Source: an uncultured Verrucomicrobiae bacterium
Lineage (GTDB): Bacteria > Verrucomicrobiota > Verrucomicrobiia > Opitutales > JABDGR01
Length of the DNA stretch: 64,000 bases
Direction of reading: 5' to 3'
NCBI GenBank assembly: GCA_963765205.1
Contig: CAVXVB010000008.1
Coordinates: 128,001 to 192,000 of the forward strand
The notes under the pieces: model-generated
What the model was told of the DNA's origin: nothing
The model's input: the letters and a program-made list of their open reading frames with translations, nothing else
Database searches by the model: none
Shown here: positions 1 to 64,000 of the stretch, in pieces
How the letters are laid out: the number at the start of each line of letters is the position of its first letter
Position numbering within the stretch: position 1 is the first letter of the stretch
Translations under genes and position numbers: made by a program

Positions 1-872
1 TGCTGGTCTCAAACGCCGACGAATAAACCAAGTCGGCGCGGGTTTGCGCTCGCCAGCGGCGGAAGTCATCCGCGTGGCCGAGCAATGACGGCTTCACCAC
101 CAGCGGCCCGGGCCATTTCGCGGCGACGGCGCGGCGCAGCCTGAGCCAACTGGCCACGCCCTCATCCAGCGCCACCGGCACCGGCGCCGACGGCGGCGGC
201 CCGGGCCTGCTCGCGCCAATGCTGCGGGCCGGTGACGGGCGGAAGCGGTTGCTCAAAAAATTCAAGCGTATGGGCCGAGGGACTGAGCGCTTTCAACTCC
301 GCGCACCACGCAGCCCACTCGAGACGGCTAAGCGCGCCATTGGCGTCCAAGCGCAGGCGGCCGTGCGCGGGCAGCGCGGCGAGCAATTGTTCCAGCAAGG
401 AAAATTCTTCCGAGGACGAGCCGACGCCAATCTTCCATTTAAAGACGCGGTAGCCTTGCGCGGCACGCTGCTCGAGCGCGGCCAGCGCGGCGCGGCCCGC
501 GGGGAGCAATGCGGCCACCGGAAAGGTTTTGATTTTGGCCGGCGGGTGAAATTGGCCGACGAGCATGGCTTGGGCGCAAGAGAGCGCCCAGCGCAGGCAG
601 GCGAGGCGGTCGGGCATGCGGCGCAGTTGGGTTGGCGTCAACCGCTCCGGCGCGTGGCGCAGCCAGGCCAGGTCGCGCGCGGCGGTTTCACCGGTGAAGC
701 CAGGAATCGGCGCGGCTTCGCCCAAGCCCAGCCGGCCATCCGCGTCCCGCAGGCGCACAATCACGCCTTCGCGCACGGTCCACACGCCGTGGCCGGTGGC
801 TTGGGGCCGCGTGAACTTGCGCCGGTAAGCGCGATAGTCAAGACGCAGATAATCGGCACGCGCGTGAGGCAT
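1..872 (-). CDS. menC: o-succinylbenzoate synthase (enolase superfamily); runs off the window; 1-bp frameshift near 185-200
   Basis: GLGEAAP, FKWKIG, LRLDANG and FFEQP motifs. The PVALDE...LVVKPS...VYSSAFET continuation lies in another frame below about 190. Confidence 0.8.
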
Positions 873-1204
873 GGCGCAAGAAGGGGGACGGCCAACATGG
901 CCGCCCCCGGCCCGACTTGCAACCCGCAACTTGGGCTGGGCGCGGGCCGATTGGCCCCCCTGGCGTGGCGCGGTGCTTCAGCCCGCGCTTGGCAGGTGGT
1001 GAATGTTTCCGGGCGCGGACTAAAGCACCCGGATACGCCCACGACTGGATTACGCAGGCAGTGATGGAAGCATGCACCAACTACTTGTCATCAAATTCCC
1101 ACCCGCTTGGAATGGCTAGTTTACATTGTATTTATATATAATATAAATAATAAATTACTCATCCATTAAATGCTGCTTCATGGAGGGGAAAAGACCCCGG
1201 GCGC

Positions 1205-2908
1205 TTAGACGAGGCCTTTAATGCGCAGGGTGAAGGCGTGCTCACCCGGCATTTTTTCGGGCAGCTTGACGGCGAGGCCTTGGTCGTCCTGGGTCCACTC
1301 AAGGGAGCCGTTCAAACCCAACAGGGAAACATCCGTGACCTTGCGGCCGGCGAGTGGCGGGGAGTTGGTGGCAAGACTTTTGATTAAGGCGCGCGGCTCG
1401 GTGGGCAGTGCGAGCACATAAGCGTAAAGGGTGTCGCCCTTGGTGGTGAAGCGGATGTCCGCGCTGGTGTTGGCCGGGGCGGCGCCCCCGGCCCGGCCGC
1501 CGGCGCGGGCGGTGGTGGACGGGCCTTCGCCGTAAATTTTCCACGGGCGGCTGGCATAAATGCCCTCGGAGTTGATGTCCATCCATGCGGTAAGGCCGGC
1601 GAGGAAAGCCTCCTCCTTGTCGTCAATGGTGCCGTCCCCGCGCAAGGGGATGTTGAGCATGAGGTTGCCGTTTTTGCTCACGACATCGGCGAGGGTGGTG
1701 ACGATCTCGGCGACGGTTTTGTAGCCATTGGTTTCCGCGAGGGAGCGTTTGTAATGCCAGTCGCCGATGCAGGTGTCCGTCTGCCACGGATCGGGGCGGA
1801 TGGCATTGGCGGTGGCGCGCTCGATGTCCTCGACAAACGCGCCGACGTGGGCGGGTTCGATGTGTTTGCCGTTGACGACCACATTGACCTTGCCGCCATT
1901 GCGCGCGCAACTGGTGTTATAATAGTGCGTGACCACATCCAGCCCGGCCTGGCCGAGGGGCAGTTCGTTGGTGTCAAAGTAGAGCACGTCGGGGTTATAC
2001 TTATCAATCAGGTCCTGGCAGCGGAGGAACCAGTCCTGGACAAACGTGTCCGCCGGCATCGGGTTGCTTTTGGCGAGGCTGGTGTTTTTGGCATACCAGT
2101 CGCGCACGGCCTGGGCGCTGGTGAGGCCATCGGGCATTTTGACGCTGTTGCCGGTATAAAGCGCCTGGGGGTCGAGGCCCTCCCACCATTTGCCTTTACC
2201 GTCGGCCGGGGTGAGGGTGAAGGCATCATACCGCACGCCGGCGAGGGGGCCTTCGCCATCGTAGCCGTAGGCGGGCTGGAGCCAGCGCGAGGCCCAGGAC
2301 GAATGGTTGCTCACGCCAAAACGCAGGCCGTTGGCCCGCGCGACTTTGGCCCAGGTGCCGACAATGTCTTTTTTCGGGCCGATCTTGACGGCATTCCAAG
2401 CCGAGTATTTGGAATCGAAGGCGTCGAAATTGTCATGATGCGTGCCGAGGGCGAAAAAATATTTCGCCCCGGCGCGTTTGTAGAGCGCGATCAATTTTTC
2501 CGGCTCCCAGTTCTCGGCCTTCCACAAATGATCAATCTCCATGAAGCCGAACTTGGAGGGGTGCCCGTAGGTCTTGACGTGGTAATTATAGGCCGGGTCG
2601 CCCTGAATATACATTTTGCGCGCATACCAGTCGCCCTGTTCGGGCACGCATTGGGCCGTCCAGTGCGCCCACATGCCGAACTTGGCATCGCGATACCAGT
2701 CGGGCACCTGGTAGTTTTTGACGTGGGATTCCCAAGTGGGCTGAAACGGGCCGGGTGCGATGGTGCGGGTGGCCGGCTCTGCGGGATAGGTGGCCCAGGG
2801 CGCGACGTCTGCCGAGGCGCGGGACGACCAGAGCGGCGCCGTCAAGCCCGCGCCGGCGGCCAGTGCGGAAGTTTTTAAGAATTGACGACGGGTGGAGGGG
2901 TTATTCAT
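1205..2908 (-). CDS. alpha-L-fucosidase, GH29, Tat-exported
   Basis: TRRQFLK twin-arginine signal; WYRDAKFGMWAHW, HHDNFD, LYFD, WQTDTCIGDWHY, VSKNGNLMLN motifs. Confidence 0.92.
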   Translation of the reverse strand: MNNPSTRRQFLKTSALAAGAGLTAPLWSSRASADVAPWATYPAEPATRTIAPGPFQPTWESHVKNYQVPDWYRDAKFGMWAHWTAQCVPEQGDWYARKMYIQGDPAYNYHVKTYGHPSKFGFMEIDHLWKAENWEPEKLIALYKRAGAKYFFALGTHHDNFDAFDSKYSAWNAVKIGPKKDIVGTWAKVARANGLRFGVSNHSSWASRWLQPAYGYDGEGPLAGVRYDAFTLTPADGKGKWWEGLDPQALYTGNSVKMPDGLTSAQAVRDWYAKNTSLAKSNPMPADTFVQDWFLRCQDLIDKYNPDVLYFDTNELPLGQAGLDVVTHYYNTSCARNGGKVNVVVNGKHIEPAHVGAFVEDIERATANAIRPDPWQTDTCIGDWHYKRSLAETNGYKTVAEIVTTLADVVSKNGNLMLNIPLRGDGTIDDKEEAFLAGLTAWMDINSEGIYASRPWKIYGEGPSTTARAGGRAGGAAPANTSADIRFTTKGDTLYAYVLALPTEPRALIKSLATNSPPLAGRKVTDVSLLGLNGSLEWTQDDQGLAVKLPEKMPGEHAFTLRIKGLV

Positions 2909-2966
2909 GGGGCGCTTTGGAGAAATTTTACAGCGTCGATTCTAGTCCGGAGTGGCGCGGGCGCGT

Positions 2967-4619
2967 TCAACTGGTGGCGAGGCCAGTGATTTTCAAGGCA
3001 TAGCCGTGCTCGCAAGGCGGTTGGGCGGGCAATTGCGCGGTGAGGCCCTTGGCGTCATGGATCCAGGTGAGTTTGGCCGGGTAGCCGAGGAGTTCGACAT
3101 TTTCGATTTTCCCAGTGACGTTCGGGCTGGTGGAGGCCAGCGGGGCGATGACGACCTCTTTTTCCGGCCAGCCCATGAAAAATGCATACAACGTGCTCCC
3201 TTTGGTGGTGAAGCGCACTTCCTCGGCGGTGAAGTCCTGGCGGCTGTTCTCGTTGAACTGCTGGCCGGGCGGGGGCTTGATTTCCGAACCGGGCCCAGCG
3301 CCGAAAATCTTCCACGGGCGCGTGGCGTGAATCGCTTCGCTGTTGACTGCCATCCAGGCGGTGATGCTCTCGACGATGGCCAGTTCCTTGGCGTCGAGCA
3401 TGCCATTGTTGGGCAGGGGGAAATTCAGCAGGAGATTGCCATTGCGGCTGACGATGTCCACCAGCATGTCAATGACATACTTGGGGGTTTTGTAGCGGGC
3501 GCGCGTATCGTAGTGCCAGTTGCCGACGCAGGTGTCGGTTTGCCACTCGCGCGGCCAAATGGAGTCAACCAAGCCGCGCTCGACATCGAGCACGCACATG
3601 CCGGTGGCCGAGTCGGGCCGGCTTTTGCTGGTGTAGACCGCCTCGACCGCGCCGCCATGGCGGCGCGCGCTGGTGTTGTAAAGATGGGCGAGGAGCGCGA
3701 GGCCGTCATCGCCAAAGGGAATCCCGCCGTCAGTGTAAAGAAGGTCCGGTTCGTATTGGGTGACGAGGTCCAGGATGCGCGCAAAATAGTTTTCCTTCCA
3801 CGACGGCGGCCCCTCGGTGCTCATGGCGATCGCGCCCTTGGCCGGGGCCGTCACCACTTTTTGGACGAAATCCGCCGGCATCTGGCTGTAGTCGTGGTAG
3901 AGATCGGCAAATTGGGGATCATTGCCATCATAAGGCACGCCCGCGAGCGGGCCGGCTTTGTCGCTGCTATGCGCCGTCCCATACCAGCAGAAGCTGTTGG
4001 AGAGGTGCTCGCTCACGCCGAAACGCAGGCCGAGTTTATCCGCGGCTTTTCGGAAGAGCCCGACGACGTCCCGCTGGGGGCCGCTGGCCACCGCATTCCA
4101 GCGGGGTCGATATTTGGAGTTCCAGAGGTCGAAATTGTCGTGATGCACGCCCATGCTGACGAAATACTTCGCGCCGGCTTTTTTATAGAGCCCCAGGAGA
4201 TATTCGGCGTCGAATTTTTCGGCTTTCCAGGACTTGATGACGTCCACGAAGCCCGTTTTCGAAGGGTGGCCGTAATGTTCGAGGTGGTGTTTGTATTGGG
4301 CCTCGCCTTCGACATACAGGCGGCGCGCATACCAATCGCCATATTCGGCGGCGGATTGCGGACCCCAGTGCGCAAAGATGCCAAACTTGGCGTCGCGAAA
4401 CCAATCCGGCGCGTGGTAGGCATTGAGCGAGGCGCGGTTGGCGGCGAAGGGGCCGGGGGGGATTTGCGGCGCGGCGGCCGCGGCGGGCGCCGCCGCGCTG
4501 GGCGCCGCCGCGCTGGCCGCCGCGCGCAGCCGCGCCTGCCAGAGGGGCGTGGAGAGGCCGGCACCCGTGGCGAGGGCGGAGGTTTTTAGGAAACGGCGGC
4601 GGGTGAGCGGGGGGTCCAC
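2967..4619 (-). CDS. alpha-L-fucosidase, GH29, Tat-exported (GTG start)
   Basis: TRRRFLK signal; WFRDAKFGIFAHWG, HHDNFDLW, LLYTDG, VSRNGNLLLN motifs. Confidence 0.92.
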   Translation of the reverse strand: MDPPLTRRRFLKTSALATGAGLSTPLWQARLRAAASAAAPSAAAPAAAAAPQIPPGPFAANRASLNAYHAPDWFRDAKFGIFAHWGPQSAAEYGDWYARRLYVEGEAQYKHHLEHYGHPSKTGFVDVIKSWKAEKFDAEYLLGLYKKAGAKYFVSMGVHHDNFDLWNSKYRPRWNAVASGPQRDVVGLFRKAADKLGLRFGVSEHLSNSFCWYGTAHSSDKAGPLAGVPYDGNDPQFADLYHDYSQMPADFVQKVVTAPAKGAIAMSTEGPPSWKENYFARILDLVTQYEPDLLYTDGGIPFGDDGLALLAHLYNTSARRHGGAVEAVYTSKSRPDSATGMCVLDVERGLVDSIWPREWQTDTCVGNWHYDTRARYKTPKYVIDMLVDIVSRNGNLLLNFPLPNNGMLDAKELAIVESITAWMAVNSEAIHATRPWKIFGAGPGSEIKPPPGQQFNENSRQDFTAEEVRFTTKGSTLYAFFMGWPEKEVVIAPLASTSPNVTGKIENVELLGYPAKLTWIHDAKGLTAQLPAQPPCEHGYALKITGLATS

Positions 4620-4649
4620 GGGGTTTTCTTATTATATAATTATGTGATG

Positions 4650-6389
4650 TTATTTTCCCAATCGCAAGCCGGTGATCTTCAGCGCATACGCGTAGTCGCA
4701 CGGCTTTTCGGCGGGGAATTTCACATGCAGCCCGGCGCTATCCTGCGTAAAGGCGAGCGGAACCTTGGCACCGAGCAGTTCAACTTTCTCGATTTTCCCC
4801 GGGGGCAAATCTTTCGCGCCGGTGGCGAGAGAGGTGATGACCGCCTCGTCGCCCGGCCAACTCATCACCGTCGCATAAAGCGTGTCGCCGTGGGTGGTGA
4901 AGCGGATGTCCTGGGGCTTGTAGCCGCTGCGCGGCAGCCCGCCGCCGCCGACGCCGTCCCCACTCATGTTTTGCCCGTTGATGCGACCCGCAAAATTACC
5001 GGCGGCGCGCAGCTTCACCATCGAGACCGCCACCGCGTCCGCGACGGGGCCTTCGCCAAATTTTATCCACGGACGCGTGGAGTAGATGGCCTCGCCATTC
5101 ACGTCCAGCCATTGGCCAATCGCCAGCAGCACGTCTTGCTGTTCCTGCGGAATGGTGCCGTCCGCCATGGGCGAAATGTTCAGCAGATAATTCCCGTTTT
5201 TACTGACGTTCTCGATGATTCGGTCAATATACCCGCCGGGCGGACCGGGGTGGATGCCTTCGACATAGCCGAATTTGTCCTGAATCGGATCATCCGGCTG
5301 CCAGACCCAATCGGTCAATTCCATCGGCGCCCGGCCTTCGCGTTCGTAGTCCATGATCTGACCGGAAACCCAGGCGGCCGTCTTGGCGCTGATGGCGACC
5401 TCCTTGCCCCATTCCTTGGCGCGGTTGTAATAGTATGCCGCCACGCGAATTTTGAGCGGATCCCAGCTATGGTCGGTGTTCATGTCGAACCAGAGAATGT
5501 CGGGATGGTATTTGTCAATGGTTTCAATTCTCTTGGCCACCCAGTCGTGCATGAATTTGACCCGGGCCGCATTGCTGCGATCCGCGACGCTGTAGAAGGC
5601 GGCCCACTTTGGGTCGTATTCATCACTGTTGGCCAGCGCGGGAATAAACTCGAAATGAAAGCTGGAATGGTCGGAGATACCGGTCTTGAGGCCGACTTTT
5701 TCCACGGCCTTGATGAGATCGCCGTCCAGGTCGCGATGCGGCCCGTAGTTCACGGCGTTGTAGGGGTTAATTGCGCTGTCCCAGTTGGAAAAGCCGTCAT
5801 GATGCTCACCGGGGGCAATGACGTATTTGGCGCCGGCCTTCTTAAATAGCGCGGCCCAGGCGTCCGGATCCCACTTGGCCGCGGTGAACATCGGCAGAAA
5901 GTCCTTGTAGCCAAACTTGGTCGGCGGACCGAAATGGTCGGTGTGCCATTGCATCACGGCGGCATTGCCGCCATACATATAGCGGACATACCACTCGCTG
6001 GCGTGCGCCGGCACAGAATAGATGCCCCAGTGCATCATGATGCCAAATTTGCCGTCGCGGAACCAGGCGGGATCTTGGTAGTTCTGCTGGATGGAATCCC
6101 AAGATTCCGCAAAAGGCCCCGCGGGGATGGCGGGGATGTCCTTCAGGGCGGCGGAAACAAGCTCGGGAGTATCGTGGCCGGACCAGACGGCCGCGTTGAG
6201 GGGGACGGTCGGCGCGGTGACGACGGTGGGATCTTCCACGAGAGAGGTGGCCGCGGCAAGGTTCGTACCCTCAGTGGTGCTGACGCTGGGTGAAGGCGTT
6301 GGCGCGGGCGCCCCAAAAGCTGACCGCATCGTGCAAGCAAAGAGAATGACGGCCAGTGAAGGAATCCTATTGCTTTGGTTGGAGATCAT
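4650..6389 (-). CDS. alpha-L-fucosidase, GH29, Sec-type signal (start uncertain)
   Basis: WFRDGKFGIMMHWG, EHHDGF, ILWFD, VSKNGNYLLN motifs. Confidence 0.9.
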   Translation of the reverse strand: MISNQSNRIPSLAVILFACTMRSAFGAPAPTPSPSVSTTEGTNLAAATSLVEDPTVVTAPTVPLNAAVWSGHDTPELVSAALKDIPAIPAGPFAESWDSIQQNYQDPAWFRDGKFGIMMHWGIYSVPAHASEWYVRYMYGGNAAVMQWHTDHFGPPTKFGYKDFLPMFTAAKWDPDAWAALFKKAGAKYVIAPGEHHDGFSNWDSAINPYNAVNYGPHRDLDGDLIKAVEKVGLKTGISDHSSFHFEFIPALANSDEYDPKWAAFYSVADRSNAARVKFMHDWVAKRIETIDKYHPDILWFDMNTDHSWDPLKIRVAAYYYNRAKEWGKEVAISAKTAAWVSGQIMDYEREGRAPMELTDWVWQPDDPIQDKFGYVEGIHPGPPGGYIDRIIENVSKNGNYLLNISPMADGTIPQEQQDVLLAIGQWLDVNGEAIYSTRPWIKFGEGPVADAVAVSMVKLRAAGNFAGRINGQNMSGDGVGGGGLPRSGYKPQDIRFTTHGDTLYATVMSWPGDEAVITSLATGAKDLPPGKIEKVELLGAKVPLAFTQDSAGLHVKFPAEKPCDYAYALKITGLRLGK

Positions 6390-6804
6390 GAGGGTAAAAC
6401 AGGGGGTTGATAACCGAAACAGGGATAGGGGGAATCGGCGCGGCAGCCGCAAACATTTTGGGTGGCTCAACCGACGCGATTTATTTGACCGCTATTTTCA
6501 ATGGCATGGAACACGGGGTATAATCGTCCGACTTTTTACCAATACGCCTGCCATGGTATGCCTAAACAAGGCGGACGCATGTCTAAAATTGACAGAAGTG
6601 TCGCAAATGAAAAGAACTATTTTTGGGATGCTCAGACTACAGCGAGCGTTGTGATTGGCAAGTGGGGTTGGCTTTGATCAGTCCGGGCGAAGGGCGGGAC
6701 CAGTCCGACTGTTGCCAAGGCGGGAATGAGGATTGCGGTGCCGTTCACGGGGCGGCCGAGGACAGAGACACCGTCAACGGGCATGGCCCAACCACCCCGC
6801 CCTT

Positions 6805-7680
6805 TTAGGCCTGTGCGGCCAATTCCTCTTCACTGTGCCAGGTGACCGGCTCGGGAACCAGGTGTGGCCCGGAGCCGGTTATCTCTGCCGGCGCCGCACC
6901 GCCCTCGCCGAGGGCCACGGCATCAAGCCGCAGGCAAAATTCCTTGTAGGTCAGCACCTCGAAGCGCCCGTCCTCGTGCTCGACGATGGCGGTGAGGGAC
7001 TCGACCCAGTCACCGGAATTGAGGTAATGCACGTCGCCGAGCATCTTGTCCTCCGGCGTGTGGATGTGGCCACAGATGACGCCGACGCAGCCGCGCTGGT
7101 GGGCGAGGCCGCGCAGGTGGTCCTCAAACTTGCCGACGTGGCTGACGGCCTGCTTGACGCGCGCCTTGATGGCCTTGGATATTGAATAATATTCCTGGCC
7201 ACGCCAGGCGCGCCACCGGTTATAGAGGCGGTTGAGGCGCAGCAGGGCATGGTAGCCGATGTCGCCGAGGACGGCGAGGAAGCGGGCATGGGTGGTGACG
7301 GCGTCGAACGCGTCGCCGTGCATGACGAGGTAGCGCCCGCGGGGCGTGACCAGCTCGTAATCCTCGACAAAGCGCAGGGTGTCGAGTTCCAGCGGCAAAT
7401 AGTTGCGCAGAAAGTCGTCGTGGTTGCCGCGCAGGTAAATGATTTCGGCGTCGTGGCGCTGGGCGATTTTGAGGAGGCGGCGCACGCACTTGGTGTGCTC
7501 GCTGGTCCAGTGGTGGCCGCGCTGGATGGCCCAGGCGTCAATGATGTCGCCGTTGAGGATGAGCTTGGCGGCGCGGGTGTGCTTGAGGAAGTGCGTGACT
7601 TCCGCAACCTTGCAGTCGGCGGTGCCGAGATGGAGGTCCGACAGGATGATGGTGCGGTATTGCAGGACCGGTTTTTTCAT
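6805..7680 (-). CDS. LpxH2/PlcP-like metallophosphoesterase (UDP-2,3-diacylglucosamine hydrolase family)
   Basis: SDLHLG, LNGDIID, GNHD, HGD, CGHIH, YLNSGDWVES motifs. Confidence 0.88.
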   Translation of the reverse strand: MKKPVLQYRTIILSDLHLGTADCKVAEVTHFLKHTRAAKLILNGDIIDAWAIQRGHHWTSEHTKCVRRLLKIAQRHDAEIIYLRGNHDDFLRNYLPLELDTLRFVEDYELVTPRGRYLVMHGDAFDAVTTHARFLAVLGDIGYHALLRLNRLYNRWRAWRGQEYYSISKAIKARVKQAVSHVGKFEDHLRGLAHQRGCVGVICGHIHTPEDKMLGDVHYLNSGDWVESLTAIVEHEDGRFEVLTYKEFCLRLDAVALGEGGAAPAEITGSGPHLVPEPVTWHSEEELAAQA

Positions 7681-7762
7681 GCGGGTGAGGCGGCTGGCGA
7701 TTGCGCCCCTTGGCGTGGCGAAAGTATCGGGTTTTCGGCGCAACGCAAAAGGGAAATGCGTC

Positions 7763-7789
7763 GTGTCGCAAATTTTACCCGGCTGTAAC
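7763..7789 (-). promoter_or_regulatory. Pho-box-like direct repeats upstream of the PlcP-like gene
   Basis: Minus strand GTTAC, GTAAA, GACAC at exact 11-bp spacing. Confidence 0.4.
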
Positions 7790-8944
7790 ACAAACGTCGG
7801 ATACGGACGGCCGGGCGAGGTTTATGAGGACGTTTTCGAAGCCGTCCACCACCCGATCCCAAGAAAGGCCCTGGGCCGTGCGGCGGGCGGCGGCGCGCAG
7901 GGGCGGCCACGCGGCACGGGCGGCCAACGCGCGCGCGGCGGCGGCGCGGAAGGCGGCCGGGTCGCCAAAGCCGGCGAGAAATCCGTTTTCCCCGTCGCGC
8001 ACATGGGCGCGCGCGGCGGCGTAATCATAGGCGACGACCACCAGACCGCTGGCCAGCGCCTCGGTGACAACATTGCCGAACGTTTCCGTCGTGCTGGCGA
8101 ACAGAAACAAGTCGCCCGAGGCGTAGTGGCGCGCGAGGTCTTCGCCCCGGCGCAGGCCGGCAAAAATCACGCCCGGAAATTTTTTGGCCAGCGCCGCATG
8201 GAGCGGCCCGTCGCCCACGAGCACAAGTTTCAGATCCGGCTGGGTCGTGCGCAGAGCCGCCCAAGTCTCGACCACCAGCGGTAAATTTTTCTCGGCCGCC
8301 AGCCGGCCGACGCACATCGCCACCGGGGTTTCCGGCGTCGCGCCCCAAGCGGCGCGCAGGGCGTCGTCGCGCCTCGCCGGGTGAAACAACACCGTGTCCA
8401 CGCCGCGGCTCATTAAATGCAAATTGCGAAAGCCGGCGGTTTCGAGCGCGGCGATGACATCCACGGAGGGCGCGAAGGTGCAGGCCGCGCGGTTGTGGAA
8501 CCAGCGGAAATAGGCCAGCCCGGCGTTGTGCAAAAAGCCGACGTGGTAGTGCCGGCTGTAGGCGTGGAAGTTGGTGTGGAAACTCGAACTGATGGGGAGG
8601 GCCAGCGCGCGGGCGGCGTGGAGCGCCGCGAAGCCGAGCGGGCCTTCCACCGCGATATGCACCACGTCGGGCCGGTGCGCGCGCCAATGTTTTTTAAGGC
8701 GGAAGTAAACGGGCAGGCCGAGGGTCAACTCGCGATAACCCGGACAGGGCCAGCCTGGCACGAGCAGTTCGGAATAGGGCATTTCCTCCGCGCCGTCATT
8801 TTTGAACTGCCGAGGGCGCACGACCTCGACCGCGTGCCCGCGGCGGGCAAGCGCGGTGACGAGCCGGTGGAGCGTCATGGCCACACCATTGATTTCCGGC
8901 GGAAAGGTTTCGGTGACGAGGGAGAGTTTCACCCAGGCGCGCAT
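7775..8944 (-). CDS. GT4 (GT-B) glycosyltransferase, Agt-like glycolipid synthase
   Basis: VTETFPPEINGVA, SSFHTNF, VGRLAAEKN, STTETFGNVVTEALASG; paired with the PlcP-like gene. Confidence 0.88.
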   Translation of the reverse strand: MRAWVKLSLVTETFPPEINGVAMTLHRLVTALARRGHAVEVVRPRQFKNDGAEEMPYSELLVPGWPCPGYRELTLGLPVYFRLKKHWRAHRPDVVHIAVEGPLGFAALHAARALALPISSSFHTNFHAYSRHYHVGFLHNAGLAYFRWFHNRAACTFAPSVDVIAALETAGFRNLHLMSRGVDTVLFHPARRDDALRAAWGATPETPVAMCVGRLAAEKNLPLVVETWAALRTTQPDLKLVLVGDGPLHAALAKKFPGVIFAGLRRGEDLARHYASGDLFLFASTTETFGNVVTEALASGLVVVAYDYAAARAHVRDGENGFLAGFGDPAAFRAAAARALAARAAWPPLRAAARRTAQGLSWDRVVDGFENVLINLARPSVSDVCVTAG

Positions 8945-9085
8945 CCGCGCGCTTCCTTTTTACCCGTTTCATGTTACATGAGAAATTCAGGAAGGTTACG
9001 TTCGGATGGCAAAATCGGCCCGACGGCGACTCATTTCTTCGGCCTCGCCCGGCGCGCGGGGTTTTCCTAGTTTGGGTGCTTCCTC

Positions 9086-10000
9086 ATGGCGGCAACCATC
9101 CACCTCCTCACCGGCCCGACGGCGTCGGGCAAGTCGGCCATGGCGCTGGCCTGGGCGCAGGCGCACGGCGCGGAGATTTTGTCGTGCGACGCGTTGCAGG
9201 TCTATCAGGGCCTGGACATCGGCACGGCCAAGCCCACCGCCGCAGAGCGCGCACTCGTGCCGCACCACGGGTTGGATTTGTGCGACGCGGCGCGCACCTA
9301 CTCTGTCGCGGAATACCGCGATTACGCCGCGCGCACCGTGGCGGAAATCCATGGACGCGGGAAGCCGGTGCTGGTGGTGGGCGGCAGCGGCTTTTACCTC
9401 AAATGTTTTTTTGCGCCGGTGGCCGACGACGTGGAGATTCCGGCGGCAGTCGAGCAGGAGGTGCGCGCGCTGGAACAAGCGGGCGGTCTCGCGGCGCTGG
9501 TCGCGCGCCTGCGGGCCGCCAGCCCCGGCGGCACCGGCGCGGTGGACTTGCGCAACCCGCGGCGCGTCTCCCGCGCGCTGGCCCGCTGCCTCGCCAGCGG
9601 CCGGGGCGTCCCGGAACTGGCCGCACGCTTCGCGCAACGCGGCACGCCGTTCGACCATTTCGAGAAAAAGCTTGTGCGCGTGGACCGCCCGCCCGCCGAC
9701 TTGGCTGAGCGGATTCGCGCGCGCGCCGTGGACATGCTGCGCAATGGCCTGATCGAGGAAGTCCGGCAACTGGCCGACGCCTTGCGCGCGAACCCGGCCG
9801 CCGGCTCGGCCATCGGCTACCGCGAAACGCGGGCGTGGCTCGACGCGGGCGGGAAAACTCCGCGCGCGGAATTGGCCGGGGCCATCGCGCGGCGCACGTT
9901 GCAACTGGTCAAAAAGCAGCGCACCTGGTTCCGCACGCAATTGCCCGCGCACCGGGCGATTGATTTAACTGAAAAGTTAGTTTTGGGTTTCGAGTTTTGA
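9086..10000 (+). CDS. miaA: tRNA dimethylallyltransferase
   Basis: GPTASGKS, DALQVYQGLDIGTAKP, VGGSGFY, AIGYRE, KKQRTWF. Confidence 0.95.
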   Translation: MAATIHLLTGPTASGKSAMALAWAQAHGAEILSCDALQVYQGLDIGTAKPTAAERALVPHHGLDLCDAARTYSVAEYRDYAARTVAEIHGRGKPVLVVGGSGFYLKCFFAPVADDVEIPAAVEQEVRALEQAGGLAALVARLRAASPGGTGAVDLRNPRRVSRALARCLASGRGVPELAARFAQRGTPFDHFEKKLVRVDRPPADLAERIRARAVDMLRNGLIEEVRQLADALRANPAAGSAIGYRETRAWLDAGGKTPRAELAGAIARRTLQLVKKQRTWFRTQLPAHRAIDLTEKLVLGFEF

Positions 10001-10146
10001 GTTTCGAGTTGAACCAAGACTCCATCCTTTCACCGCAAAGGCGCAAAGAGCGCAAAGGAGGATTTTTGGTCGGACTTTCCCTTTGCGTTCCTTGCGTCTT
10101 GGCGGTGAATTATCTCGAAACCCAAAACCCGAAACTCGAAACTAAC
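9976..10146. repeat. Nested inverted tandem-repeat element: outer 7-mer arms (TTTCGAG/CTCGAAA), inner 9-mer arms (CGCAAAGRR)
   Basis: Outer arms 9976-10009 and 10113-10146; inner arms 10029-10059 and 10079-10109. Each pair is reverse-complementary. Confidence 0.85.
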
Positions 10147-10149
10147 CCC

Positions 10150-11304
10150 ATGTCTTCCCCTTTCTCATTGCTCGCGACCGCCGGCGGCGCGCGGCGCGGG
10201 CGGCTGCGCACGGCGCATGGCGCGGTCGAGACGCCGGCCTTCATGCCCGTGGGCACGCAGGGGACGGTCAAGGCCGCGACGCCCGCGCAACTGCGCGAAG
10301 TGGGCGCGCAAATCATCCTGAGCAATACCTATCACCTGAACCTGCGGCCCGGGCCTGCGCTCATCCGCGAACTCGGCGGCCTGCATAAATTCATGGCCTG
10401 GGACGGGCCGATTTTGACCGACAGCGGCGGCTTCCAGGTCTTCAGCCTCGCCAAGCTGCGCAAAATTTCCGACGACGGCGTGGCGTTCCGCTCTCACCTC
10501 GACGGCGCGGAGATTTTCCTCGGCCCGCGCGAGTGCATGGAAATCCAGGCCGCGCTCGGTTCCGACATCGCGATGGTGCTGGACGAATGCCCGCCCTGGC
10601 CCGCGCCAGAGGAGGACGTGCGCGCGGCGGTGGCGCGCACGCTGCGCTGGGCGAAAGCCTGCCGCGAGGTCTGGCGCGGACTCGGCCAGCCGGAACAGGG
10701 CCGCCAGCTTTTCGCCATCGTGCAGGGGTCGTCCTTCGCCGCATTGCGCCGCGAATGCGCGGAGGCGCTCGCCGCGCTGGATTTTCCCGGCTATGCCATT
10801 GGCGGCGTCAGCGTCGGCGAGCCGGAGGCGGAGATGCTCGCCGCGGTGGCCGCCGCGACGCCGCATCTCCCGGCGGACAAGCCGCGCTACGTGATGGGCG
10901 TGGGCACGCCGCCGCAGCTTTTGCGCATGATCGCGCTGGGCGTGGATTTGTTTGATTGCGTGATGCCGACGCGCCTCGCGCGGCACGGCTGCGCGTTCAC
11001 GCCCGACGGCCCGGTGATTTTGAAAAACGCGCAATTCGCGCGCGACGCCCGCCCGCTCGTCGAAGGGCTGGACAATTACACCTGTCGCCATTTCACGCGC
11101 GCGTATCTGCGCCACCTCGTGATGTGCGGCGAAATCCTCGGCTGCACGCTGCTCACGCTGCACAACCTGCATTTTTATTTGAACCTGATGGCCCAAGCCC
11201 GCGCGCAAATTGAAAGCGGCGGTTTTGAAAAATGGGCGCGGGAGTGGTGCGCGCGGTATGAGGCCGGGGAAGGAGCGGGTGACGCGGCACCGGAGGCAGA
11301 TTAA
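10150..11304 (+). CDS. tgt: tRNA-guanine transglycosylase
   Basis: TPAFMPVGTQGTVK, NTYHL, LTDSGGFQVFSL, DCVMPTR, HNLHFY. Confidence 0.96.
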   Translation: MSSPFSLLATAGGARRGRLRTAHGAVETPAFMPVGTQGTVKAATPAQLREVGAQIILSNTYHLNLRPGPALIRELGGLHKFMAWDGPILTDSGGFQVFSLAKLRKISDDGVAFRSHLDGAEIFLGPRECMEIQAALGSDIAMVLDECPPWPAPEEDVRAAVARTLRWAKACREVWRGLGQPEQGRQLFAIVQGSSFAALRRECAEALAALDFPGYAIGGVSVGEPEAEMLAAVAAATPHLPADKPRYVMGVGTPPQLLRMIALGVDLFDCVMPTRLARHGCAFTPDGPVILKNAQFARDARPLVEGLDNYTCRHFTRAYLRHLVMCGEILGCTLLTLHNLHFYLNLMAQARAQIESGGFEKWAREWCARYEAGEGAGDAAPEAD

Positions 11305-11309
11305 CACCT

Positions 11310-11813
11310 ATGCTTGTCCTATTCTGTTCTCGCCTAATATCTAATGTCAGGCATAATTTTAATGAAATGATTAGCCGAAAACCTTTCCTGGTTTTAGCCT
11401 CCTTGGCCTATGCGCTATATGTCTTGAGCTATTGCATGGGCGTTGGGTTTGACGTCGCTTTTTGGCAAGTCGACTGGGCGATTTTTGCCAAACTTTGCCT
11501 GTTGGCATTTCCAATTTATATTTATTTGGGGTTTAGGTTTAATACGAAGCTGTTTTGGTATGATCTTTTGTTTTTGCTTATTCCCTACATAATCTGGTTT
11601 TTATCTGTTCTTTTTATCCCCAAGTCATTGATAAATGGCTTTATCGTAGAACCGGAAATTCTTTTTCTTTTATTTGGGCTATATTTTTCAATCATACCAC
11701 TCTCTAATTTGAAATTGAGGATCTCTCGTAAAATGATCTGCTCGCTACTTGCAATATTTCTGTCAATTGGAGCTTGGGCGGTTGCCTATGTTGTTCCGGC
11801 CCTTCCGGAGTGA
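11310..11813 (+). CDS. hypothetical multi-pass membrane protein, AT-rich (possible start 11367)
   Basis: Hydrophobic ORF with about 5 TM segments; composition sharply more AT-rich than the flanks. Confidence 0.6.
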   Translation: MLVLFCSRLISNVRHNFNEMISRKPFLVLASLAYALYVLSYCMGVGFDVAFWQVDWAIFAKLCLLAFPIYIYLGFRFNTKLFWYDLLFLLIPYIIWFLSVLFIPKSLINGFIVEPEILFLLFGLYFSIIPLSNLKLRISRKMICSLLAIFLSIGAWAVAYVVPALPE

Positions 11814-11902
11814 AGAGGGCGCAGTCTTGCGGTGTCTTTTTTGATGTTGCCTCGAGAAACAGAAGGGCTTGCCCCACAGCCATTTTTTTCCATTATCGCA
11901 TC

Positions 11903-12157
11903 ATGCCAACCACCTCTTACCGTTACCTGATGAGCATCCCCGGCGTGTGCGCGGGGCGGATGATCGTGGAGGGCACGCGCATCGGCGTGCATGACGTGGT
12001 AGGCCTGATCGTCAATGGCGCGAGCGTGGATGACGTGTGCCGCAGCTTTCCCGATTTGAAGCGCTCCCAGGTTTACGAATGCCTGGCTTACTACGAGGAC
12101 CATCGGGGCGAGATTGACGCGCTCGTGGCGGAACAAATGAACGCCAACTTCGCTTAG
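11903..12157 (+). CDS. DUF433 family protein (putative antitoxin)
   Basis: PGVCAGRMIVEGTRIGV...FPDLKRSQVYECLAYY pattern. Confidence 0.85.
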   Translation: MPTTSYRYLMSIPGVCAGRMIVEGTRIGVHDVVGLIVNGASVDDVCRSFPDLKRSQVYECLAYYEDHRGEIDALVAEQMNANFA

Positions 12158-13035
12158 GGTTGATCGGACACGGACCTGAATTCCTTGCTCCACGCTTCGA
12201 TAAATTCTTGTGGGTTGGCACCGCGCTCGCGCAGGGTGGCCAAGCTCAGGGCGTCATTCCTTTTCGCCAGACGCTGGCCGTTTTCATCGAGCATCAGCGG
12301 CGCGTGGCACCAGGCGGGGGCGGCCCAGCCGAGGGCGCGGTAGAGGAGGAGTTGGCGGGCGGTGCTTTTGAGGAGGTCCGCGCCGCGCACGACTTCGGTG
12401 ATCTGCATGGCGTGGTCGTCGGCGACGACGGCGAGTTCGTAGGCGGGCACGTCGTCGCGCCGCCAGACGAGGAAGTCGCCGAAATCCCGGCCGGCGGTGA
12501 AGGCTTGCGGGCCGCGCAGGGCGTCGGAAAAAGTGATCGTCTCGCCGTCGGGGACGCGGAAGCGCCAGTTCGCGTGGACGGCGGCGGGCGCGGGAAAGTC
12601 GCGGCCCGCGCCGGGGGGCGGGCGCCAGGCGGGCGGGTAGAGCGGCTCGGCGTCCTCCTCGTCGGCGTGCGGGGCCTGGGCGGCGCGCTGCACGTCGGCG
12701 CGCGAACGGGAGCAGGGGTAAATAAAACCGCCGTCGCGCAGGCGTTGCCAGGCGTCGAGATAAATGGCGCGGCGGCGGCTTTGCTCGTAGGGCGCGTGCG
12801 GGCCGCCGACGTCGGGGCCTTCGTCCCAAGTGAGGCCGAGCCAGCGCAAGTCGTCGAGCGCGGCGGCGGCAAATTCGGGGCGGCAGCGGGCGGCGTCCAA
12901 ATCTTCGATGCGCAAAACCAGCCGCGCCTCCGGCCCGGCGGCGCGGGCGCGGGCCTGGACGAGCCAGAATGTGCGGGCGTGGCCGAGGTGGAGGCGCCCG
13001 GTGGGCGTGGGAGCGAGGCGGCCGCGGTAAGGCAT
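12154..13035 (-). CDS. gluQ: glutamyl-queuosine tRNA(Asp) synthetase
   Basis: GRLAPTPTGRLHLGH, LRIEDLD, VVRGADL, RLAKR; truncated GluRS size. Confidence 0.9.
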   Translation of the reverse strand: MPYRGRLAPTPTGRLHLGHARTFWLVQARARAAGPEARLVLRIEDLDAARCRPEFAAAALDDLRWLGLTWDEGPDVGGPHAPYEQSRRRAIYLDAWQRLRDGGFIYPCSRSRADVQRAAQAPHADEEDAEPLYPPAWRPPPGAGRDFPAPAAVHANWRFRVPDGETITFSDALRGPQAFTAGRDFGDFLVWRRDDVPAYELAVVADDHAMQITEVVRGADLLKSTARQLLLYRALGWAAPAWCHAPLMLDENGQRLAKRNDALSLATLRERGANPQEFIEAWSKEFRSVSDQP

Positions 13036-13039
13036 GGGG

Positions 13040-13280
13040 GAAGGATGAAGGATGAGGGATGAAGGATGAAGAAAGAGAATTCCGGATTTCGAGTGCCATC
13101 GAATAAATCGCCGCCAAAGTCCTCTCGGAGATTTTCATTGATTTTTCAAATTAGCCATCCGTATTTCGATTTCCTTCATCCTTCATCCTTCATCCTTCAT
13201 CCTTCATCCTTCATCCTTCATCCTTCATCCTTCATCCTTCATCCTTCATCCTTTCTTTTTCCTCCCTCATCCGTCATCCT
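13040..13280. repeat. Inverted 7-mer element (GGATGAA / TTCATCC); right arm has 11 perfect CCTTCAT copies
   Basis: Left arm 13040-13072; right arm 13173-13249 plus degenerate copies to about 13280. Confidence 0.9.
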
Positions 13281-13307
13281 TTAGTTTCCGTCCCTCTTCC
13301 TTCCCTT

Positions 13308-14342
13308 ATGTCCCTCACCGACAACCGCGCGGAGCGCTACCAGCCTTGGCTGGAGCGTTTTTGCCACCTGGCCCTGGTGTTTGCCGCGCTCGTCCTGCTC
13401 GCGGGCGGGGAGACGACGAGCAACCAGGCGGGGATGGCGTTTCTGACCTGGCCGCTGTCGAACGGCTCGCTAAACCCGGCGGGCTGGCTGGAGAACCTGA
13501 GCATGTTTTGCGAGCACAGCCACCGTCTGCTCGCGGGCACGCTCTCGACTCTGACGATCGCGGCCGCGGTTTGGATCCAGTTCACCGAATCGCGGCGATG
13601 GGTGCGGCGGCTGGCGTGGATATTGGTCGGGACGATTTTGACGCAGGCCCTCCTCGGCGGGTTGCGCGTGCTGCTCGACAACTTGAACACGCATTGGGCG
13701 ACCGACACGGTGGCGCTCTGCCTGCGCGTCGCCCATGCGATGGTCGCGGAGGTCACGGTCGTCATGTGGGTGACGGTGACGGTGGCGCTGTCGCGCGGGT
13801 GGATGGTGCGCGGCGTGGGGGCGCAGTTGGTGGCGCCAAGCGTGCGGCGCTGGGGGCACATCGCGTGCGCGGTGATTTTCCTGCAAATCTTCATCGGGGC
13901 GGTGATGCGCCACAGCGGCTATGGGTTGGCCATCCCGACGTTTCCGGCGTCCACGCTGGATGGCGCGCTGCTGCCGGCGGGGTGGAGCTGGCCGGTGGCG
14001 GTGAATTTCGCGCACCGGGTGGGGGCTTGCGTGGTGACGGTGACGATCTTCGGGCTGGCGGTGAGCGTGTATCGCGACGCGGCGGCGCGGCGGCAACTCG
14101 GCTCGTGGATGACGATGATTTTGCTGGTGGTGGCGGTGCAAATCGGCCTCGGGGCCGAAGTTATATGGAGCAATAAGAATCCTAATGTTGCGACGGCCCA
14201 CCTGCTGACGGGGGCCTTTTTGCTTGCCTCGACCTGGGTGCTTACGTTTCTATCTTACCGGTCGAAATGGTGGCCGCCGGAAGCGGCGGAGCATCCCGCC
14301 AGCGCGGATGCCCCCACCCTTTTGCCGCCCGCTTACCGATGA
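13308..14342 (+). CDS. ctaA: heme A synthase (COX15/CtaA)
   Basis: EHSHRLLAG, QALLGG, AHAMVAE, FAHRVGA, ATAHLLTG; about 8 TM segments. Confidence 0.88.
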   Translation: MSLTDNRAERYQPWLERFCHLALVFAALVLLAGGETTSNQAGMAFLTWPLSNGSLNPAGWLENLSMFCEHSHRLLAGTLSTLTIAAAVWIQFTESRRWVRRLAWILVGTILTQALLGGLRVLLDNLNTHWATDTVALCLRVAHAMVAEVTVVMWVTVTVALSRGWMVRGVGAQLVAPSVRRWGHIACAVIFLQIFIGAVMRHSGYGLAIPTFPASTLDGALLPAGWSWPVAVNFAHRVGACVVTVTIFGLAVSVYRDAAARRQLGSWMTMILLVVAVQIGLGAEVIWSNKNPNVATAHLLTGAFLLASTWVLTFLSYRSKWWPPEAAEHPASADAPTLLPPAYR

Positions 14343-15265
14343 GTTCCAAGGCCCTTGCCGCCCCGCTGCCCGCCGCCGTCCAACCGGTGGCGCGCACGCG
14401 CGCGCAACTCGGCGAATACTGGGAGCTGACGAAGCCGCGGCTAAGCTTTCTCTCGGTCATCACGGCGGTCGTGGGCTACCTGGTGGCGCGGCCCGAGCGG
14501 AATTTTATGGTACTGGGGTGCCTGGTCATTGGGACGACGAGCGCGGCGTTTGGCGCGGGGGTCTTGAACCAATGGCTCGAACGCGAGCTGGACACGCGGA
14601 TGGCGCGCACGCGCGGGCGGCCGCTGCCGTCGGGCGCGATTTCACCGGCGGCGGCGCTGGTTTTTGGCCTGGCGCTGGCGGCCTGCGGCCCGCTGGTGTT
14701 GTGGGCGGGCGTGAATGCGCTGGCGGCGCTGCTGGCGCTGGCGACGCTGGCGAGCTACCTGTTGGTTTACACCCCGCTCAAGCGGCGCACGCCCTGGTGC
14801 ACGATCATCGGCTCAATTCCCGGCGCGCTGCCCCCGCTCATCGGCTCGGCGGCGGCGAGCGGCACGATCAAGCCGCTGGGCTGGATTTTGTTCGGCGTGC
14901 TGTTTGCGTGGCAGATTCCACACTTTTTTGCGCTGGCCTGGACTTACCGGCGCGATTACGCGCTGGCCCGCTTCCCGATGAGCACGGTCGTGGACCCGAC
15001 TGGCCGCCGCGCGGCACGCGACAGCCTGGTGTTCACCGTCGCCCTCGTCGTGTGCAGCCTGTTGCCCGTGGCACTCGGACTAGCCAGCCTGTTCTACGGC
15101 TTGGTGGCGCTCGGCATCGGCGGCTGGTTTTTGCAGCGCGCCTGGCAATTCGCCCGCGCCGACGAGACCACGCGCGACCAGCCCGCCCGGCGGCTGTTTT
15201 CGGCGAGCCTGGCCTATTTGCCGCTGACGCTGGCGGCACTGGTCGTGGACCGGCTGCTGGGGTAG
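14339..15265 (+). CDS. ctaB: protoheme IX farnesyltransferase (heme O synthase)
   Basis: LTKPRL, NQWLERELDTRMARTRGRPLPSG, YTPLKR, WQIPHF. Confidence 0.94.
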   Translation: MSSKALAAPLPAAVQPVARTRAQLGEYWELTKPRLSFLSVITAVVGYLVARPERNFMVLGCLVIGTTSAAFGAGVLNQWLERELDTRMARTRGRPLPSGAISPAAALVFGLALAACGPLVLWAGVNALAALLALATLASYLLVYTPLKRRTPWCTIIGSIPGALPPLIGSAAASGTIKPLGWILFGVLFAWQIPHFFALAWTYRRDYALARFPMSTVVDPTGRRAARDSLVFTVALVVCSLLPVALGLASLFYGLVALGIGGWFLQRAWQFARADETTRDQPARRLFSASLAYLPLTLAALVVDRLLG

Positions 15266-15380
15266 GAATTATGATTTAGGATTTAAGATTTATGAAAGGG
15301 CCGCTTCACGCGTGGCCCGATTTCCATTTTAATGGTGCGCGGTTTTTTATTTCATAATTCATAAATCCTAATTCATAAAT
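15266..15380. repeat. Inverted 7-mer element (ATTTAWG / TTCATAA)
   Basis: Arms 15266-15297 and 15350-15380; the right arm overlaps the ATG at 15379. Confidence 0.8.
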
Positions 15381-15816
15381 GTCTTTGGCCGACCTCCCCT
15401 TCCCCGAGATCAACGCCTGCCTGAACGGCTCGGCGACGGTGCTCCTGACGGCGGGGTTTGTGCTGATCAAGCAAAAGCGCGTGGCCGCGCACCGGGCCGT
15501 CATGCTCGCGACGTTTGCGATTTCGGTGGTTTTCCTGACCAGCTACGTCGCCGGCAAAATCGCGCGCGGCCTCACGTATTTCGACGGCCACGGTTTCTGG
15601 CGCGCGTTCTACTTCACGCTTTTGACGACCCACACGATTCTCGCCATCGTCATCGTGCCGCTGATTTTGCGCACCCTGTATCTCGCGCTCAAAGGCGATT
15701 ACGCCCGCCACCGCGCCTGGGCGAAGTGGACTTTCCCGCTCTGGTATTACGTCTCGGTCACGGGGGTGCTGGTTTACTTCATGCTGTTCCAGTGGTTTCC
15801 GCACCACCAGGGGTAG
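15379..15816 (+). CDS. DUF420 (CtaM/YozB-like) membrane protein
   Basis: INACLN, HRAVM, HTILA, WYYVSVTGVLVY; follows ctaA-ctaB. Confidence 0.88.
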   Translation: MSLADLPFPEINACLNGSATVLLTAGFVLIKQKRVAAHRAVMLATFAISVVFLTSYVAGKIARGLTYFDGHGFWRAFYFTLLTTHTILAIVIVPLILRTLYLALKGDYARHRAWAKWTFPLWYYVSVTGVLVYFMLFQWFPHHQG

Positions 15817-15821
15817 TTTTG

Positions 15822-15915
15822 AGTTTACCGTTTTCGGTTTTCGGTTTTCGGTTTGCGGTTCTTGCTTAGCGGACGGCACAACCAACTGGAAACCGAAAAC
15901 TGAAAACCGTAAACT
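15822..15915. repeat. Inverted 7-mer element (GTTTTCG / CCGAAAA) between convergent genes
   Basis: Arms 15822-15854 and 15884-15915 are reverse-complementary. Confidence 0.85.
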
Positions 15916-18900
15916 TATTTAAGCGGCCAGCCCCCGGCTTCGGCGATGGCGGCGTCAATTTCCTTTTGGAGGCGGAGGGTTTCGGCCAGGGCGGCGACGA
16001 TTTTGGGGTAGGTCTGCCGCTCCTCGATGTTCAACTGGCGGCCCTTGCGGTCCTTCAGCCATTTTTCGCAAACCTGGTAGCCGCCGACCTGGTATTCCCA
16101 AACCTCCGGCGGCACGTTCTCGAACCATTGGTCGTCGTTGATGCGAACGATCCCCAGCGCCTTACCTTTTGGCGGAGTGTAAGTGATTTCATTGACTTCA
16201 TCACGACCTTTAACGGGATAGGTTACTTGGAGGCTGCCTTTTACCGCCAAGGTGTGCAAATCCAGCAGGTCTTTGCCGAATCCGCATAAAATTCCAAATA
16301 ACCTCAGATTGGATATAAGCGGCAATCTTGGAAAATCCGTACGGAGAAACTCCGCGTAGCGTTGAGCATAACTTGGGGCCTGAAATATTGCATACGCATA
16401 TTCAAATATCCCGAGTGGCCCAACCGTTTTTGAAAGAGAACCAAGCCCATCGGGAACATATTTCAGTTTCAGTCTTCCCATAAATTCCTCGATAAATTGC
16501 GGTGAGAGGTTTGCGTGGACAGGCGCGCTTTCTTCCACCAGCCATTTCTCGGCACGTTTTTTGACCGGATGAATATAGAGTGGCGAAATATAGCTGCCAT
16601 CATAGGGTGTGCAGAGCTTATGCTGGCCGGCTGGGAGTTTGGTAACATGCACGGCAAATCTTTCCTTCGTTTGCCGCGTGGTTACAAGCGCCGGCGAACC
16701 GTTGATAATCTGATCGTTGATTTCTGGACGAAAATAATCAAAGGCATGCGGTCCATATAACATATAGCGGAAATCGAATGGACGGTAGATGCATGCTTCG
16801 ATGCTGCTTTGATCCGGCGGAATTTTTCTTGCCGCGCTTAACTTCCAGTCTCGCGTGTCGGGTATTTTGTATTTGTTCCGCAGGTCGTCATCACTCAAGT
16901 TTTGGTTTAACAAATCCTTGAGCCGCTTTTCGGCGGTGTTTCTGTCAAAAGCAATGGCGAAATCATCCCGATGCGAGTTTGGACCGAGGGATGTAATCGG
17001 CATCATGTCCTTAATCCTCCATCCCCGCTCATACTCCTCCTTCAAGGCGAGGTTTTGGGGGAAGAAGAAATAATCCGGGGACTTGGGTTTGAGGGGCGCC
17101 CAGGGGGTGTTGGCGAGGTCGTGGTGGTTGAGCCACTCGTATTTGTGCTTGCGGTCACCCCAGAGGTGGACGTGGCGGACGGCGGCGGGCTTTTTCTTCG
17201 CGCCGGCTTTGGCCGGGAGCTTGACGAAGAGGCCGAGGGCGACGCCTTGCTGGATGTCGAAGACATTCTGGTCTTTGCCGCCGCCGGGCGCGGTTTCCTT
17301 TTTCTTGGAATTGCCGTGCAAGTCCACCAGCCAGATTTCATCAAAGGCCGTCATCAACTGCTGGCGCATCCCGCGAAAGGTCGGGTTGTCGAGGTAGCCG
17401 TGGTTGGTGACAAAGGCGAGGACGCCCTGGCCGGTCCGCTCGATGCGCCAGGAGGCCCAGCGGATGAACTTCACGTAGTCGTCCTGGAGCCATTTGGGGT
17501 TGCGCTCGCCGAGGGGTTGGCCGTCCACCTGGTAATAATCGCGGAGCAGGCCGCCGATCCATTCGCCCTTGTTGGCGGAATGGCCGGAATAGGGCGGGTT
17601 GCCGAGGACGACGAGCACGGGCTTTTTCGATTTCACATCGGCGGCGCTTTGGGCCTCGTCGCTGATGGCCTGGGCGGCGGGGCCGAGGCTGGGTTGGATT
17701 TGATGGCCGAGGTCGTCGAGCGTGTTGGTGAGAAAAATGTTGAGGCGTTCGCCGGGTTGGAATTCGTAGGCCCATTGGTCGCGCCAGAGTTCGTCCATGT
17801 CGCGGGCGGCGAGTTCGAGGCCGAGCTTGAAATGCGCGCAGGCGTAGGGAGCCATCAATAGTTCGAAACCAAAGAGGCGCGGCAGCAGGTCGCGGTGGAC
17901 GTAGCCGGGCCACTGGCCGGCGTCGTCGCGGCGCACGAATTGGTCGCGGACAAAGCGGATAATGGCGTAGAGAAAACTGGCCGTGCCGGTGGCGGGGTCG
18001 AGAATGAGCACGCGGTGGGAACTGGTTGGCCCGGCGACGCGCGCGGCGTCGGCCAGGCCATCCGGGAGGTGAAAGCGGGTTTTGAGCAGTTGGTCCACCG
18101 AGCGCACCAGCCAGCCGACGATGGGTTCGGGCGTGTAATAAAACACCGCGCAGCTCGCGCAGCTTCGGGTCGTAAGCGCCGAGGAAGGTTTCGTAAAAAT
18201 GCAGCATCGGGTCGGCCCGGCCCGTGGTTTGTCCGAAATGCCGCAGCAGGGCATAAATGTCGGTGTGGGCGAGAGTTTGCACGAGGTCGTTGACAAAAGG
18301 CGCAAACGGCTCGTCCTCCATTTGCGGGCCGGTGATGAGGTAGAAGAAATCGCGCAAAAACGGATTGGTTTTCGGGATGTGTTTCTGCGCCGCCGCGCGG
18401 TCAAAGCCCTTCGCGCCGCCGCCCATGAGGCGCGCGGAGAACAGGCCGTAGGCGAGGGTCTGCGCAAACATGTCGGCGAAATCGTCATCGGCGAGGTCGG
18501 GCAGGAGCGTTTTGCGAAAAGCCTCGCGCCAGTCCTGCAGCACCGGCGAAGCGCTCTTTTCGGCGAAGGCATCCACGATCAAATCGCGGATGAGATGGGT
18601 CCGCCGGGCCATGCGCTGGGCCAGCTCGTCGGGCGAATCAATGCCTTGCGGGGTCTGCTGGAAAAAACCGCGCAGGAGGGCAAGAACGGCCTCGAATTGC
18701 TTTTCATCCACGCCGAGTTTGCCGGCGCCCAGCGGGCGGGCCAGCGACGCGCGGCCGCGCGGCTCGCCCTCGACATACCAGCGGAACTCAAGGTAGTCGG
18801 TCAACAGCAAGTTGGGCAGCGAGCGGCGGTAGCGGCGCAGTTGCTCGGATTTTTCCGCGTCGTCGAGCGAGACGCCGATGTCCTTGGCCTCGACGTAGCC

Positions 18901-19119
18901 GAGGGTGCCGTTGTCGGGCTTGAGGCTGACCAAAAAATCGGGCGCGCCGCAAGCCGCGCGCTTGGGTTCGTTGGTGACCACGAGGCCCTGGCCGGCATCA
19001 AGCCCCTCCAAAAAACGCTGGAGAAAAGGGCGGTAGGTGTGCTCGGTCGCATCGCCACGGGCGAAGGCGCGCGCGACTTCGCGCAGGTAGGCGCGCACGG
19101 CATCGTCCTGGGGTGGCAT
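15915..19119 (-). CDS. single-chain restriction-modification enzyme (Type IIG / ISP-like without helicase): nuclease, N6-adenine MTase and TRD; 1-bp frameshift near 18140
   Basis: N-terminal PDF...GYVEAK; RGV(Y)YTPEP split by an extra T; DPATGTASF motif I; GNPPY motif IV; C-terminal W.YQVGGYQVCEKWLKDRKGR. Confidence 0.85.
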
Positions 19120-19170
19120 GGCGGGATGCTGGCAAGCCCCCCGCGTTTCGCCAAGGCTGAAAATAGCCCG

Positions 19171-19671
19171 TCATTTCTTTTCCGATTGGGCGGCGGACAT
19201 TTTTTTGATGAGGTCGGTGGTGCTGTGACCGGGGAGGAAGGGCAGGAATTCGATGCGGGTGCCGGCGGCCGCGAGCGCGGCGCGTTCGCCGGGGTCGAGT
19301 TTGTCGAGCGTGTAGTCGCCGGCTTTGACGTAGAGGTCGGGGCGCAGGGTGCGGATTTCCTGGTCGAGGCGCGGGGTGTCGAAAACAAAAATCGTGTCCA
19401 CAAAATCGAGCGCGGCGAGGGCGGCGGCGCGGATGGGGGCGCTTTGCACCGGGCGCGTCGGGCCTTTGAGGGCGCGGACGCTGGCGTCGCCATTGAGCGC
19501 AATGAAAAGCGCGCCGCCTTTGTCCGCCGCCGCGCGCAAGTAATGCAGATGCCCGGGATGGAGCAAATCGAAGACCCCGTTGGTGAGCACGACGGGGGTT
19601 CCAGCCGCGCGCAATTCCGCACGCCGGGCAACGGCGGCGGCGAGGTGGCGGAGTTTGGATGACTCGGGCAT
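19171..19671 (-). CDS. cytidyltransferase-family adenylyltransferase (RfaE domain II / HldC-like)
   Basis: TNGVFDLLHPGH, LNGDASVRALKGPTRP, YVKAGDY, GHSTT. Confidence 0.85.
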   Translation of the reverse strand: MPESSKLRHLAAAVARRAELRAAGTPVVLTNGVFDLLHPGHLHYLRAAADKGGALFIALNGDASVRALKGPTRPVQSAPIRAAALAALDFVDTIFVFDTPRLDQEIRTLRPDLYVKAGDYTLDKLDPGERAALAAAGTRIEFLPFLPGHSTTDLIKKMSAAQSEKK

Positions 19672-19675
19672 AAAA

Positions 19676-19810
19676 AGTAGAATATAGGAGGCAGGAGGTG
19701 GAAGGTAGAATAAAAACACGGAAAGAATCCTCCCTCTTTTTGGGGATCAATCATCAAACAAACGGAGCCTGACGATTCCACCTCCTACCTCCTACCTTCT
19801 AGCTTCTAGT
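19676..19810. repeat. Inverted 7-mer element (GTAGRAG / CTYCTAC)
   Basis: Arms 19676-19711 and 19775-19810. Confidence 0.8.
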
Positions 19811-19814
19811 CCCC

Positions 19815-20930
19815 TCACATCTCAAAAAACTTTTTGGCCTTTTCGAAAAAGGACTCGCTGACGGGTTGCTCGGCGTCGCCGCAGGCGTGGCCGAAGGCCT
19901 CGAGTTTTTGGCGCTGCTCGGCGGTAAGTTTCTTGGGAACTTCGATTTCCACGCGCACATACTGGTCGCCCGGGCCGGCGCCGCGGAGCGAGGGCATCCC
20001 GCGCCCGCGCAGGCGCAGTTGGGTGCCGCTTTGCGTGCCGGGGGGGATTTTCAGTTGCGCCTTGCCGGTGAGCGTCGGCACGTCGAGCGGGCCGCCGAGC
20101 GAGGCGAGCGTGAACTTAATGGGGATGGTGCAGTGCAGGTCGTCGCCATCGCGCTGGAAGAGTTCGTGGTCGCGGACGTGGAGGAAGATGTAGAGGTCGC
20201 CCGCAGGGGCGCCGGGCGCGCCGGCCTCGCCGCCGCCGTTCGAACGCAGTTTTTGGCCGCTATCCACGCCCGGCGGGACGCGGACTTTCAATTTCGCGGT
20301 TTCCTCGACGCGCCCGGCACCGCCACACTGGCCGCAGGGATGGGCGATGAGCGTGCCCTGGCCGTGGCAGTGCGGGCAAGTCTGGCGCACGCTGAAAAAT
20401 CCGCGCGAGGCGACGACCTGGCCCGCGCCGCGGCAAGTGGGGCAAGTCTGGCGTTTGGAGCCGGGCGCGGCGCCGGTGCCGTGGCAGGCGGCGCAGGGGG
20501 CGGCGCGGCGGTATTTGATTTCCTTTTCCACGCCGGCGGCGGCTTCCTCGAGGGTGAGTTCGAGGTCGTAGCGCAAATCGTTGCCGTGCTGGGGGCCGGC
20601 CTGGCCGAAAAACTCCTCGAAACCGCTGCCGCGGAACATCTCGCGAAAGACATCCATCGGGTCGTGGAAACCGCCCGGGCCGGCGGCGCCCGCGCCCGCG
20701 TTCTGGAAGGCGGCATGGCCGTAGCGGTCGTAGGCGGCGCGCTTCTGATCGTCACTCAAGACCTCATAAGCGTGGCCGATTTCCTTGAATTTCTCCTCGG
20801 CCGTCTGGTCGCCCGGATTTTTGTCGGGATGGTATTTGACGGCGAGGCGGCGGTAGGCCTTTTTGATTTCGTCGCCGGAGGCGTCGCGGGCGACCTCAAG
20901 CAACTCATAGTAGTCAACGCGGGTGGACAT
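19815..20930 (-). CDS. dnaJ: chaperone DnaJ
   Basis: J domain with HPD, G/F region, four CxxCxGxG repeats. Confidence 0.97.
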
Positions 20931-20938
20931 GGAGGGCC

Positions 20939-21152
20939 AAGAATGAAGGATGAAGGATGAAAAAGAAAGGATGAAGGATGAGGGATGCAGGATGAAGAAG
21001 AATATGCTGAATTCTGAGTTATGAATTCTGCAATCCAGAAAAATTACTCAAACTGTTTGTGGGGCGTTGATTTTCGTTGGCCCCAAGACGCAGCAATCCC
21101 CATTCCGATTTTGCTTCATTTTTCATCCTGCATCCCTCATCCTTCAGCCTTC
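20939..21152. repeat. Inverted 7-mer element (GGATGAA / TTCATCC) between divergent genes
   Basis: Arms 20939-20997 and 21114-21152. Confidence 0.85.
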
Positions 21153-21155
21153 CCC

Positions 21156-22309
21156 ATGAAACCGCCCCTTCCCGAGGTTTTTCGCCGGATTTCGCGCCGG
21201 CGGTTCGTGCGCCAAGCGGCGCTGGCTGTCACCGCATCATGGGCGTTCGGCCGCCGGGTGTGGGCGGCGGACGCCGCACCGGCGCCCACCCCCACCCCAA
21301 CGGCGGCGCCGGTGAAGAAGCTCGGCGTGGCCCTTGCCGGGCTGGGAGGTTATGCCACGCAGCAACTGCGCCCGGCGCTGGCCGAAACGCAATTTTGCCG
21401 GCTCACGGGCGTCGTCACGCGCCGGCCCGCCGTCGGCGCGCAATGGGCGAAGGACTGCGGTTTTCCAGCGAAGAACGTTTATAACTACGATACGATGGCG
21501 AAGCTGGCGGACAACCCCGACATTGACATTGTTTACGTCGTCACGCCCAACGGGCTGCATGCCCAACATGTGATTGCGGCGGCGAAAGCGGGCAAGCACG
21601 TCATCTGCGAAAAACCGATGGCCAACACCGCGGCCGAATGCGACGCGATGCTGGCGGCCTGCCAGGCGGCCAAGCGCACGCTGTCCATCGGCTACCGGCT
21701 GCACTTCGACCCCTATCACCAGCAAATGGTGAAGCTGGCGGCGAACCCAACTTTGGGCCGTTTACGAAAATGTCCGGCGAAAACGGCTTCACGTTGAATG
21801 GGGACCAATGGCGGATCCACCACCCGCTCTCCGGCGGCGGCCCGTTGATGGACATGGGCATCTACGTCGTGCATGCGGCGTGCATGGCGGCCAACGCCAA
21901 CCCGGTGGCGGTGACGGCGGTGGAACATCCCAAAACGAAGCCAAAGATTTTTGTGGATGTCGAGGAGGCGCTCGACTGGACGATGGAATTCCCCGGCGGC
22001 GCCACGGCCACCTGCCAGACCAGTTATGTCAAAAACTACGGCCACTTCCACGCGGAGGGCGCGAAGGGGTGGATAGATTTTCCCTCCGCTTTTGGCTATA
22101 ACGGCTTGAAGATGAACACCAGCAACGGCCCGGTGAAATACCCGCCGATGCGCCAGCAGAGCGCGCACATGGACGGCATCGCGCGCGCCATCCTCGACAA
22201 AAAAGATTCGCCCGTGCCCGGCGAACTCGGCCGGCGCGACATGGTCATCATCGAAGGCATCTACAAGGCTGCGGCCACCGGCAAGCGGGTGGAGTTGAAG
22301 TATGCGTGA
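21156..22309 (+). CDS. Gfo/Idh/MocA oxidoreductase, Tat signal (glucose-fructose oxidoreductase-like); 1-bp frameshift near 21748
   Basis: SRRRFV signal, GLGGYA, HVICEKPMA; GGGPLMDMGIY in the second frame. Confidence 0.85.
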
Positions 22310-22326
22310 GGGGGGGAGGGGGAGTT

Positions 22327-22440
22327 GGGTTGCAAGTTTCAGGTTGCAGGTTTTTGGGACTTGGAAGTCCACCGCCGTTTCCACTTTTTGCCGCAATCGT
22401 GTCGCATTTTCTTCAACCTGCAACTTGCACCTTGCAACCC
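22327..22440. repeat. Inverted 7-mer element (GTTGCAR / YTGCAAC) between convergent genes
   Basis: Arms 22327-22352 and 22415-22440. Confidence 0.82.
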
Positions 22441-22459
22441 TGCCCGCCTGAGGCGCCCC

Positions 22460-23021
22460 TCACATCTTCTTGCTCGAGCTGCCGCCGAAGCCGCGGCGGC
22501 GCTGGGTGCTGTAGCGCGCCAGGGCGTCGTTGATGACACTTTCGCTGGCCTCGGCCTGCTGCATCTCGTCCACTTCAACCGTCTTGCCTTCGAGCAATTT
22601 GTAGTCCTGGAAAAAGCGGCGCAGCATCGAGAGGCGGTGGACGGGCAGTTCGTCCGCCTGCTTGAAGCCGTTGTATTCGGGGTCGTTGATGGCGACCGCG
22701 AGGATTTTGTGGTCGCGCTTGCCGCTGTCAATCATCGTCATCAGGCCGATGGCGCGGGCGCTGACGAGGGTGAGCGGGGCGACCGCCTCCTGGCAGAGCA
22801 CGAGCACGTCGAGCGGGTCGTCGTCCTCGGCGAGGGTTTGCGGGATGAAGCCGTAATTGGCGGGATAATAGACGGCCGAAATAGAGGATGCGATCGAGCT
22901 TGAGCAGGCCGGTTTCCTTGTCCAATTCATACTTCACGCTTGAACCCATGGGGATTTCGACGACGGCGGTAAATTCGCGCGGCAGGCGTTCGCCGGGGGT
23001 GACATCGTGCCAGGAGTGCAT
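22460..23021 (-). CDS. ppa: family I inorganic pyrophosphatase; 1-bp frameshift near 22880
   Basis: [14 protein letters not shown]...LDRILY | [34 protein letters not shown]. Confidence 0.9.
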
Positions 23022-23107
23022 GAAGGGAAAAAGTGTCCCGCCAGCATGGGCGCGTTCCAGGGCGGCGCAAGCTAAAAGGGCCGGGCGCCTTGTACGGGCC
23101 GCAAAAT

Positions 23108-23542
23108 TCATTCGCGGACAATGTCGTCCGGCGATTTATTTTCGCCGCCGGGTGAGCGCGGGAAATGGAGCGCCAGCACCTCGCCGATTTCGCGCACGGC
23201 TTCGGCGATGGCCTCGGTGAACTGCCCAGCCTTCAACTGGGGCGTGATTTTGGCGGCAATGCCCTGCCAGAAGGCATCGCCGCATTTTTCATGCACGGCG
23301 GTGTCGCCCCAGATGGCGAAGGTGTGCGCCTTGGGCGCGAAATAAATCAGCACGGCGTTGCGCAGCGGCGTGTGGTGCATCCCCAATTTCAAAAAGCGTT
23401 TTTGCGCGGCGGCCAGGGCGTCCGCGCGGTGCTTGTGCGAAATGCAGACACGGATTTCGCCGGAGGTGGTTTGCTCCGCGCGCGCAATCGCCGCGAGGAT
23501 GGTCGCGTCGTCGAGCCGGCCGATGAATTCCTGGTGGTGCAT
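23108..23542 (-). CDS. TPM-domain protein (DUF5130-like)
   Basis: [28 protein letters not shown]; in a LemA operon. Confidence 0.85.
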
Positions 23543-23549
23543 GGCAAAA

Positions 23550-24320
23550 TTACCAGTGTCCGCCGGCGCCTCCCCCGCCAAAGCCGCCGCCGCCGCCGGA
23601 AAAACCACCGCCGCCGCCAAAGCCTCCCCCACCGCCAAAACCACCGCCCCAGCCTCCGCCACCCCAACCACCGCCAAAATAGATGCCGCGGCTGCCGCGC
23701 CCGTAAACGGTACCCGCGGGTCGCGCCCGGTTCGCAATGATGGAGAGCACGACAAAGAAAACCACAAAGGCGATGACCAGCAGGTTGGTCGTGGTGTCTT
23801 CTTCCTGGCCGGCCACGGTCGTGCCGTTGCCCTTGTATTCGCTCATGGCGGCTTGCAGGATGGCGGTGACCCCGGCGGTCAGGCCGCCGTCGTAGTCAGC
23901 ATTTTTGAAGTGCGGGTTAATCTCGTCCTCAATGATGCGTTTGGTCGTGGCGTCGGGCAGCGCGCCTTCGAGGCCGTAGCCGACTTGAATATACGTCTCC
24001 CGGTCCTGGATGAAAACAAACAAGACCGCGCCGTTATTGGTCTTGCTCTGGCCGGCCCGCCAGCTTTGGGCGACGCGCTGGGTATAATCCTCGACCGAGG
24101 AATCCGACTGCATCTTCGGAAAGACGGCGACGACGATTTGGTTGGAGGATTGTTTCTCAAAATTCTCGAGCCGGCTGTTCAAACTCGCCGCGACCGCGGG
24201 CGAAACAACGCCGGCATAGTCGTTGAAATACTGGGCGGGCTTCGGCGGCATGACTTCCGCCCCCCAAGCCATGGCGGCGGCGAGCCAAAAAAACAGCCCA
24301 AACAATCCGGCGCGCTTCAT
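23550..24320 (-). CDS. TPM-domain (YgcG-like) membrane protein with Gly-rich tail
   Basis: NDYAGVVS, IQVGYGLEGALPD, GGGFGGGGAGGHW tail. Confidence 0.9.
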   Translation of the reverse strand: MKRAGLFGLFFWLAAAMAWGAEVMPPKPAQYFNDYAGVVSPAVAASLNSRLENFEKQSSNQIVVAVFPKMQSDSSVEDYTQRVAQSWRAGQSKTNNGAVLFVFIQDRETYIQVGYGLEGALPDATTKRIIEDEINPHFKNADYDGGLTAGVTAILQAAMSEYKGNGTTVAGQEEDTTTNLLVIAFVVFFVVLSIIANRARPAGTVYGRGSRGIYFGGGWGGGGWGGGFGGGGGFGGGGGFSGGGGGFGGGGAGGHW

Positions 24321-24324
24321 ATGC

Positions 24325-24966
24325 TTAGGGTTTGGACGGGGCCGGTTGCGTCGCGCCGAAATCGAAATTCACTTTGGGCGGGGTCTCCGCGCCGGGCTGC
24401 GCGGCAAAATAGGGTTTCGCGTGGAAGCCAAACATCCCCGCGATGGTCACGGCGGGGAATTGCTGGATGGCGGTGTCGTAGCTTTGCACGGCGTCGTTGA
24501 AGTTGCGGCGCTCGACCGCGATGCGGTTTTCCGAGCCTTCGAGCTGGGCCTGCAAATCCTGGAAATTGGCCGTGGCCTTCAAAGCGGGGTAATTCTCGGA
24601 GACGACCAGGAGGCGTGACAACGCGGAGGAGAGGCCGTCCTGCGCTTTCTCGAAGGCCGCGAGCTGGGCGGGGTCCGTGGGGGCTGAGTTCGGATCGAGT
24701 TTGACCTGGCCGACCGAGGCGCGGGCGTCGGTGACGGCGATGAGCGTGGACTTCTCAAAATTCGCCGCGCCGGAGACCGTCGCCACGAGATTGGGAATCA
24801 GGTCGGCGCGGCGTTGATAGACATTCTCGACCTGCGCCCACGCGCTGTCCGCCGCCTGCGAGCGGCTGACCAGCGAATTATAAGTTCCGCCGAGGGCCAG
24901 CGCCAGCATGAGCGCGCCAAGGAGGAGAATGCCCAGACAGCCGAGCAGGATGGTGGATTTTTTCAT
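24325..24966 (-). CDS. LemA family protein
   Basis: YNSLV, QRRADLIPNLV, ENYPALKA, ENRIAVERR. Confidence 0.93.
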   Translation of the reverse strand: MKKSTILLGCLGILLLGALMLALALGGTYNSLVSRSQAADSAWAQVENVYQRRADLIPNLVATVSGAANFEKSTLIAVTDARASVGQVKLDPNSAPTDPAQLAAFEKAQDGLSSALSRLLVVSENYPALKATANFQDLQAQLEGSENRIAVERRNFNDAVQSYDTAIQQFPAVTIAGMFGFHAKPYFAAQPGAETPPKVNFDFGATQPAPSKP

Positions 24967-25139
24967 GACGGCTTGAGTGTGCCACAACCACCCGGCAAGT
25001 CCAATTACTATTTGAGGGTGAAATTGTAACGTTAGGGCGCGACGAAGGCGGGGCAAGTACCCTCATTTTGCATTGGCGTTCCAGGAACGGCTTGCTTTAT
25101 GCTGACCTTTCTTTTCCTTTACCCACTACTTTACTCGAT

Positions 25140-27134
<1,995 letters not shown>

Positions 27135-27143
27135 CAAACAAAA

Positions 27144-27551
27144 TCAGCGCCCCGGATGACTGCTTCCTGATTGGCCAAACCCGCCCGGCAAGGCATTGAT
27201 TCGACGCGCATCGGCATCCCATCGCCAAAACGCGTAAATGAGCGCCACGATCAGAAGCATGACCAAGCCAACGTTACCCGGATTGATATACGACTGGGTG
27301 AAAATCCCGAGGGCGAATATAGCCAGGCAAAACACACCCCAGGCGCTCGAAAAATAGGCATAGAAAGAAGTTTTCTCCGACGGGATGACGGGCTGGCCGG
27401 CCGCCGCGTAAATCAAAGCAATGACGGGAAAACCAACCACCCCAAACCAGCCGGCATTGATGTGCGAGTGGGCGAATATCGCGATCACCAGACCGGCGAG
27501 CCACAACGTGCCGTAGGCACTGAAAAACCGGGTGTAATATGAAGTCTTCAT
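27144..27551 (-). CDS. hypothetical 4-TM protein made of two internal repeats
   Basis: KTSYY..FSAYG...HINAG..G...IALIYA is repeated as KTSFY..SSAWG...YINPG..G...VALIYA. Confidence 0.65.
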   Translation of the reverse strand: MKTSYYTRFFSAYGTLWLAGLVIAIFAHSHINAGWFGVVGFPVIALIYAAAGQPVIPSEKTSFYAYFSSAWGVFCLAIFALGIFTQSYINPGNVGLVMLLIVALIYAFWRWDADARRINALPGGFGQSGSSHPGR

Positions 27552-27753
27552 GGCAGCTCGAATTTTAATTTTTATTCAGGCCGGGCGGCAGTTCAAGCAC
27601 TTATTAGTGGCCGGAACCGGTTCTTTTAGTGATTTTCAGGTTCGAAAAATTGAGGATAATTTGAGATGGATTAATTGGCGCTTTGATTTTTTGCCGCGGG
27701 TGCCCTGGCCGTTGCCGATGAGGTGGCTTTCATCCGGGGGAAAGTAACACCCC

Positions 27754-29160
27754 TTATGGCGTCTTGGACGGGGCGGCGTGAAAGACGATGGTGTCGCCTT
27801 CGACGCTGCAAGCCAGTCCGGTGGCGGCGCAAATCTGGATCAGCGTCTGCGCCATGGTGCCGTTGTGGATGTTGAGATTGAAATGCAGGTCCTGCGCCTG
27901 GGCGGTGACTTCCGGTGCGATGGTTATCTTAATGTGCATCAGTTGAGACAGGGCGCTTGTGCATTGCGCGAGAGTGGTGTTGGGAAAATTCATGATGCTC
28001 ATCTTTTGCTGCAAGGCGGCGTTGATCGCGTCCGAGCCGGCGGCCATCGCCGGCGTGGGCATTGACGCTGCGGAGGATGACGCTGGCGACGCATGGGGCG
28101 CGCCCGCGGGCGGCGCGACCGGGCGCGGTTCGCCCGGAGGTGAGAGCAAGTCCCACCGCGGCCCAAGCGTGGTCTGGGTCAAATCAAGGAGCACAGGCGC
28201 AGCGTCGTATTGCGTGGGCGCGGGTTGAGGCCGCGTAATGGGCGACCCGGGCGTTTGGGTGGCCGATGGCGAGGGATTGAGGGAATTATAGCTGGCGAGG
28301 ATGGAAAGCGAATATGTGTGCGGTCGCGCCGGATCGAAGGGCGGGTTGACGCCGAATTGGCCCGTCACCATCGGAATCCGCGCCGCCCGGCGCTCACCGC
28401 TGGCAATGACGCGCGGCCCCGGGCCGCTATAGCCGCCGCCGCCAATGTCTGTTAAGGTTTCGTCCACAGTAAGAGTCAGGGACATATCCAACGGTGGAAG
28501 GTTAAAGGTGGTGAGTTTGGGGTCAACGGGCGTCGGGCCAATGACCCAGAGGAGGAGTCGGCCCAGGTCCGCGCGCGGTTGCGGCTCGATCGCCGCCAGC
28601 TGCAACGTCGGCGCTTTGGTTGAGTCGAAGGCCGGGTCAATGCGCACTTGGACGACATTCGAGGCGCGCACGCCGTTGACGTAGATGGCGAGGAGAAAAT
28701 CGCCCGGCGGTGTTTGGGCGAGGGCTTGCGCCTGGTCCTCCGGAAAGGCGTTGTCCCGCGCCTCCCGGCCCGCCAACATGATGCGATCCCGCAAGAAGGC
28801 GGCCTCGTTGGGTCGCTGGTCGTCGAGTTCGCTGCCGATGGCGCCCTGGTAGGGAATGCGGGCGACTTCCGCCCCCGTGTCGGCGCGGCGAATCACCGTT
28901 TCCATCGTGAAAATTTTCGTGCCTTGGAACTTGGCCGCGCCGCCTGGCTCAACGCTTTCCGGCTCGAGATCCTGCCGGTAATCGGCCCAGGACTTGAAGA
29001 CGCCGCCCCAAGGCGTCAGCCACACGCCGACCGCGGGCACGGCGGTCGGCAGCGTGGGCGTGTTGGCCGGCGGCGTCACCGGGGAATCGGCGGCGGCCAG
29101 CATCAGCCGCGCGCCGAGGAGCAAAGCCGCAAAGACCAGGCCTCGTTTAAGGGTATGCAT
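27754..29160 (-). CDS. exported hypothetical protein, paralog 1; conserved N-domain plus C-terminal STN-like domain
   Basis: Signal MHTLKRGLVFAALLLGA; IRRADTG, YVNGVRASNV, IDPAFD..KAPTL shared with two neighbours. Confidence 0.75.
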   Translation of the reverse strand: MHTLKRGLVFAALLLGARLMLAAADSPVTPPANTPTLPTAVPAVGVWLTPWGGVFKSWADYRQDLEPESVEPGGAAKFQGTKIFTMETVIRRADTGAEVARIPYQGAIGSELDDQRPNEAAFLRDRIMLAGREARDNAFPEDQAQALAQTPPGDFLLAIYVNGVRASNVVQVRIDPAFDSTKAPTLQLAAIEPQPRADLGRLLLWVIGPTPVDPKLTTFNLPPLDMSLTLTVDETLTDIGGGGYSGPGPRVIASGERRAARIPMVTGQFGVNPPFDPARPHTYSLSILASYNSLNPSPSATQTPGSPITRPQPAPTQYDAAPVLLDLTQTTLGPRWDLLSPPGEPRPVAPPAGAPHASPASSSAASMPTPAMAAGSDAINAALQQKMSIMNFPNTTLAQCTSALSQLMHIKITIAPEVTAQAQDLHFNLNIHNGTMAQTLIQICAATGLACSVEGDTIVFHAAPSKTP

Positions 29161-29199
29161 AGCTCATTAGACGGCCCCGGGGTAAATAACTTAGAAGTT
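29161..29199 (-). promoter_or_regulatory. ECF-type promoter copy 1: AACTTCTAAG-N16-CGTCTAA-N6-ATG
   Basis: Identical geometry in four copies. Confidence 0.7.
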
Positions 29200-29278
29200 T
29201 CACTATAAATTGACTATTGCCTCCTTAATCCCGGCAGCACAAAAAAGGGGGCAATTCCCTGCCAGTCACGCAAGAACT

Positions 29279-29770
29279 TCAACCCTGTATTTTTTTTAGA
29301 AGTTCTTGGGCAAGCGGATTTTCCATCGAAGCTTGAACAATCGTTACGTTCTTATGCAGGTCGACATGAATGTTGATAAAATTGCCATTTTCCAGAATGA
29401 GTTTTTGCCCATTAATAACCACGACGCGACCTTGCTCTTGAGCCTGATACTTGAACAGGATGTCATCAAACTTCAGGGTGCCTCCAACAGGCCCCAAATT
29501 TGTTTCTTTGCCATCCACGGTGGTGCTCGGCAGGCGGTCATCCGCACTCAGCGACACCAAAAAGGCCAGCTTGCTCTGCTTTGCGCCAAAAACCCGAGGT
29601 TGATTGCGATAGCCGACGATGTAACCGGTGTTGGCTGCGAAATTCAATTCTTGACCAGTGGCCAAGTTCAATGATGGTTCCGAAAAATAAGCGGCAACCG
29701 CTCTTTCCCCCATTTGAAAAAGGAGAAGCAAAAGAATAAAAACAAGAGCGTGATAACGATACTTTGACAT
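29279..29770 (-). CDS. hypothetical exported or membrane-anchored protein, AT-rich
   Basis: Hydrophobic N-terminus; 163-aa ORF. Confidence 0.55.
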   Translation of the reverse strand: MSKYRYHALVFILLLLLFQMGERAVAAYFSEPSLNLATGQELNFAANTGYIVGYRNQPRVFGAKQSKLAFLVSLSADDRLPSTTVDGKETNLGPVGGTLKFDDILFKYQAQEQGRVVVINGQKLILENGNFINIHVDLHKNVTIVQASMENPLAQELLKKIQG

Positions 29771-29786
29771 GCGAATACTCAGTCAA

Positions 29787-31003
29787 TTAACCAGCACTTC
29801 CCGATCCAAGCAAGTCCCAAGTCGCAATTTCCATTTCAGTCACTTGCCTCCAGTCGTAGATTGAAAAGCGGGCGCGGCGGCCCATACCGACGGAATTGGC
29901 GTATTGGCCGCAGTTAAGCCGGGGGGGCGCGATGGGGCGGCTTTCGTCGGGGGGCGAGGCCTGGTCCCACGCGGCGCCGAGCGGATGGGCTTTGGGAATA
30001 AACGTTAAAGGCGCGGCATCATATTGGCGCGATTCTACCACGTAAGAGCCTGCGTCACCGGGTTTGCCGTGCCCTTCCTTCAAGTAATAGGTTAACGTGT
30101 AGGTGTGCGGCACACTAAAATCGAACGTCGGCGTGTAATTGTCCAGGCTGCCAAGGTCCACTCGCAGCAAAACCGCCAGACGCTCCCCGCTGGCCAAGGG
30201 ACGCCGGTTAAGCAATCCGACAGGGGGTGGGCCACTGCGCCCCCGATCCATGCTGGGAAGACGCTGCTGGACGCCGTCCGCCACCATAAGCGCAGTTGAC
30301 AAGTAGTAATCAATCAAGCCGGGGTCCGGCGGCGTCGGCCCGATGGCCCAGAGCACGACGCGGCCGAACGGGGCGCGCGGGTTCGGCTCGATGGGGCCGA
30401 GTGCCAGTGTCGGTGCCTTGGTCGCGTCAAATGCGGGGTCAATGCGGATCTTCACCACATTCGAGGCCCGCACGCCATTGATGTAAGCGGCCACAAGATA
30501 ATTACCGGGCGGATTTTCCTCCAACATCTTTAATTGATCGTCGGAAAAAGTTGAATTGCGTGAATCCTGGGTTTTTACGTCGGCCATAAACTCGGCGCGG
30601 CCGGGCCGCTGGTCGTCGAGTGCCCGATCTAGGTCATGTAGATGCATAGTTAGCTGCAGCGTAGACGTTGGCTGCTGGTCGAGGGCGCTGCAGATGACTC
30701 CTTGATAGGGAATGCGCGCCACCGGCTGGCCCGTGTCGGCGCGGCGGATGACGGTGTCCATCGTTTGGATTTTAAGATCCGGAAATTTGTCCGCCCCCGC
30801 CTCGAGGCTGAGCGACTGCCGGTAATCGGCCCAGGAACTAAAAACCGCACCGGCTGGCAACAGCCAAACGCCAACCACGGGTAAGCGGTCGGCGGCGTGG
30901 GCGCATTGGCCGGCGGAGTCGCCGGGGCATCGGCGGCGGCCAGCGTCAAATGCGCACCAAGCAACAAAACCGCCAAAAGCAGGCCTCGTTTAAGAATACT
31001 CAT
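29787..31003 (-). CDS. exported hypothetical protein, paralog 2; 1-bp frameshift near 30883
   Basis: Signal MSILKRGLLLAVLLLGA; same N-domain motifs; no STN tail. Confidence 0.7.
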
Positions 31004-31042
31004 GGCTCATTAGACGGTGCGGGGGCAAATAGCTTAGAAGTT
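31004..31042 (-). promoter_or_regulatory. ECF-type promoter copy 2
   Basis: AACTTCTAAG-N16-CGTCTAA-N6-ATG. Confidence 0.7.
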
Positions 31043-31202
31043 GTTGTGCCGAACACTGTTTGGGTAACGATTTTGGGCTTCATCCATTATCTGCATCCTT
31101 TTTCTTTCTAAAGAAGAAAAAGGGCATTATTTGGATTTGCCGGAGTTCGGGGGTGACAGTTAAGCGGGATGGCAATGGTGGTTTGACCCCGTTTTAAGGC
31201 CA

Positions 31203-31640
31203 TCACTCATTGACCCGACGGTGCAGGGGCGGGCGGACTGGGCAGCATAATAAACTGCCCTTCCTCTCCCCGGTGCAGACGAAGGGTCGCTGCAGTGGGC
31301 CGATGGGCCAAAATGGCTGATCATAAGTAGGATACCCGTCTGCGTGGACAATCCAGTTCAGGGGTGTCCATTTGGCCTCCCGAAAAGTTAGCTGGCCCGC
31401 CGAATCGGTGTAGCCTAAACCCACCTCATTCGGCGAGGGGGCAAAGAAATCCAGCTCGGACTCCATATAGTTAATCCTCACTTCCGCGCCGGCAATGGGC
31501 CGGCCGGAATCGGCATCGAGCACGGTGATCGTGGCGGTTTGGTGACCGTAGAAAACTCCATCAACTACGGCGCAGCCACTGCCGAGCAGCATGCCGGGTA
31601 ACAAAATCGCAAAAACCAAGCCTCGTTTAAGGGTATTCAT
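31203..31640 (-). CDS. putative lipoprotein with a carboxypeptidase-regulatory/Ig-like fold; 3' end uncertain
   Basis: Signal MNTLKRGLVFAILL..LGSGC; VLDADSGRPIAGAEV, TDSAG, VHADGY. Confidence 0.6.
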   Translation of the reverse strand: MNTLKRGLVFAILLPGMLLGSGCAVVDGVFYGHQTATITVLDADSGRPIAGAEVRINYMESELDFFAPSPNEVGLGYTDSAGQLTFREAKWTPLNWIVHADGYPTYDQPFWPIGPLQRPFVCTGERKGSLLCCPVRPPLHRRVNE

Positions 31641-31679
31641 CGTTCATTAGACGGCGCGAGGGGAAATAGCTTAGAAGTT
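31641..31679 (-). promoter_or_regulatory. ECF-type promoter copy 3
   Basis: AACTTCTAAG-N16-CGTCTAA-N6-ATG. Confidence 0.7.
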
Positions 31680-31743
31680 CCGCTGTAAAATTTAGTCCCC
31701 TTCTCCAAACCCTGCCAACCGCAAAAAAGCAGTTTGCAGCCCG

Positions 31744-32175
31744 TTACTTCACCACGACTTCGCGCAAGAGCGGGGTGTCGAGACGGAAGGCCCGGCCGGA
31801 GCCGTCCGGAAGCGTGTGCCGTTCAAAGCGGGAGACGTTGTAAAAGTCCACCAACACTTCGGTGGTCCGCAGTTCATTGATGCGGGCCAGGATCTGGTCC
31901 TGCTCAACCCGGTCTTTAACCCCGTAGATAATAATACGTGAACCATGTATGATGTGATACCAAGCAAAGTGGCTCCATGGCACGGAACTAATCCCGGGCC
32001 CGCGGGTCAGGCCATCCATGGGAATGGCATACTCGGCCTCGATATGCGGGACGATGCGGTGCCCCTGCGTGTCGTAGTAGTCCCCGAACGCGCTGGCACA
32101 GGCGCTAAAAAGCAACGTGACGCCGAGCCCAAGCATCGTCAGCGCCAACTTGAAATTGGTTGTCAATTTAATCAT
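31744..32175 (-). CDS. hypothetical lipoprotein
   Basis: Hydrophobic N-terminus with FSAC lipobox. Confidence 0.55.
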   Translation of the reverse strand: MIKLTTNFKLALTMLGLGVTLLFSACASAFGDYYDTQGHRIVPHIEAEYAIPMDGLTRGPGISSVPWSHFAWYHIIHGSRIIIYGVKDRVEQDQILARINELRTTEVLVDFYNVSRFERHTLPDGSGRAFRLDTPLLREVVVK

Positions 32176-32338
32176 TTGGCTGGGTGATCATCATTTGCCA
32201 TGCCAGAGATTCATGAAAATTGCCAAGATCCTGGCCGGCAATACGTTAAAAAACGGCCGGCGTGCTGGGTGCTTTTTCTTCCGGCCTAAAATGACGGCTT
32301 TGCCGTTTGCTGCGGCCATAAAATGACAGGGGCTTGCC

Positions 32339-34053
32339 TTATGGCCGGTGCACCACCACCACGATACGATCAGTCGCGTCCACGCATTGCACGGCCAGGC
32401 CGTTGGCCCATAGCTGGCGGTCGAATTCCGTCACCACGTCCGATAAGGGAACCGCGTCCGTATGCACATTGATGCGGACATCCGGGAGGCCGGGGGCCAA
32501 AAACACATAAGCGTCCAGATTGCGCGCCAGCCATCCCGCCACATTCGCCACCGTCACGTTGGGCGCGTTTAACCGTGACCAAGTTGGTTCGGAGATCCGC
32601 CAAAAGCGGCTTTAACCGATCTTCGATCGCCGGGCCGGCCAATTTCGAATACGAAGCGGCCGCCGCCAGATCAACCGTGGCCATAGCCTGGGTGCCGTCC
32701 GGCGAATCTTTCAGTGTCACGTCATTTAGCGCCAGCAGCACCCGCAATGCTTGCACGACTTGCGCCTTCGTCCAACCGGTTTGATCCGGATAGTGGGGCC
32801 GCGGTGAAAAAAACAGGTTCCCCGTTGGCAGAGGCGCGGGCAAGGACAGGGTTTGGTGTGTGAGTTGCGCATAAGCCGCCACCGCGTCCGCCAACGATGC
32901 GCCCGACTGGACCAATGAATTCAAATCCACGCTGTCGGCGCCCGAGTACGGTATGACGGAATTTACCGACGGCACGGGCGCGCTGGCCGCCGGTGAGACG
33001 GCAGGCAGGACGACGGGGCGGGTTTCGCCGGGGGGTGAAGCTTGGTCCCATGCGTCGCCGAGTGAGTGGGCTTTGGGGTCAAACGGAAGCGGCGCGGCGG
33101 TGTAAAGGCGCCGCATGCCTGATGGCGTATCCGGACCGCCGAAGCGCACGCTCGGCTCTGGCCGTTCCGCAGGGGTAAAGGACATGGCGTAGGTGTGGGG
33201 CTGGCTGTTGTCGTAGACGGGGACAAAGGCGGCATCGCCGACGCCATCATGAAGGGAAACCGCAAAGCGCTGCCCGCTCGTCAATGGTCTCGCTCCCGGC
33301 CCGCTGTAGGCGCCGTCCGGCATCTGTCGCACAACGCCATCAAGGATAAAGGAACAATAGCGCAGACGAAAATCGGTCAGCTCCGGGTCGGCAGGCGTCG
33401 GCCCAATGGCCCAAAGCACGACAAAGCCCAGAGGCGCACGCGGGTTTGGTTCGATGCCACCCAGTTCCAGCGTGGGCGCTTTCGTGGCGTCAAACGCGGG
33501 ATCAATGCGGATTTTCGCCACATTCGAGGCGCGCACGCCGTTGACGTAAACGGCCACCAGGTAGTCGCCGGAGGGATTTTGATCGAGCACCTTGGCTTGG
33601 TCATCGGGCAAGGCGGTCCTGAGCGCAGTGTAGGTTTTGGCATCACCCGTCCACTCGCCTTGCACGGGCCGCTGATCACCGGGTTTGCCCGTGAGGGGCC
33701 CTTGATAAGGCATGCGCGCCACTGGCCGGCCGGTATCGGCGCGGCGAATTATGGTTTCCGCCGCGATGATTTTGACGCCGCGATATTGGTCGGGGCCGCC
33801 CAGCCCGGTGAAATCCACCTCGACGGAATGCCGGTAATCGGCCCAGGATTTGAATACGCTGCCGGCCGGCATCAGCCAAAGCCCCCAGAGCGGGCACGGC
33901 GGTCGGCGGCGTGGGTGCATTCTCCGGCGCACGGACCTCAATCGGCGGAAGCTGAAAAGTGGGCGCAGGGGCCGGGGCATCGGCGGCGCCCAGTGCGAGT
34001 CGCGCGCCGAGCAACAAAGCCGTAAAAACGAGGCCTCGTTTGGGGATATTCAT
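32339..34053 (-). CDS. exported hypothetical protein, paralog 3, with two C-terminal secretin-N0/STN-like domains; frameshifts near 33885 and 32570
   Basis: Signal MNIPKRGLVFTALLLGA; same N-domain; three ORF pieces join at single homopolymer indels. Confidence 0.68.
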
Positions 34054-34092
34054 GGTTAGTTAGACGGCCCAGGGACAAATGTCTTAGAAGTT
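34054..34092 (-). promoter_or_regulatory. ECF-type promoter copy 4
   Basis: AACTTCTAAG-N16-CGTCTAA-N6-ATG. Confidence 0.7.
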
Positions 34093-34129
34093 TTTGCAAT
34101 ACCACCTGCTCGGGCAATAATTTTTTTGG

Positions 34130-34162
34130 CTTCATCCTTCATCCCTCATCCTTCATCCTTCC
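34130..34162. repeat. Solo 7-mer arm (TTCATCC x4) directly before a GTG start
   Basis: cttcatccttcatccctcatccttcatccttcc; near-identical to the arm before gluQ. Confidence 0.8.
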
Positions 34163-34165
34163 TTC

Positions 34166-35338
34166 GTGCGCGTCCTCCTGGCCTTCGACAAGTTCAAACA
34201 TGCGCTCAGCGCGCCCGCGGCCTGCGCGGCAGCGGCAGCGGCCATCCGCGAGGCGTTCCCGCACGCGCGCACGGACGAGGCGCCGCTGGCCGACGGCGGC
34301 GAGGGTTTTTGTGAAATCCTAACCCACTCCGTCGGGGGGAAATTGCACCGGCACAAAGTCCACGGGCCGCGCTTCCATCCGGTCGAAGCGCACTGGGGCG
34401 CGGTGGATTTGGCACATGTTCCGCAAGCAGCGCGCGATTTGCTCGAGTTGCCGGACCATGGGCGCGCAGCCATCGTCGAGATGGCGCAGGCGAGCGGGCT
34501 GCAATTGCTGGCGCCAGGCGAACGGAACCCGTGGCACGCCTCCACCTTCGGCACCGGCGAAATGCTGGCGCGGGCGGCGGACAGCGGCGCGCGCGCGGCC
34601 ATCCTCGGCCTGGGCGGGGCGGCGACGAACGACCTGGGCCTCGGCGCGCTCGAAGCCATCGGCCTCGAATTCCGCGATGCGAACGGCGACCCGGTCCAAC
34701 ACGTCACCCCGGCGAAATTCGGCGAGATTGCGCGGATCGCGGGCGAGCCGTGGCCGCACATCCCGGATTTGCGCATCGCGTGCGACGTACGCAATATTCT
34801 GCTCGGCCCGAATGGCTGCACGGCCATGTATGCGCCGCAAAAGGGTTTGCCGGAGGGCGACCACGCGAAAATGGAAAAGACCCTCGGCGCGATGGCGAAA
34901 AAACTGTGCGCGCATTTCGACCAGCCGAAGACGTTGATGATGGAACCCGGCACGGGGGCCTCGGGCGGCCTCGGGTTTGGATTGCGCGTGGCCTGCGCCG
35001 CGCGGCTGGTACGGGGCTTTGATTTGATGAGCGCCTGGCTGCGGCTCGAGGAGCGCGTGCAGGCGGCAGATTTGGTGCTGACCGGCGAGGGCCGGTTTGA
35101 CAGCGGCTCGCTGTCCGGGAAGGCCGCCGGCGCGCTCGCGGAACTGGCGCTGAAGCACCACAAGAAACTCGTCGTGTTTGCCGGGCAGGTGGACGCACGC
35201 GCGGCGACGGAACTGCGCGCGCGCGCGCCCGCGGGGAAAGTCGCGCTATATGCGTTGTCGGCGGAAAATGAACCGGCGGAAGCGGCGCACCGGGCGACAG
35301 CGGCGCGGCTGGCGGCGAAGATTAGGGAAGTGCTCTAA
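34166..35338 (+). CDS. glycerate kinase (GlxK/GarK family)
   Basis: AFDKFK, PLADGGEG, EMAQASGL, GLGGAATND, YAPQKG, LTGEGRFD. Confidence 0.92.
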   Translation: MRVLLAFDKFKHALSAPAACAAAAAAIREAFPHARTDEAPLADGGEGFCEILTHSVGGKLHRHKVHGPRFHPVEAHWGAVDLAHVPQAARDLLELPDHGRAAIVEMAQASGLQLLAPGERNPWHASTFGTGEMLARAADSGARAAILGLGGAATNDLGLGALEAIGLEFRDANGDPVQHVTPAKFGEIARIAGEPWPHIPDLRIACDVRNILLGPNGCTAMYAPQKGLPEGDHAKMEKTLGAMAKKLCAHFDQPKTLMMEPGTGASGGLGFGLRVACAARLVRGFDLMSAWLRLEERVQAADLVLTGEGRFDSGSLSGKAAGALAELALKHHKKLVVFAGQVDARAATELRARAPAGKVALYALSAENEPAEAAHRATAARLAAKIREVL

Positions 35339-35470
35339 AATTTTGCCTTCAGCCTTTTCCAAATCGTTGGCCACTACGCGACCCTTTGGTTGACCCCAAT
35401 TTGAAGACATCACCTAATTTTTCACTTTCAAGTCGCGAAGCGCGCGCAGGGGGTAATGGTGCGAATTTAT

Positions 35471-35500
35471 TCTTTGCGCTCTGGGCGGCTTTGCGGTGAA
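35471..35500. repeat. Solo 9-mer arm (reverse complement TTCACCGCAAAG...)
   Basis: Matches arms at 10029, 10079, 63519, 63775 and 63868. Confidence 0.75.
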
Positions 35501-35510
35501 TTATTTGTGC

Positions 35511-35996
35511 ATGCACAAAGTCAACCTCGCGCACCTCCCCGAAGCGGAAGATAAATCGCCGAAGGGCAAATTCCATTCCTTTTACCAAGGCGTCTCCCTC
35601 GCCCTCGGCCGCGACGACCAGTCGCTCGACCTCGCCAAACGCCACCCCTTCGATCTGGAATACAACCGCCTGCCGCCCGGCGCGCTCAATTACCCCTACC
35701 ACGCCCATTCCGCGCAATGGGAACTGTATGTCGTCGTCTCCGGCCAGGGCCTTGTGCGCGACGAGGCCGGAATGACGGCCGTCGCGGCCGGCGACGCCTT
35801 TGTGTTCCCGCCCGGCCAGGCCCACCAGATCTCCAACCCCGGCCCCGGGGACTTGGTCTATTACGTCATCGCCGACAACCCGATCGGCGAATGCTGCTAT
35901 TATCCCGATAGCAAAAAATGGCTCGTCGCCCGCGACACCCCCGCCCGGAAACTCGTCCCAGACCAAAAGGCCGGCTATTACGACGGTGAGGAGTGA
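35511..35996 (+). CDS. cupin domain protein
   Basis: PYHAHSAQWELYVVVSGQG, AGDAFVFPPGQAHQISN, YYPDSKK. Confidence 0.88.
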   Translation: MHKVNLAHLPEAEDKSPKGKFHSFYQGVSLALGRDDQSLDLAKRHPFDLEYNRLPPGALNYPYHAHSAQWELYVVVSGQGLVRDEAGMTAVAAGDAFVFPPGQAHQISNPGPGDLVYYVIADNPIGECCYYPDSKKWLVARDTPARKLVPDQKAGYYDGEE

Positions 35997-36055
35997 GGCG
36001 GGCCAATTATGAGGATGCTCCCGAAATCTTGTCGCGTATGCTTTCAGTGCAATTC

Positions 36056-36177
36056 AGTAGTCAAGGAATCCTTAACTAATGCCGCTGACGGCAACTATCC
36101 GGAAATTCCGGATCGTTCAAACCGAAGGAGTTTGCCGTCCCTTCAGTAGTCAAGGATTCCTTGACTACTGAAGGGAC
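36056..36177. repeat. Three 25-bp palindromes; the third lies within a perfect 41-bp palindrome
   Basis: 36056-36080, 36093-36117, 36145-36169; perfect 20-bp arms at 36137-36156 and 36158-36177. Confidence 0.85.
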
Positions 36178-37039
36178 CGCAGAATCCGCTTGGGCAAAAT
36201 CCCTGCCACGCAAGATCGTAGATTGATTTCACGAAATGACCTCGTAGATATCTAACACGGTCCTTAAACTCTGTTTGGTAAAAAGTGACGCCAACTAAAG
36301 CTGATCGTTCTATGCTTAGATGACCGTCAACCTCATGTTTGCGGATTTGCATCGCCCAAATTGGACCTCCGCTTACTCCAGCAAAACTCATGGGCAAATT
36401 GGGGGAGGTCGAGAAATCACACTTGCTCTCGATATAATCCCATCCGTCTTTTTCATGAATATCATGCGCTCCAATTGAATTTAGAAAAGCCATATGCTTG
36501 TTAATTCGATAAATGTCATTCCCGTCGATTGTCGTGCTGCAATCTAACTCTGGGTATCCAATCGATGCCAGACCAGTGCCAATAATTCCAAATTCTTGTA
36601 AAATTTGTTCGTGATTTCGGTCAAGCGACCACACCGAGCCGAAGGCCGATACCCATCCTAATGAAGCCCCAGGAATAATCTCCAAAAATGTCAAGTCGGG
36701 GCCATACTCCTCGCTTTTTGGCTTGGTTAGAGGGTGCTCAAGTAGCGCGTTTGGCGGCAACATCAAGTTACGGCCTCGCGCCAGAACCAAGAGAAGGGAG
36801 TCTTGACCATTGGGGCCAACATGAATCTCTGGTGAGCATGCATGCAAACAATGCCGAGCGGTAAGAATCCCGACGCGCCCGCACTTCTTTACCAATGTTC
36901 CAGATCCCAGTGGAACGAATGTGGATGCGTCATTCCCGATTACGCGACCAAGTGCCACAGAATACGGAACGAACTCGCTTTTGACGATTTCGAGAAACTC
37001 GTTTGGGAGGGCACCCAATGGAACGAATTCAATTCCCAT
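36143..37039 (-). CDS. trypsin-like serine peptidase domain protein, AT-rich, no signal peptide
   Basis: GSGTLV, ILTARHC, PDLTFL, GVSGGP catalytic-triad-like motifs. Confidence 0.7.
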   Translation of the reverse strand: MGIEFVPLGALPNEFLEIVKSEFVPYSVALGRVIGNDASTFVPLGSGTLVKKCGRVGILTARHCLHACSPEIHVGPNGQDSLLLVLARGRNLMLPPNALLEHPLTKPKSEEYGPDLTFLEIIPGASLGWVSAFGSVWSLDRNHEQILQEFGIIGTGLASIGYPELDCSTTIDGNDIYRINKHMAFLNSIGAHDIHEKDGWDYIESKCDFSTSPNLPMSFAGVSGGPIWAMQIRKHEVDGHLSIERSALVGVTFYQTEFKDRVRYLRGHFVKSIYDLAWQGFCPSGFCGPFSSQGILDY

Positions 37040-37061
37040 ATAGTCGATTGATGACCAGAGA

Positions 37062-38666
37062 TTATCGTTTCGAATCCCGCAGCAGTTTATAGGCATACGA
37101 GTCGCACAGCGCCTCATACGACGCCGCGATGATATTGTCCGACGCGCCGACGGTGCCCCAGTTTTCGTGGCCGTCGGTGGATTCCACCAGGACGCGGATC
37201 ACCGCTTGCGCTCCTTGCCCCGTGTCCACGATGCGGACGTTGAAGTCCGCGAGGCGCACGTCGAGGATGGCGGGGAAATGCGGGGCGAGGGCTTTGCGCA
37301 GCGCGCGGTCCAGCGCGCCGACCGGGCCGGCGTCCTCCGCGACTTCGTGGCGGACTTCGTCGCCGATTTTTACTTTCACGGTGGCCTCAGCCAGCAGCGA
37401 GCCTTCCCCTTCGCGCTCAACGGTGGCGCGGTAGCCGAGCACCTCGAAGGGTTCATGCCAGTTTTCCAAAAACCGTTTCAACAGCAGCAGAAACGACGCG
37501 TCGGCGGCTTCGTATTGGTAGCCGCGGAATTCGCGCGCCTTGACCTCGGCGAGAAAATCCTTCAGCCGCGGCGCGCGCGGGTCGAGTTCCAGGCCCAGTT
37601 CACGCGCCTTCATCATCACCGAGGCGCGGCCGGACATGTCGGAGACGAGCACGCGCGTCAGGTTGCCGACCAGCGCGGGATCAATGTGTTCGTAGGAGCG
37701 CGCGACTTTGCTCGCGGCGTCGGCGTGGATGCCGCCTTTGTGCGCGAAGGCCGTCGCGCCGACGTAGGGCGCCTTCGGGTCGGGGCGGAAATTCGCCAGC
37801 TCGTCCACAAAGTGTGAGAGGTCGCGCAACTCGGCGAGGTGCGCGGCGCAATGGAGCGGTCGGTGCATCTTGAGGGCGAGGTTCGGCAGGATGGTGGTGA
37901 GGTTGGCGTTGCCGTTGCGCTCGCCGTGGCCGTTCATCGTGCCTTGCACGAGCGTGCCGCCGGCTTCGACGCCCGTGAGTGTGACGGCGACCCCCAACCC
38001 GGCGTCGTTGTGGCAATGCAGGCCGATGCGCGCGCCGGGGAAGCGGCGCACGACCGCGGCGGTAATGTCATGCACCTCCCGCACGAGGCTGCCGCCGTTG
38101 GTGTCGCAGAGGGTGAGGCAGGGCGCGCCGGCGGTGTAGGCGGCCTCGAGCGTCTGCAGTGCATATTCGGGATGGTCCTTGTAGCCGTCGAAGAAATGCT
38201 CCGCGTCGTAGATGACCTCACGCCCGTGTTGCACCAGGTGGCGCACGGTGTCGGCGATCATGGCGAGGTTTTCCTCCGGCGTGACGCGGAGGACTTCCGT
38301 GACGTGCAGCAGCCACGATTTGCCGAAGATGGTGACGACGGGCGTGTGCGCGTCGAGCAGCAGGCGCACCTGCGCGTCCTCGGCCACCGGCGTGTGCGCG
38401 CGGCGCGTCGAGCCGAAGGCGGCGAGCTTGGCGTGGGTGAGTTTCAGTCCGCGCGCGCGCTCAAAAAACTCCTGGTCGCGCGGGTTCGAGCCGGGCCAAC
38501 CACCCTCGATGTAATCGAGGCCGAAGTGGTCGAGTTTTTCGACGAGCCGCAATTTCGCGGCGACGCTGAAGGAAACGCCCTCGCCCTGCGTGCCGTCGCG
38601 CAGGGTGGTGTCGTAGGTGAGGACGAGATGCGGGGAATCCGTGGGGGTGCGGGAAGAAGTGCTCAT
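37062..38666 (-). CDS. cimA: citramalate synthase
   Basis: DTTLRDGTQGEG, IEGGWPGSNP, YDAEHFFDGY, HCHNDAG, AFAHKGGIH, C-terminal regulatory domain. Confidence 0.92.
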   Translation of the reverse strand: MSTSSRTPTDSPHLVLTYDTTLRDGTQGEGVSFSVAAKLRLVEKLDHFGLDYIEGGWPGSNPRDQEFFERARGLKLTHAKLAAFGSTRRAHTPVAEDAQVRLLLDAHTPVVTIFGKSWLLHVTEVLRVTPEENLAMIADTVRHLVQHGREVIYDAEHFFDGYKDHPEYALQTLEAAYTAGAPCLTLCDTNGGSLVREVHDITAAVVRRFPGARIGLHCHNDAGLGVAVTLTGVEAGGTLVQGTMNGHGERNGNANLTTILPNLALKMHRPLHCAAHLAELRDLSHFVDELANFRPDPKAPYVGATAFAHKGGIHADAASKVARSYEHIDPALVGNLTRVLVSDMSGRASVMMKARELGLELDPRAPRLKDFLAEVKAREFRGYQYEAADASFLLLLKRFLENWHEPFEVLGYRATVEREGEGSLLAEATVKVKIGDEVRHEVAEDAGPVGALDRALRKALAPHFPAILDVRLADFNVRIVDTGQGAQAVIRVLVESTDGHENWGTVGASDNIIAASYEALCDSYAYKLLRDSKR

Positions 38667-38678
38667 GGGGCGGAAAGG

Positions 38679-38716
38679 GAATTAAGAAGTAAGATTTAAG
38701 AATTAAGAAGTAAAAT
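38679..38716. repeat. Solo 7-mer arm (AATTAAG-like x5) upstream of cimA
   Basis: gaattaagaagtaagatttaagaattaagaagtaaaat. Confidence 0.7.
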
Positions 38717-38929
38717 CCGTGGAAACAGCGGGCATGGCAAAGCCGCCAAATGCGCCCGCGAGGGAGCCGGGAGTAGCAAAACCGGGGAAGCCATCCGCCA
38801 TTCGCGCAGACCACACGCGCGGGCGCCGCCTCCCCTACCGAATTCGGAGGGTGCGCGAATCAAAAATAATGCACCGAAAATTCATTGACCCAACCAGCAA
38901 ATACAAAATGACGGGGCAAGTCAAACGCG

Positions 38930-39370
38930 TTATTGCGGCCATAACCACAGCCCAAGCAGCGCGCCTTGCAGGGCGCAGAGAACGACATCGTGCGCGGCGA
39001 CAATCACATAGAGCTTCAACGATTTCATCGCGAAGATGCTGTTGACGCCATGGCGCACGGCCACGAGACCCACGCCCACGAGCAGGCCCATTTTCAGCCC
39101 GCCGAACGCGCCCGTGGCGCCCAATTGTTCGTGCCAGGTGACGAGGAGCGCGAGCACGGTGGTCGAAAGAAAAGTCAACGCAAACGCGCCCACCAGCATC
39201 AACACGCCCTTCGAGCGCGGCATCTTCATATCCGCCACAGTGAAATTCATTTCCTTCATCCACGGCTTGACGAACAGCAGCGGCGAATACCAAACCCAGC
39301 CGAGCAGGAAGCCAATGACGGCAACTGCGAGCACAATCAAATAATTGAGGTGGGAGAGGACAGCGAACAT
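38930..39370 (-). CDS. DUF1761 family membrane protein
   Basis: LNYLIVLAV..LGWVWYSPLLF.KPW; 4 TM segments. Confidence 0.82.
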   Translation of the reverse strand: MFAVLSHLNYLIVLAVAVIGFLLGWVWYSPLLFVKPWMKEMNFTVADMKMPRSKGVLMLVGAFALTFLSTTVLALLVTWHEQLGATGAFGGLKMGLLVGVGLVAVRHGVNSIFAMKSLKLYVIVAAHDVVLCALQGALLGLWLWPQ

Positions 39371-39512
39371 GGCAGTGGGGGTTGGCGTGGAACAATTCCA
39401 GATCAAGGGAACGATTCCAAGTTAAGAACGACGCCAGTAGGGGTCAAGCGGCGGAGGGAGGCGCGGCGAATTTTGCTTGCACGGCGCGGCGAAATCCGGG
39501 CAGGTTCAGGGG

Positions 39513-41111
39513 ATGCCCGCCACCCACCCGCCCGCCTCGCCCTCCCCGTTCGCCACCGCCGCGGCCACGCCCACCGCCGCACCGACGCCCGTGACCGTGC
39601 TCACCGGCTTCCTCGGCACGGGGAAGACGACCCTCCTCAACCATCTGCTCGCGCAGTTGCCGGGCAAGCGCGTCGCCGTCATCGAAAATGAATTCGGCGA
39701 AGTGAGCATTGACCACGCGATCATCGTCGGCGCGGAAGAACAGGTCTTGAGCAACGGCTGCGTCTGCTGCACGGTGCGCGGTGATTTGCTGCGCGTGCTG
39801 CGCGAGTTCGAGGAGCAGAACAAAAACTACGATTATATTCTGCTCGAAACCACCGGCCTCGCCAACCCGACACCCATCGCCCAGACCTTCCTGCTCGACC
39901 CCGCGCTCCAGGCGCGCTACCGGCTCGACGGCATCGTGACGCTGGCCGACGCCGTCAACCTGACGCGCCACCTCGACACGAAGGACGAGGCGCAAAAGCA
40001 GGTCGGCTTCGCGGATGTGATCATTTTGAACAAGGCGGATTTGGTTTCCGCGGCGGCGTTGGACGAAATCGAAGACCGGCTGCGCGGGCTGAACCGCACG
40101 GCGCGCATCGTCCGCGCCACGCGCGCGAATGTCCCGGTCGCGGCGGTCTTGGATTTGCATGCGTTTGACTTGGAGCGCGCGCTGGAACTCGACCCGGATT
40201 TCACCCGGCCCGAGCACCCGTTCACCTGGGCGGGGCTTTATACGCTCCCAGCGGGCGTCTTCCGCCTCACCGTGTCCGCCGCGGCCGCGCACCACGACGA
40301 GCATTGCCACCACGACCACGCTCACGGCGAGGAAGAACACACTCACGAACATGAGCATGAAGGAGAAGCGCATCATCACCACCCCCATGACGACGGCCAC
40401 GAATGCTGCGGACACGACCATGACCACGAACATGATGGGGCGCATGAGCATGACCATGGCCACGACCATGCTCACGATGACGAACCTGCTCCCACGCATC
40501 CGATGACCTTTGCCTGTCTGGCGCTGCCGGATGCAACGGAAAAATCCTGGCAGACCGCCGTGCTCGACGCCGACACGCTCTTCAGCACGACCGCCGAACT
40601 CGCGCATCCCGGCGCCGCGCTGCGCCCCGAGCGAAAATTACGCGAGCTGGCCCTGCCCGAGGCGCACAACGCCTTCGTGCTCGAATTGCCCAAGGCTGGC
40701 GCGTATGCGCTCTTCGCGCATCATGATTTGACGGCGCACGGCGGCGGCCTGGCGCGCGACGGCCGGGCTTTCACGCCCGCGCGCCTCGACCGCTTCAAAC
40801 ACGCCCACACCCACGACGACCGGGTCAAGTCCTTCACCATCCAAGCCAACGGCGACCTCGACCTCGACAAAGTGAACGCGTGGATCGAAGACCTCCTCGC
40901 GCGCGAAAGCGACCGGCTCTACCGCCTGAAAGGTTTTTTGGCCATCCGCGGCGTGAAGGAAAAATATCTTTTGCAAGGCGTCCACCAGCTCTTCAGCGGC
41001 GACGTGGCCGGACCGTGGGGGCCGGAACCGCGCCGCAACACGCTCGTGTTCATCGGCGAAAACCTCGACCAGCGCGCGCTGACCAAAGCCTTTCTCAAGT
41101 GCCTGGCGTGA
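39513..41111 (+). CDS. COG0523/CobW-family G3E GTPase metallochaperone with His-rich insert
   Basis: LTGFLGTGKTT, ENEFG, NGCVCC, ETTGLA, NKAD, CobW_C YRLKG; His-rich tract about 40290-40485. Confidence 0.93.
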   Translation: MPATHPPASPSPFATAAATPTAAPTPVTVLTGFLGTGKTTLLNHLLAQLPGKRVAVIENEFGEVSIDHAIIVGAEEQVLSNGCVCCTVRGDLLRVLREFEEQNKNYDYILLETTGLANPTPIAQTFLLDPALQARYRLDGIVTLADAVNLTRHLDTKDEAQKQVGFADVIILNKADLVSAAALDEIEDRLRGLNRTARIVRATRANVPVAAVLDLHAFDLERALELDPDFTRPEHPFTWAGLYTLPAGVFRLTVSAAAAHHDEHCHHDHAHGEEEHTHEHEHEGEAHHHHPHDDGHECCGHDHDHEHDGAHEHDHGHDHAHDDEPAPTHPMTFACLALPDATEKSWQTAVLDADTLFSTTAELAHPGAALRPERKLRELALPEAHNAFVLELPKAGAYALFAHHDLTAHGGGLARDGRAFTPARLDRFKHAHTHDDRVKSFTIQANGDLDLDKVNAWIEDLLARESDRLYRLKGFLAIRGVKEKYLLQGVHQLFSGDVAGPWGPEPRRNTLVFIGENLDQRALTKAFLKCLA

Positions 41112-41178
41112 GGGAGGCAACTCATGAACAAATACCCTTGCTGGGCGGGAGCATAACGCCTAATCTGTTTGTCACTCT

Positions 41179-42315
41179 ATGAGCGCAAAAACCAAGCTTG
41201 CGCTGGCGGCAGTGGTGTTAGGCGTCCTCGCGCTGAACACCCACCAATTTCAGGTTAACCGCGAACTGGAGGTAGAGATTTCCGCAGTGCAAAAGGTCGC
41301 GGCCAAACCCAAGCCGCGGCCCGTCGTGGCGACGGTGCGCAAGACGGTGATCACGGAGGGCAGCGGCCGGGAGCAAATATCCCTGGCCATCCTGCAGGCG
41401 CCGGGGGTGCCCACGATGCTGCGCAAAGTCGGCGCCAAGTTCTACCCGCTCACCGTGGACGACATCCGGCAGGACCCCGGCCTGATGAAGCAACTGACGA
41501 ACCGCTTTTCCAGCATACCAAGCACACTGCAAGCCAAGCTGCAAGGTTATGGACTGTCACCCGAGGCGGTGGAGAGTTATCACAGCATCATCGCCGAGCG
41601 GGATGCGCAGACGTATCTCCTTTTTCTCGACTATTCGCAACCGGGCCTGGATGACGGGGACCTGGCGTCTTTTGACGCCGAGCGGCAGGCCCTTGATGAT
41701 GACGCCGACGCGCAGATCGGCGCGCTGATCAATAACGCGGACAATTTCGCCGACTACAAGGACTCGGCGGATCAGGATGACACCGGGCAGCAGGCCCTCC
41801 AAACTTTTACATCCAATCTGAAGCGCGCGGCCAGCACGGCGGGCGAAGACCTGACCCTCTCGCCCGAACAAAGCGACGCCCTGACCAACATCATGCAGGA
41901 AGAGCTGGCAAATTCCGGCCTGCCGGACCCCTTTGTCGCCCACCTGATGCAGGCCTCGGGCATGGCGGTGATCACCCCGAGCTTTCTCCAGTCCAAACAG
42001 ATGCAGGAGACCGGAACGGATATCACGGCCTTTGCGCCGGAGAAGGCAACGATGCTCAGCCGCATCATGGACCGCGCCGCGCAGGTTCTTACCCCCGCCC
42101 AATTCGCCGTTTTCCAGCAAAAGCCACCCGACCTGATGACAATGCAAATGAGATCCAAGACGACTCTATATTTAGAACAGCCCATCACGCCGCTGCCTTT
42201 CGGCGACACGGCGCAGACCGGCCAATTGACGATCTTTCCCGCCAACGCGGGCGGATCCTCCGGCTTCGGCGGCAACTTTAGCTACAGCATCAAAACCCTT
42301 CCCGCGGCCCCGTAA
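41179..42315 (+). CDS. hypothetical membrane-anchored protein (paralog A)
   Basis: N-terminal hydrophobic helix; similar to the next ORF. Confidence 0.7.
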   Translation: MSAKTKLALAAVVLGVLALNTHQFQVNRELEVEISAVQKVAAKPKPRPVVATVRKTVITEGSGREQISLAILQAPGVPTMLRKVGAKFYPLTVDDIRQDPGLMKQLTNRFSSIPSTLQAKLQGYGLSPEAVESYHSIIAERDAQTYLLFLDYSQPGLDDGDLASFDAERQALDDDADAQIGALINNADNFADYKDSADQDDTGQQALQTFTSNLKRAASTAGEDLTLSPEQSDALTNIMQEELANSGLPDPFVAHLMQASGMAVITPSFLQSKQMQETGTDITAFAPEKATMLSRIMDRAAQVLTPAQFAVFQQKPPDLMTMQMRSKTTLYLEQPITPLPFGDTAQTGQLTIFPANAGGSSGFGGNFSYSIKTLPAAP

Positions 42316-42320
42316 CGCCC

Positions 42321-43502
42321 ATGGCCAAGTCGTCCCCATCCACCCGGATCGTGATCTTGTTCGTGCTGGCCGCGCTGACCGTGGAGGTTTGGCAATTGCG
42401 CCAGACGGCGCTGTTGGAGGAGGAACTGGCCGCGGTTGAGCAAACTAAGCCCCCGACCGCGCATGCGGCGCCCAAGCCGCCGCCGGTGGTGGTTGATGCG
42501 CCCGCGCCCGAGTTTACGGGCGAGGCCGCCGAGCCGGGCAAACCTTTGACCCTCGCGGATGGCTCGGTGGTCACCGTGAAGGATTCGACGCCGCGCAGCG
42601 TCACGGTGCATCGCCCCGCGAATACGGGCACGTTGTTGGCCGAAATAGATGGAGAGGTGCGCCAAATCAGCGTGGACGACCTCAAGAACAATCCGGACCT
42701 GATGAACCAATTGACCGGTGCCGCGAAAACCTCGGCGCAGCGCGAATTTGCCAATTACCTCAAGCAATCGGGGTTGACGGCGGAGCAGCAGGCCCAATTC
42801 CAAGCGACCATGGCGGACCGCACGTCCCAGATTTGGCTGGCGGCGCTGCAAGTGGCCACCAAAGGAGACCTGACAGCGGACCAACTGGCGGCGCTGAACC
42901 AGCAAGTCAGCGAAATTGAACAAACGGCCCAGGCCAGTCTGCGGCCGCTTTATGCGAGCGACGACGACTTCGCCGCATTACAAACCTACCAAGCGCAAGG
43001 CGCCGCCCAAGGCGTTCTCAGCACGCTGGGCCAAATGGTGCATGACCCCCTTACCCCCGAACAATCGGACGCCATCTCCGGCATCGTCGCAGAGGAATAT
43101 GCCAAGGCCAATTTGCCCGAACCCATGGTGGTGGGCATCCTCTGGGGATTAAACTCGGACCTGCCGCCCCTGACGGGCGAGTTTCAACAAATGGAAACGA
43201 GCATCGAGGATCGCCTGGCCGCCGTGCTCACTCCGTCACAAGCTGACCAGTTAAAATCCAGCCCGGGCAGCGCCGGTCGTTTAAAGAATGGCGTGATGCG
43301 GACCACCTCGTCTTTCGAGTCGGCGATAGACCGTGGTTCCATGACGGGAGGGGGCTCCGCCGATACGCCCAAATTCAAGTTTTTCCCGGGTGAACGATCG
43401 GGCATGGGTTCCGGTGGCGGCGGATTTGGTTATACGATGTCAGGCCCTAATGGATCGTCCTACAGCAAGGATTATTTTGAAGTTGATATACACACAGATT
43501 AA
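42321..43502 (+). CDS. hypothetical membrane-anchored protein (paralog B)
   Basis: VDDLKNNPDLMNQLT vs VDDIRQDPGLMKQLT; LTPEQSDA..I..EE...LP.P; VLTP.Q shared. Confidence 0.7.
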   Translation: MAKSSPSTRIVILFVLAALTVEVWQLRQTALLEEELAAVEQTKPPTAHAAPKPPPVVVDAPAPEFTGEAAEPGKPLTLADGSVVTVKDSTPRSVTVHRPANTGTLLAEIDGEVRQISVDDLKNNPDLMNQLTGAAKTSAQREFANYLKQSGLTAEQQAQFQATMADRTSQIWLAALQVATKGDLTADQLAALNQQVSEIEQTAQASLRPLYASDDDFAALQTYQAQGAAQGVLSTLGQMVHDPLTPEQSDAISGIVAEEYAKANLPEPMVVGILWGLNSDLPPLTGEFQQMETSIEDRLAAVLTPSQADQLKSSPGSAGRLKNGVMRTTSSFESAIDRGSMTGGGSADTPKFKFFPGERSGMGSGGGGFGYTMSGPNGSSYSKDYFEVDIHTD

Positions 43503-43688
43503 GCGGTGCACCGCTGGAAAACGACACGGTCGGCCGTTTGTCATGCCATCAGAATGCAACCGTGCTGATGTTGCCTAGGGGCACGGGATTAACCGCACCC
43601 CTGACCCCGATCATGCGGCAGTAGCCGCAACCGACGACCAACGGAACCAAAAGCGAAAATTCTTAGAGCCGTTTTAGATTGAGACTTA

Positions 43689-44570
43689 GAGCTTATCCGT
43701 AAATAAAAGTTGTTCGTCTGTAAACAATAAGCGCGCTGGCGAGACAGAGCAAGGCTTCGTGGGAGGCGGCGGTTTTCTCAAACCGCACGAGGAGTTTGCG
43801 GTAGCGGTTGAGCCAGGAAGCGGTGCGTTCCACCACCCAGCGACGGGCTTGGCCGGTGGATCGGCGCGGGGCTGGTTTGGCTCCGCGGGCAGGCACATGC
43901 GGACGGTAGCCGTATTGGCGCATGGTGCGCAGGCCCGGTTTCCCCCAGTAACCCTTGTCGGCACACAAATGGGCCGTGCGCCGGTCGTGGCGCTGGCGCA
44001 ACGTGCGGCGCACCAGCGTCACGTCGTGTTCATTGGCCCCGGCGACGATGAGCGACAGCGGGACGCCACGGGCGTCCACCAGCACGCTGCGCTTGCTCCC
44101 ATTTTTTTCCCCGGTCGGTGGGGTTGGCTCCCACCGCTTCGCGCGCCAGAGGGGCCTTGACCAGGGAGCCATCGATGCTTTGCCACCGCCACGCGATGCC
44201 CTCCAATTCATCGTAGTCGGCCAGACCGGCCCGCCACAACGCCTCGAAGAATCCGGCGGCGTGCCACTGCTGAAAGTATTTGTGCACGGAACTGGCGCTG
44301 CCATACCGGGCCTTGGACAGCGCTTTCCACTGGCAACCCGTGCGCAGCACGTAAACCACCGCCTCGAAGATGCGTCGAGGCGCGAGGGCCTTGCGGCCCG
44401 CGCCTGCGGCGCGACGGTAGCGCCCGCCCGCCTTCCGGCCGGCGCGCGCGGGAACCAAAGGCTCGACTTTGGCCCAGAATTCATCAGAGATTTCCCAGGA
44501 GGATAGTCGCGGCATCCCCGCAGTTTATCCCGCCGCCTTCTCAACGCAATCCTTATTTACGGATAAGCTC
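43689..44570 (-). mobile_element. IS5-family insertion sequence (IS427-like), 882 bp
   Basis: Perfect terminal IR GAGCTTATCCGTAAATAA (43689-43706 / 44553-44570), TA duplication, transposase inside. Confidence 0.93.
43693..44515 (-). CDS. IS5 transposase in two ORFs joined at an A7 slippery site near 44105
   Basis: LRTGCQW, WQSIDG, NPTDRGK | GSKRSVLVDARGVPL, ADKGY, RWVVERT. Confidence 0.9.
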
Positions 44571-44598
44571 TAAGCTTCTGCTGGAGGATACTCAATTC

Positions 44599-44982
44599 AT
44601 GGGTTTGATCTACACGAGCATCACTTTAAAAAATCCAAGTGCGACCGGCTTGGAACCCGTGCGGGCGCTGGTGGACACTGGCGCCATCACGATGTGCGTG
44701 CCGCCGCACGTCGCCCTGCAACTGCAATTGCAGGAAGTGGAGCAGCGCGAAGCCACGGTGGCCGATGGCCGGCGGCAACTGGTGCCCTACGCCGGCCCCT
44801 TGCACGTCTTTTTCCAGAATCGCAGCAGTTTTGGCGGCGCGTTGATTTTCGGCGACGAAGTTGTCTTGGGCGCCATTCCGATGGAGGACATGGATTTGGT
44901 CATCAACCCCGCCCGGAAAATCGTGATGGTCAATCCGGAAAGCCCGAATTTCCCGATGGCCATCGTCAAGCGGTCAGAATGA
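44599..44982 (+). CDS. clan AA aspartic protease (AF_0612-like)
   Basis: ALVDTGA, ADG, LGAIPMEDMDLVINP. Confidence 0.87.
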   Translation: MGLIYTSITLKNPSATGLEPVRALVDTGAITMCVPPHVALQLQLQEVEQREATVADGRRQLVPYAGPLHVFFQNRSSFGGALIFGDEVVLGAIPMEDMDLVINPARKIVMVNPESPNFPMAIVKRSE

Positions 44983-45036
44983 GGGTCTGTTTTCGCCGTT
45001 GCCAAGTGCCCCCGGTGTGTCTAGCACTAACGTTTC

Positions 45037-45921
45037 ATGCGACGCATTTTCCTTCAGAGCATTGCCGCCGTCCTCGCCACTTTGGGCCTGGCCGCCTGCA
45101 CGGCCGTGCCCGCGCAGCAGAAAGTCACCCTCAATATTGCCGCGACGGACAATTTCAAACCGATTTTAGAGCAGCTCGCGCAATCCTACCACGCGCGCCA
45201 GACGTGGGTGGACCTGCGACTAGTGACCGCCAACACCGCGCGCCTGGAGCAGGACTTCAAGGACGGCGCAGCCTACAACGTCTACATCACCTCAAACCGC
45301 GCCAGTCTCGCGGCCCTGGCGAGCAAGGACGCCGTCAACCCGCGCAGTTTGCTGGTGCTCGCCTACAACCAGCTGGTGCTGGTGGCCCCGGCGGATACCT
45401 CCCTGCGCCTGGATTACCAGCATCCCCTCTATATTCTGGCCACGCCCGACGTGCGGCAAATCGCGGTGGCCAGCCCGGACTTGATGCTGGGGCACCTCAC
45501 GCGCGAAGCCTTGATGAATTTGCACTACCTGCCCACCCACCAGGCCCAGCCCTTGGTGCCGGATAACGGCACCCCCACGGCGCCCACCCCAGCAACGCCA
45601 TCGCTGCTTCCGGCGCTTGAACCCACCACCAACCTCGAGCCCAAGCTGCTGGTTGTGAACAGCGAGGCCGACGTCATCGCCGCCGTCGAGGACGGGCGCG
45701 CGCAAGCGGGCATCACCTATTCCAGCTACGCTTTCGCCGACAAGAAAGTGCGCATTCTGCTGCCGGTGCAGGACGACTCGGGTGCGGCGCCCTACGCGCC
45801 CATCGAATACGACGCGGGCATCCCCCGCAATGCCCCGCACAATGACGAGGCCTGGAACTTCCTGGATTATCTGCGCAGCGCCGAAGCCCACGCCATCATG
45901 CAGCGCAGCGGGTTGTTATAA
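45037..45921 (+). CDS. ModA-like ABC substrate-binding lipoprotein
   Basis: LAAC lipobox; LNIAA, NQLVLVAP, GITYSS, PIEY, FLDYLRS.EA..I. Confidence 0.72.
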   Translation: MRRIFLQSIAAVLATLGLAACTAVPAQQKVTLNIAATDNFKPILEQLAQSYHARQTWVDLRLVTANTARLEQDFKDGAAYNVYITSNRASLAALASKDAVNPRSLLVLAYNQLVLVAPADTSLRLDYQHPLYILATPDVRQIAVASPDLMLGHLTREALMNLHYLPTHQAQPLVPDNGTPTAPTPATPSLLPALEPTTNLEPKLLVVNSEADVIAAVEDGRAQAGITYSSYAFADKKVRILLPVQDDSGAAPYAPIEYDAGIPRNAPHNDEAWNFLDYLRSAEAHAIMQRSGLL

Positions 45922-45958
45922 TGGTTCTCCCACCACGGCAACGTAATGGGTTTGGATT

Positions 45959-46345
45959 TTATTTGGACGCGGGTAGCGGAGCCTCGCCCAGCAATTGCCG
46001 CACCCGCTCAAGCAGCAGCGTGGGGCTGAAAGGCTTGGTGTAAACATTCCGGGCGCCGGCGGCGAGCAAATCATCTTGCGTGCTACCCCGGCCTTCGCTG
46101 GTGACAATCACCACTGGCAAGCCCGCCAACGCGGGATCCGCCCGGAAATCCCCCAACAATTCCAGCCCCGTGCGGCCGGGCAACATCACGTCGAGGATGG
46201 CCAGATCGGGTTGTTCCATCCGCGCGCAAGCGCAGACGGACGGGCCATCGCGGCAGATGGCCATGGCGTAACCCGCCCGGCGCAGGTTGAACTCGAGCAG
46301 CTTCACCATCATGGGGTCGTCATCGGCGATAAGAATTTTTTTCAT
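45959..46345 (-). CDS. single-domain response regulator
   Basis: ILIADDD, LDVMLP, KPF. Confidence 0.92.
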   Translation of the reverse strand: MKKILIADDDPMMVKLLEFNLRRAGYAMAICRDGPSVCACARMEQPDLAILDVMLPGRTGLELLGDFRADPALAGLPVVIVTSEGRGSTQDDLLAAGARNVYTKPFSPTLLLERVRQLLGEAPLPASK

Positions 46346-46363
46346 GAATAAATCATAGTCAAA

Positions 46364-48061
46364 TCAGGCGCCGCATTCCCAGACGAGCAAGGTCTGGTCG
46401 TCGCGCGGGTCGGTTTCGTGGGGGTGGGCGGCGCGAATGCGTTGCTGGATGGCGTCCCAGAGGGCCTCGCCGCCTTCCGCGCGCCGGGCGCGCAACAAAT
46501 CCGCCAAGCGCTTCCAGGCTCCCACGGAGTCGGCTCTCGTTTCCCATTCATACAGTCCGTCCGTGACCAAAACGATTTGATCGCCCGGCGCCAGCACCTG
46601 CTCTTCGACGCGATAGTGGAGGTCGCCATACAAACCCAGCGGCGGGCCGGACGGGGCAAATTCGCGGGCCGGGCCGTGCGCACCCGGCCCCAGCCACAGC
46701 ACCGGACAATGGCCGGCATTGACGATAAGGGCCCGGTCGCGCGGCGGCGTGAGGTAAACGAGCGCGCTAGTGGCAAAGAGGGTGAGTTCGCCGGTCTGGC
46801 GGCACAAGACCCGGTTGAGGTCTTCCAGCAACTGACCGACGGGCAGGCCCATGTCGCAGTGCATGCGCAAGGCGGTGCGCACCATGCCGGCAAAGAGCGC
46901 GGCGGACATGCCTTTGCCCATCACATCCACCATCGCCAGCAACAGCCCGCCGTCGGGCATCGGGCAAATATCCACGTAATCGCCGGCCACGGTGCGGGCG
47001 TTGCGGCGGCAAACCACCGCGCGACCGCCGGGGTAGGTCGAGGAGGCGGGCAACGGCAGGAGGTCATTCTGCATGGTTGCGGCAATCTCGATTTCGCGCC
47101 AGGCCTGCTGCTCGCGTTCGCGCACCAAGGCATGGTTGGCATTGGCCAGCGCGATGCCAAACAGGTCGGCATAAGTGCGCACTGTGCTCAATTCCGAGGC
47201 CAGGAGATACGGCTGGCGCCGGCGGGCCAGAGTCAGCGCGCCGAGCGTCAGCCCGCCGGCGCGTAACGGGACGCAAAACCCGCAGTCAAAAGCGCCCCAG
47301 ACCGGATCGGGGGTGATTTCCGCGGCCTTTTGCCAGACCACCTCATGGCCGTTGCGCAAGACGCGGTCGGCCAGCGCATCCGCGGGGTTGGCTCCGGCGG
47401 CAAAGGGTAATTGGGCGAGTTCGTCGCGCAATTCGGATTGCAGATCAGGCTGGAAATGCAGGCTGAGCCGGTTATGCGGCACGACTTTGGCGATGTCGCC
47501 GACGGCTTGTTTGAAAAACTCCGGGAGCCGGGCGGCGGCAATCAACGCATCACCCAGGCGGTAAAACGCCGCCAGGCTTTCATAGCATTGCGAAATTTCC
47601 GCCAGCGCCGATTGCAACAGGTCTTCCGCGGAACCTCCGGGTATGGAAAGGCCCGCCGCCGCCCGCCACATAACCAGGCGAAAACCGCCCGGCCCCTGCC
47701 ATTGTTCCACCCGGTCGCAGGATTCCTGGATGAGAAACAGACCGCGGCCGGAAGTTTGCAACGGGTCCAGCGGCAGGCCCGCCTGCAACTGGCCAGGCTG
47801 GAGCCCCGGCCCCGAATCGGCCACTTCCAGGCCTATACGCCCGTCGCCCGCCGACCAGGCGACTTCAATTTCCCGGCGTGCATCTTGTTGGCTGCCATGG
47901 ACCACGGCGTTGGTTGCGGCTTCAGCAAAGACCAATTCCCAACGCGAAATCTCATCTATTGACACGCCGGCCTGGCGCAGGAACACGCTGAAAGCCAGGC
48001 GCAACTCCTCCAGCCGCTTTAAATCGGCGGGTATGCGGAGACGCTGGCCGAAATAGTCCAT
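46364..48061 (-). CDS. RsbW-like HATPase, GAF and SpoIIE/PP2C phosphatase fusion
   Basis: EAATNAVVHG, VADSGPG, GRGLFLI; VAGDY, DVMGKG, NAGH, VTDGLYE, DDQT. Confidence 0.88.
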   Translation of the reverse strand: MDYFGQRLRIPADLKRLEELRLAFSVFLRQAGVSIDEISRWELVFAEAATNAVVHGSQQDARREIEVAWSAGDGRIGLEVADSGPGLQPGQLQAGLPLDPLQTSGRGLFLIQESCDRVEQWQGPGGFRLVMWRAAAGLSIPGGSAEDLLQSALAEISQCYESLAAFYRLGDALIAAARLPEFFKQAVGDIAKVVPHNRLSLHFQPDLQSELRDELAQLPFAAGANPADALADRVLRNGHEVVWQKAAEITPDPVWGAFDCGFCVPLRAGGLTLGALTLARRRQPYLLASELSTVRTYADLFGIALANANHALVREREQQAWREIEIAATMQNDLLPLPASSTYPGGRAVVCRRNARTVAGDYVDICPMPDGGLLLAMVDVMGKGMSAALFAGMVRTALRMHCDMGLPVGQLLEDLNRVLCRQTGELTLFATSALVYLTPPRDRALIVNAGHCPVLWLGPGAHGPAREFAPSGPPLGLYGDLHYRVEEQVLAPGDQIVLVTDGLYEWETRADSVGAWKRLADLLRARRAEGGEALWDAIQQRIRAAHPHETDPRDDQTLLVWECGA

Positions 48062-48423
48062 GGGCAAAGTTGGGCGGGCACGCGTTGCGGTTCTGCCCAC
48101 CCGCGCAGGCAGAGATAACGTTCCCGTAATGTAATTGTCCACAATTAAGGTGGGGTAAAATGCATGAAAAAGCCAGCGCCCAATCCCTGTAACTTAAAGA
48201 TTGGCCATTATTTCGCCTTATCGTTCGAGTTTACGATTTCTTAAGCACCATGTAAACTGGTCATTACCCTCCAGCGTCATCCGCTTAGGGTGTTTCCCCC
48301 GGCTGGCCTACTGAATTGCGGGAACGAATTTCAGCAATTATTCCTGTGGCGGCTCAGGTTGTGAAAAGAAAGATTGCGGCGACGTTAGTAATTATGCCAT
48401 TAACCAAGTGCTCCTTCCATTTT

Positions 48424-48738
48424 ATGTCGCTTTTCCGCTTCGAGCACCGACCCGAACGCAAGGAATTGCTCGTCATCATTGCGACGCCGCAATTTACGGC
48501 CGCCACCGTGCCGGAATTTAAAGCGGCGTTTGAGAGTGCCTGGAAGCCGGACATTACCCGCGTGGTGCTCGACCTTTCCGCCGTCGAATTCATGGACAGT
48601 TCGGGCGTCGGCGCCCTGCTCAGCGTCCAAAAGCGTTTGTCCACCCAAGGCGAACCGGTGACCCTCAAAGGCGCGCGCGCGGCGGTTGTTGGCGTCATCG
48701 AACTGCTGCGCCTGCAACGGGTGTTTAAGATGGAGTAA
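48424..48738 (+). CDS. STAS-domain anti-sigma antagonist (RsbV/SpoIIAA-like)
   Basis: VVLDLSAVEFMDSSGVGAL. Confidence 0.9.
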   Translation: MSLFRFEHRPERKELLVIIATPQFTAATVPEFKAAFESAWKPDITRVVLDLSAVEFMDSSGVGALLSVQKRLSTQGEPVTLKGARAAVVGVIELLRLQRVFKME

Positions 48739-48760
48739 AGATGGTTTCGCCGGCGATCTT

Positions 48761-49789
48761 TCACACCCAGGCGAGGTTGCGTGCGTAGCCGGACGTCATC
48801 CACGCTTCGCACGCGGTCAGATCCACCACGCACAATCGGTGCAGGCGCGGGAGGGTCGAAGATTGCGCCGCCGCCGCCGGGTCTATTTTCAGCATTCTCG
48901 TCAAGGGCAGCGCAAGCAACCGGCCTTCGGCATCGAGGGTGAGGGGGCGCGCGTAGTTGATCTCGGTGTAAGGGTTGCCAACGATACGCAAGAGGCGCCG
49001 CTCCGCACCGGTCGCGCAGTCAAGGTGGAAGAGGTCGGAGCTGCTTTCCGAAAACCAGCAGCCCGCGCCGTCGGGCGTCCAGCGCGGATACTGGCCGCGC
49101 TCGCGCAGGCACTGGCACGAGCCGGTTTCGAGGTTCCACAGCCAGATGCCGTCGCCACCGAGGAGGGCCAGCGGCTTGTGCGGATGCAAGTCGCCGCCCC
49201 GGCCCAACGGCCCGCCCGGTGGGAGAATCCGTTCCTGCCGCCCAGTGAAGGTCACCAATTGCGTGCCTTCGACCCCATAAAAAATTATCCAGCGCCGACG
49301 CGGGCACCAAGCGAGCGGCGCAAAGGCGTCGCGCGGCAGGGCAATCAAGTGCAATGCGCCCTGGCGCAGGTCAATCACGGCCAGATGATGGCGGATATGA
49401 ATGGCCCGCAAACGCGTGTCCGTCGCCACCAGCGCCAGGAGCGCATTGGCCTCGACCCAATGGCCCAGCAGCCAAATGGCCCATTGGTGCAGCCCGAGGC
49501 GGATGAGGCGGCGGCTCTGGCCCGTGGCGAGGTCGAATTCGCGAATCTCACTGAAATCGCGCACGCCCAGGCGAAGCTGGCAGCAATAGGCCCAGGCCAG
49601 CCCGCGCGCGGCATCCACCGCCAGCGGGCAATCCACGCCCCCCAAGTGGCCCAGCGCGCGCGGCGCGGCAAAGTCGGTCTCCGCCAGTTGGCACTCGCCG
49701 CCATCCTCCCAGAGCAGCCGTCGGCCGCAGGCGCGCGGCGCCACCTCGCGAAATCCTTGCGCCATCTGGAGCTTCAACGGCAGCGACAT
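48761..49789 (-). CDS. hypothetical TolB/WD40-like beta-propeller protein
   Basis: DLATG, NLETG, YPRWTPDG blade-like motifs. Confidence 0.6.
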   Translation of the reverse strand: MSLPLKLQMAQGFREVAPRACGRRLLWEDGGECQLAETDFAAPRALGHLGGVDCPLAVDAARGLAWAYCCQLRLGVRDFSEIREFDLATGQSRRLIRLGLHQWAIWLLGHWVEANALLALVATDTRLRAIHIRHHLAVIDLRQGALHLIALPRDAFAPLAWCPRRRWIIFYGVEGTQLVTFTGRQERILPPGGPLGRGGDLHPHKPLALLGGDGIWLWNLETGSCQCLRERGQYPRWTPDGAGCWFSESSSDLFHLDCATGAERRLLRIVGNPYTEINYARPLTLDAEGRLLALPLTRMLKIDPAAAAQSSTLPRLHRLCVVDLTACEAWMTSGYARNLAWV

Positions 49790-49809
49790 GGGGTTTCCGG
49801 AGGTTTTTT

Positions 49810-49895
49810 TTTTGACAGAATTAACAGAATTTACAGAATTATCCTTAATAATCATCCCAAGACTAATTTTGTTAATTCCGTTAATTCTGTCAAAA
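49810..49895. repeat. Inverted 9-mer element (ACAGAATTA x3)
   Basis: Arms 49810-49841 and 49864-49895 are near-perfect reverse complements. Confidence 0.88.
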
Positions 49896-49909
49896 GCCTG
49901 GGTGCCCCT

Positions 49910-50371
49910 TTACTCCTGCAGCTCGGCCACGCACTGGATTTCCACGGCGGCGTTTTTGGGCAGGCCGGCAACCGCGACTGCCGCCCGCGCGTGCCGCCCG
50001 CGGTCGCCAAAAACTTTCACCAGCAAATCCGATGCGCCATTGAGGACGGCCGGGCTGTCCGCAAACCCCGCCACGGCGTTGACGAAGCCATTAACCAGCA
50101 CGAAGCGCTCAAGGTTCTCGAGCGAGCCGGCGGCCGCCTTGAGCGCCGCAAGGGTGTTGAGCGCGCACACTTGCGCCGCGGCATAACCGGCGGCCACGTC
50201 CAAATCACGCCCAACCTGCCCGGCGTGGGTGAGGACGCCGTCGCGCACCGGGAGCGTGCCCGCGAGGAACACCAGCCGCCCGCTGCGCACGGCCGGCAGA
50301 TAATTGCCCGCCGGGGCGGGCGCCGGCGGCAGCTTGAAACCCAGGTCTGTGAGATTTTTTTCGTAGTGCAT
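49910..50371 (-). CDS. RidA/YjgF family protein
   Basis: PAPAGNY, NGASDLL..VFG..GRHARAAV...LP...AVEI. Confidence 0.92.
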   Translation of the reverse strand: MHYEKNLTDLGFKLPPAPAPAGNYLPAVRSGRLVFLAGTLPVRDGVLTHAGQVGRDLDVAAGYAAAQVCALNTLAALKAAAGSLENLERFVLVNGFVNAVAGFADSPAVLNGASDLLVKVFGDRGRHARAAVAVAGLPKNAAVEIQCVAELQE

Positions 50372-50386
50372 GGAGTTAAATCCGGT

Positions 50387-50444
50387 ATTTCAGATTCCAA
50401 ATTTCAGATTTGAGATTTGAATTCTGCGATCTTAAATTTGAAAT
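50387..50444. repeat. 7-mer element (ATTTSAR) with a short inverted arm
   Basis: atttcag attccaa atttcag atttgag atttgaa ... atcttaa atttgaaat. Confidence 0.65.
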
Positions 50445-51406
50445 CAATTGACGACGTTTTGCGGCCTGCCTGCCAGACAGGCACGAATATTAGCCAGCGT
50501 GATGCCGAGCAGCCGGCGGCGCGCCTCCTCGCTGGCCCACGCCAGGTGCGGCGTGATGACGCAGTTGGGCAGACCGAGCAGGGGGCAATCGGCGCGCATC
50601 GGCTCCTGCGCCACCACGTCCAGCGCCGCGGCGCCGGGCCGGCCCGCACGCAACGCCGCCGCCAACGCGGCCTCATCCACCAGCCCGCCGCGCGCGGTAT
50701 TGACGAAGAGTGCGCCGGGCTCCATACGCGCGAGCAGCGCCGCGTTGACGAAGCGGGTGTTCTCCGGCGTCTGCGGGCAATGGAGCGAAACAATGTCCGC
50801 CCGCTCGAAAATTTCACCGATGTCGGCCCAGGCGAACGGTTGCCAGTCCGGCGGATTATGCCGGCGGCGAGCATAGGCGAGCACCTGGGCGCCGAGCGCG
50901 TGCGAAGTCGCACCCACTTGTGCGCCAATGGCGCCAAAACCGATGAGACCGACCGTGCGCCCGGCCAGCTCGCGCAGCGGCGTCTTCCAATATGAAAACC
51001 GCGGGCTGCGCACCCAGTCGCCCGCGCGCACGGACTGGTCGTGCAGCGCAACGTGGTTGCTCCATTCGAGCATCAGCGCGACCGCGTGCTGGGCGACGGA
51101 CGCGGTGCTGTAGTCCGGCGCATTGCAAACCGTCACCCCGCGCGCGCGCGCCGCCTTTGCGTCTATGATGTTGAAGCCCGTGGCCAGCACCGCGATGAGC
51201 CGCAAGTCCGGCAGCGCGGCGAGCGTGGCCGCGTCGAGCGGCACTTTGTTCGTGAGCACAATTTGCGCGCCAACGCAATTTTGCCGGATGGCGGCCGGGT
51301 CGTTCGGCGTGAGCGGATGCAGCACCAACTCCCCCAGCGCGCGGAAGCCGGCCCAGGCGTCGTCGGGAAAATCGAGGGTGGCCGCGTCGAGGACGGCGAT
51401 TTTCAT
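50444..51406 (-). CDS. D-2-hydroxyacid dehydrogenase (glycerate dehydrogenase/HprA-like)
   Basis: TNKV, ATGFN, GFGAIG, SLHCP, NTARG, TPHLAWAS. Confidence 0.92.
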   Translation of the reverse strand: MKIAVLDAATLDFPDDAWAGFRALGELVLHPLTPNDPAAIRQNCVGAQIVLTNKVPLDAATLAALPDLRLIAVLATGFNIIDAKAARARGVTVCNAPDYSTASVAQHAVALMLEWSNHVALHDQSVRAGDWVRSPRFSYWKTPLRELAGRTVGLIGFGAIGAQVGATSHALGAQVLAYARRRHNPPDWQPFAWADIGEIFERADIVSLHCPQTPENTRFVNAALLARMEPGALFVNTARGGLVDEAALAAALRAGRPGAAALDVVAQEPMRADCPLLGLPNCVITPHLAWASEEARRRLLGITLANIRACLAGRPQNVVN

Positions 51407-51548
51407 TCCCCAGCATCGCGCGGCGTCCGCGTGGTGGCAAGCTTTTGGCGCACGGCCGGACGTATTTTCGTAGCGCTGAGCTTCAGCCAGCGCTACGAAG
51501 CGAACCCTCGCCGCAAAATGCGCCGCGCCAAAACCCCGCCGCATTTTT

Positions 51549-51586
51549 AACTCGAAACCCACAACTCGAAACTCGAAACTAACCCC
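51549..51586. repeat. Solo 7-mer arm (CTCGAAA) ending AACTAACCCC-ATG
   Basis: Near-identical to the arm before tgt (10113-10149). Confidence 0.8.
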
Positions 51587-52378
51587 ATGACCGCATCCCG
51601 ACCCGCCAGCGTCGCGCTGGAAGCCGTGGGCAAACGGTTCAACGACGGGCCGGAGGTGCTGGCCAGCGTCACGCTGACGGCGCGGCCCGGGGATTTCATC
51701 GCGCTCATTGGCCCGAGCGGCTGCGGCAAAACCACCCTGCTGCGCCTGCTCGCGGGATTGACACTGCCTAGCGCGGGCGCAATCACCCTCGACGGCGTCA
51801 TCCCGACGGAGGCGCGCGGGCACCTCTCGTTTATTTTTCAAGAGCCGACGCTGCTGCCCTGGCTAACGGCGCAGCACAATGTCGAGCTGCCGCTGCGTTT
51901 GCGCGGCGAACCGGGCGCGCCGCGCCAAGAACGGGCGCTCGAACTGCTGAAGCTCGTGGGCCTGGAAGCGGCGGCGGCGCAATTTCCACGGCAGCTTTCC
52001 GGCGGGATGAAGATGCGCGTGTCGCTAGCCCGCGCACTAACGCGCCAACCGGGTTTGCTGTTGCTCGACGAGCCGTTCGGCGCACTCGACGAATTAACGC
52101 GCAACCGCCTCAACGAAGACCTGCTGCGCCTACGCGAGCGCGCGCCGTTCACGGCGTTTTTCGTCACCCATTCGGTGAGCGAGGCGGTGTTTTTGAGCAA
52201 CCGGATTTTTGTCCTCGCGGCCAATCCCGGGCGCGTGGCGGCGGAGATCGTCGCGCCGTTCCCCTACCCGCGCACGGCGGAACTGCGCGAAACGCCGGAA
52301 TACCTGCAACTCGTCGCGCGCGTCACCGCCACGTTGCGGGCAAGCGGCTCGCCAACCGCAAACAAAATTGCGCCATGA
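51587..52378 (+). CDS. NitT/TauT family ABC ATP-binding protein
   Basis: GPSGCGKT, LSGGM, LLDEPFGALD, VTH. Confidence 0.93.
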   Translation: MTASRPASVALEAVGKRFNDGPEVLASVTLTARPGDFIALIGPSGCGKTTLLRLLAGLTLPSAGAITLDGVIPTEARGHLSFIFQEPTLLPWLTAQHNVELPLRLRGEPGAPRQERALELLKLVGLEAAAAQFPRQLSGGMKMRVSLARALTRQPGLLLLDEPFGALDELTRNRLNEDLLRLRERAPFTAFFVTHSVSEAVFLSNRIFVLAANPGRVAAEIVAPFPYPRTAELRETPEYLQLVARVTATLRASGSPTANKIAP

Positions 52379-53163
52379 ACTCATCCACGAAAAAAAGCCC
52401 GCTGTGGTTGCCGCCGTTGCTGGCCGGGGCGGGGCTGCTGGCGTTGTGGTATGGGGCCATCGCGGCGTTCCGCATCCCGACCTATTTGCTGCCCGCGCCC
52501 CATGAGATTCTACAGGCGCTGTGGCGTGAGCGCGCGTCGTTGTTACCGGCGGCACTGCGCACGGGCGGCTCGGCGTTGGCGGGTTTTTTGGCCGCGGTGG
52601 TGGGCGGCGCGGTGGTGGCGGTGACGCTGGCCAGCTCGCGGCAGGTCAAGGCCGCGCTGCTGCCGTGGGTATTGGTGGTGCAAATGGTGCCGGTGGTGGT
52701 GCTGGTGCCGATCTTTGTCATCTGGTGGGGCGCGGGCCTGCCGAGCATCGTGGCGATTGCCTTTGTGATTTCCTTTTTTCCCGTCGTCGCGAGCACAACT
52801 CTGGGCCTGGTTTCGACCGACCGCGGGCTGCTCGATTTGTTCACGGTGCTGCAAGCGAGCAAGGCGCAGGAAATTTTCCTGCTGCGGCTGCCTTACGCGT
52901 TGCCCTACTTTCTCTCGGGGGTGAAAATTGCCGCGACACTCGCGCCCATTGGGGCGATTTCCGGCGAATTCCTCGCCGGGACGACGCCCGACAGCCTCGG
53001 CTACCTGCTGCTGATTTACCGCAGCGATCCGGGCAAAATGCCCGAGGTGTTTGCGATTGCACTGGTCACCTGCGCGCTGGGATTTTTATTTGTCGGCGCG
53101 GTGCGGTTGCTGAGCGGGCGGCTGCTGCGCCACTGGCACGAATCGGAACGGCGCGGCGAGTAG
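52375..53163 (+). CDS. NitT/TauT family ABC permease
   Basis: LLPAP, FFPVV..T..GL, LRLPYALP, GAISGEF. Confidence 0.9.
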   Translation: MNSSTKKSPLWLPPLLAGAGLLALWYGAIAAFRIPTYLLPAPHEILQALWRERASLLPAALRTGGSALAGFLAAVVGGAVVAVTLASSRQVKAALLPWVLVVQMVPVVVLVPIFVIWWGAGLPSIVAIAFVISFFPVVASTTLGLVSTDRGLLDLFTVLQASKAQEIFLLRLPYALPYFLSGVKIAATLAPIGAISGEFLAGTTPDSLGYLLLIYRSDPGKMPEVFAIALVTCALGFLFVGAVRLLSGRLLRHWHESERRGE

Positions 53164-53168
53164 CGGCT

Positions 53169-54326
53169 TCACGCGTAAGGAAATTTCGCCCACTTCGCGC
53201 CGGCTTTCGCGCTTTTGACCGCAGTTTCGATGAAGGTCATCCCGATGACGCCGTCTTCGATGGTGGGATAATCGAGGTCCTTGGGCAGGGGCCGGCCTTC
53301 GACTTCTGCCTCAATGGCGCGGAAGGCTTCGAGGTAAATATTGGCGAAGGCCTCGAGGTAGCCCTCGGGGTGGCCAAAGGGGATGCGCGTGAATTTCTTC
53401 GCGGTGGCGCCGACGTAGCTGTTGCCCCGCCGCCAGATTTCGCGCGGGCGGTCGGGATATTTCATGATGAGTTCGTTGGGATGCTCCTGGTGCCATTCCA
53501 ACGCCGCCTGGTCGCCGTAAACACGGATGTTGAGGTTATTTTCCTCGCCGATGGAAATTTGCGAGGCGTGCAGCACGCCCTTCGCGCCGCCGGCGAAACG
53601 CACGAGGATGTTCGCGTCATCCTCGAGCGCGCGGCCGGGGACGAAGGTCGTGAGGTCGGCGCAGAGAGACTCGATGCGCAGGCCGGTGATGTAACGGGCG
53701 AGGTTTTCGGCGTGGGTGCCGATGTCGCCCAGGCAGCAGGCTGCGCCGGATTTCTTCGGGTCGGCGCGCCAGGCCGCCTGCTTCTGGCCGGTGGTTTCGA
53801 GACGCTGCCAGAGCCAGCCTTGCGGGTATTCGACGACGACCTTGCGAATTTTACCGAGGCGGCCCGACTGCACCAGTTCGCGCGCCTGCTTGACCATGGC
53901 GTTGCCGGTATAGTTGTGCGTGAGCACAAAGACTTTTTTGGTCCGGCGCACGATCTCGCGCAATTTTTTCGCCTCGGCGAGGTTGAGCGTCGCGGGCTTG
54001 TCGCACACGACGTTGAAGCCGGCCTCAAGCAGGAGTTTCGCCGGCGGGAAATGCTCGTGGTTGGGCGTGACGATGACGACGAAATCGAGCCGCGTGAGCG
54101 CGGGCATTTTCGACTCGGCTTTCACCATCTCGGCATAGGTGGCATAAACGCGCGCGGGGTCGAGCAGCAAATCCTGCCCGGTCAGGCGCGAATTTTCCGG
54201 GTCGGCGGAAAAGCAGCCGGCGACCAGCTCGGCCTTGCCGTCCATGACGGCCACAATGCGGTGCACCGCGCCGATAAAAGCGCCGCGCCCGCCACCAATC
54301 ATGCCAAAACGTAGTTTGCGTTTCAT
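53169..54326 (-). CDS. Gfo/Idh/MocA oxidoreductase
   Basis: [36 protein letters not shown]. Confidence 0.92.
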
Positions 54327-54344
54327 GGGGAAGAAGAAGAAGGA

Positions 54345-54798
54345 TTAACCACGGAGAACACGGAGGACACAGAGGGGTTAAATGATAAGGCGTTTGATAC
54401 CTTGTTTGAGTAGACGAACCTTAAAGTTGACAAGCCAGCCTATGCGGTTGTTGGTGAGGCGCAGGTAGTCAGCACTTGGGCTTCATGAATCGGTAACAAC
54501 TCCTCCACCGTTTTCAACTCAACAATAATGGAATCTTCCACCAGCAGGTCGATGCGAAATCCTTCATCGAAAGTCAGGCCATCGTATTCCACCGGCACGA
54601 TTTTTTGACGCTCAGCCCGCAACCCTCGTTTGCGAATTTCGTCGGCGAGACAAGCCTCGTAAACGGATTCCAACAAGCCGGGTCCCAGCGTTGTATGCAC
54701 CTGCAATGCCGCCGCCAAAATCCGGCCTGTAAGTTTTTCTTGTTCCATAAAGACAATTTCTCCGTGTCCTCCGTGTCCTCCGTGTTCTCCGTGTTTAA
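54345..54798. mobile_element. Putative cassette: GxxExxY gene bracketed by inverted 9-mer arms
   Basis: Left TTAACCACGGAGAACACGGAGGACACAGAG (54345-54374); right arm 54758-54798 reads TTAAACACGGAGAACACGGAGGACACGGAG on the minus strand. Confidence 0.65.
54378..54748 (-). CDS. GxxExxY protein (PD-(D/E)XK-like); 1-bp frameshift near 54468
   Basis: VHTTLGPGLLESVYE, RIDLLVE, IVELK, HEAQVLT | YLRL..IGWLVNF...GIKR. Confidence 0.9.
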
Positions 54799-54804
54799 AT
54801 TTCT

Positions 54805-55848
<1,044 letters not shown>

Positions 55849-55879
55849 GGGGTAATCTTTCTGGTTTAAAATTTGCCGT

Positions 55880-56236
55880 TTACAATGACAAAAGAATTCG
55901 CAGCCGGTCTTCGACTTCAGCCATCGTGGCCGGGGCAACCATGCCCCAGCGGCGTTCCAGGCGCGCTTTGCTCACCGAACGAATCGCTTCGCACATGATG
56001 GCGGACGGAGCTTTGAGTCCACCCTCGGAAGGTTCGGCGACCACATGCCAGGGAATCGAACGCAGGTTGGTGGTAATGGGAATCGCCACCACCAGATCCG
56101 CCCCACTCTGGTTAAATTCCGCCACCGAGACGACGAGCACTGGCCGACGCCCCGCTTGCTCGCGTCCCTTGATGGGATCGAGATCAGCCAACCAAACTTC
56201 GCCTCGTTGCGGATTTATGGAAGTGGTGGGCGCCAT
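55880..56236 (-). CDS. PemK/MazF family toxin
   Basis: [36 protein letters not shown]. Confidence 0.93.
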
Positions 56237-56239
56237 GGT

Positions 56240-56489
56240 TCAGCGGCTTTTCAATCCATCAGCTAAGTGTGACCTCCCACTCACCCAACTCCGACTGGTG
56301 CTTTTTCCAGGCCCGCGGGTCGCGGCGCAACGCGTCGTAGGCTGCGCTGGCTTCTTCCAGGAATTTCTGGCGACGGTAGGTTTCCAGCGCTTGGTCAAGA
56401 ACCTCCGACATGCTGGCATCGTCTGCGGAAGCAAGACGGCGCAGCAACGCGTGGCCCTTGGACGAAATACGGACGGTGGTGGCGGACAT
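56240..56489 (-). CDS. ribbon-helix-helix antitoxin; probable 1-bp frameshift near 56265 (otherwise ends at 56259)
   Basis: TTVRIS...LRRLA...MSEVLDQALE; typical WE.TLADGL tail in the adjacent frame; directly upstream of the toxin. Confidence 0.8.
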
Positions 56490-56499
56490 GAGCCTATTC

Positions 56500-56548
56500 A
56501 GGCCTTTGAATACATTTTTGTCAACAATTTTGGCTACCAAAATGACAT
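56500..56548 (-). promoter_or_regulatory. TA promoter/operator: TTGACA -35 and palindrome ATTTTGG-N3-CCAAAAT
   Basis: Palindrome at 56527-56543 adjacent to a minus-strand TTGACA. Confidence 0.5.
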
Positions 56549-56549
56549 C

Positions 56550-57656
56550 TTACAACACCACAAGCGAATCCCGGTGCACCAGCTCAAGTTTTTTGCGGCC
56601 GGGGAATTTTTTCGCGATTTCGGTGCTGTCCTGGCCGGCGATGGCGCGGGCCTCGGCGGCGTTAAATTGGACAATGCCGCGCGCGATGGCCGCGCCGGTC
56701 GCGCCGATGATGGCGACGACGTCGCCGGCGGCGAACGCGCCTTCGATGCCCGTCACGCCTTTGGCGAGCAAACTGCCGCCTTGGTCGCGCAGGGCGCGCT
56801 CCGCGCCGGCGTCCACCAGCACCCGGCCGGCGGGCTGCTGGAACCAGGCGATCCAGCGCTTGCGGGAATCGAGCGCGATTTTTTCCGGGACGAAGAAGGT
56901 GCCCGCGCCCGCGCCAGCGAGCAGGCGCGGCAGAATCGCCGGGTCCGCGCCGCTGGCGATGATGACGCCGCAGCCGGAGCGCGCGGCGATTTTCACGGCG
57001 GCGAGTTTGCTGATCATGCCGCCGACGGCGGTGTCGCTCTCGGTGCCGCCCGCGAGCGCTTCGATTTGCGGGGTGATTTTTTCGACGACGGGGATGATGT
57101 GGCCCGTGCCCGCGCGGTCCACGAGGCCCGGCGCGGTCGAAAGCAGAATGAGCAAGTCCGCCCCTGCGAGGCTGGCGACGAGGGCGGAGAGCGTGTCATT
57201 GTCGCCGAACTTCAATTCCTCGACGCTGACGGAGTCGTTTTCGTTGATGACGGGGATGAGGCCATCGGCGAGGATTTCCTCGAGCAGTTCCTTGACGGCG
57301 AGGTGCCTGCCGCGCGGGCCGAGGTTGTCGCGCGTGTAGAGGAGCTGGGCGACGGTGAGGCCGAAGGGGTTGAAGGCGCGCTGCCAGGTTTCAATCAGGA
57401 TGCTTTGGCCGACGGCGGCGCATTTTTGCACCGAGGTGAGTTTGGCCGGACGTTTCGCCAGGCCTAGACGGCCCATGCCGAGGCCGACCGCGCCGGAACT
57501 GACAATCAAAACTTGCAAACCCGCCGAGCGCAGCGCGGCGACCTCGCGCCCGAGCGCCATGATTTTGGCCGTGTCCAACTGCCCGACGCCGGAGGTAAGG
57601 ATGCCGGTGCCAATTTTCAAGACGACGCGACGGACGCGGGTGGGTAAAGGGGACAT
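56550..57656 (-). CDS. proB: glutamate 5-kinase
   Basis: VVLKIGT, VSSGAV, AAVGQ, INENDSV, FGDND, GGMISK; PUA domain. Confidence 0.96.
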   Translation of the reverse strand: MSPLPTRVRRVVLKIGTGILTSGVGQLDTAKIMALGREVAALRSAGLQVLIVSSGAVGLGMGRLGLAKRPAKLTSVQKCAAVGQSILIETWQRAFNPFGLTVAQLLYTRDNLGPRGRHLAVKELLEEILADGLIPVINENDSVSVEELKFGDNDTLSALVASLAGADLLILLSTAPGLVDRAGTGHIIPVVEKITPQIEALAGGTESDTAVGGMISKLAAVKIAARSGCGVIIASGADPAILPRLLAGAGAGTFFVPEKIALDSRKRWIAWFQQPAGRVLVDAGAERALRDQGGSLLAKGVTGIEGAFAAGDVVAIIGATGAAIARGIVQFNAAEARAIAGQDSTEIAKKFPGRKKLELVHRDSLVVL

Positions 57657-57665
57657 GGAATTTCT

Positions 57666-58085
57666 TTACTTATGCTTATTGAAATCGTTGAACATATTCT
57701 CCATTTGATCAAGAAGTGGCAATACAGACTGAGCAGTTTTTGTAAAAACATCCGATGAAGCACCAGGTTGATCATATCTGAACCAGCAATCTGGACCGCT
57801 TCCTAATTGCGGCTTAATTCTTACTCGTTGATCTAAATCCCAAGCGGTAACTTTATTCGGAGGTATTTGCTCGCCCCAATGAGTAGTGAAGCCTGCTGGC
57901 CCACATTGAGCTAATTCGATCACAAATCCACCTCCGTGACGATCAAATTGGAAGGTAATTAGAACAATGCGCGATTCACTGAGACGACGCAAATGCGGAA
58001 AAGAACCTGTAAATCCACATTCCCGTAAAGGCGGAATAATGATCGCCTTTAGTGCATCACGCATACGATCACTTGCATCGGACAT
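57666..58085 (-). CDS. hypothetical protein (DUF4304-like), AT-rich
   Basis: PLRE.GF.GSFPH.RR..LITFQFD..GG.F.IE; composition shift. Confidence 0.7.
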   Translation of the reverse strand: MSDASDRMRDALKAIIIPPLRECGFTGSFPHLRRLSESRIVLITFQFDRHGGGFVIELAQCGPAGFTTHWGEQIPPNKVTAWDLDQRVRIKPQLGSGPDCWFRYDQPGASSDVFTKTAQSVLPLLDQMENMFNDFNKHK

Positions 58086-58089
58086 TGGA

Positions 58090-58650
58090 TCACACCTTCA
58101 TCAACTCGGCTTCCTTGGTGGCGAGGTGCTTGTTGATTTCGGCGATGAATTTGTCGTGCTCAAGCTGCACGTCCTTTTCGGAGCGCTTGAGGTCGTCCTC
58201 GGTGATCACGCCGGCGGACTTGGCCTTTTTCAGGACGTCGTTGGCTTCGCGGCGGACGGTGCGCACGCGGACGCGGCCTTCCTCGGCGTGGGTGTGGGCG
58301 ACCTTGGCGAGGTCCTGCCGGCGTTCGCGCGAAAGCTCGGGCATGGGGCAGCGGATGAGGTCGCCCTGCACGAGAGGATTGAAGCCGAGGTTGGCGGACT
58401 GGATGGCCTTTTCGATGTCGCGCAGCAAGCCCTTGTCCCACGGCTGGATTTGGATGGTGCGCGCGTCGGGCGTGGTGATGGCGGCGACTTCCTTGAGGCG
58501 CAGGGCGCTGCCGTAGGCCTGGACTTGCACGGACTCGACCATGACGGGCGTGGCCTTGCCGGTGTGCAACGTGGCGAATTCGTGCAGCGTGTGCTCGACC
58601 GCCTTGGTCATGGCGGCCCGGGATTCGGGGAGGATTTTTTTAGGGTCCAT
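58090..58650 (-). CDS. frr: ribosome recycling factor
   Basis: TGKATP, IQPWD, LGFNP, ERRQDLAK, VRTVRR. Confidence 0.95.
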   Translation of the reverse strand: MDPKKILPESRAAMTKAVEHTLHEFATLHTGKATPVMVESVQVQAYGSALRLKEVAAITTPDARTIQIQPWDKGLLRDIEKAIQSANLGFNPLVQGDLIRCPMPELSRERRQDLAKVAHTHAEEGRVRVRTVRREANDVLKKAKSAGVITEDDLKRSEKDVQLEHDKFIAEINKHLATKEAELMKV

Positions 58651-58663
58651 AAGGGAAAGAGTA

Positions 58664-58743
58664 GGAATGGAAGATGGAAAATGGAAGATGGAATAAAAGA
58701 GGGGAGCCTGAGACGGATTTTTCCATCTTCCATTTTTCATTCT
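58664..58743. repeat. Inverted 7-mer element (GATGGAA / TTCCATC) between pyrH and frr
   Basis: Arms 58664-58693 and 58718-58743. Confidence 0.82.
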
Positions 58744-58746
58744 TTG

Positions 58747-59490
58747 CTACTGTACCATCGTCCCCGTGCTTTGGCCGAGGACGGCTTTGCGGATGCCGTC
58801 AGGGTCGGCGAGGTTGAAGACGAGGATGGGGATGTGGTTGTCCAGACAGAGGGAGAACGCCGCCGAGTCCATGACGTTGAGGCGCTGGCGCAGGGCGTCG
58901 AGGTAGGACAGCGTGGTGTATTTTTTGGCGTCGGGGAATTTTTTGGGGTCGCGGTCGTAAACGCCGTCCACCTGCGTGGCCTTGATGAGGATTTGTGCGC
59001 CGAGTTCGGAGGCGCGCAGCGCGGCGGTGGTGTCGGTGGAAAAATAGGGGTTGCCGGTGCCGGCCACAAAGATGACGAGGCGGCCGCGTTCGAGGTGGCG
59101 CAGGGCGCGGCGCAGGATATACGGCTCGGCGATCTTGTCCATGGGGATGGCCGTCATGACGCGGACTTCGACACCGAGTTTTTCGAGGCCGTCCATGAGC
59201 GCGAGGCCGTTGATGACGGTGGCCAACATGCCCATATAGTCGCCCGTGGCGCGGTCGGTGCCCTGGGTGGTCATGCCCTTGAGGCCGCGAAAGATGTTGC
59301 CCCCGCCGACGACGACGCCGACCTGCACGCCGAGGTCATGCACTTCCTTGAGCTGGTGGCAGATGCGCGTGAGAATCTCGCTGTCAATCGGGTCGCCGCC
59401 CGCGGAATTCTTCAACGCCTCGCCGCTGAGCTTGAGGACAATACGGCGGTATTTCGGCTTGGGCTGGGCGCGGGCGGAGGCAGGTTTCAT
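58747..59490 (-). CDS. pyrH: UMP kinase
   Basis: [34 protein letters not shown]. Confidence 0.97.
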
Positions 59491-59669
59491 GCAAAAACGG
59501 GTAATGCCGGGAAAATCGCCCGGCGTCAATCCTGTGTCGCAGATTTACAAGATAGACAAAAAACGTCACAATTGCGTAAATTCTAGCCCATCAGCGGATT
59601 CCCGCAGGTTCGGGCTTGCGTCCCGGGCGGTTTCGCGGTTTTTTGGAGGGCTGGCCGAACCGGCCACGC

Positions 59670-61457
59670 ATGCCCGACCCGACCCCCAAAGAGGAAGTCA
59701 TTTTACAAGGCGTGCCCGCTTCCCCCGGCGTGGCGCATGGCCCCGCCTTTGTCTTTTTGCAAAAGGAACTGGAAATCCCCGTGTACGAAGTCGAGGAAGC
59801 GCGCCGCCCGGTGGAAATCCGCCGCTTCGAGCAGGCGCTGACGGCGACGCGCGCGCAGATTTCGAAATTGCGCGCGGAGGTCGCCAGTTCGCTCGGCGAA
59901 AGCGAGGCGCGCATCCTGGACGCGCATTTGCTCGTCCTCGAAGATAACGCCCTGATTGAGGAAACCATCCACGAGTTGCGCACGAAGGGCTACAACGTGG
60001 ACTATTGCTTCAGCACCGTCGCCCAGCGCTACATTGACGCCTTCGGCAAAATGGAGGACGAGTATTTGCGCGAGCGCGCGGCGGACATTCGCAACGTCGC
60101 CCGGCGCGTGCTCCACCAACTGCTCGGGCATTCGGCCGCGTCGCTCTCGCGCCTGGGCGGCCAGCGTGTGATCATCGCGCAGGATATTTCACCCTCGGAC
60201 GCGGCGAGCCTGGACCGGCACAGCGTGCTGGCCATGGCCACCGACACCGGCAGCCGCACCAGCCACGCTGTCATCATGGCGCGCTCGATGCAAATTCCCG
60301 CCGTCGTGGGCCTGCACGACGCCACGCGCCGGGTCGAAAACAACGACCGCGTGCTGGTGGACGGCTACGAAGGCCTGCTCATCATCAACCCGACCAACCA
60401 GACGCTCTTCCGTTACGGCCGCATCGAGCAGCGCCAGCGCGACATCCGCCACGCCATTGAGGAAGTCATCCCGCAGCCGTGCGAATCGCGCGACGGCCAA
60501 CGCCTGGGATTGATGGCCAACATTTCCGGCCCGGAAGACATCGAGGACGTCAAGCGCTTTGGCGCGGAGGGCGTCGGCCTTTACCGCACAGAAGCGTTGT
60601 TCATCCGCCGGGACAAATTTCCGGATGAAGAAGAGCAATTCGAGGCCTACAAGGCGGTCGTCACGGCGCTCCAGCCCCGCCCGGTGGTCATCCGCACCCT
60701 CGACTTGGGCGGCGACAAGCAGACCAGCACCTCGCACCTCGCGCATCCGGAAGACAACCCCTTCATGGGTTTCCGCGCCATCCGCTTTTGCCTCGACCAC
60801 TCCGACATGTTCCGCGACCAGTTGCGCGCCATTCTGCGCGCGAGCGCCTTTGGCGCGGTCAAGATCATGTATCCCATGATCAGCGGCCTGCAGGAACTGG
60901 TGCAGGCCAACCTCCTCCTGGAACAGGCCAAGGACGAATTGCGCGCGCGCAAGGTGGCCTTCGACAAAAACATCTGCGTCGGCAGCATGATTGAAATCCC
61001 CAGTGCGGCGTGGACGGCCGACCAACTCGCGCAGCACTGCTCCTTTTTCAGCATCGGCACCAACGACCTCATCCAATACCTCCTGGCCGTGGACCGGGTG
61101 AATGACCGCGTCGCGCATCTTTACGAGCCGGCGCACCCGGCCGTGCTGCGGGCTATCCAGCACATCATCGCCACCGCGCGCCAGCACAAGCTCACCACCA
61201 GCATCTGCGGCGAAATGGGCGGCGACCCGCTCTTCACCCCCATCTTCCTCGGCATGGGCGCGGATGATTTGAGCGTGGCTCCGGCCGGCCTGCCCGATGT
61301 CAAATATCTTCTGCGCAACATCCGCCTCGACGAGGCGCAGGCCCTCGCCGCCAAGGCCTTGCAGCAAACCGACCCGAAAAACACGCTCGCCATCCTGCGC
61401 AAGTTCTACCTGGAGCACATGGGCAGCCTCGCGCGGGCGGACGTGGGGCAGGCTTGA
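59670..61457 (+). CDS. ptsI: PTS enzyme I
   Basis: GSRTSHAVIMAR, GVGLYRTE, RTLDLGGDK, IGTNDLIQY, CGEM. Confidence 0.95.
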   Translation: MPDPTPKEEVILQGVPASPGVAHGPAFVFLQKELEIPVYEVEEARRPVEIRRFEQALTATRAQISKLRAEVASSLGESEARILDAHLLVLEDNALIEETIHELRTKGYNVDYCFSTVAQRYIDAFGKMEDEYLRERAADIRNVARRVLHQLLGHSAASLSRLGGQRVIIAQDISPSDAASLDRHSVLAMATDTGSRTSHAVIMARSMQIPAVVGLHDATRRVENNDRVLVDGYEGLLIINPTNQTLFRYGRIEQRQRDIRHAIEEVIPQPCESRDGQRLGLMANISGPEDIEDVKRFGAEGVGLYRTEALFIRRDKFPDEEEQFEAYKAVVTALQPRPVVIRTLDLGGDKQTSTSHLAHPEDNPFMGFRAIRFCLDHSDMFRDQLRAILRASAFGAVKIMYPMISGLQELVQANLLLEQAKDELRARKVAFDKNICVGSMIEIPSAAWTADQLAQHCSFFSIGTNDLIQYLLAVDRVNDRVAHLYEPAHPAVLRAIQHIIATARQHKLTTSICGEMGGDPLFTPIFLGMGADDLSVAPAGLPDVKYLLRNIRLDEAQALAAKALQQTDPKNTLAILRKFYLEHMGSLARADVGQA

Positions 61458-61600
61458 GCCGCGGGCAACGTCAATTTCCTCGACGGGCCGCCCGGTTGTC
61501 ATTATTTTGAGAACTTTGGCTTCATCGGCAGGTCTTATCCTGAATATTGGCATCCCGTCCCCGCGGTGAAGCACCCCTCCATTTTTTTCGCCCGACTCGC

Positions 61601-63493
61601 ATGGCCCGCCGACGCAAAGACACCTATTACCACCGTGGTGAACCCAGCCGCTGGAGCAAAGTGTTCAAGGTGCTGGGCGTCTTGCTGGTCGTCGCCGCGG
61701 TGCTGGGCGGGACCTGGGTCTTGACCTTGTTCCAGCCGCGTAAAATCAAATACAACGACCCGGCGTTGCAGCCCATGGGCGAGATTCCCAAGGCCGTCTC
61801 CGCCCTGCTCGACCAAAGCAAGGACCTGGAAAAAAAGTTCACCGACGCGACCCAGGCGCGCGACATCACGCCGGACGACCTGGCCAGCCTGCGCCACGCA
61901 ATCCAGTTGCAATTGGATTACCTGGATCAATCGCAAAACCACAACCTCGCCGAGGGCAATGCGCGCATTGAACGCATGACCATCGCGCTCGAGACCTACG
62001 AGGCCAAACCCTTGCGCGCCCAAAGCCTGGACCTGGAAACCAAGGCCGGCGGCCTCGAAGCGCAAAGCGACCTGACCGGCGCCATCAAACTCCTCGCGCA
62101 AGCCGCCGCCTTGGAAGGGCAAATCGTGAAGGACGACCCCAAAGGAGACTCGTATACGTCCGCCCTCAGCCGTGAAATCCAGCTGCGGCACCATGTGGAT
62201 TACCTGACGGCGTTGCCGATCTATAATGAAAGCGCCGCCAGTGAAGCCGCCGCCAAAACCGCCCTGGCCGCGCAGGATTGGGCCGCCGCGCAAAAGAATT
62301 TCCAGCACGCCTACGACCTCCAGTTGAACCTGAACCGCAATTTCCCCGAGCAAAGCTTCGTCAGCGCCCAGCGTGAAAATGACCTCCACAATGAAGTCAC
62401 CGCCCTGCGCTCGCTGCCCGATTACCAGCGCGTGCAACAATCCCTGGCCGACGCCCGGGCGGCCGACGCCGCGGCCGACCAGAGTGACGACCCGGTCAAA
62501 GTCAATCAAGCCGCCGAGCAGGCCGCCCAGTTTTACCAGGAAGCCTATCGCGAACAGGACGACCTCGACAACCATTTCCCGGACTCCCGTTTTGCCGATT
62601 CCTCGCAACTGGCGAAAATCCAGGCGCTGCTCGAAACGTCCAAGAGCCGCCCGCTCGCCACCGAGATCAAGGCGCAGGCCGCCGCGCTCTTTGCCGACTT
62701 GCGGAACCGCCATCCCGACCAGGTGAGCGCGACCATCTCCGTGCTCGAGCAAAAAGCCACGCACTTCCACGAAGCTTTTTCGCAGAGCACCTTGCTCAAC
62801 GCCGATTTGCAAAAACGCCTCGACTTCCTCTATTATAAACGCGACGACCTGGCCGCGATCCAGGAACAGGTTTACGGGCAACTGGCCGCCCTGCCCGGCC
62901 AGCAAACCTTGCAACTCGCCAAGCAGGAAGTCACCCAATCCCTCTACGCCCTGGTCGAAGGGGGCAGCCCCAGCCGTAATCCCGGCGCGCAGCGGCCCGT
63001 GGAAATGGTGAATTGGAACGACGCGCAGGAATTCTGCAGCCGCCTCTCTTGGATTCTCGCCCGCCCGGTGCGCCTGCCCACCGAGGCGGAATACCGCGCC
63101 GCCCTCGGCCCGACCGACGCGCTCGACGTAGCCGCCGTCAGTTGGAACTTCGACAATTCCGCCAGCCAGACGCATGACGTGGCGACCAAGGACGCCAACG
63201 CCAACGGCTTTTACGACCTCCTGGGCAACGTGGCCGAGTGGCTCGGCCGCACCCTCGACGAGGACGACGACAAGGCCCCCGTCATCGGCGGCAACGCCCT
63301 CACGCCGGTGGACACCATCCGCCAGGTCCGCGTCACCGAGCTGGCGCGGGACAACCGCAATCCCTACACCGGCTTTCGTTTTGTGGTGGACCTGGACGAT
63401 TCGCTCCCCGTCATGCCCGCCCCACCCGCCCCCGCGAAAGCCGCGCCCGAGCCGGTCATCCCGCCCGACGACGTCAAGCCGGTGCAGAATTAA
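61601..63493 (+). CDS. membrane-anchored helical protein with a C-terminal FGE/SUMF1-like domain
   Basis: N-terminal TM; EVTQ, PVEMVNW.DA..FC, RLPTEAEY, NGFYDLLGNVAEW, GFRFV. Confidence 0.85.
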   Translation: MARRRKDTYYHRGEPSRWSKVFKVLGVLLVVAAVLGGTWVLTLFQPRKIKYNDPALQPMGEIPKAVSALLDQSKDLEKKFTDATQARDITPDDLASLRHAIQLQLDYLDQSQNHNLAEGNARIERMTIALETYEAKPLRAQSLDLETKAGGLEAQSDLTGAIKLLAQAAALEGQIVKDDPKGDSYTSALSREIQLRHHVDYLTALPIYNESAASEAAAKTALAAQDWAAAQKNFQHAYDLQLNLNRNFPEQSFVSAQRENDLHNEVTALRSLPDYQRVQQSLADARAADAAADQSDDPVKVNQAAEQAAQFYQEAYREQDDLDNHFPDSRFADSSQLAKIQALLETSKSRPLATEIKAQAAALFADLRNRHPDQVSATISVLEQKATHFHEAFSQSTLLNADLQKRLDFLYYKRDDLAAIQEQVYGQLAALPGQQTLQLAKQEVTQSLYALVEGGSPSRNPGAQRPVEMVNWNDAQEFCSRLSWILARPVRLPTEAEYRAALGPTDALDVAAVSWNFDNSASQTHDVATKDANANGFYDLLGNVAEWLGRTLDEDDDKAPVIGGNALTPVDTIRQVRVTELARDNRNPYTGFRFVVDLDDSLPVMPAPPAPAKAAPEPVIPPDDVKPVQN

Positions 63494-63518
63494 ATTGGGT
63501 TATAAAATGTTAAATCGA

Positions 63519-63550
63519 TTCACCGCGAAGGCGCGGAGAGCGCAAAGGGA
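63519..63550. repeat. Solo 9-mer arm TTCACCGCGAAGGCGCGGAGAGCGCAAAG
   Basis: Matches the family at 10029, 35471 and 63775. Confidence 0.75.
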
Positions 63551-63774
63551 AACGTTACGGAATTAACATAATTTATACTAACCTTGTGTTGTTTTGAACT
63601 TGAGGATGCCGGGTTCTTCGTCCCGGGGAGCCGCGACCACCAAAAAAATCAACCGCCAGACGGTGCATGCGGGATGAGCGCGCATGGCAGGGGCAAGGGC
63701 TGGATAACAATCATCTAACGGCGAAAGCCATAGACGGCCACGGTCAATTGGGCAAGGTAATTAGCGAGTGATTT

Positions 63775-63898
63775 TTCACCGCGAAGACGCCAAGAACGCA
63801 AGGAAGATTTTTGGGCAGAATTAACAAAATCTCTCCCGGCACTTTGTGCCTGGGTGAACAAAATTTATTCTTGGCGCTCTTCGCGCCTTTGCGGTGAA
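63775..63898. repeat. Inverted 9-mer element (TTCACCGCRAAG...)
   Basis: Arms 63775-63804 and 63868-63898. Confidence 0.85.
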
Positions 63899-63915
63899 TA
63901 TGCGTTATTACCCGC

Positions 63916-64000
63916 CTAATTCCCATCGCCCGCATCGGGCGGGTAAAAATAATTGACCGCCACACCGAGGAGGTTGTCGCGCGTGACGGTATAGGGGTCT
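63916..64000 (-). CDS. 3' end of a gene entering from beyond the window
   Basis: Open frame DPYTVTRDNLLGVAVNYFYPPDAGDGN* with host-like codons; function not assignable. Confidence 0.35.
   Translation of the reverse strand, partial: DPYTVTRDNLLGVAVNYFYPPDAGDGN

Follow-up and report, generated by a model that had tools for sequence, protein, structure and literature searches.

Short inverted-repeat elements behind gene ends share their arms with GxxExxY cassettes and are probably their gene-less, non-autonomous repeats

The genome (G000) from which our window derives, the window being the whole 64-kb stretch of DNA analysed, carries ~130 short inverted-repeat elements just 3' of gene ends. Their arms are common to the GxxExxY cassettes of related genomes, in which a single gene of the PD-(D/E)XK fold is enclosed by two inverted arrays, each with about three units of 8-10 bp; the elements are thus likely gene-less mobile copies whose sequence is recognised by the nuclease. 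We assign a probability of roughly 0.6 to the reading that they are non-autonomous repeats of a PD-(D/E)XK nuclease cassette, resembling the REPIN-RAYT and Ssn-SRM systems while belonging to neither. Our literature search returned no description of a gene-less GxxExxY-armed element design. Judging from sequence, GxxExxY (PF13366), a cross-phylum family without assigned function, would now be linked to a defined candidate DNA substrate.

Arms were grouped by their units into families A (CGCnAAG), B (CACGGAK, comprising B1 with CACGGAG and also B2) and C (ACAGAATT). All five gene-less features that a preliminary description had placed in the window are present (Table 1), and the ACRGAATTA fragments it saw in or beside CGCRAAG elements correspond to ACRGAATT units at 63555-63573 and 63814-63865. 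It had also reported two solo arms. The one at 63519, which begins 26 nt past a stop codon, is truly unpaired, and with its C-type units is a truncated A[C] element. The one at 35471 turned out to be the intact right arm (35471-35500) of a pair whose left arm (35421-35452) has decayed (partner score 17.8). The 121-123 subfamily has seven intact copies in the genome and one with a decayed arm; in the window copy a 25-nt mini-hairpin (63832-63856) lies between the C units. Three window pairs fold strongly on both strands (z = -5.4 to -10.4; 0/200 shuffles fold equally well), whereas in two regions where only one arm is intact folding is at shuffle level (z 0.05 and -0.71), and thus only the pair folds. 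Contigs from a second run of the same study are identical to the window over 9827-10170 and 63566-63887, which makes assembly artefacts unlikely for these elements. In the sequencing data (six DNA runs), contigs covering 44100-64000 and 9300-11300 contained no joint reflecting element loss between unique flanks; the best-matching runs come from a single study, may equal the source sample and are uninformative on expression and strain variation. Where contigs join at arms, the loops differ in sequence, and these joints resemble further copies. As a separate observation, a pair of 7-mer arms missing from the preliminary description encloses the 10029 element, and this arm family also brackets a four-helix-bundle gene elsewhere in G000 (C9:1011406).

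Table 1 Arm arrays and associated features in the window, and loci of intact cassettes in other genomes.
Feature	Position	Strand	Remarks
7-mer (GTTTCGA) left arm around 10029 element	9980..10007	+	overlaps miaA stop
Family A gene-less pair, modal size class	10029..10109	.	between miaA and tgt; arm TTCAC-CGCnAAG-n-CGCnAAG-nn-CGCnAAG
7-mer (GTTTCGA) right arm around 10029 element	10115..10142	-	shortly before tgt ATG (10150)
Family A pair, 80 bp	35421..35500	.	between glycerate kinase gene and cupin gene
Family C gene-less pair	49811..49894	.	three ACAGAATT units per arm; 3' of Rid/YjgF-family gene
Family B1 (CACGGAG) arm	54345..54376	+	at GxxExxY gene 3' end
GxxExxY (TIGR04256 / PF13366) gene, frameshifted	54378..54748	-	sole one found in assembly
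Family B1 arm, four units	54760..54798	-	upstream of GxxExxY start codon
Unpaired family A left arm and two C-type units	63519..63573	+	arm 63519-63549, units 63555-63573
Family A pair, 121-123 subfamily	63775..63898	.	C units 63814-63831 and 63857-63865
Intact cassettes with A arms			L002, L004, L012, L024
Intact cassettes with C arms			L015, L016, L018, L086

The genome-wide search for inverted arms that had been suggested earlier was performed with profiles derived from the arms themselves. It yielded 172 family A arms (67 pairs) and 158 family B arms (59 pairs, including the cassette of the window) at a score of 18, and 39 family C arms at a score of 22, compared to 0-1 A or B arms in each of two codon-shuffled genomes and no C arms at the same scores. 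The profiles replaced a loose regular-expression census, which gave 57-60 background matches for A. Most arms are paired (134/172 A, 118/158 B). Single arms of family A have decayed further than those in pairs (1.47 vs 0.93 mismatches; p = 0.018), and family B shows only a trend (p = 0.076). The lengths of A pairs are sharply modal (31/67 within 4 bp of each other), and elements were found nested in one another's loops. The reported ~9-bp unit needs correction for family A, whose period is 8 then 9, and the outer TT-N-AC said to be shared with the GxxExxY arms holds for A (148/172) but for only 65/158 B and 20/39 C arms, and in C it is offset from the unit register. What the families have in common, by eye, is a unit core R-C-n-R-A.

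A stop codon lies within 30 nt of 56 of the 67 A pairs, and divergent gaps are depleted in them (3/67 vs 297/1608 gaps, p = 0.002). This placement, together with the strong folding, would suit ordinary intrinsic terminators or RNA hairpins arisen by slippage, with an incidental link to GxxExxY. We regard this explanation as very unlikely, as judged by several observations: at least six T in 10 nt follow just 2/81 A ends downstream of a stop (20/66 B ends, partly through the arm's own TT), G-U and A-C mismatches on the transcribed strand are balanced (64:64 in A, 56:50 in B), no co-variation links the spacer bases of opposite A arms, 32 terminator-like matches include no element in 45000-64000, and 47/67 A pairs have co-directional genes on both sides. 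As arms flank intact GxxExxY genes, sites vary between relatives (see below) and terminator features are absent, the grounds on which the preliminary description would have abandoned its proposal (no flanked gene, loci fixed among relatives, terminator behaviour) all fall away.

Within families, 95.6% of motif bases are conserved (4.4% per site off consensus). The six spacer sites of family A, by contrast, occur in 109 haplotypes among 134 arms, and left-right complementarity at these sites did not exceed chance. Conserved motif bases next to unconstrained spacer bases, which are neither linked nor paired between arms, point to sequence recognition and not to stem pairing. The idea of enforced arm mismatches was likewise rejected: left-right matches equal expectation at all six sites, which suggests selection for neither pairing nor mismatch. 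Selection keeps the motif bases and the inter-arm distance, and neither spacer pairing nor a strand. The earlier proposal that conservation concerns length and period and not sequence is thus borne out for length but not for sequence, given the motif conservation, the degenerate core common to the families, and a motif and spacing that follow the protein tree. The arms are direct arrays, and the units are not individually short palindromes. DGR-like adenine-specific mutagenesis was discarded because motif adenines are invariant.

The loops of family A are homologous between copies (49/2016 pairs score at least 40 vs 0 when shuffled), which led us to reject a 'wrap-around' model in which arms are written either side of unrelated target DNA. 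Subfamilies with common unique interiors comprise seven elements of 121-123 bp, five of 134-135 bp and four of 92 bp. Interiors common to several loci suggest that gene-less elements were copied as units, after gene loss. Recent duplicates were not found, the best nearest-neighbour identity being 86%. The search for GxxExxY remnants, also suggested earlier, came back empty for 131 gene-less interiors and for the 300 nt on the inner side of 105 unpaired arms. Of the preliminary view of non-autonomous or deleted derivatives, kinship with the cassettes is supported by arms that flank intact genes; local deletion at each site finds no such support, and non-autonomous mobility is only presumed. At one junction, G006, G008, G009 and G019 hold a full A-armed cassette and G000 a gene-less 9-mer pair. 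This junction, the frameshift decay of the window's GxxExxY gene and, by eye, a GGAGG-ATTTT stretch that starts the loops and is found before cassette start codons would agree with every element being an independent deletion scar of an inserted full cassette, the gene-less form being immobile. Such an origin appears quite unlikely: remnants are absent, lengths are sharply modal, unique non-coding interiors common to 4-7 loci weaken it, and the G000 pair at the common junction belongs to a related but different unit family from the relatives' cassettes.

Intact GxxExxY genes lie between inverted A arms in G006 (same genus), G008 and G009, and between inverted C arms in G002 and G003 (same genus), G032 and G033. 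Overall, inverted arms were present at 110/123 GxxExxY loci vs 6/123 in the shuffled control, in a sample biased towards relatives of one protein (best 80 of 311). The single PF13366 match of G000, whose assembly is 92% complete, is B1-armed and frameshifted after 'EAQVLT' (first frame stopping at 54440), with the D-ExK residues present and an intact orthologue in G003; no intact GxxExxY gene with A, B2 or C arms was found in this assembly. That A is the most abundant family in G000, while the sole gene is frameshifted and B1-armed, is a point against the nuclease-cassette reading, as are the absence of recent duplicates and the fact that neither an insertion nor an excision was seen. The A-, B2- and C-type genes may have been lost or remained unassembled, in which case the element population may be orphaned.

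The partner protein matches the PF13366 profile with an E of 2.6e-42, and PDDEXK_3 is listed with the function 'Unknown' (PMC3424549). A model of the intact orthologue (pLDDT 94) has PD-(D/E)XK proteins as structural matches, the best being Cas4 SSO0001 (Z 8.1, rmsd 3.7 Å, 99 residues), and E27, D67, E77 and K79 are invariant across 39 sequences. A PDB sequence search gave 0 matches at E ≤ 1; Foldseek gave none at E ≤ 0.001 and no transposase-like family among the matches listed, which does not speak against any such family. In a quick tree of 107 proteins (127 columns; SH-aLRT 94, not starred), all 15 T-ending or C-type arm sets fall inside one 22-row branch and the other branch takes 72/73 G-ending sets. 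Three A-armed proteins of the host's family form one clade, and their arms have the CGCnAAG motif and 8(-9) spacing like the G000 elements. Arm motif and spacing thus track the protein tree, although co-inheritance of gene and arm would yield the same pattern without binding.

Across ten genomes and four arm families, at least 11 copies were counted in 8/8 cells with a matching cassette vs 7/32 without, at a threshold chosen post hoc with the counts known and among genomes that are kin. A PF13366 match is present in all six of the ten family genomes with at least 11 copies, and the four genomes without a match have at most five copies of any arm family. Against the nuclease-cassette reading, many copies without a matching cassette occur in G000 (A, B2, C), G008 (B2, C), G009 (C) and G002 (B2), in assemblies that are 68-96% complete. 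At orthologous junctions, elements have been gained, lost and swapped between species, with different families or nothing in relatives. Among 31 mappable A sites of relatives, 11 have an A arm in G000 too; motif identity at these common sites is 283/315 and spacer identity 33/90, which equals chance, a result compatible both with long residence under selection and with re-insertion. G000 and G008, which belongs to another genus, have A arms at the same junction, the flanking genes mostly showing 0.58-0.78 four-fold-site identity, a range that leaves out two loci at 0.93-0.95 that are probably shadow reading frames.

These observations bear on a further explanation, by which the elements derive from cassettes, rarely move and are now held by selection at gene 3' ends as binding sites of a trans-factor, either a host protein or a domesticated GxxExxY, with a role e.g. 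in DNA organisation, recombination control or mRNA stability. Conserved motifs beside randomised spacers, the absence of near-identical copies, the junctions common to G000 and G008, the proximity to stop codons and the persistence of family A in G000 without an A-armed gene all speak for it, and Ssn-SRM offers a precedent of domestication (PMC11893778). We nevertheless consider it unlikely, if plausible: the same junction holds other families or nothing in relatives, the arrays are nearly absent from genomes without GxxExxY, A arms appear decayed in G003, which has no A cassette, and G-U vs A-C mismatches show no strand preference. Mobilisation by another enzyme of the genome, e.g. Y1/RAYT-like transposases as with REPINs, seems highly improbable. 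G000 does encode Y1_Tnp genes (four above cut-off), and one A[C] element contains, nested within it, a repeat resembling one beside a Y1_Tnp gene, but three Y1 genes examined have unrelated flanks with none of these arms, copy number follows GxxExxY cassettes, and arm pairing is not kept at spacer sites.

Under the nuclease-cassette reading, the GxxExxY protein, presumably an active nuclease judging from its fold and catalytic residues, would bind the heptamer motifs of both arms in trans and cut at the element ends. It would probably do so as an oligomer that bridges two arms, which would explain the fixed element lengths. Host repair or recombination may then complete insertion without target duplication, gene-less copies would spread non-autonomously as substrates, and unpaired arms would be decayed or truncated pairs. 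At four boundaries of 67 A and 59 B pairs, direct repeats 2-9 nt long were as frequent as in permutations except for one elevated cell of 64 (6 vs 1.4); in old copies, a target-site duplication could have been erased. More tentatively, it is possible that RAYT-REPIN and Ssn-SRM are joined by GxxExxY proteins as a third class of nuclease-repeat replicators, so far undescribed. In this class, a 123-residue PD-(D/E)XK protein would recognise, at each end, three spaced heptamers (CRCnRAK) with clade-specific motif and spacing, and would move any DNA between them without transposase or target duplication, while copying or refreshing scrambles the unread bases. If this were true, thousands of natural variants would represent a library of very small site-specific nucleases, and the parallel 7-mer/four-helix-bundle cassettes would account for the long-noted excess of intergenic 7-9-nt repeats in bacteria. 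If the protein mobilises gene-less elements at all, it would open a new way for small repeats to spread into gene junctions and, as Ssn proved to do, might supply compact sequence-specific nucleases.

MITEs are short non-coding elements with the terminal inverted repeats of a coding partner, fixed-length subfamilies and nesting, and the elements described here are alike in all three respects. They differ in that no target-site duplication was detected, the partner is not a known transposase and copies are at most 86% identical. In REPIN-RAYT systems, as described in the cited sections of Bertels and Rainey 2011 (PMC3116915) and Di Nocera et al. 2013 (PMC3733652), repeats likewise bracket a single enzyme gene and form many extragenic gene-less inverted doublets, which predominate over the more decayed singlets, build mosaic, BIME-like nested clusters and lie mostly downstream of genes. 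There, however, the partner is an HUH/Y1 transposase instead of a PD-(D/E)XK protein and the REP a short palindrome instead of a tandem array of three degenerate units; our elements have neither a master sequence nor near-identical copies, and the cassette clades mix phyla. The Ssn (GIY-YIG) nucleases with their NTS/SRM repeats, from the account in Chenal et al. 2025 (PMC11893778), share a small single-domain nuclease gene with a repeat on both sides, hundreds of gene-less copies, repeat variants that match protein variants, and repeat-rich genomes that usually encode the nuclease. They differ in fold, in the SRM being a 20-50-nt hairpin cut as ssDNA whereas here only the arm pair folds, and in that Ssn is proven to bind and cut its repeats, an activity that is predicted for GxxExxY. 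Finally, unexplained intergenic 7-9-nt tandem repeats, GGGAATC in Xanthomonas (PMC4692102) and TAACTGA in Beggiatoaceae (PMC4679880), also form short arrays near stop and start codons, the former under-represented between divergent genes. The cited parts of these reports propose G-quadruplex or regulator-binding roles and name no partner gene, whereas in our case GxxExxY is the partner of the 9-mer arms and four-helix-bundle genes are that of the 7/8-mer arms.

All five features named in the preliminary description were found in the window: three inverted arm pairs and two arms taken to be solo. On either strand, folding of the three pairs is far stronger than that of shuffled sequences; regions with a single intact arm, of which there are two, fold no better than shuffles. 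Of the two supposedly solo arms, the one at 63519 is indeed unpaired; it is followed by two C units and resembles an A[C] element (a family A pair with C-type units inside its loop) reduced to its left half. The arm at 35471, however, belongs to an 80-bp pair with a decayed partner. The TT-N-AC outer end, proposed as shared with the GxxExxY arms, holds for most A arms (148/172) and for part of the B (65/158) and C arms (20/39).

Inverted and unpaired repeat arms in the window
Feature	Position	Remark
Inverted pair	10029-10109	enclosed by a pair of GTTTCGA 7-mer arms
Decayed arm	35421	partner of 35471-35500
Arm	35471-35500	
C pair	49811-49894	arms 49812-49839 (+) and 49893-49866 (-), both starting TTGACA
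Unpaired arm	63519-63550	
Inverted pair	63775-63898	
Inverted 7-mer arrays	13043-13070/13175-13251, 15280-15293/15354-15367, 58669-58689/58725-58738	
Unpaired 7-mer arrays	20941-21019, 34131-34158, 38679-38713, 50401-50421, 51566-51579	

Both arms of the C pair score 10/12 as sigma-70 promoter-like sequences directed inward through the element; C elements could supply promoters. The 7-mers of the window's arrays are GGATGAA, GATTTAT, GGAAAAT, GCTGAAT, GTTTCGA and ATTTCAG, and five of these six families flank four-helix-bundle (PF05635) genes of the source assembly (G000).

Profile scans of G000 (4.02 Mb, 92% complete; the window is C8:128001-192000) used families A (CGCnAAG), B1 (CACGGAG), B2 (CACGGAT) and C (ACAGAATT). 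They recovered 172 A arms, of which 38 are unpaired and the rest form 67 pairs; 158 B arms, of which 40 are unpaired and the rest form 59 pairs, one being the window's cassette; and 39 C arms with 6 pairs. Shuffled controls gave 0-1 arms. A decayed partner lies on the inward side of 5/38 unpaired A and 7/40 unpaired B arms, and on the outward side of none. Length classes, counted two bases short of the full TTCACC-to-GGTGAA span, comprise 78-81 bp (31/67 A pairs) and 121-123 bp (8/67). A stop codon lies within 30 nt of 56/67 A pairs (median 14), and 3/67 occupy divergent gaps versus 297/1608 background gaps. Genes (3131) were called with a simple, purpose-built hexamer model, so that distances to starts are approximate. 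At window position 56262, near a gene start, contigs from two runs are one base short, a possible assembly error.

Of the 66 A pairs below 300 bp, a C arm lies inside 16 and a B arm inside four. A 7-mer arm lies inside 8/58 B pairs, and no A arm was found inside any B or C pair. Between relatives, the inner family of the same A element differs or is absent (G000 C8:241333 and C9:1338024 versus loci L181, L231, L211 and L236), so that loops serve as landing pads. A 454-bp nest (C9:1432360-1432813) holds a long palindromic repeat inside A and C arms, resembling one that flanks a Y1/RAYT-like gene at C5:557983. Seven PF05635 genes show the same design with arms of 7- or 8-mers, and a pattern search gave three arms of a fourth small 9-mer family with CRCARAA units (C5:469381, C4:96585, C4:103388).

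Within A arms, the 21 motif positions depart from consensus at 4.4% per site, and the six spacer positions yield 109 haplotypes among 134 arms. Spacer position 8 shows no visible linkage to the other five, and left-right spacer matches in A pairs are at chance level at every site. Arms are as alike within one element as between elements (0.81 vs 0.80); B1 and B2 almost never mix inside one element, two diagnostic sites agreeing in 54/59 and 57/59. As the motif is kept, spacers vary freely, transcribed-strand G-U and A-C mismatches are balanced (64:64 and 56:50) and U-tracts are rare at A ends (2/81), selection maintains the sequence motifs and their spacing, irrespective of strand, and not an RNA stem.

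Common interiors suggest that the gene-less forms themselves were copied. A loops are homologous, scoring at least 40 in 49/2016 loop pairs versus none after shuffling. Seven 121-123-bp elements, including that at 63775, have a 25-nt mini-hairpin in common with compensatory changes judged by eye, and five 134-135-bp elements and four 92-bp B2 elements each share an interior of their own. Four equal-length 135-bp copies are 89% identical in arms and 68% in interiors. No two elements exceed 86% identity, so there was no recent burst. Neither GxxExxY remnants in the interiors nor target duplications at the elements were found. The mini-hairpin also occurs outside A elements (C12:53707 and C4:58337), where it is preceded by GCTCGGG and may belong to another repeat.

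The proposed link to GxxExxY cassettes was borne out in relatives, where A arms (G006, G008, G009, G019) and C arms (G002, G003, G032, G033) flank intact GxxExxY genes. PF13366 matches occur in 21/41 genomes of the order. From 128 loci (49 from relatives, 79 from the best 80 of 311 in GTDB), five were dropped (four at contig edges, one without match), and inverted arms were present at 110/123 versus 6/123 shuffled loci. In a quick tree built from 107 proteins (broken, short or armless rows, 16 in all, excluded; 19 rows unclassified or mixed), one branch holds 15/15 T-ending and C-type arm sets and the other 72/73 G-ending sets (SH-aLRT 94, not starred). Arms thus travel with the gene, which is no proof of binding. 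Across ten family genomes, at least 11 pattern matches occur in 8/8 family-by-genome cells with a matching cassette and 7/32 without; kinship among the genomes and a threshold set post hoc make the Fisher value of 8e-5 an overstatement. G000 itself accounts for three of those seven cells. The elements are very probably gene-less relatives of GxxExxY cassettes.

Orthologous sites were compared by eye. At the miaA-tgt junction, none of eight relatives has an A pair: arrays are missing altogether in G006, a C-type pair is present in G008, and the remaining relatives have 7-mer arms, plus 9-mer fragments in G002. Among seven relatives at the 49811 site, G003 has a C pair, G001 a different 9-mer pair, and G004, G006 and G008 a short empty gap. 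A-like remnants occur at the 35421 site in G003, G005 and G009 and in none of four others. The 63519/63775 arms are absent in nine relatives, where the downstream gene is a different one. Conversely, loci from relatives' A (60/73) and C matches (30/60) gave 31 and 14 distinct junctions mappable to G000, with the same family present at 11 and 2. Shared A sites are identical at 283/315 motif positions, the relatives' arms having been selected by exact motif, and at 33/90 spacer positions, the random-pair level. At one junction, four relatives carry a full A-armed cassette and G000 a gene-less pair of the related CRCARAA family. Core junctions also show swaps of cassettes. At C8:327251-327855, presumably gyrB-gyrA, G000 has a four-helix-bundle cassette and G039 a GxxExxY cassette; at C9:235515-235615, which we take to be gatA-gatB, G000 has a gene-less short-unit pair and G002 and G003 a C-armed GxxExxY gene.

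The main alternative, elements retained in place as binding sites, is supported by the absence of young copies and by old sites shared with relatives; we consider it rather unlikely. We favor non-autonomous repeats recognized by GxxExxY in trans (probability about 0.6); non-autonomous spread and retention may also be successive stages. For such repeats, the GxxExxY protein would bind three heptamers per arm, bridge the two arms and cleave the element at its outer ends. Host repair would then insert it downstream of stop codons, in AT-rich patches, or in other hairpins' loops.

The single PF13366 match of G000 lies in the window (TIGR04256, E 1e-32). It is flanked by B1 arms and frameshifted close to the 3' end; its G003 orthologue is intact. 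The predicted structure of the latter (pLDDT 94) aligns with PD-(D/E)XK proteins, namely Cas4 SSO0001 (Z 8.1, rmsd 3.7 Å, 99 residues), BpuSI (Z 7.9), SwaI (Z 7.7) and Hjc (Z 6.6), middling scores that show no more than the fold. Across 39 aligned sequences of one clade, E27, D67, E77 and K79 do not vary. G029 has 20 PF13366 matches, many limited to profile positions 2-43, i.e., repeated truncated gene copies. An entry in PMC3424549 catalogues PDDEXK_3 with function unknown.

No description of a GxxExxY-linked repeat design was found in the freely accessible main texts searched, where one passage mentions 'GxxExxY' incidentally. REPIN-RAYT (PMC3116915, PMC3733652) and Ssn-SRM (PMC11893778) work in a similar way, but each is defined by an enzyme that sets it apart from the elements described here.

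Follow-up and report, generated by a model that had tools for sequence, protein, structure and literature searches.

The GxxExxY gene located between an isomerase gene and an oxidoreductase gene of an uncultured Verrucomicrobiae bacterium is bracketed by two inverted arrays of a 7-base word, and the same arrangement recurs at most GxxExxY loci compared across phyla. The reading preferred here, which is given a probability of roughly one half, is that GxxExxY proteins are RecB/Cas4-type nucleases with cognate word arrays, and that the resulting cassettes remain in place for long periods, eventually decay, and supplant each other at gene junctions that are used repeatedly, by a cut-and-repair process. 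It draws on the layout of the locus, its family-wide recurrence, the co-inheritance of word and protein, the conserved catalytic residues, purifying selection on the gene, the existence of gene-less copies and the re-use of junctions.

In the proposed mechanism, an intact GxxExxY protein would recognise the 7-base words and would nick or cut there, the bound and cleaved substrate being an extruded hairpin, ssDNA or dsDNA. During repair by the host, units delimited by arms would be copied into pre-existing intergenic hairpins or would overwrite them, with the nuclease as the cause of the spread. A cassette would stay in place until its synonymous sites are near saturation and would then decay, leaving a hairpin that lacks the gene, a half arm or simply an empty spacer, and new sites would be gained only rarely, including sites in other phyla. 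Such a cassette system would be intermediate between insertion sequences on the one hand and RAYT/REPIN, which does not jump, on the other. A more far-reaching version is put forward tentatively and is to be regarded as doubtful: GxxExxY proteins would be sequence-specific nucleases of ~123 aa reading C-R-C-N-R-A-(G/T) arrays, with the 7th base set by a C-terminal hairpin, and would drive transposase-free cassettes that, in many bacterial phyla, enter hairpin "slots" between the genes of operons and displace each other there, each slot being reusable.

The arms constitute a first candidate DNA target for the huge, uncharacterised GxxExxY family and a specific, testable substrate, for which the words of the AG class and the AT class could be swapped. 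If the reading is true, GxxExxY would represent a third enzyme class with dispersed cognate hairpins, after the HUH enzymes (RAYT) and the GIY-YIG enzymes (Ssn), suggesting a repeated origin; it would also give the Geobacter "global regulator sites" a new explanation and could provide site-specific nucleases of very small size. The locus itself is of limited interest, as its gene copy is a pseudogene and the repeats are already in print.

Architecture of the Element

The element lies in the window, i.e., the whole stretch of 64 kb that was analysed (Table 1). The stretches 54345-54375 and 54768-54798 are inverted relative to each other over 31 nt and are 94% complementary, with word units spanning 54350-54374 in the left arm (n = 3) and 54760-54793 in the right arm (n = 4). 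A genome-wide count of the two-unit pattern CACRGAGNNCACRGAG gave 104, against 0 for the pattern read backwards, so that the inverted CACGGAG-unit arms bracketing a GxxExxY gene, as proposed in a preliminary description from the letters alone, are real. Two further observations made there hold as well: the element is more AT-rich than its surroundings (50% GC compared to 63-64% in the 1-kb flanks), and it splits a co-oriented pair consisting of an isomerase-like TIM barrel gene and a Gfo/Idh/MocA gene, one on each side, as confirmed by profile matches. The distance of 3 bp between the full-length stop codon (54378-54380) and the first unit of the 3′ arm was given correctly, whereas the distance between the start codon (ATG 54746-54748) and the inner unit of the right arm was measured as 11 bp instead of 9 bp. 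The stop codon of the upstream TIM barrel gene is located 6 bp from the arm.

In the predicted RNA the arms close a 26-bp stem (z -5.5), and the outer flank at 54327-54344, which fits the A-rich flank consensus of the arm family, pairs weakly with 54799-54806. An Rfam scan gave no match over the element, and a promoter/terminator scan revealed nothing above chance. Directly upstream of the isomerase gene, a PemK/MazF-like toxin gene (PF02452) is encoded together with a small upstream partner ORF (55880-56540, minus strand).

Table 1. Coordinates of the element, its flanking genes and the gene-less hairpins in the window.
Feature	Position	Strand	Details
5′ arm (upstream of gene)	54760..54798	-	TTAA-A followed by four CACGGAG units, 9-nt period
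3′ arm (downstream of gene)	54345..54375	+	three CAC(G/A)GAG units, inverted vs. 5′ arm
GxxExxY (PF13366 PDDEXK_3) gene	54378..54748	-	ATG 54748, TAA 54378; 1-nt deletion near 54468
Outer flank, purine-rich on + strand	54327..54344	.	between 3′ arm and Gfo start codon
Upstream host gene, xylose-isomerase-like TIM barrel (PF01261)	54805..55848	-	IolE-like below cut-off
Downstream host gene, Gfo/Idh/MocA oxidoreductase	53169..54326	-	profile search
Gene-less hairpins, CGCNAAG and ACAGAATT families	10032-10108, 49810-49895, 63518-63899		

The GxxExxY Gene and Its Predicted Fold

The window gene matches the GxxExxY profile TIGR04256 with 112.9 bits (cut-off 35) and PF13366 with 109.8 bits (cut-off 22), and its protein contains the motif G24-x-x-E27-x-x-Y30. 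The 1-nt deletion leaves an ORF of 102 aa (stop 54440-54442) and a tail of 28 aa in a different frame, which removes Y95 of the QxxxY motif together with the C-terminal strands. The frameshifted letters 54281-55027 are identical in a contig of sequencing run X1, which may be the source sample and which differs from the window by one missing base at 56262. Because of the frameshift, the copy is not autonomous, and the proposal of an autonomous member falls for this locus. It is the sole GxxExxY gene in the genome, which is 92% complete. Using tblastn with 200 GxxExxY proteins, no further remnant was found genome-wide, and none in eight arm pairs with large loops, which gives no support to an origin of gene-less hairpins by internal deletion.

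Across 200 GxxExxY proteins D67 and K79 are conserved in all 200, E27 and Q91 in 198, E77 in 195 and Y95 in 194. The conserved residues correspond to RecB motifs II, III and QxxxY of Cas4, for which D, ExK and QxxxY were described as the RecB motifs (PMC8610317). The structure model of an intact orthologue (G003; pLDDT 95.5) has Cas4 SSO0001 as best structural match (Z 8.1, rmsd 3.7, 99 aligned; Foldseek E 0.005), and nearly all of its top structural neighbours are PD-(D/E)XK enzymes, with the Z of 8 being middling and no Foldseek E under 0.001. According to this model, GxxExxY has a restriction-endonuclease-like fold with D, ExK and QxxxY and thereby resembles the PD-(D/E)XK enzymes Cas4, RecB and lambda exonuclease in fold and motifs; it is predicted to be a metal-dependent nuclease. 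Unlike Cas4, it is ~123 aa long, has no iron-sulfur cysteines among its conserved columns and has no CRISPR context at the locus. A sequence search of the PDB yielded one chance match only. The PF13366/GxxExxY family is huge, as 7,998 of 8,000 scored candidates matched and half of 111 genomes of the phylum contain a member; PF13366 was classed as function unknown with multiple transfers (PMC3424549). A published mention of GxxExxY concerns a gene called Cas4 beside a reverse transcriptase.

The Same Site in Related Genomes

The Gfo gene is present in eight of nine genomes of the family, and the upstream DNA was sufficient for comparison in five; G007 is cut at a contig end, and the partial G002 and G005 were left out. 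G003 has a full and intact cassette at the site. In G008, an outgroup from another genus, the site contains a hairpin that encloses no gene and is built of related words, G006 has an empty spacer of 18 bp, which is too diverged to reveal a target duplication, and G004 has a spacer of 38 bp resembling a decayed 3′ arm. The G004 spacer scores better against the 3′ arm of another copy than 2000 of 2000 shuffles and shows a weak similarity to the window's own arm (reached by 68 of 2000 shuffles), which is suggestive of an arm remnant. In G001 (L032), the Gfo gene has other upstream neighbours: the isomerase gene is not adjacent to it, and two small ORFs resembling a toxin-antitoxin pair are found instead. 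In a metagenome relative (L040, 656-1030) the site is likewise filled by the cassette, whose gene there has its own 1-nt deletion, at a distance of 12 nt from that in the window. Programmed frameshifting was considered and rejected, as the genes in the genome under study (G000) and in L040 are broken at these different places and the close homologues are intact. L040 additionally has a G-to-R change in a GPG motif, and its frameshift and this change may reflect decay or an assembly error.

Among G000, G003 and L040 the nuclease gene shows a dN/dS of 0.05-0.09, including the tail past the break, compared to 0.07-0.11 for the Gfo gene, and a dS of 0.95-1.8 compared to 0.54-1.05, with the same order of distances. 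Accordingly, GxxExxY has been long resident at the site under strong purifying selection and broke recently, and the gene looks inherited there. As G004 retains what may be a decayed 3′ arm and G008 a hairpin, the empty allele of G006 may be a loss, which is a simpler reading than a site that was never filled, the Gfo tree lacking resolution. The empty-site comparison called for in the preliminary description thus yielded an empty allele, and this allele may have arisen by loss. In the sequencing runs X1-X4 and X7 no joint skipping the element and no empty allele was found. Within the genus, GxxExxY occurs in three of six genomes, and the two genomes with a cassette at the focal site are the richest in arms (104 and 43; others 0-8).

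Arms and Protein Across the GxxExxY Family

The arms were evaluated for 200 distinct GxxExxY proteins, 47 from an order-level sample and the others nearest to two queries. Seven loci were dropped for short flanks and 193 were scored; a locus counted if either flank carried two or more copies of the word and the two flanks were inverted relative to each other. Inverted arms were found at 144 of 193 loci, whereas moving the windows outward by 400 bp gave 12 of 131 and shuffling the sequences gave 10 of 193. Thus, the flank comparison across phyla proposed earlier came out in favour of arms and GxxExxY as a family unit that lacks a transposase and has gene-less relatives.

Two classes of proteins can be distinguished that differ in the C-terminus and in the 7th base of the word: a long C-terminus goes along with words ending in AG (89 vs. 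1) and a short one with words ending in AT (89 vs. 1), with 20 of 200 unlabelled. For the 47 order-level proteins, class and word match 18:1 and 13:1, with 14 unlabelled. As this split coincides with one deep branch, it amounts to approximately one event. Within the AG class, a tree of 80 rows requires 16 changes for word position 2, where the minimum of 300 shuffles is 17, and 10 changes for position 5, where the minimum is 21. The co-variation between arm and protein expected in the preliminary description is therefore present insofar as the word follows the protein tree, and since kin share labels it indicates co-inheritance and not recognition.

At the level of genomes, at least two three-word arms are found in 35 of 56 genomes of the phylum with a GxxExxY gene and in 3 of 55 without, the related genomes among these 111 not being independent; 21 of the 56 gene-bearing genomes have fewer than two three-word arms of the tested pattern. 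G106, which is 95% complete, contains 39 three-word arm matches, and no GxxExxY/PF13366 match was found in it. Among protein pairs with 80-89% identity, 39 of 68 share neither flank, and close homologues span many phyla, from which it follows that the family relocates. The claim of a mobile element may thus apply to the family, whereas the gene at the focal site, under purifying selection, looks inherited. Per genome, 1-20 GxxExxY matches are found. G029 has 20 matches over several contigs, about nine of which cover the first ~42 profile positions only, pointing to a possible recent spread of truncated copies; two full genes with 92% identity (L014, L122) are located in different contexts of this genome. 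On plasmids, GxxExxY was detected in 7 of 72,556 records, and it was found in 0 of 50,697 phages and in no viral contigs, the plasmid and phage collections being biased to taxa that perhaps do not have the family.

Gene-less Hairpins and Conservation of the Words

A fuzzy search of the genome for arms revealed 109 matches forming 36 pairs, of which 33 are shorter than 120 bp and contain no gene. With the wider word C/T-R-C-V-R-A-G/T, 629 arms were found compared to 117 in the reversed genome, resulting in 97 paired elements of the CACGGAG, CACGGAT and CGCNAAG families. In the arms, CACGGAG words are repeated in tandem next to an A-rich/TT(T/G)AAC flank. The small elements, with loops of mostly 9-127 nt, are intergenic in 88 of 89 cases; the genes on either side are co-oriented for 55, convergent for 25 and divergent for 8, the latter two against a background of 450:450 (p 0.005), as judged by the gene calls of a crude in-house finder (3,083 genes, 77% coding). 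The genome holds 43 three-word arms of the CACGGAT type and 99 arms of the CGCNAAG type, yet it has one GxxExxY gene, which is broken and of the AG class; like the arms of G106, this speaks against the preferred reading.

The preliminary description reported the same arm architecture without a gene elsewhere in the window. Such hairpins are present (Table 1), but with related, different words, and the CACGGAG hairpins are all located outside the window. The hairpin at 63518-63899 is nested three deep, with an outer CGCNAAG arm, an inner CGCNAAG element and a ACAGAATT unit in the loop. Genome-wide, the loops of 19 of 79 elements contain a further tandem array compared to 2.2 in shuffles, although in about 9 of these cases the array may represent additional units belonging to the arm itself, or a mis-pairing. 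Directly after the hairpin at 10032 a heptamer run follows (10032-10145 together), and heptamer-armed inverted arrays (GAAGGAT, GATTTAT, GTTTTCG and others) are found at 13029-13281, 15269-15378, 15822-15915, 19666-19813 and 20939-21152. They constitute a second repeat system, which brackets four-helix-bundle genes elsewhere in the genome. Near-perfect inverted repeats of another, non-tandem type are located at 36053-36187.

At the free positions, pairing between the arms of the same element does not exceed that between arms of different elements (46/80 vs. 41.4 ± 4.2; 67/162 vs. 65.6 ± 5.5; 12/20 vs. 11.3), the invariant word positions not being informative in this comparison. Mismatches between sense-strand arms likewise show no bias of G-U over A-C (27:21 and 13:15). 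It is the word that is conserved in the arms, and selection for base pairing is not apparent, which fits word recognition.

The hairpins also bear on whether the element is a cut-and-paste element of the MITE/IS type targeting TTAA, with GxxExxY as the transposase or a transposase supplied in trans, which is the reading nearest to that of the preliminary description. Terminal inverted repeats, gene-less copies, the empty allele of G006 and the TTAA at both outer ends of the window copy, pointed out already in the preliminary description, would be in agreement with this. However, TTAA does not represent a conserved end or a target duplication, as it is found at 17 of 40 CACGGAG-family arms and at both ends of 4 of 20 elements of this family and 0 of 27 of the CGCNAAG family, and the absence of a fixed target duplication largely refutes such a mechanism. 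Furthermore, the copies do not look like newly inserted MITEs, as their loops and the order of their units vary, a single gene of long residence is present in the genome, and profile searches within the element gave GxxExxY/PDDEXK_3 as sole matches and none to DDE, HUH or tyrosine-recombinase families. It is hence very hard to maintain that the element is of this type.

Relation to Known Repeats and Repeat-Associated Enzymes

The arms themselves were described earlier. In Geobacter metallireducens, 21 inverted pairs with three TCTCCGTS[Y] units were reported as class 2 "global regulator binding sites", possibly bound by IHF/HU (PMC2700814). These sites are intergenic with a variable spacer, and IHF/HU binding was put forward there as a hypothesis (Aklujkar et al., 2009; PMC2700814). 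Compared by eye, the class 2 sites and the window arms share the same word, the inverted pairing and the intergenic location; their unit spacings are 9 and 8 in Geobacter and 9 and 9 in the window. Within the accessible parts of that paper the sites are read as IHF/HU or regulator sites, with no tie to a nuclease or to mobility. The proBA gap was shown to hold a different repeat in a sister Geobacter species (PMC2700814). The pair Gmet_I219 spans 439 bp, and Table S4 of that study gives no gene between its arms (PMC2700814). Its inner flanks (Fig. S4), translated by hand, read ..ESELTDLIIG and ..YTKYLKEGIKRIIF-stop, which appear to be the two ends of an AG-class GxxExxY-like protein, as read from the flanks alone, and would extend the same pattern to another phylum. 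The term "undescribed" in the preliminary description is thus not valid for the arms, which are in print (PMC2700814), and stands for their link to GxxExxY: no such link was found in the literature covered, which did not extend to supplements and most subscription journals, and arm 16-17-mers had no match in a text search of the literature. As the Geobacter arms surfaced only in a supplement legend, further descriptions of arms may exist.

The Geobacter proposal can be generalised to arms that serve as sites of a host nucleoid or regulatory protein such as IHF/HU, with the nuclease gene as one of several possible contents of a pair. This hypothesis was published for the same inverted word pairs (PMC2700814), word conservation without selection for pairing would fit any DNA-binding protein, and arms persist in genomes without an intact GxxExxY gene. 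It does not account for the association with GxxExxY among genomes (35/56 vs. 3/55), for the bracketing of three-quarters of the GxxExxY genes, for a word that tracks the GxxExxY tree or for site occupancy varying between close species, and is therefore considered highly improbable.

Among repeat-associated enzymes, the REPIN/RAYT system is similar in that one enzyme gene is flanked by cognate repeats and many extragenic inverted doublets of ~100 bp with a variable spacer occur, which are enriched downstream of genes, rare on plasmids and of long residence (bioRxiv 10.1101/2021.07.10.451892; PMC3733652). In contrast, the RAYT enzyme is an HUH tyrosine (IS200-like) transposase and GxxExxY belongs to PD-(D/E)XK, and REPs are short palindromic sequences with a GTAG/CGTC tag, whereas the arms here are tandem non-palindromic words lacking this tag. 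RAYTs are described as single-copy, non-jumping and vertically inherited; GxxExxY is single and resident at the focal site, but elsewhere often multi-copy, relocating and crossing phyla.

The Ssn nucleases with their NTS/SRM repeats resemble the cassettes as a small single-domain nuclease gene located between dispersed cognate hairpin repeats (Chenal et al., 2025; PMC11893778). SsnA shows the repeat-gene-repeat layout and lowers transformation, and 42% of Ssn genes are flanked on both sides compared to 75% of GxxExxY genes (PMC11893778). Ssn is a GIY-YIG enzyme (cd10448), which the window gene is not, and each NTS is a self-contained short hairpin, whereas each arm here is a tandem array so that a stem needs the pair (PMC11893778). 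Activity was demonstrated for SsnA (PMC11893778), whereas that of GxxExxY is predicted from sequence and model.

Re-use of Gene Junctions

The 47 order-level loci were sought as the same junction in G000, which gave 15 rows and 11 distinct syntenic sites; excluding the focal site and L012, whose flanks are not adjacent, nine sites remained. At 8 of 9 junctions that hold a cassette in relatives, G000 contains a hairpin element, compared to 9 of 79 controls, i.e., junctions that G000 shares with G019 or G008, and 7 of 46 for which the relative's gap is at least 60 bp (Fisher p 3e-6 and 4e-5); for co-oriented junctions overall the number is 193 of 1,962. The occupant in G000 usually originates from another element family than the relative's cassette, e.g., a CACGGAG hairpin is present in G000 where G008 has a CGCAGAT cassette, and heptamer hairpins are found at others. 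In the control set, all three junctions filled in both G000 and G008 differ in word. At the junction G000:C8:327334-327651 (L265), a four-helix-bundle (TIGR02436) cassette with GAAGGAT arms is located where G039 has GxxExxY. Cassettes of the four-helix-bundle type, with their heptamer arms, are thus found at junctions similar to those of GxxExxY and once at the same junction. For the proposed replacement of cassettes this constitutes an objection: nuclease-free elements, i.e., four-helix-bundle cassettes and heptamer hairpins, fill the same junctions, so that sites may be re-used independently of GxxExxY, because the host tolerates such inserts or benefits from them. Moreover, the arms of different families share no homology that would guide replacement.

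The GxxExxY genes at a junction that is presumably gatA-gatB do not form one clade (AU p 0.0004), whereas those at a presumably uxuA-like junction may form a single clade (AU p 0.23); gatA/gatB, uxuA and xylA/xylB are our own provisional assignments for the junction genes, made from sequence. One site common to several families, together with this latter result, is what would be expected if GxxExxY were a domesticated host system similar to SsnA/NTS or RAYT, which cuts incoming or single-stranded word-bearing DNA or processes hairpins, the spread of the repeats being secondary. This is regarded as unlikely, albeit with several points in its favour: a dN/dS as low as that of the housekeeping neighbour with the same order of distances, rareness on plasmids and absence from the phages searched, and the precedent of SsnA with the same layout and its effect on transformation (PMC11893778). 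A host system would not be expected to be patchy within a genus, to range from 1 to 20 copies per genome or to acquire frameshifts independently in G000 and L040 at the focal site; the occurrence of close homologues in other phyla and in unrelated contexts also argues against it, and the taxon bias of the plasmid and phage sets weakens the argument from rareness.

The occupation of the same junctions by different element families would also be compatible with inserts acting at the level of RNA in a manner similar to intervening sequences (IVS), with a stem that is tolerated in or cut from the operon mRNA by an RNase III-type enzyme and a loop gene, either GxxExxY or a four-helix bundle, that is a passenger; some junctions would favour the presence of a stem. 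The Coxiella IVS was reported to be removed by RNase III and to encode a four-helix bundle (PMC4990558). With the ORF-bearing 23S rRNA IVS (PMC4990558) the window element shares a size of ~430-450 nt and a long stem whose loop contains a small ORF, and the stem predicted for the window element, the intergenic location and the preference for convergent over divergent gene pairs described above agree with such a mode. The two differ in that the IVS is located in rRNA and has a four-helix-bundle ORF, whereas the window element lies between protein-coding genes and encodes a nuclease fold. Excess complementarity and G-U bias are lacking at the free positions, invariant positions again not being informative, the fixed words are kept across phyla, word and protein class co-segregate and the catalytic residues are invariant, which together render an RNA-level insert improbable compared to the preferred reading of a nuclease with cognate word arrays. 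The four-helix-bundle genes of G000 number seven, two of which have an internal stop.
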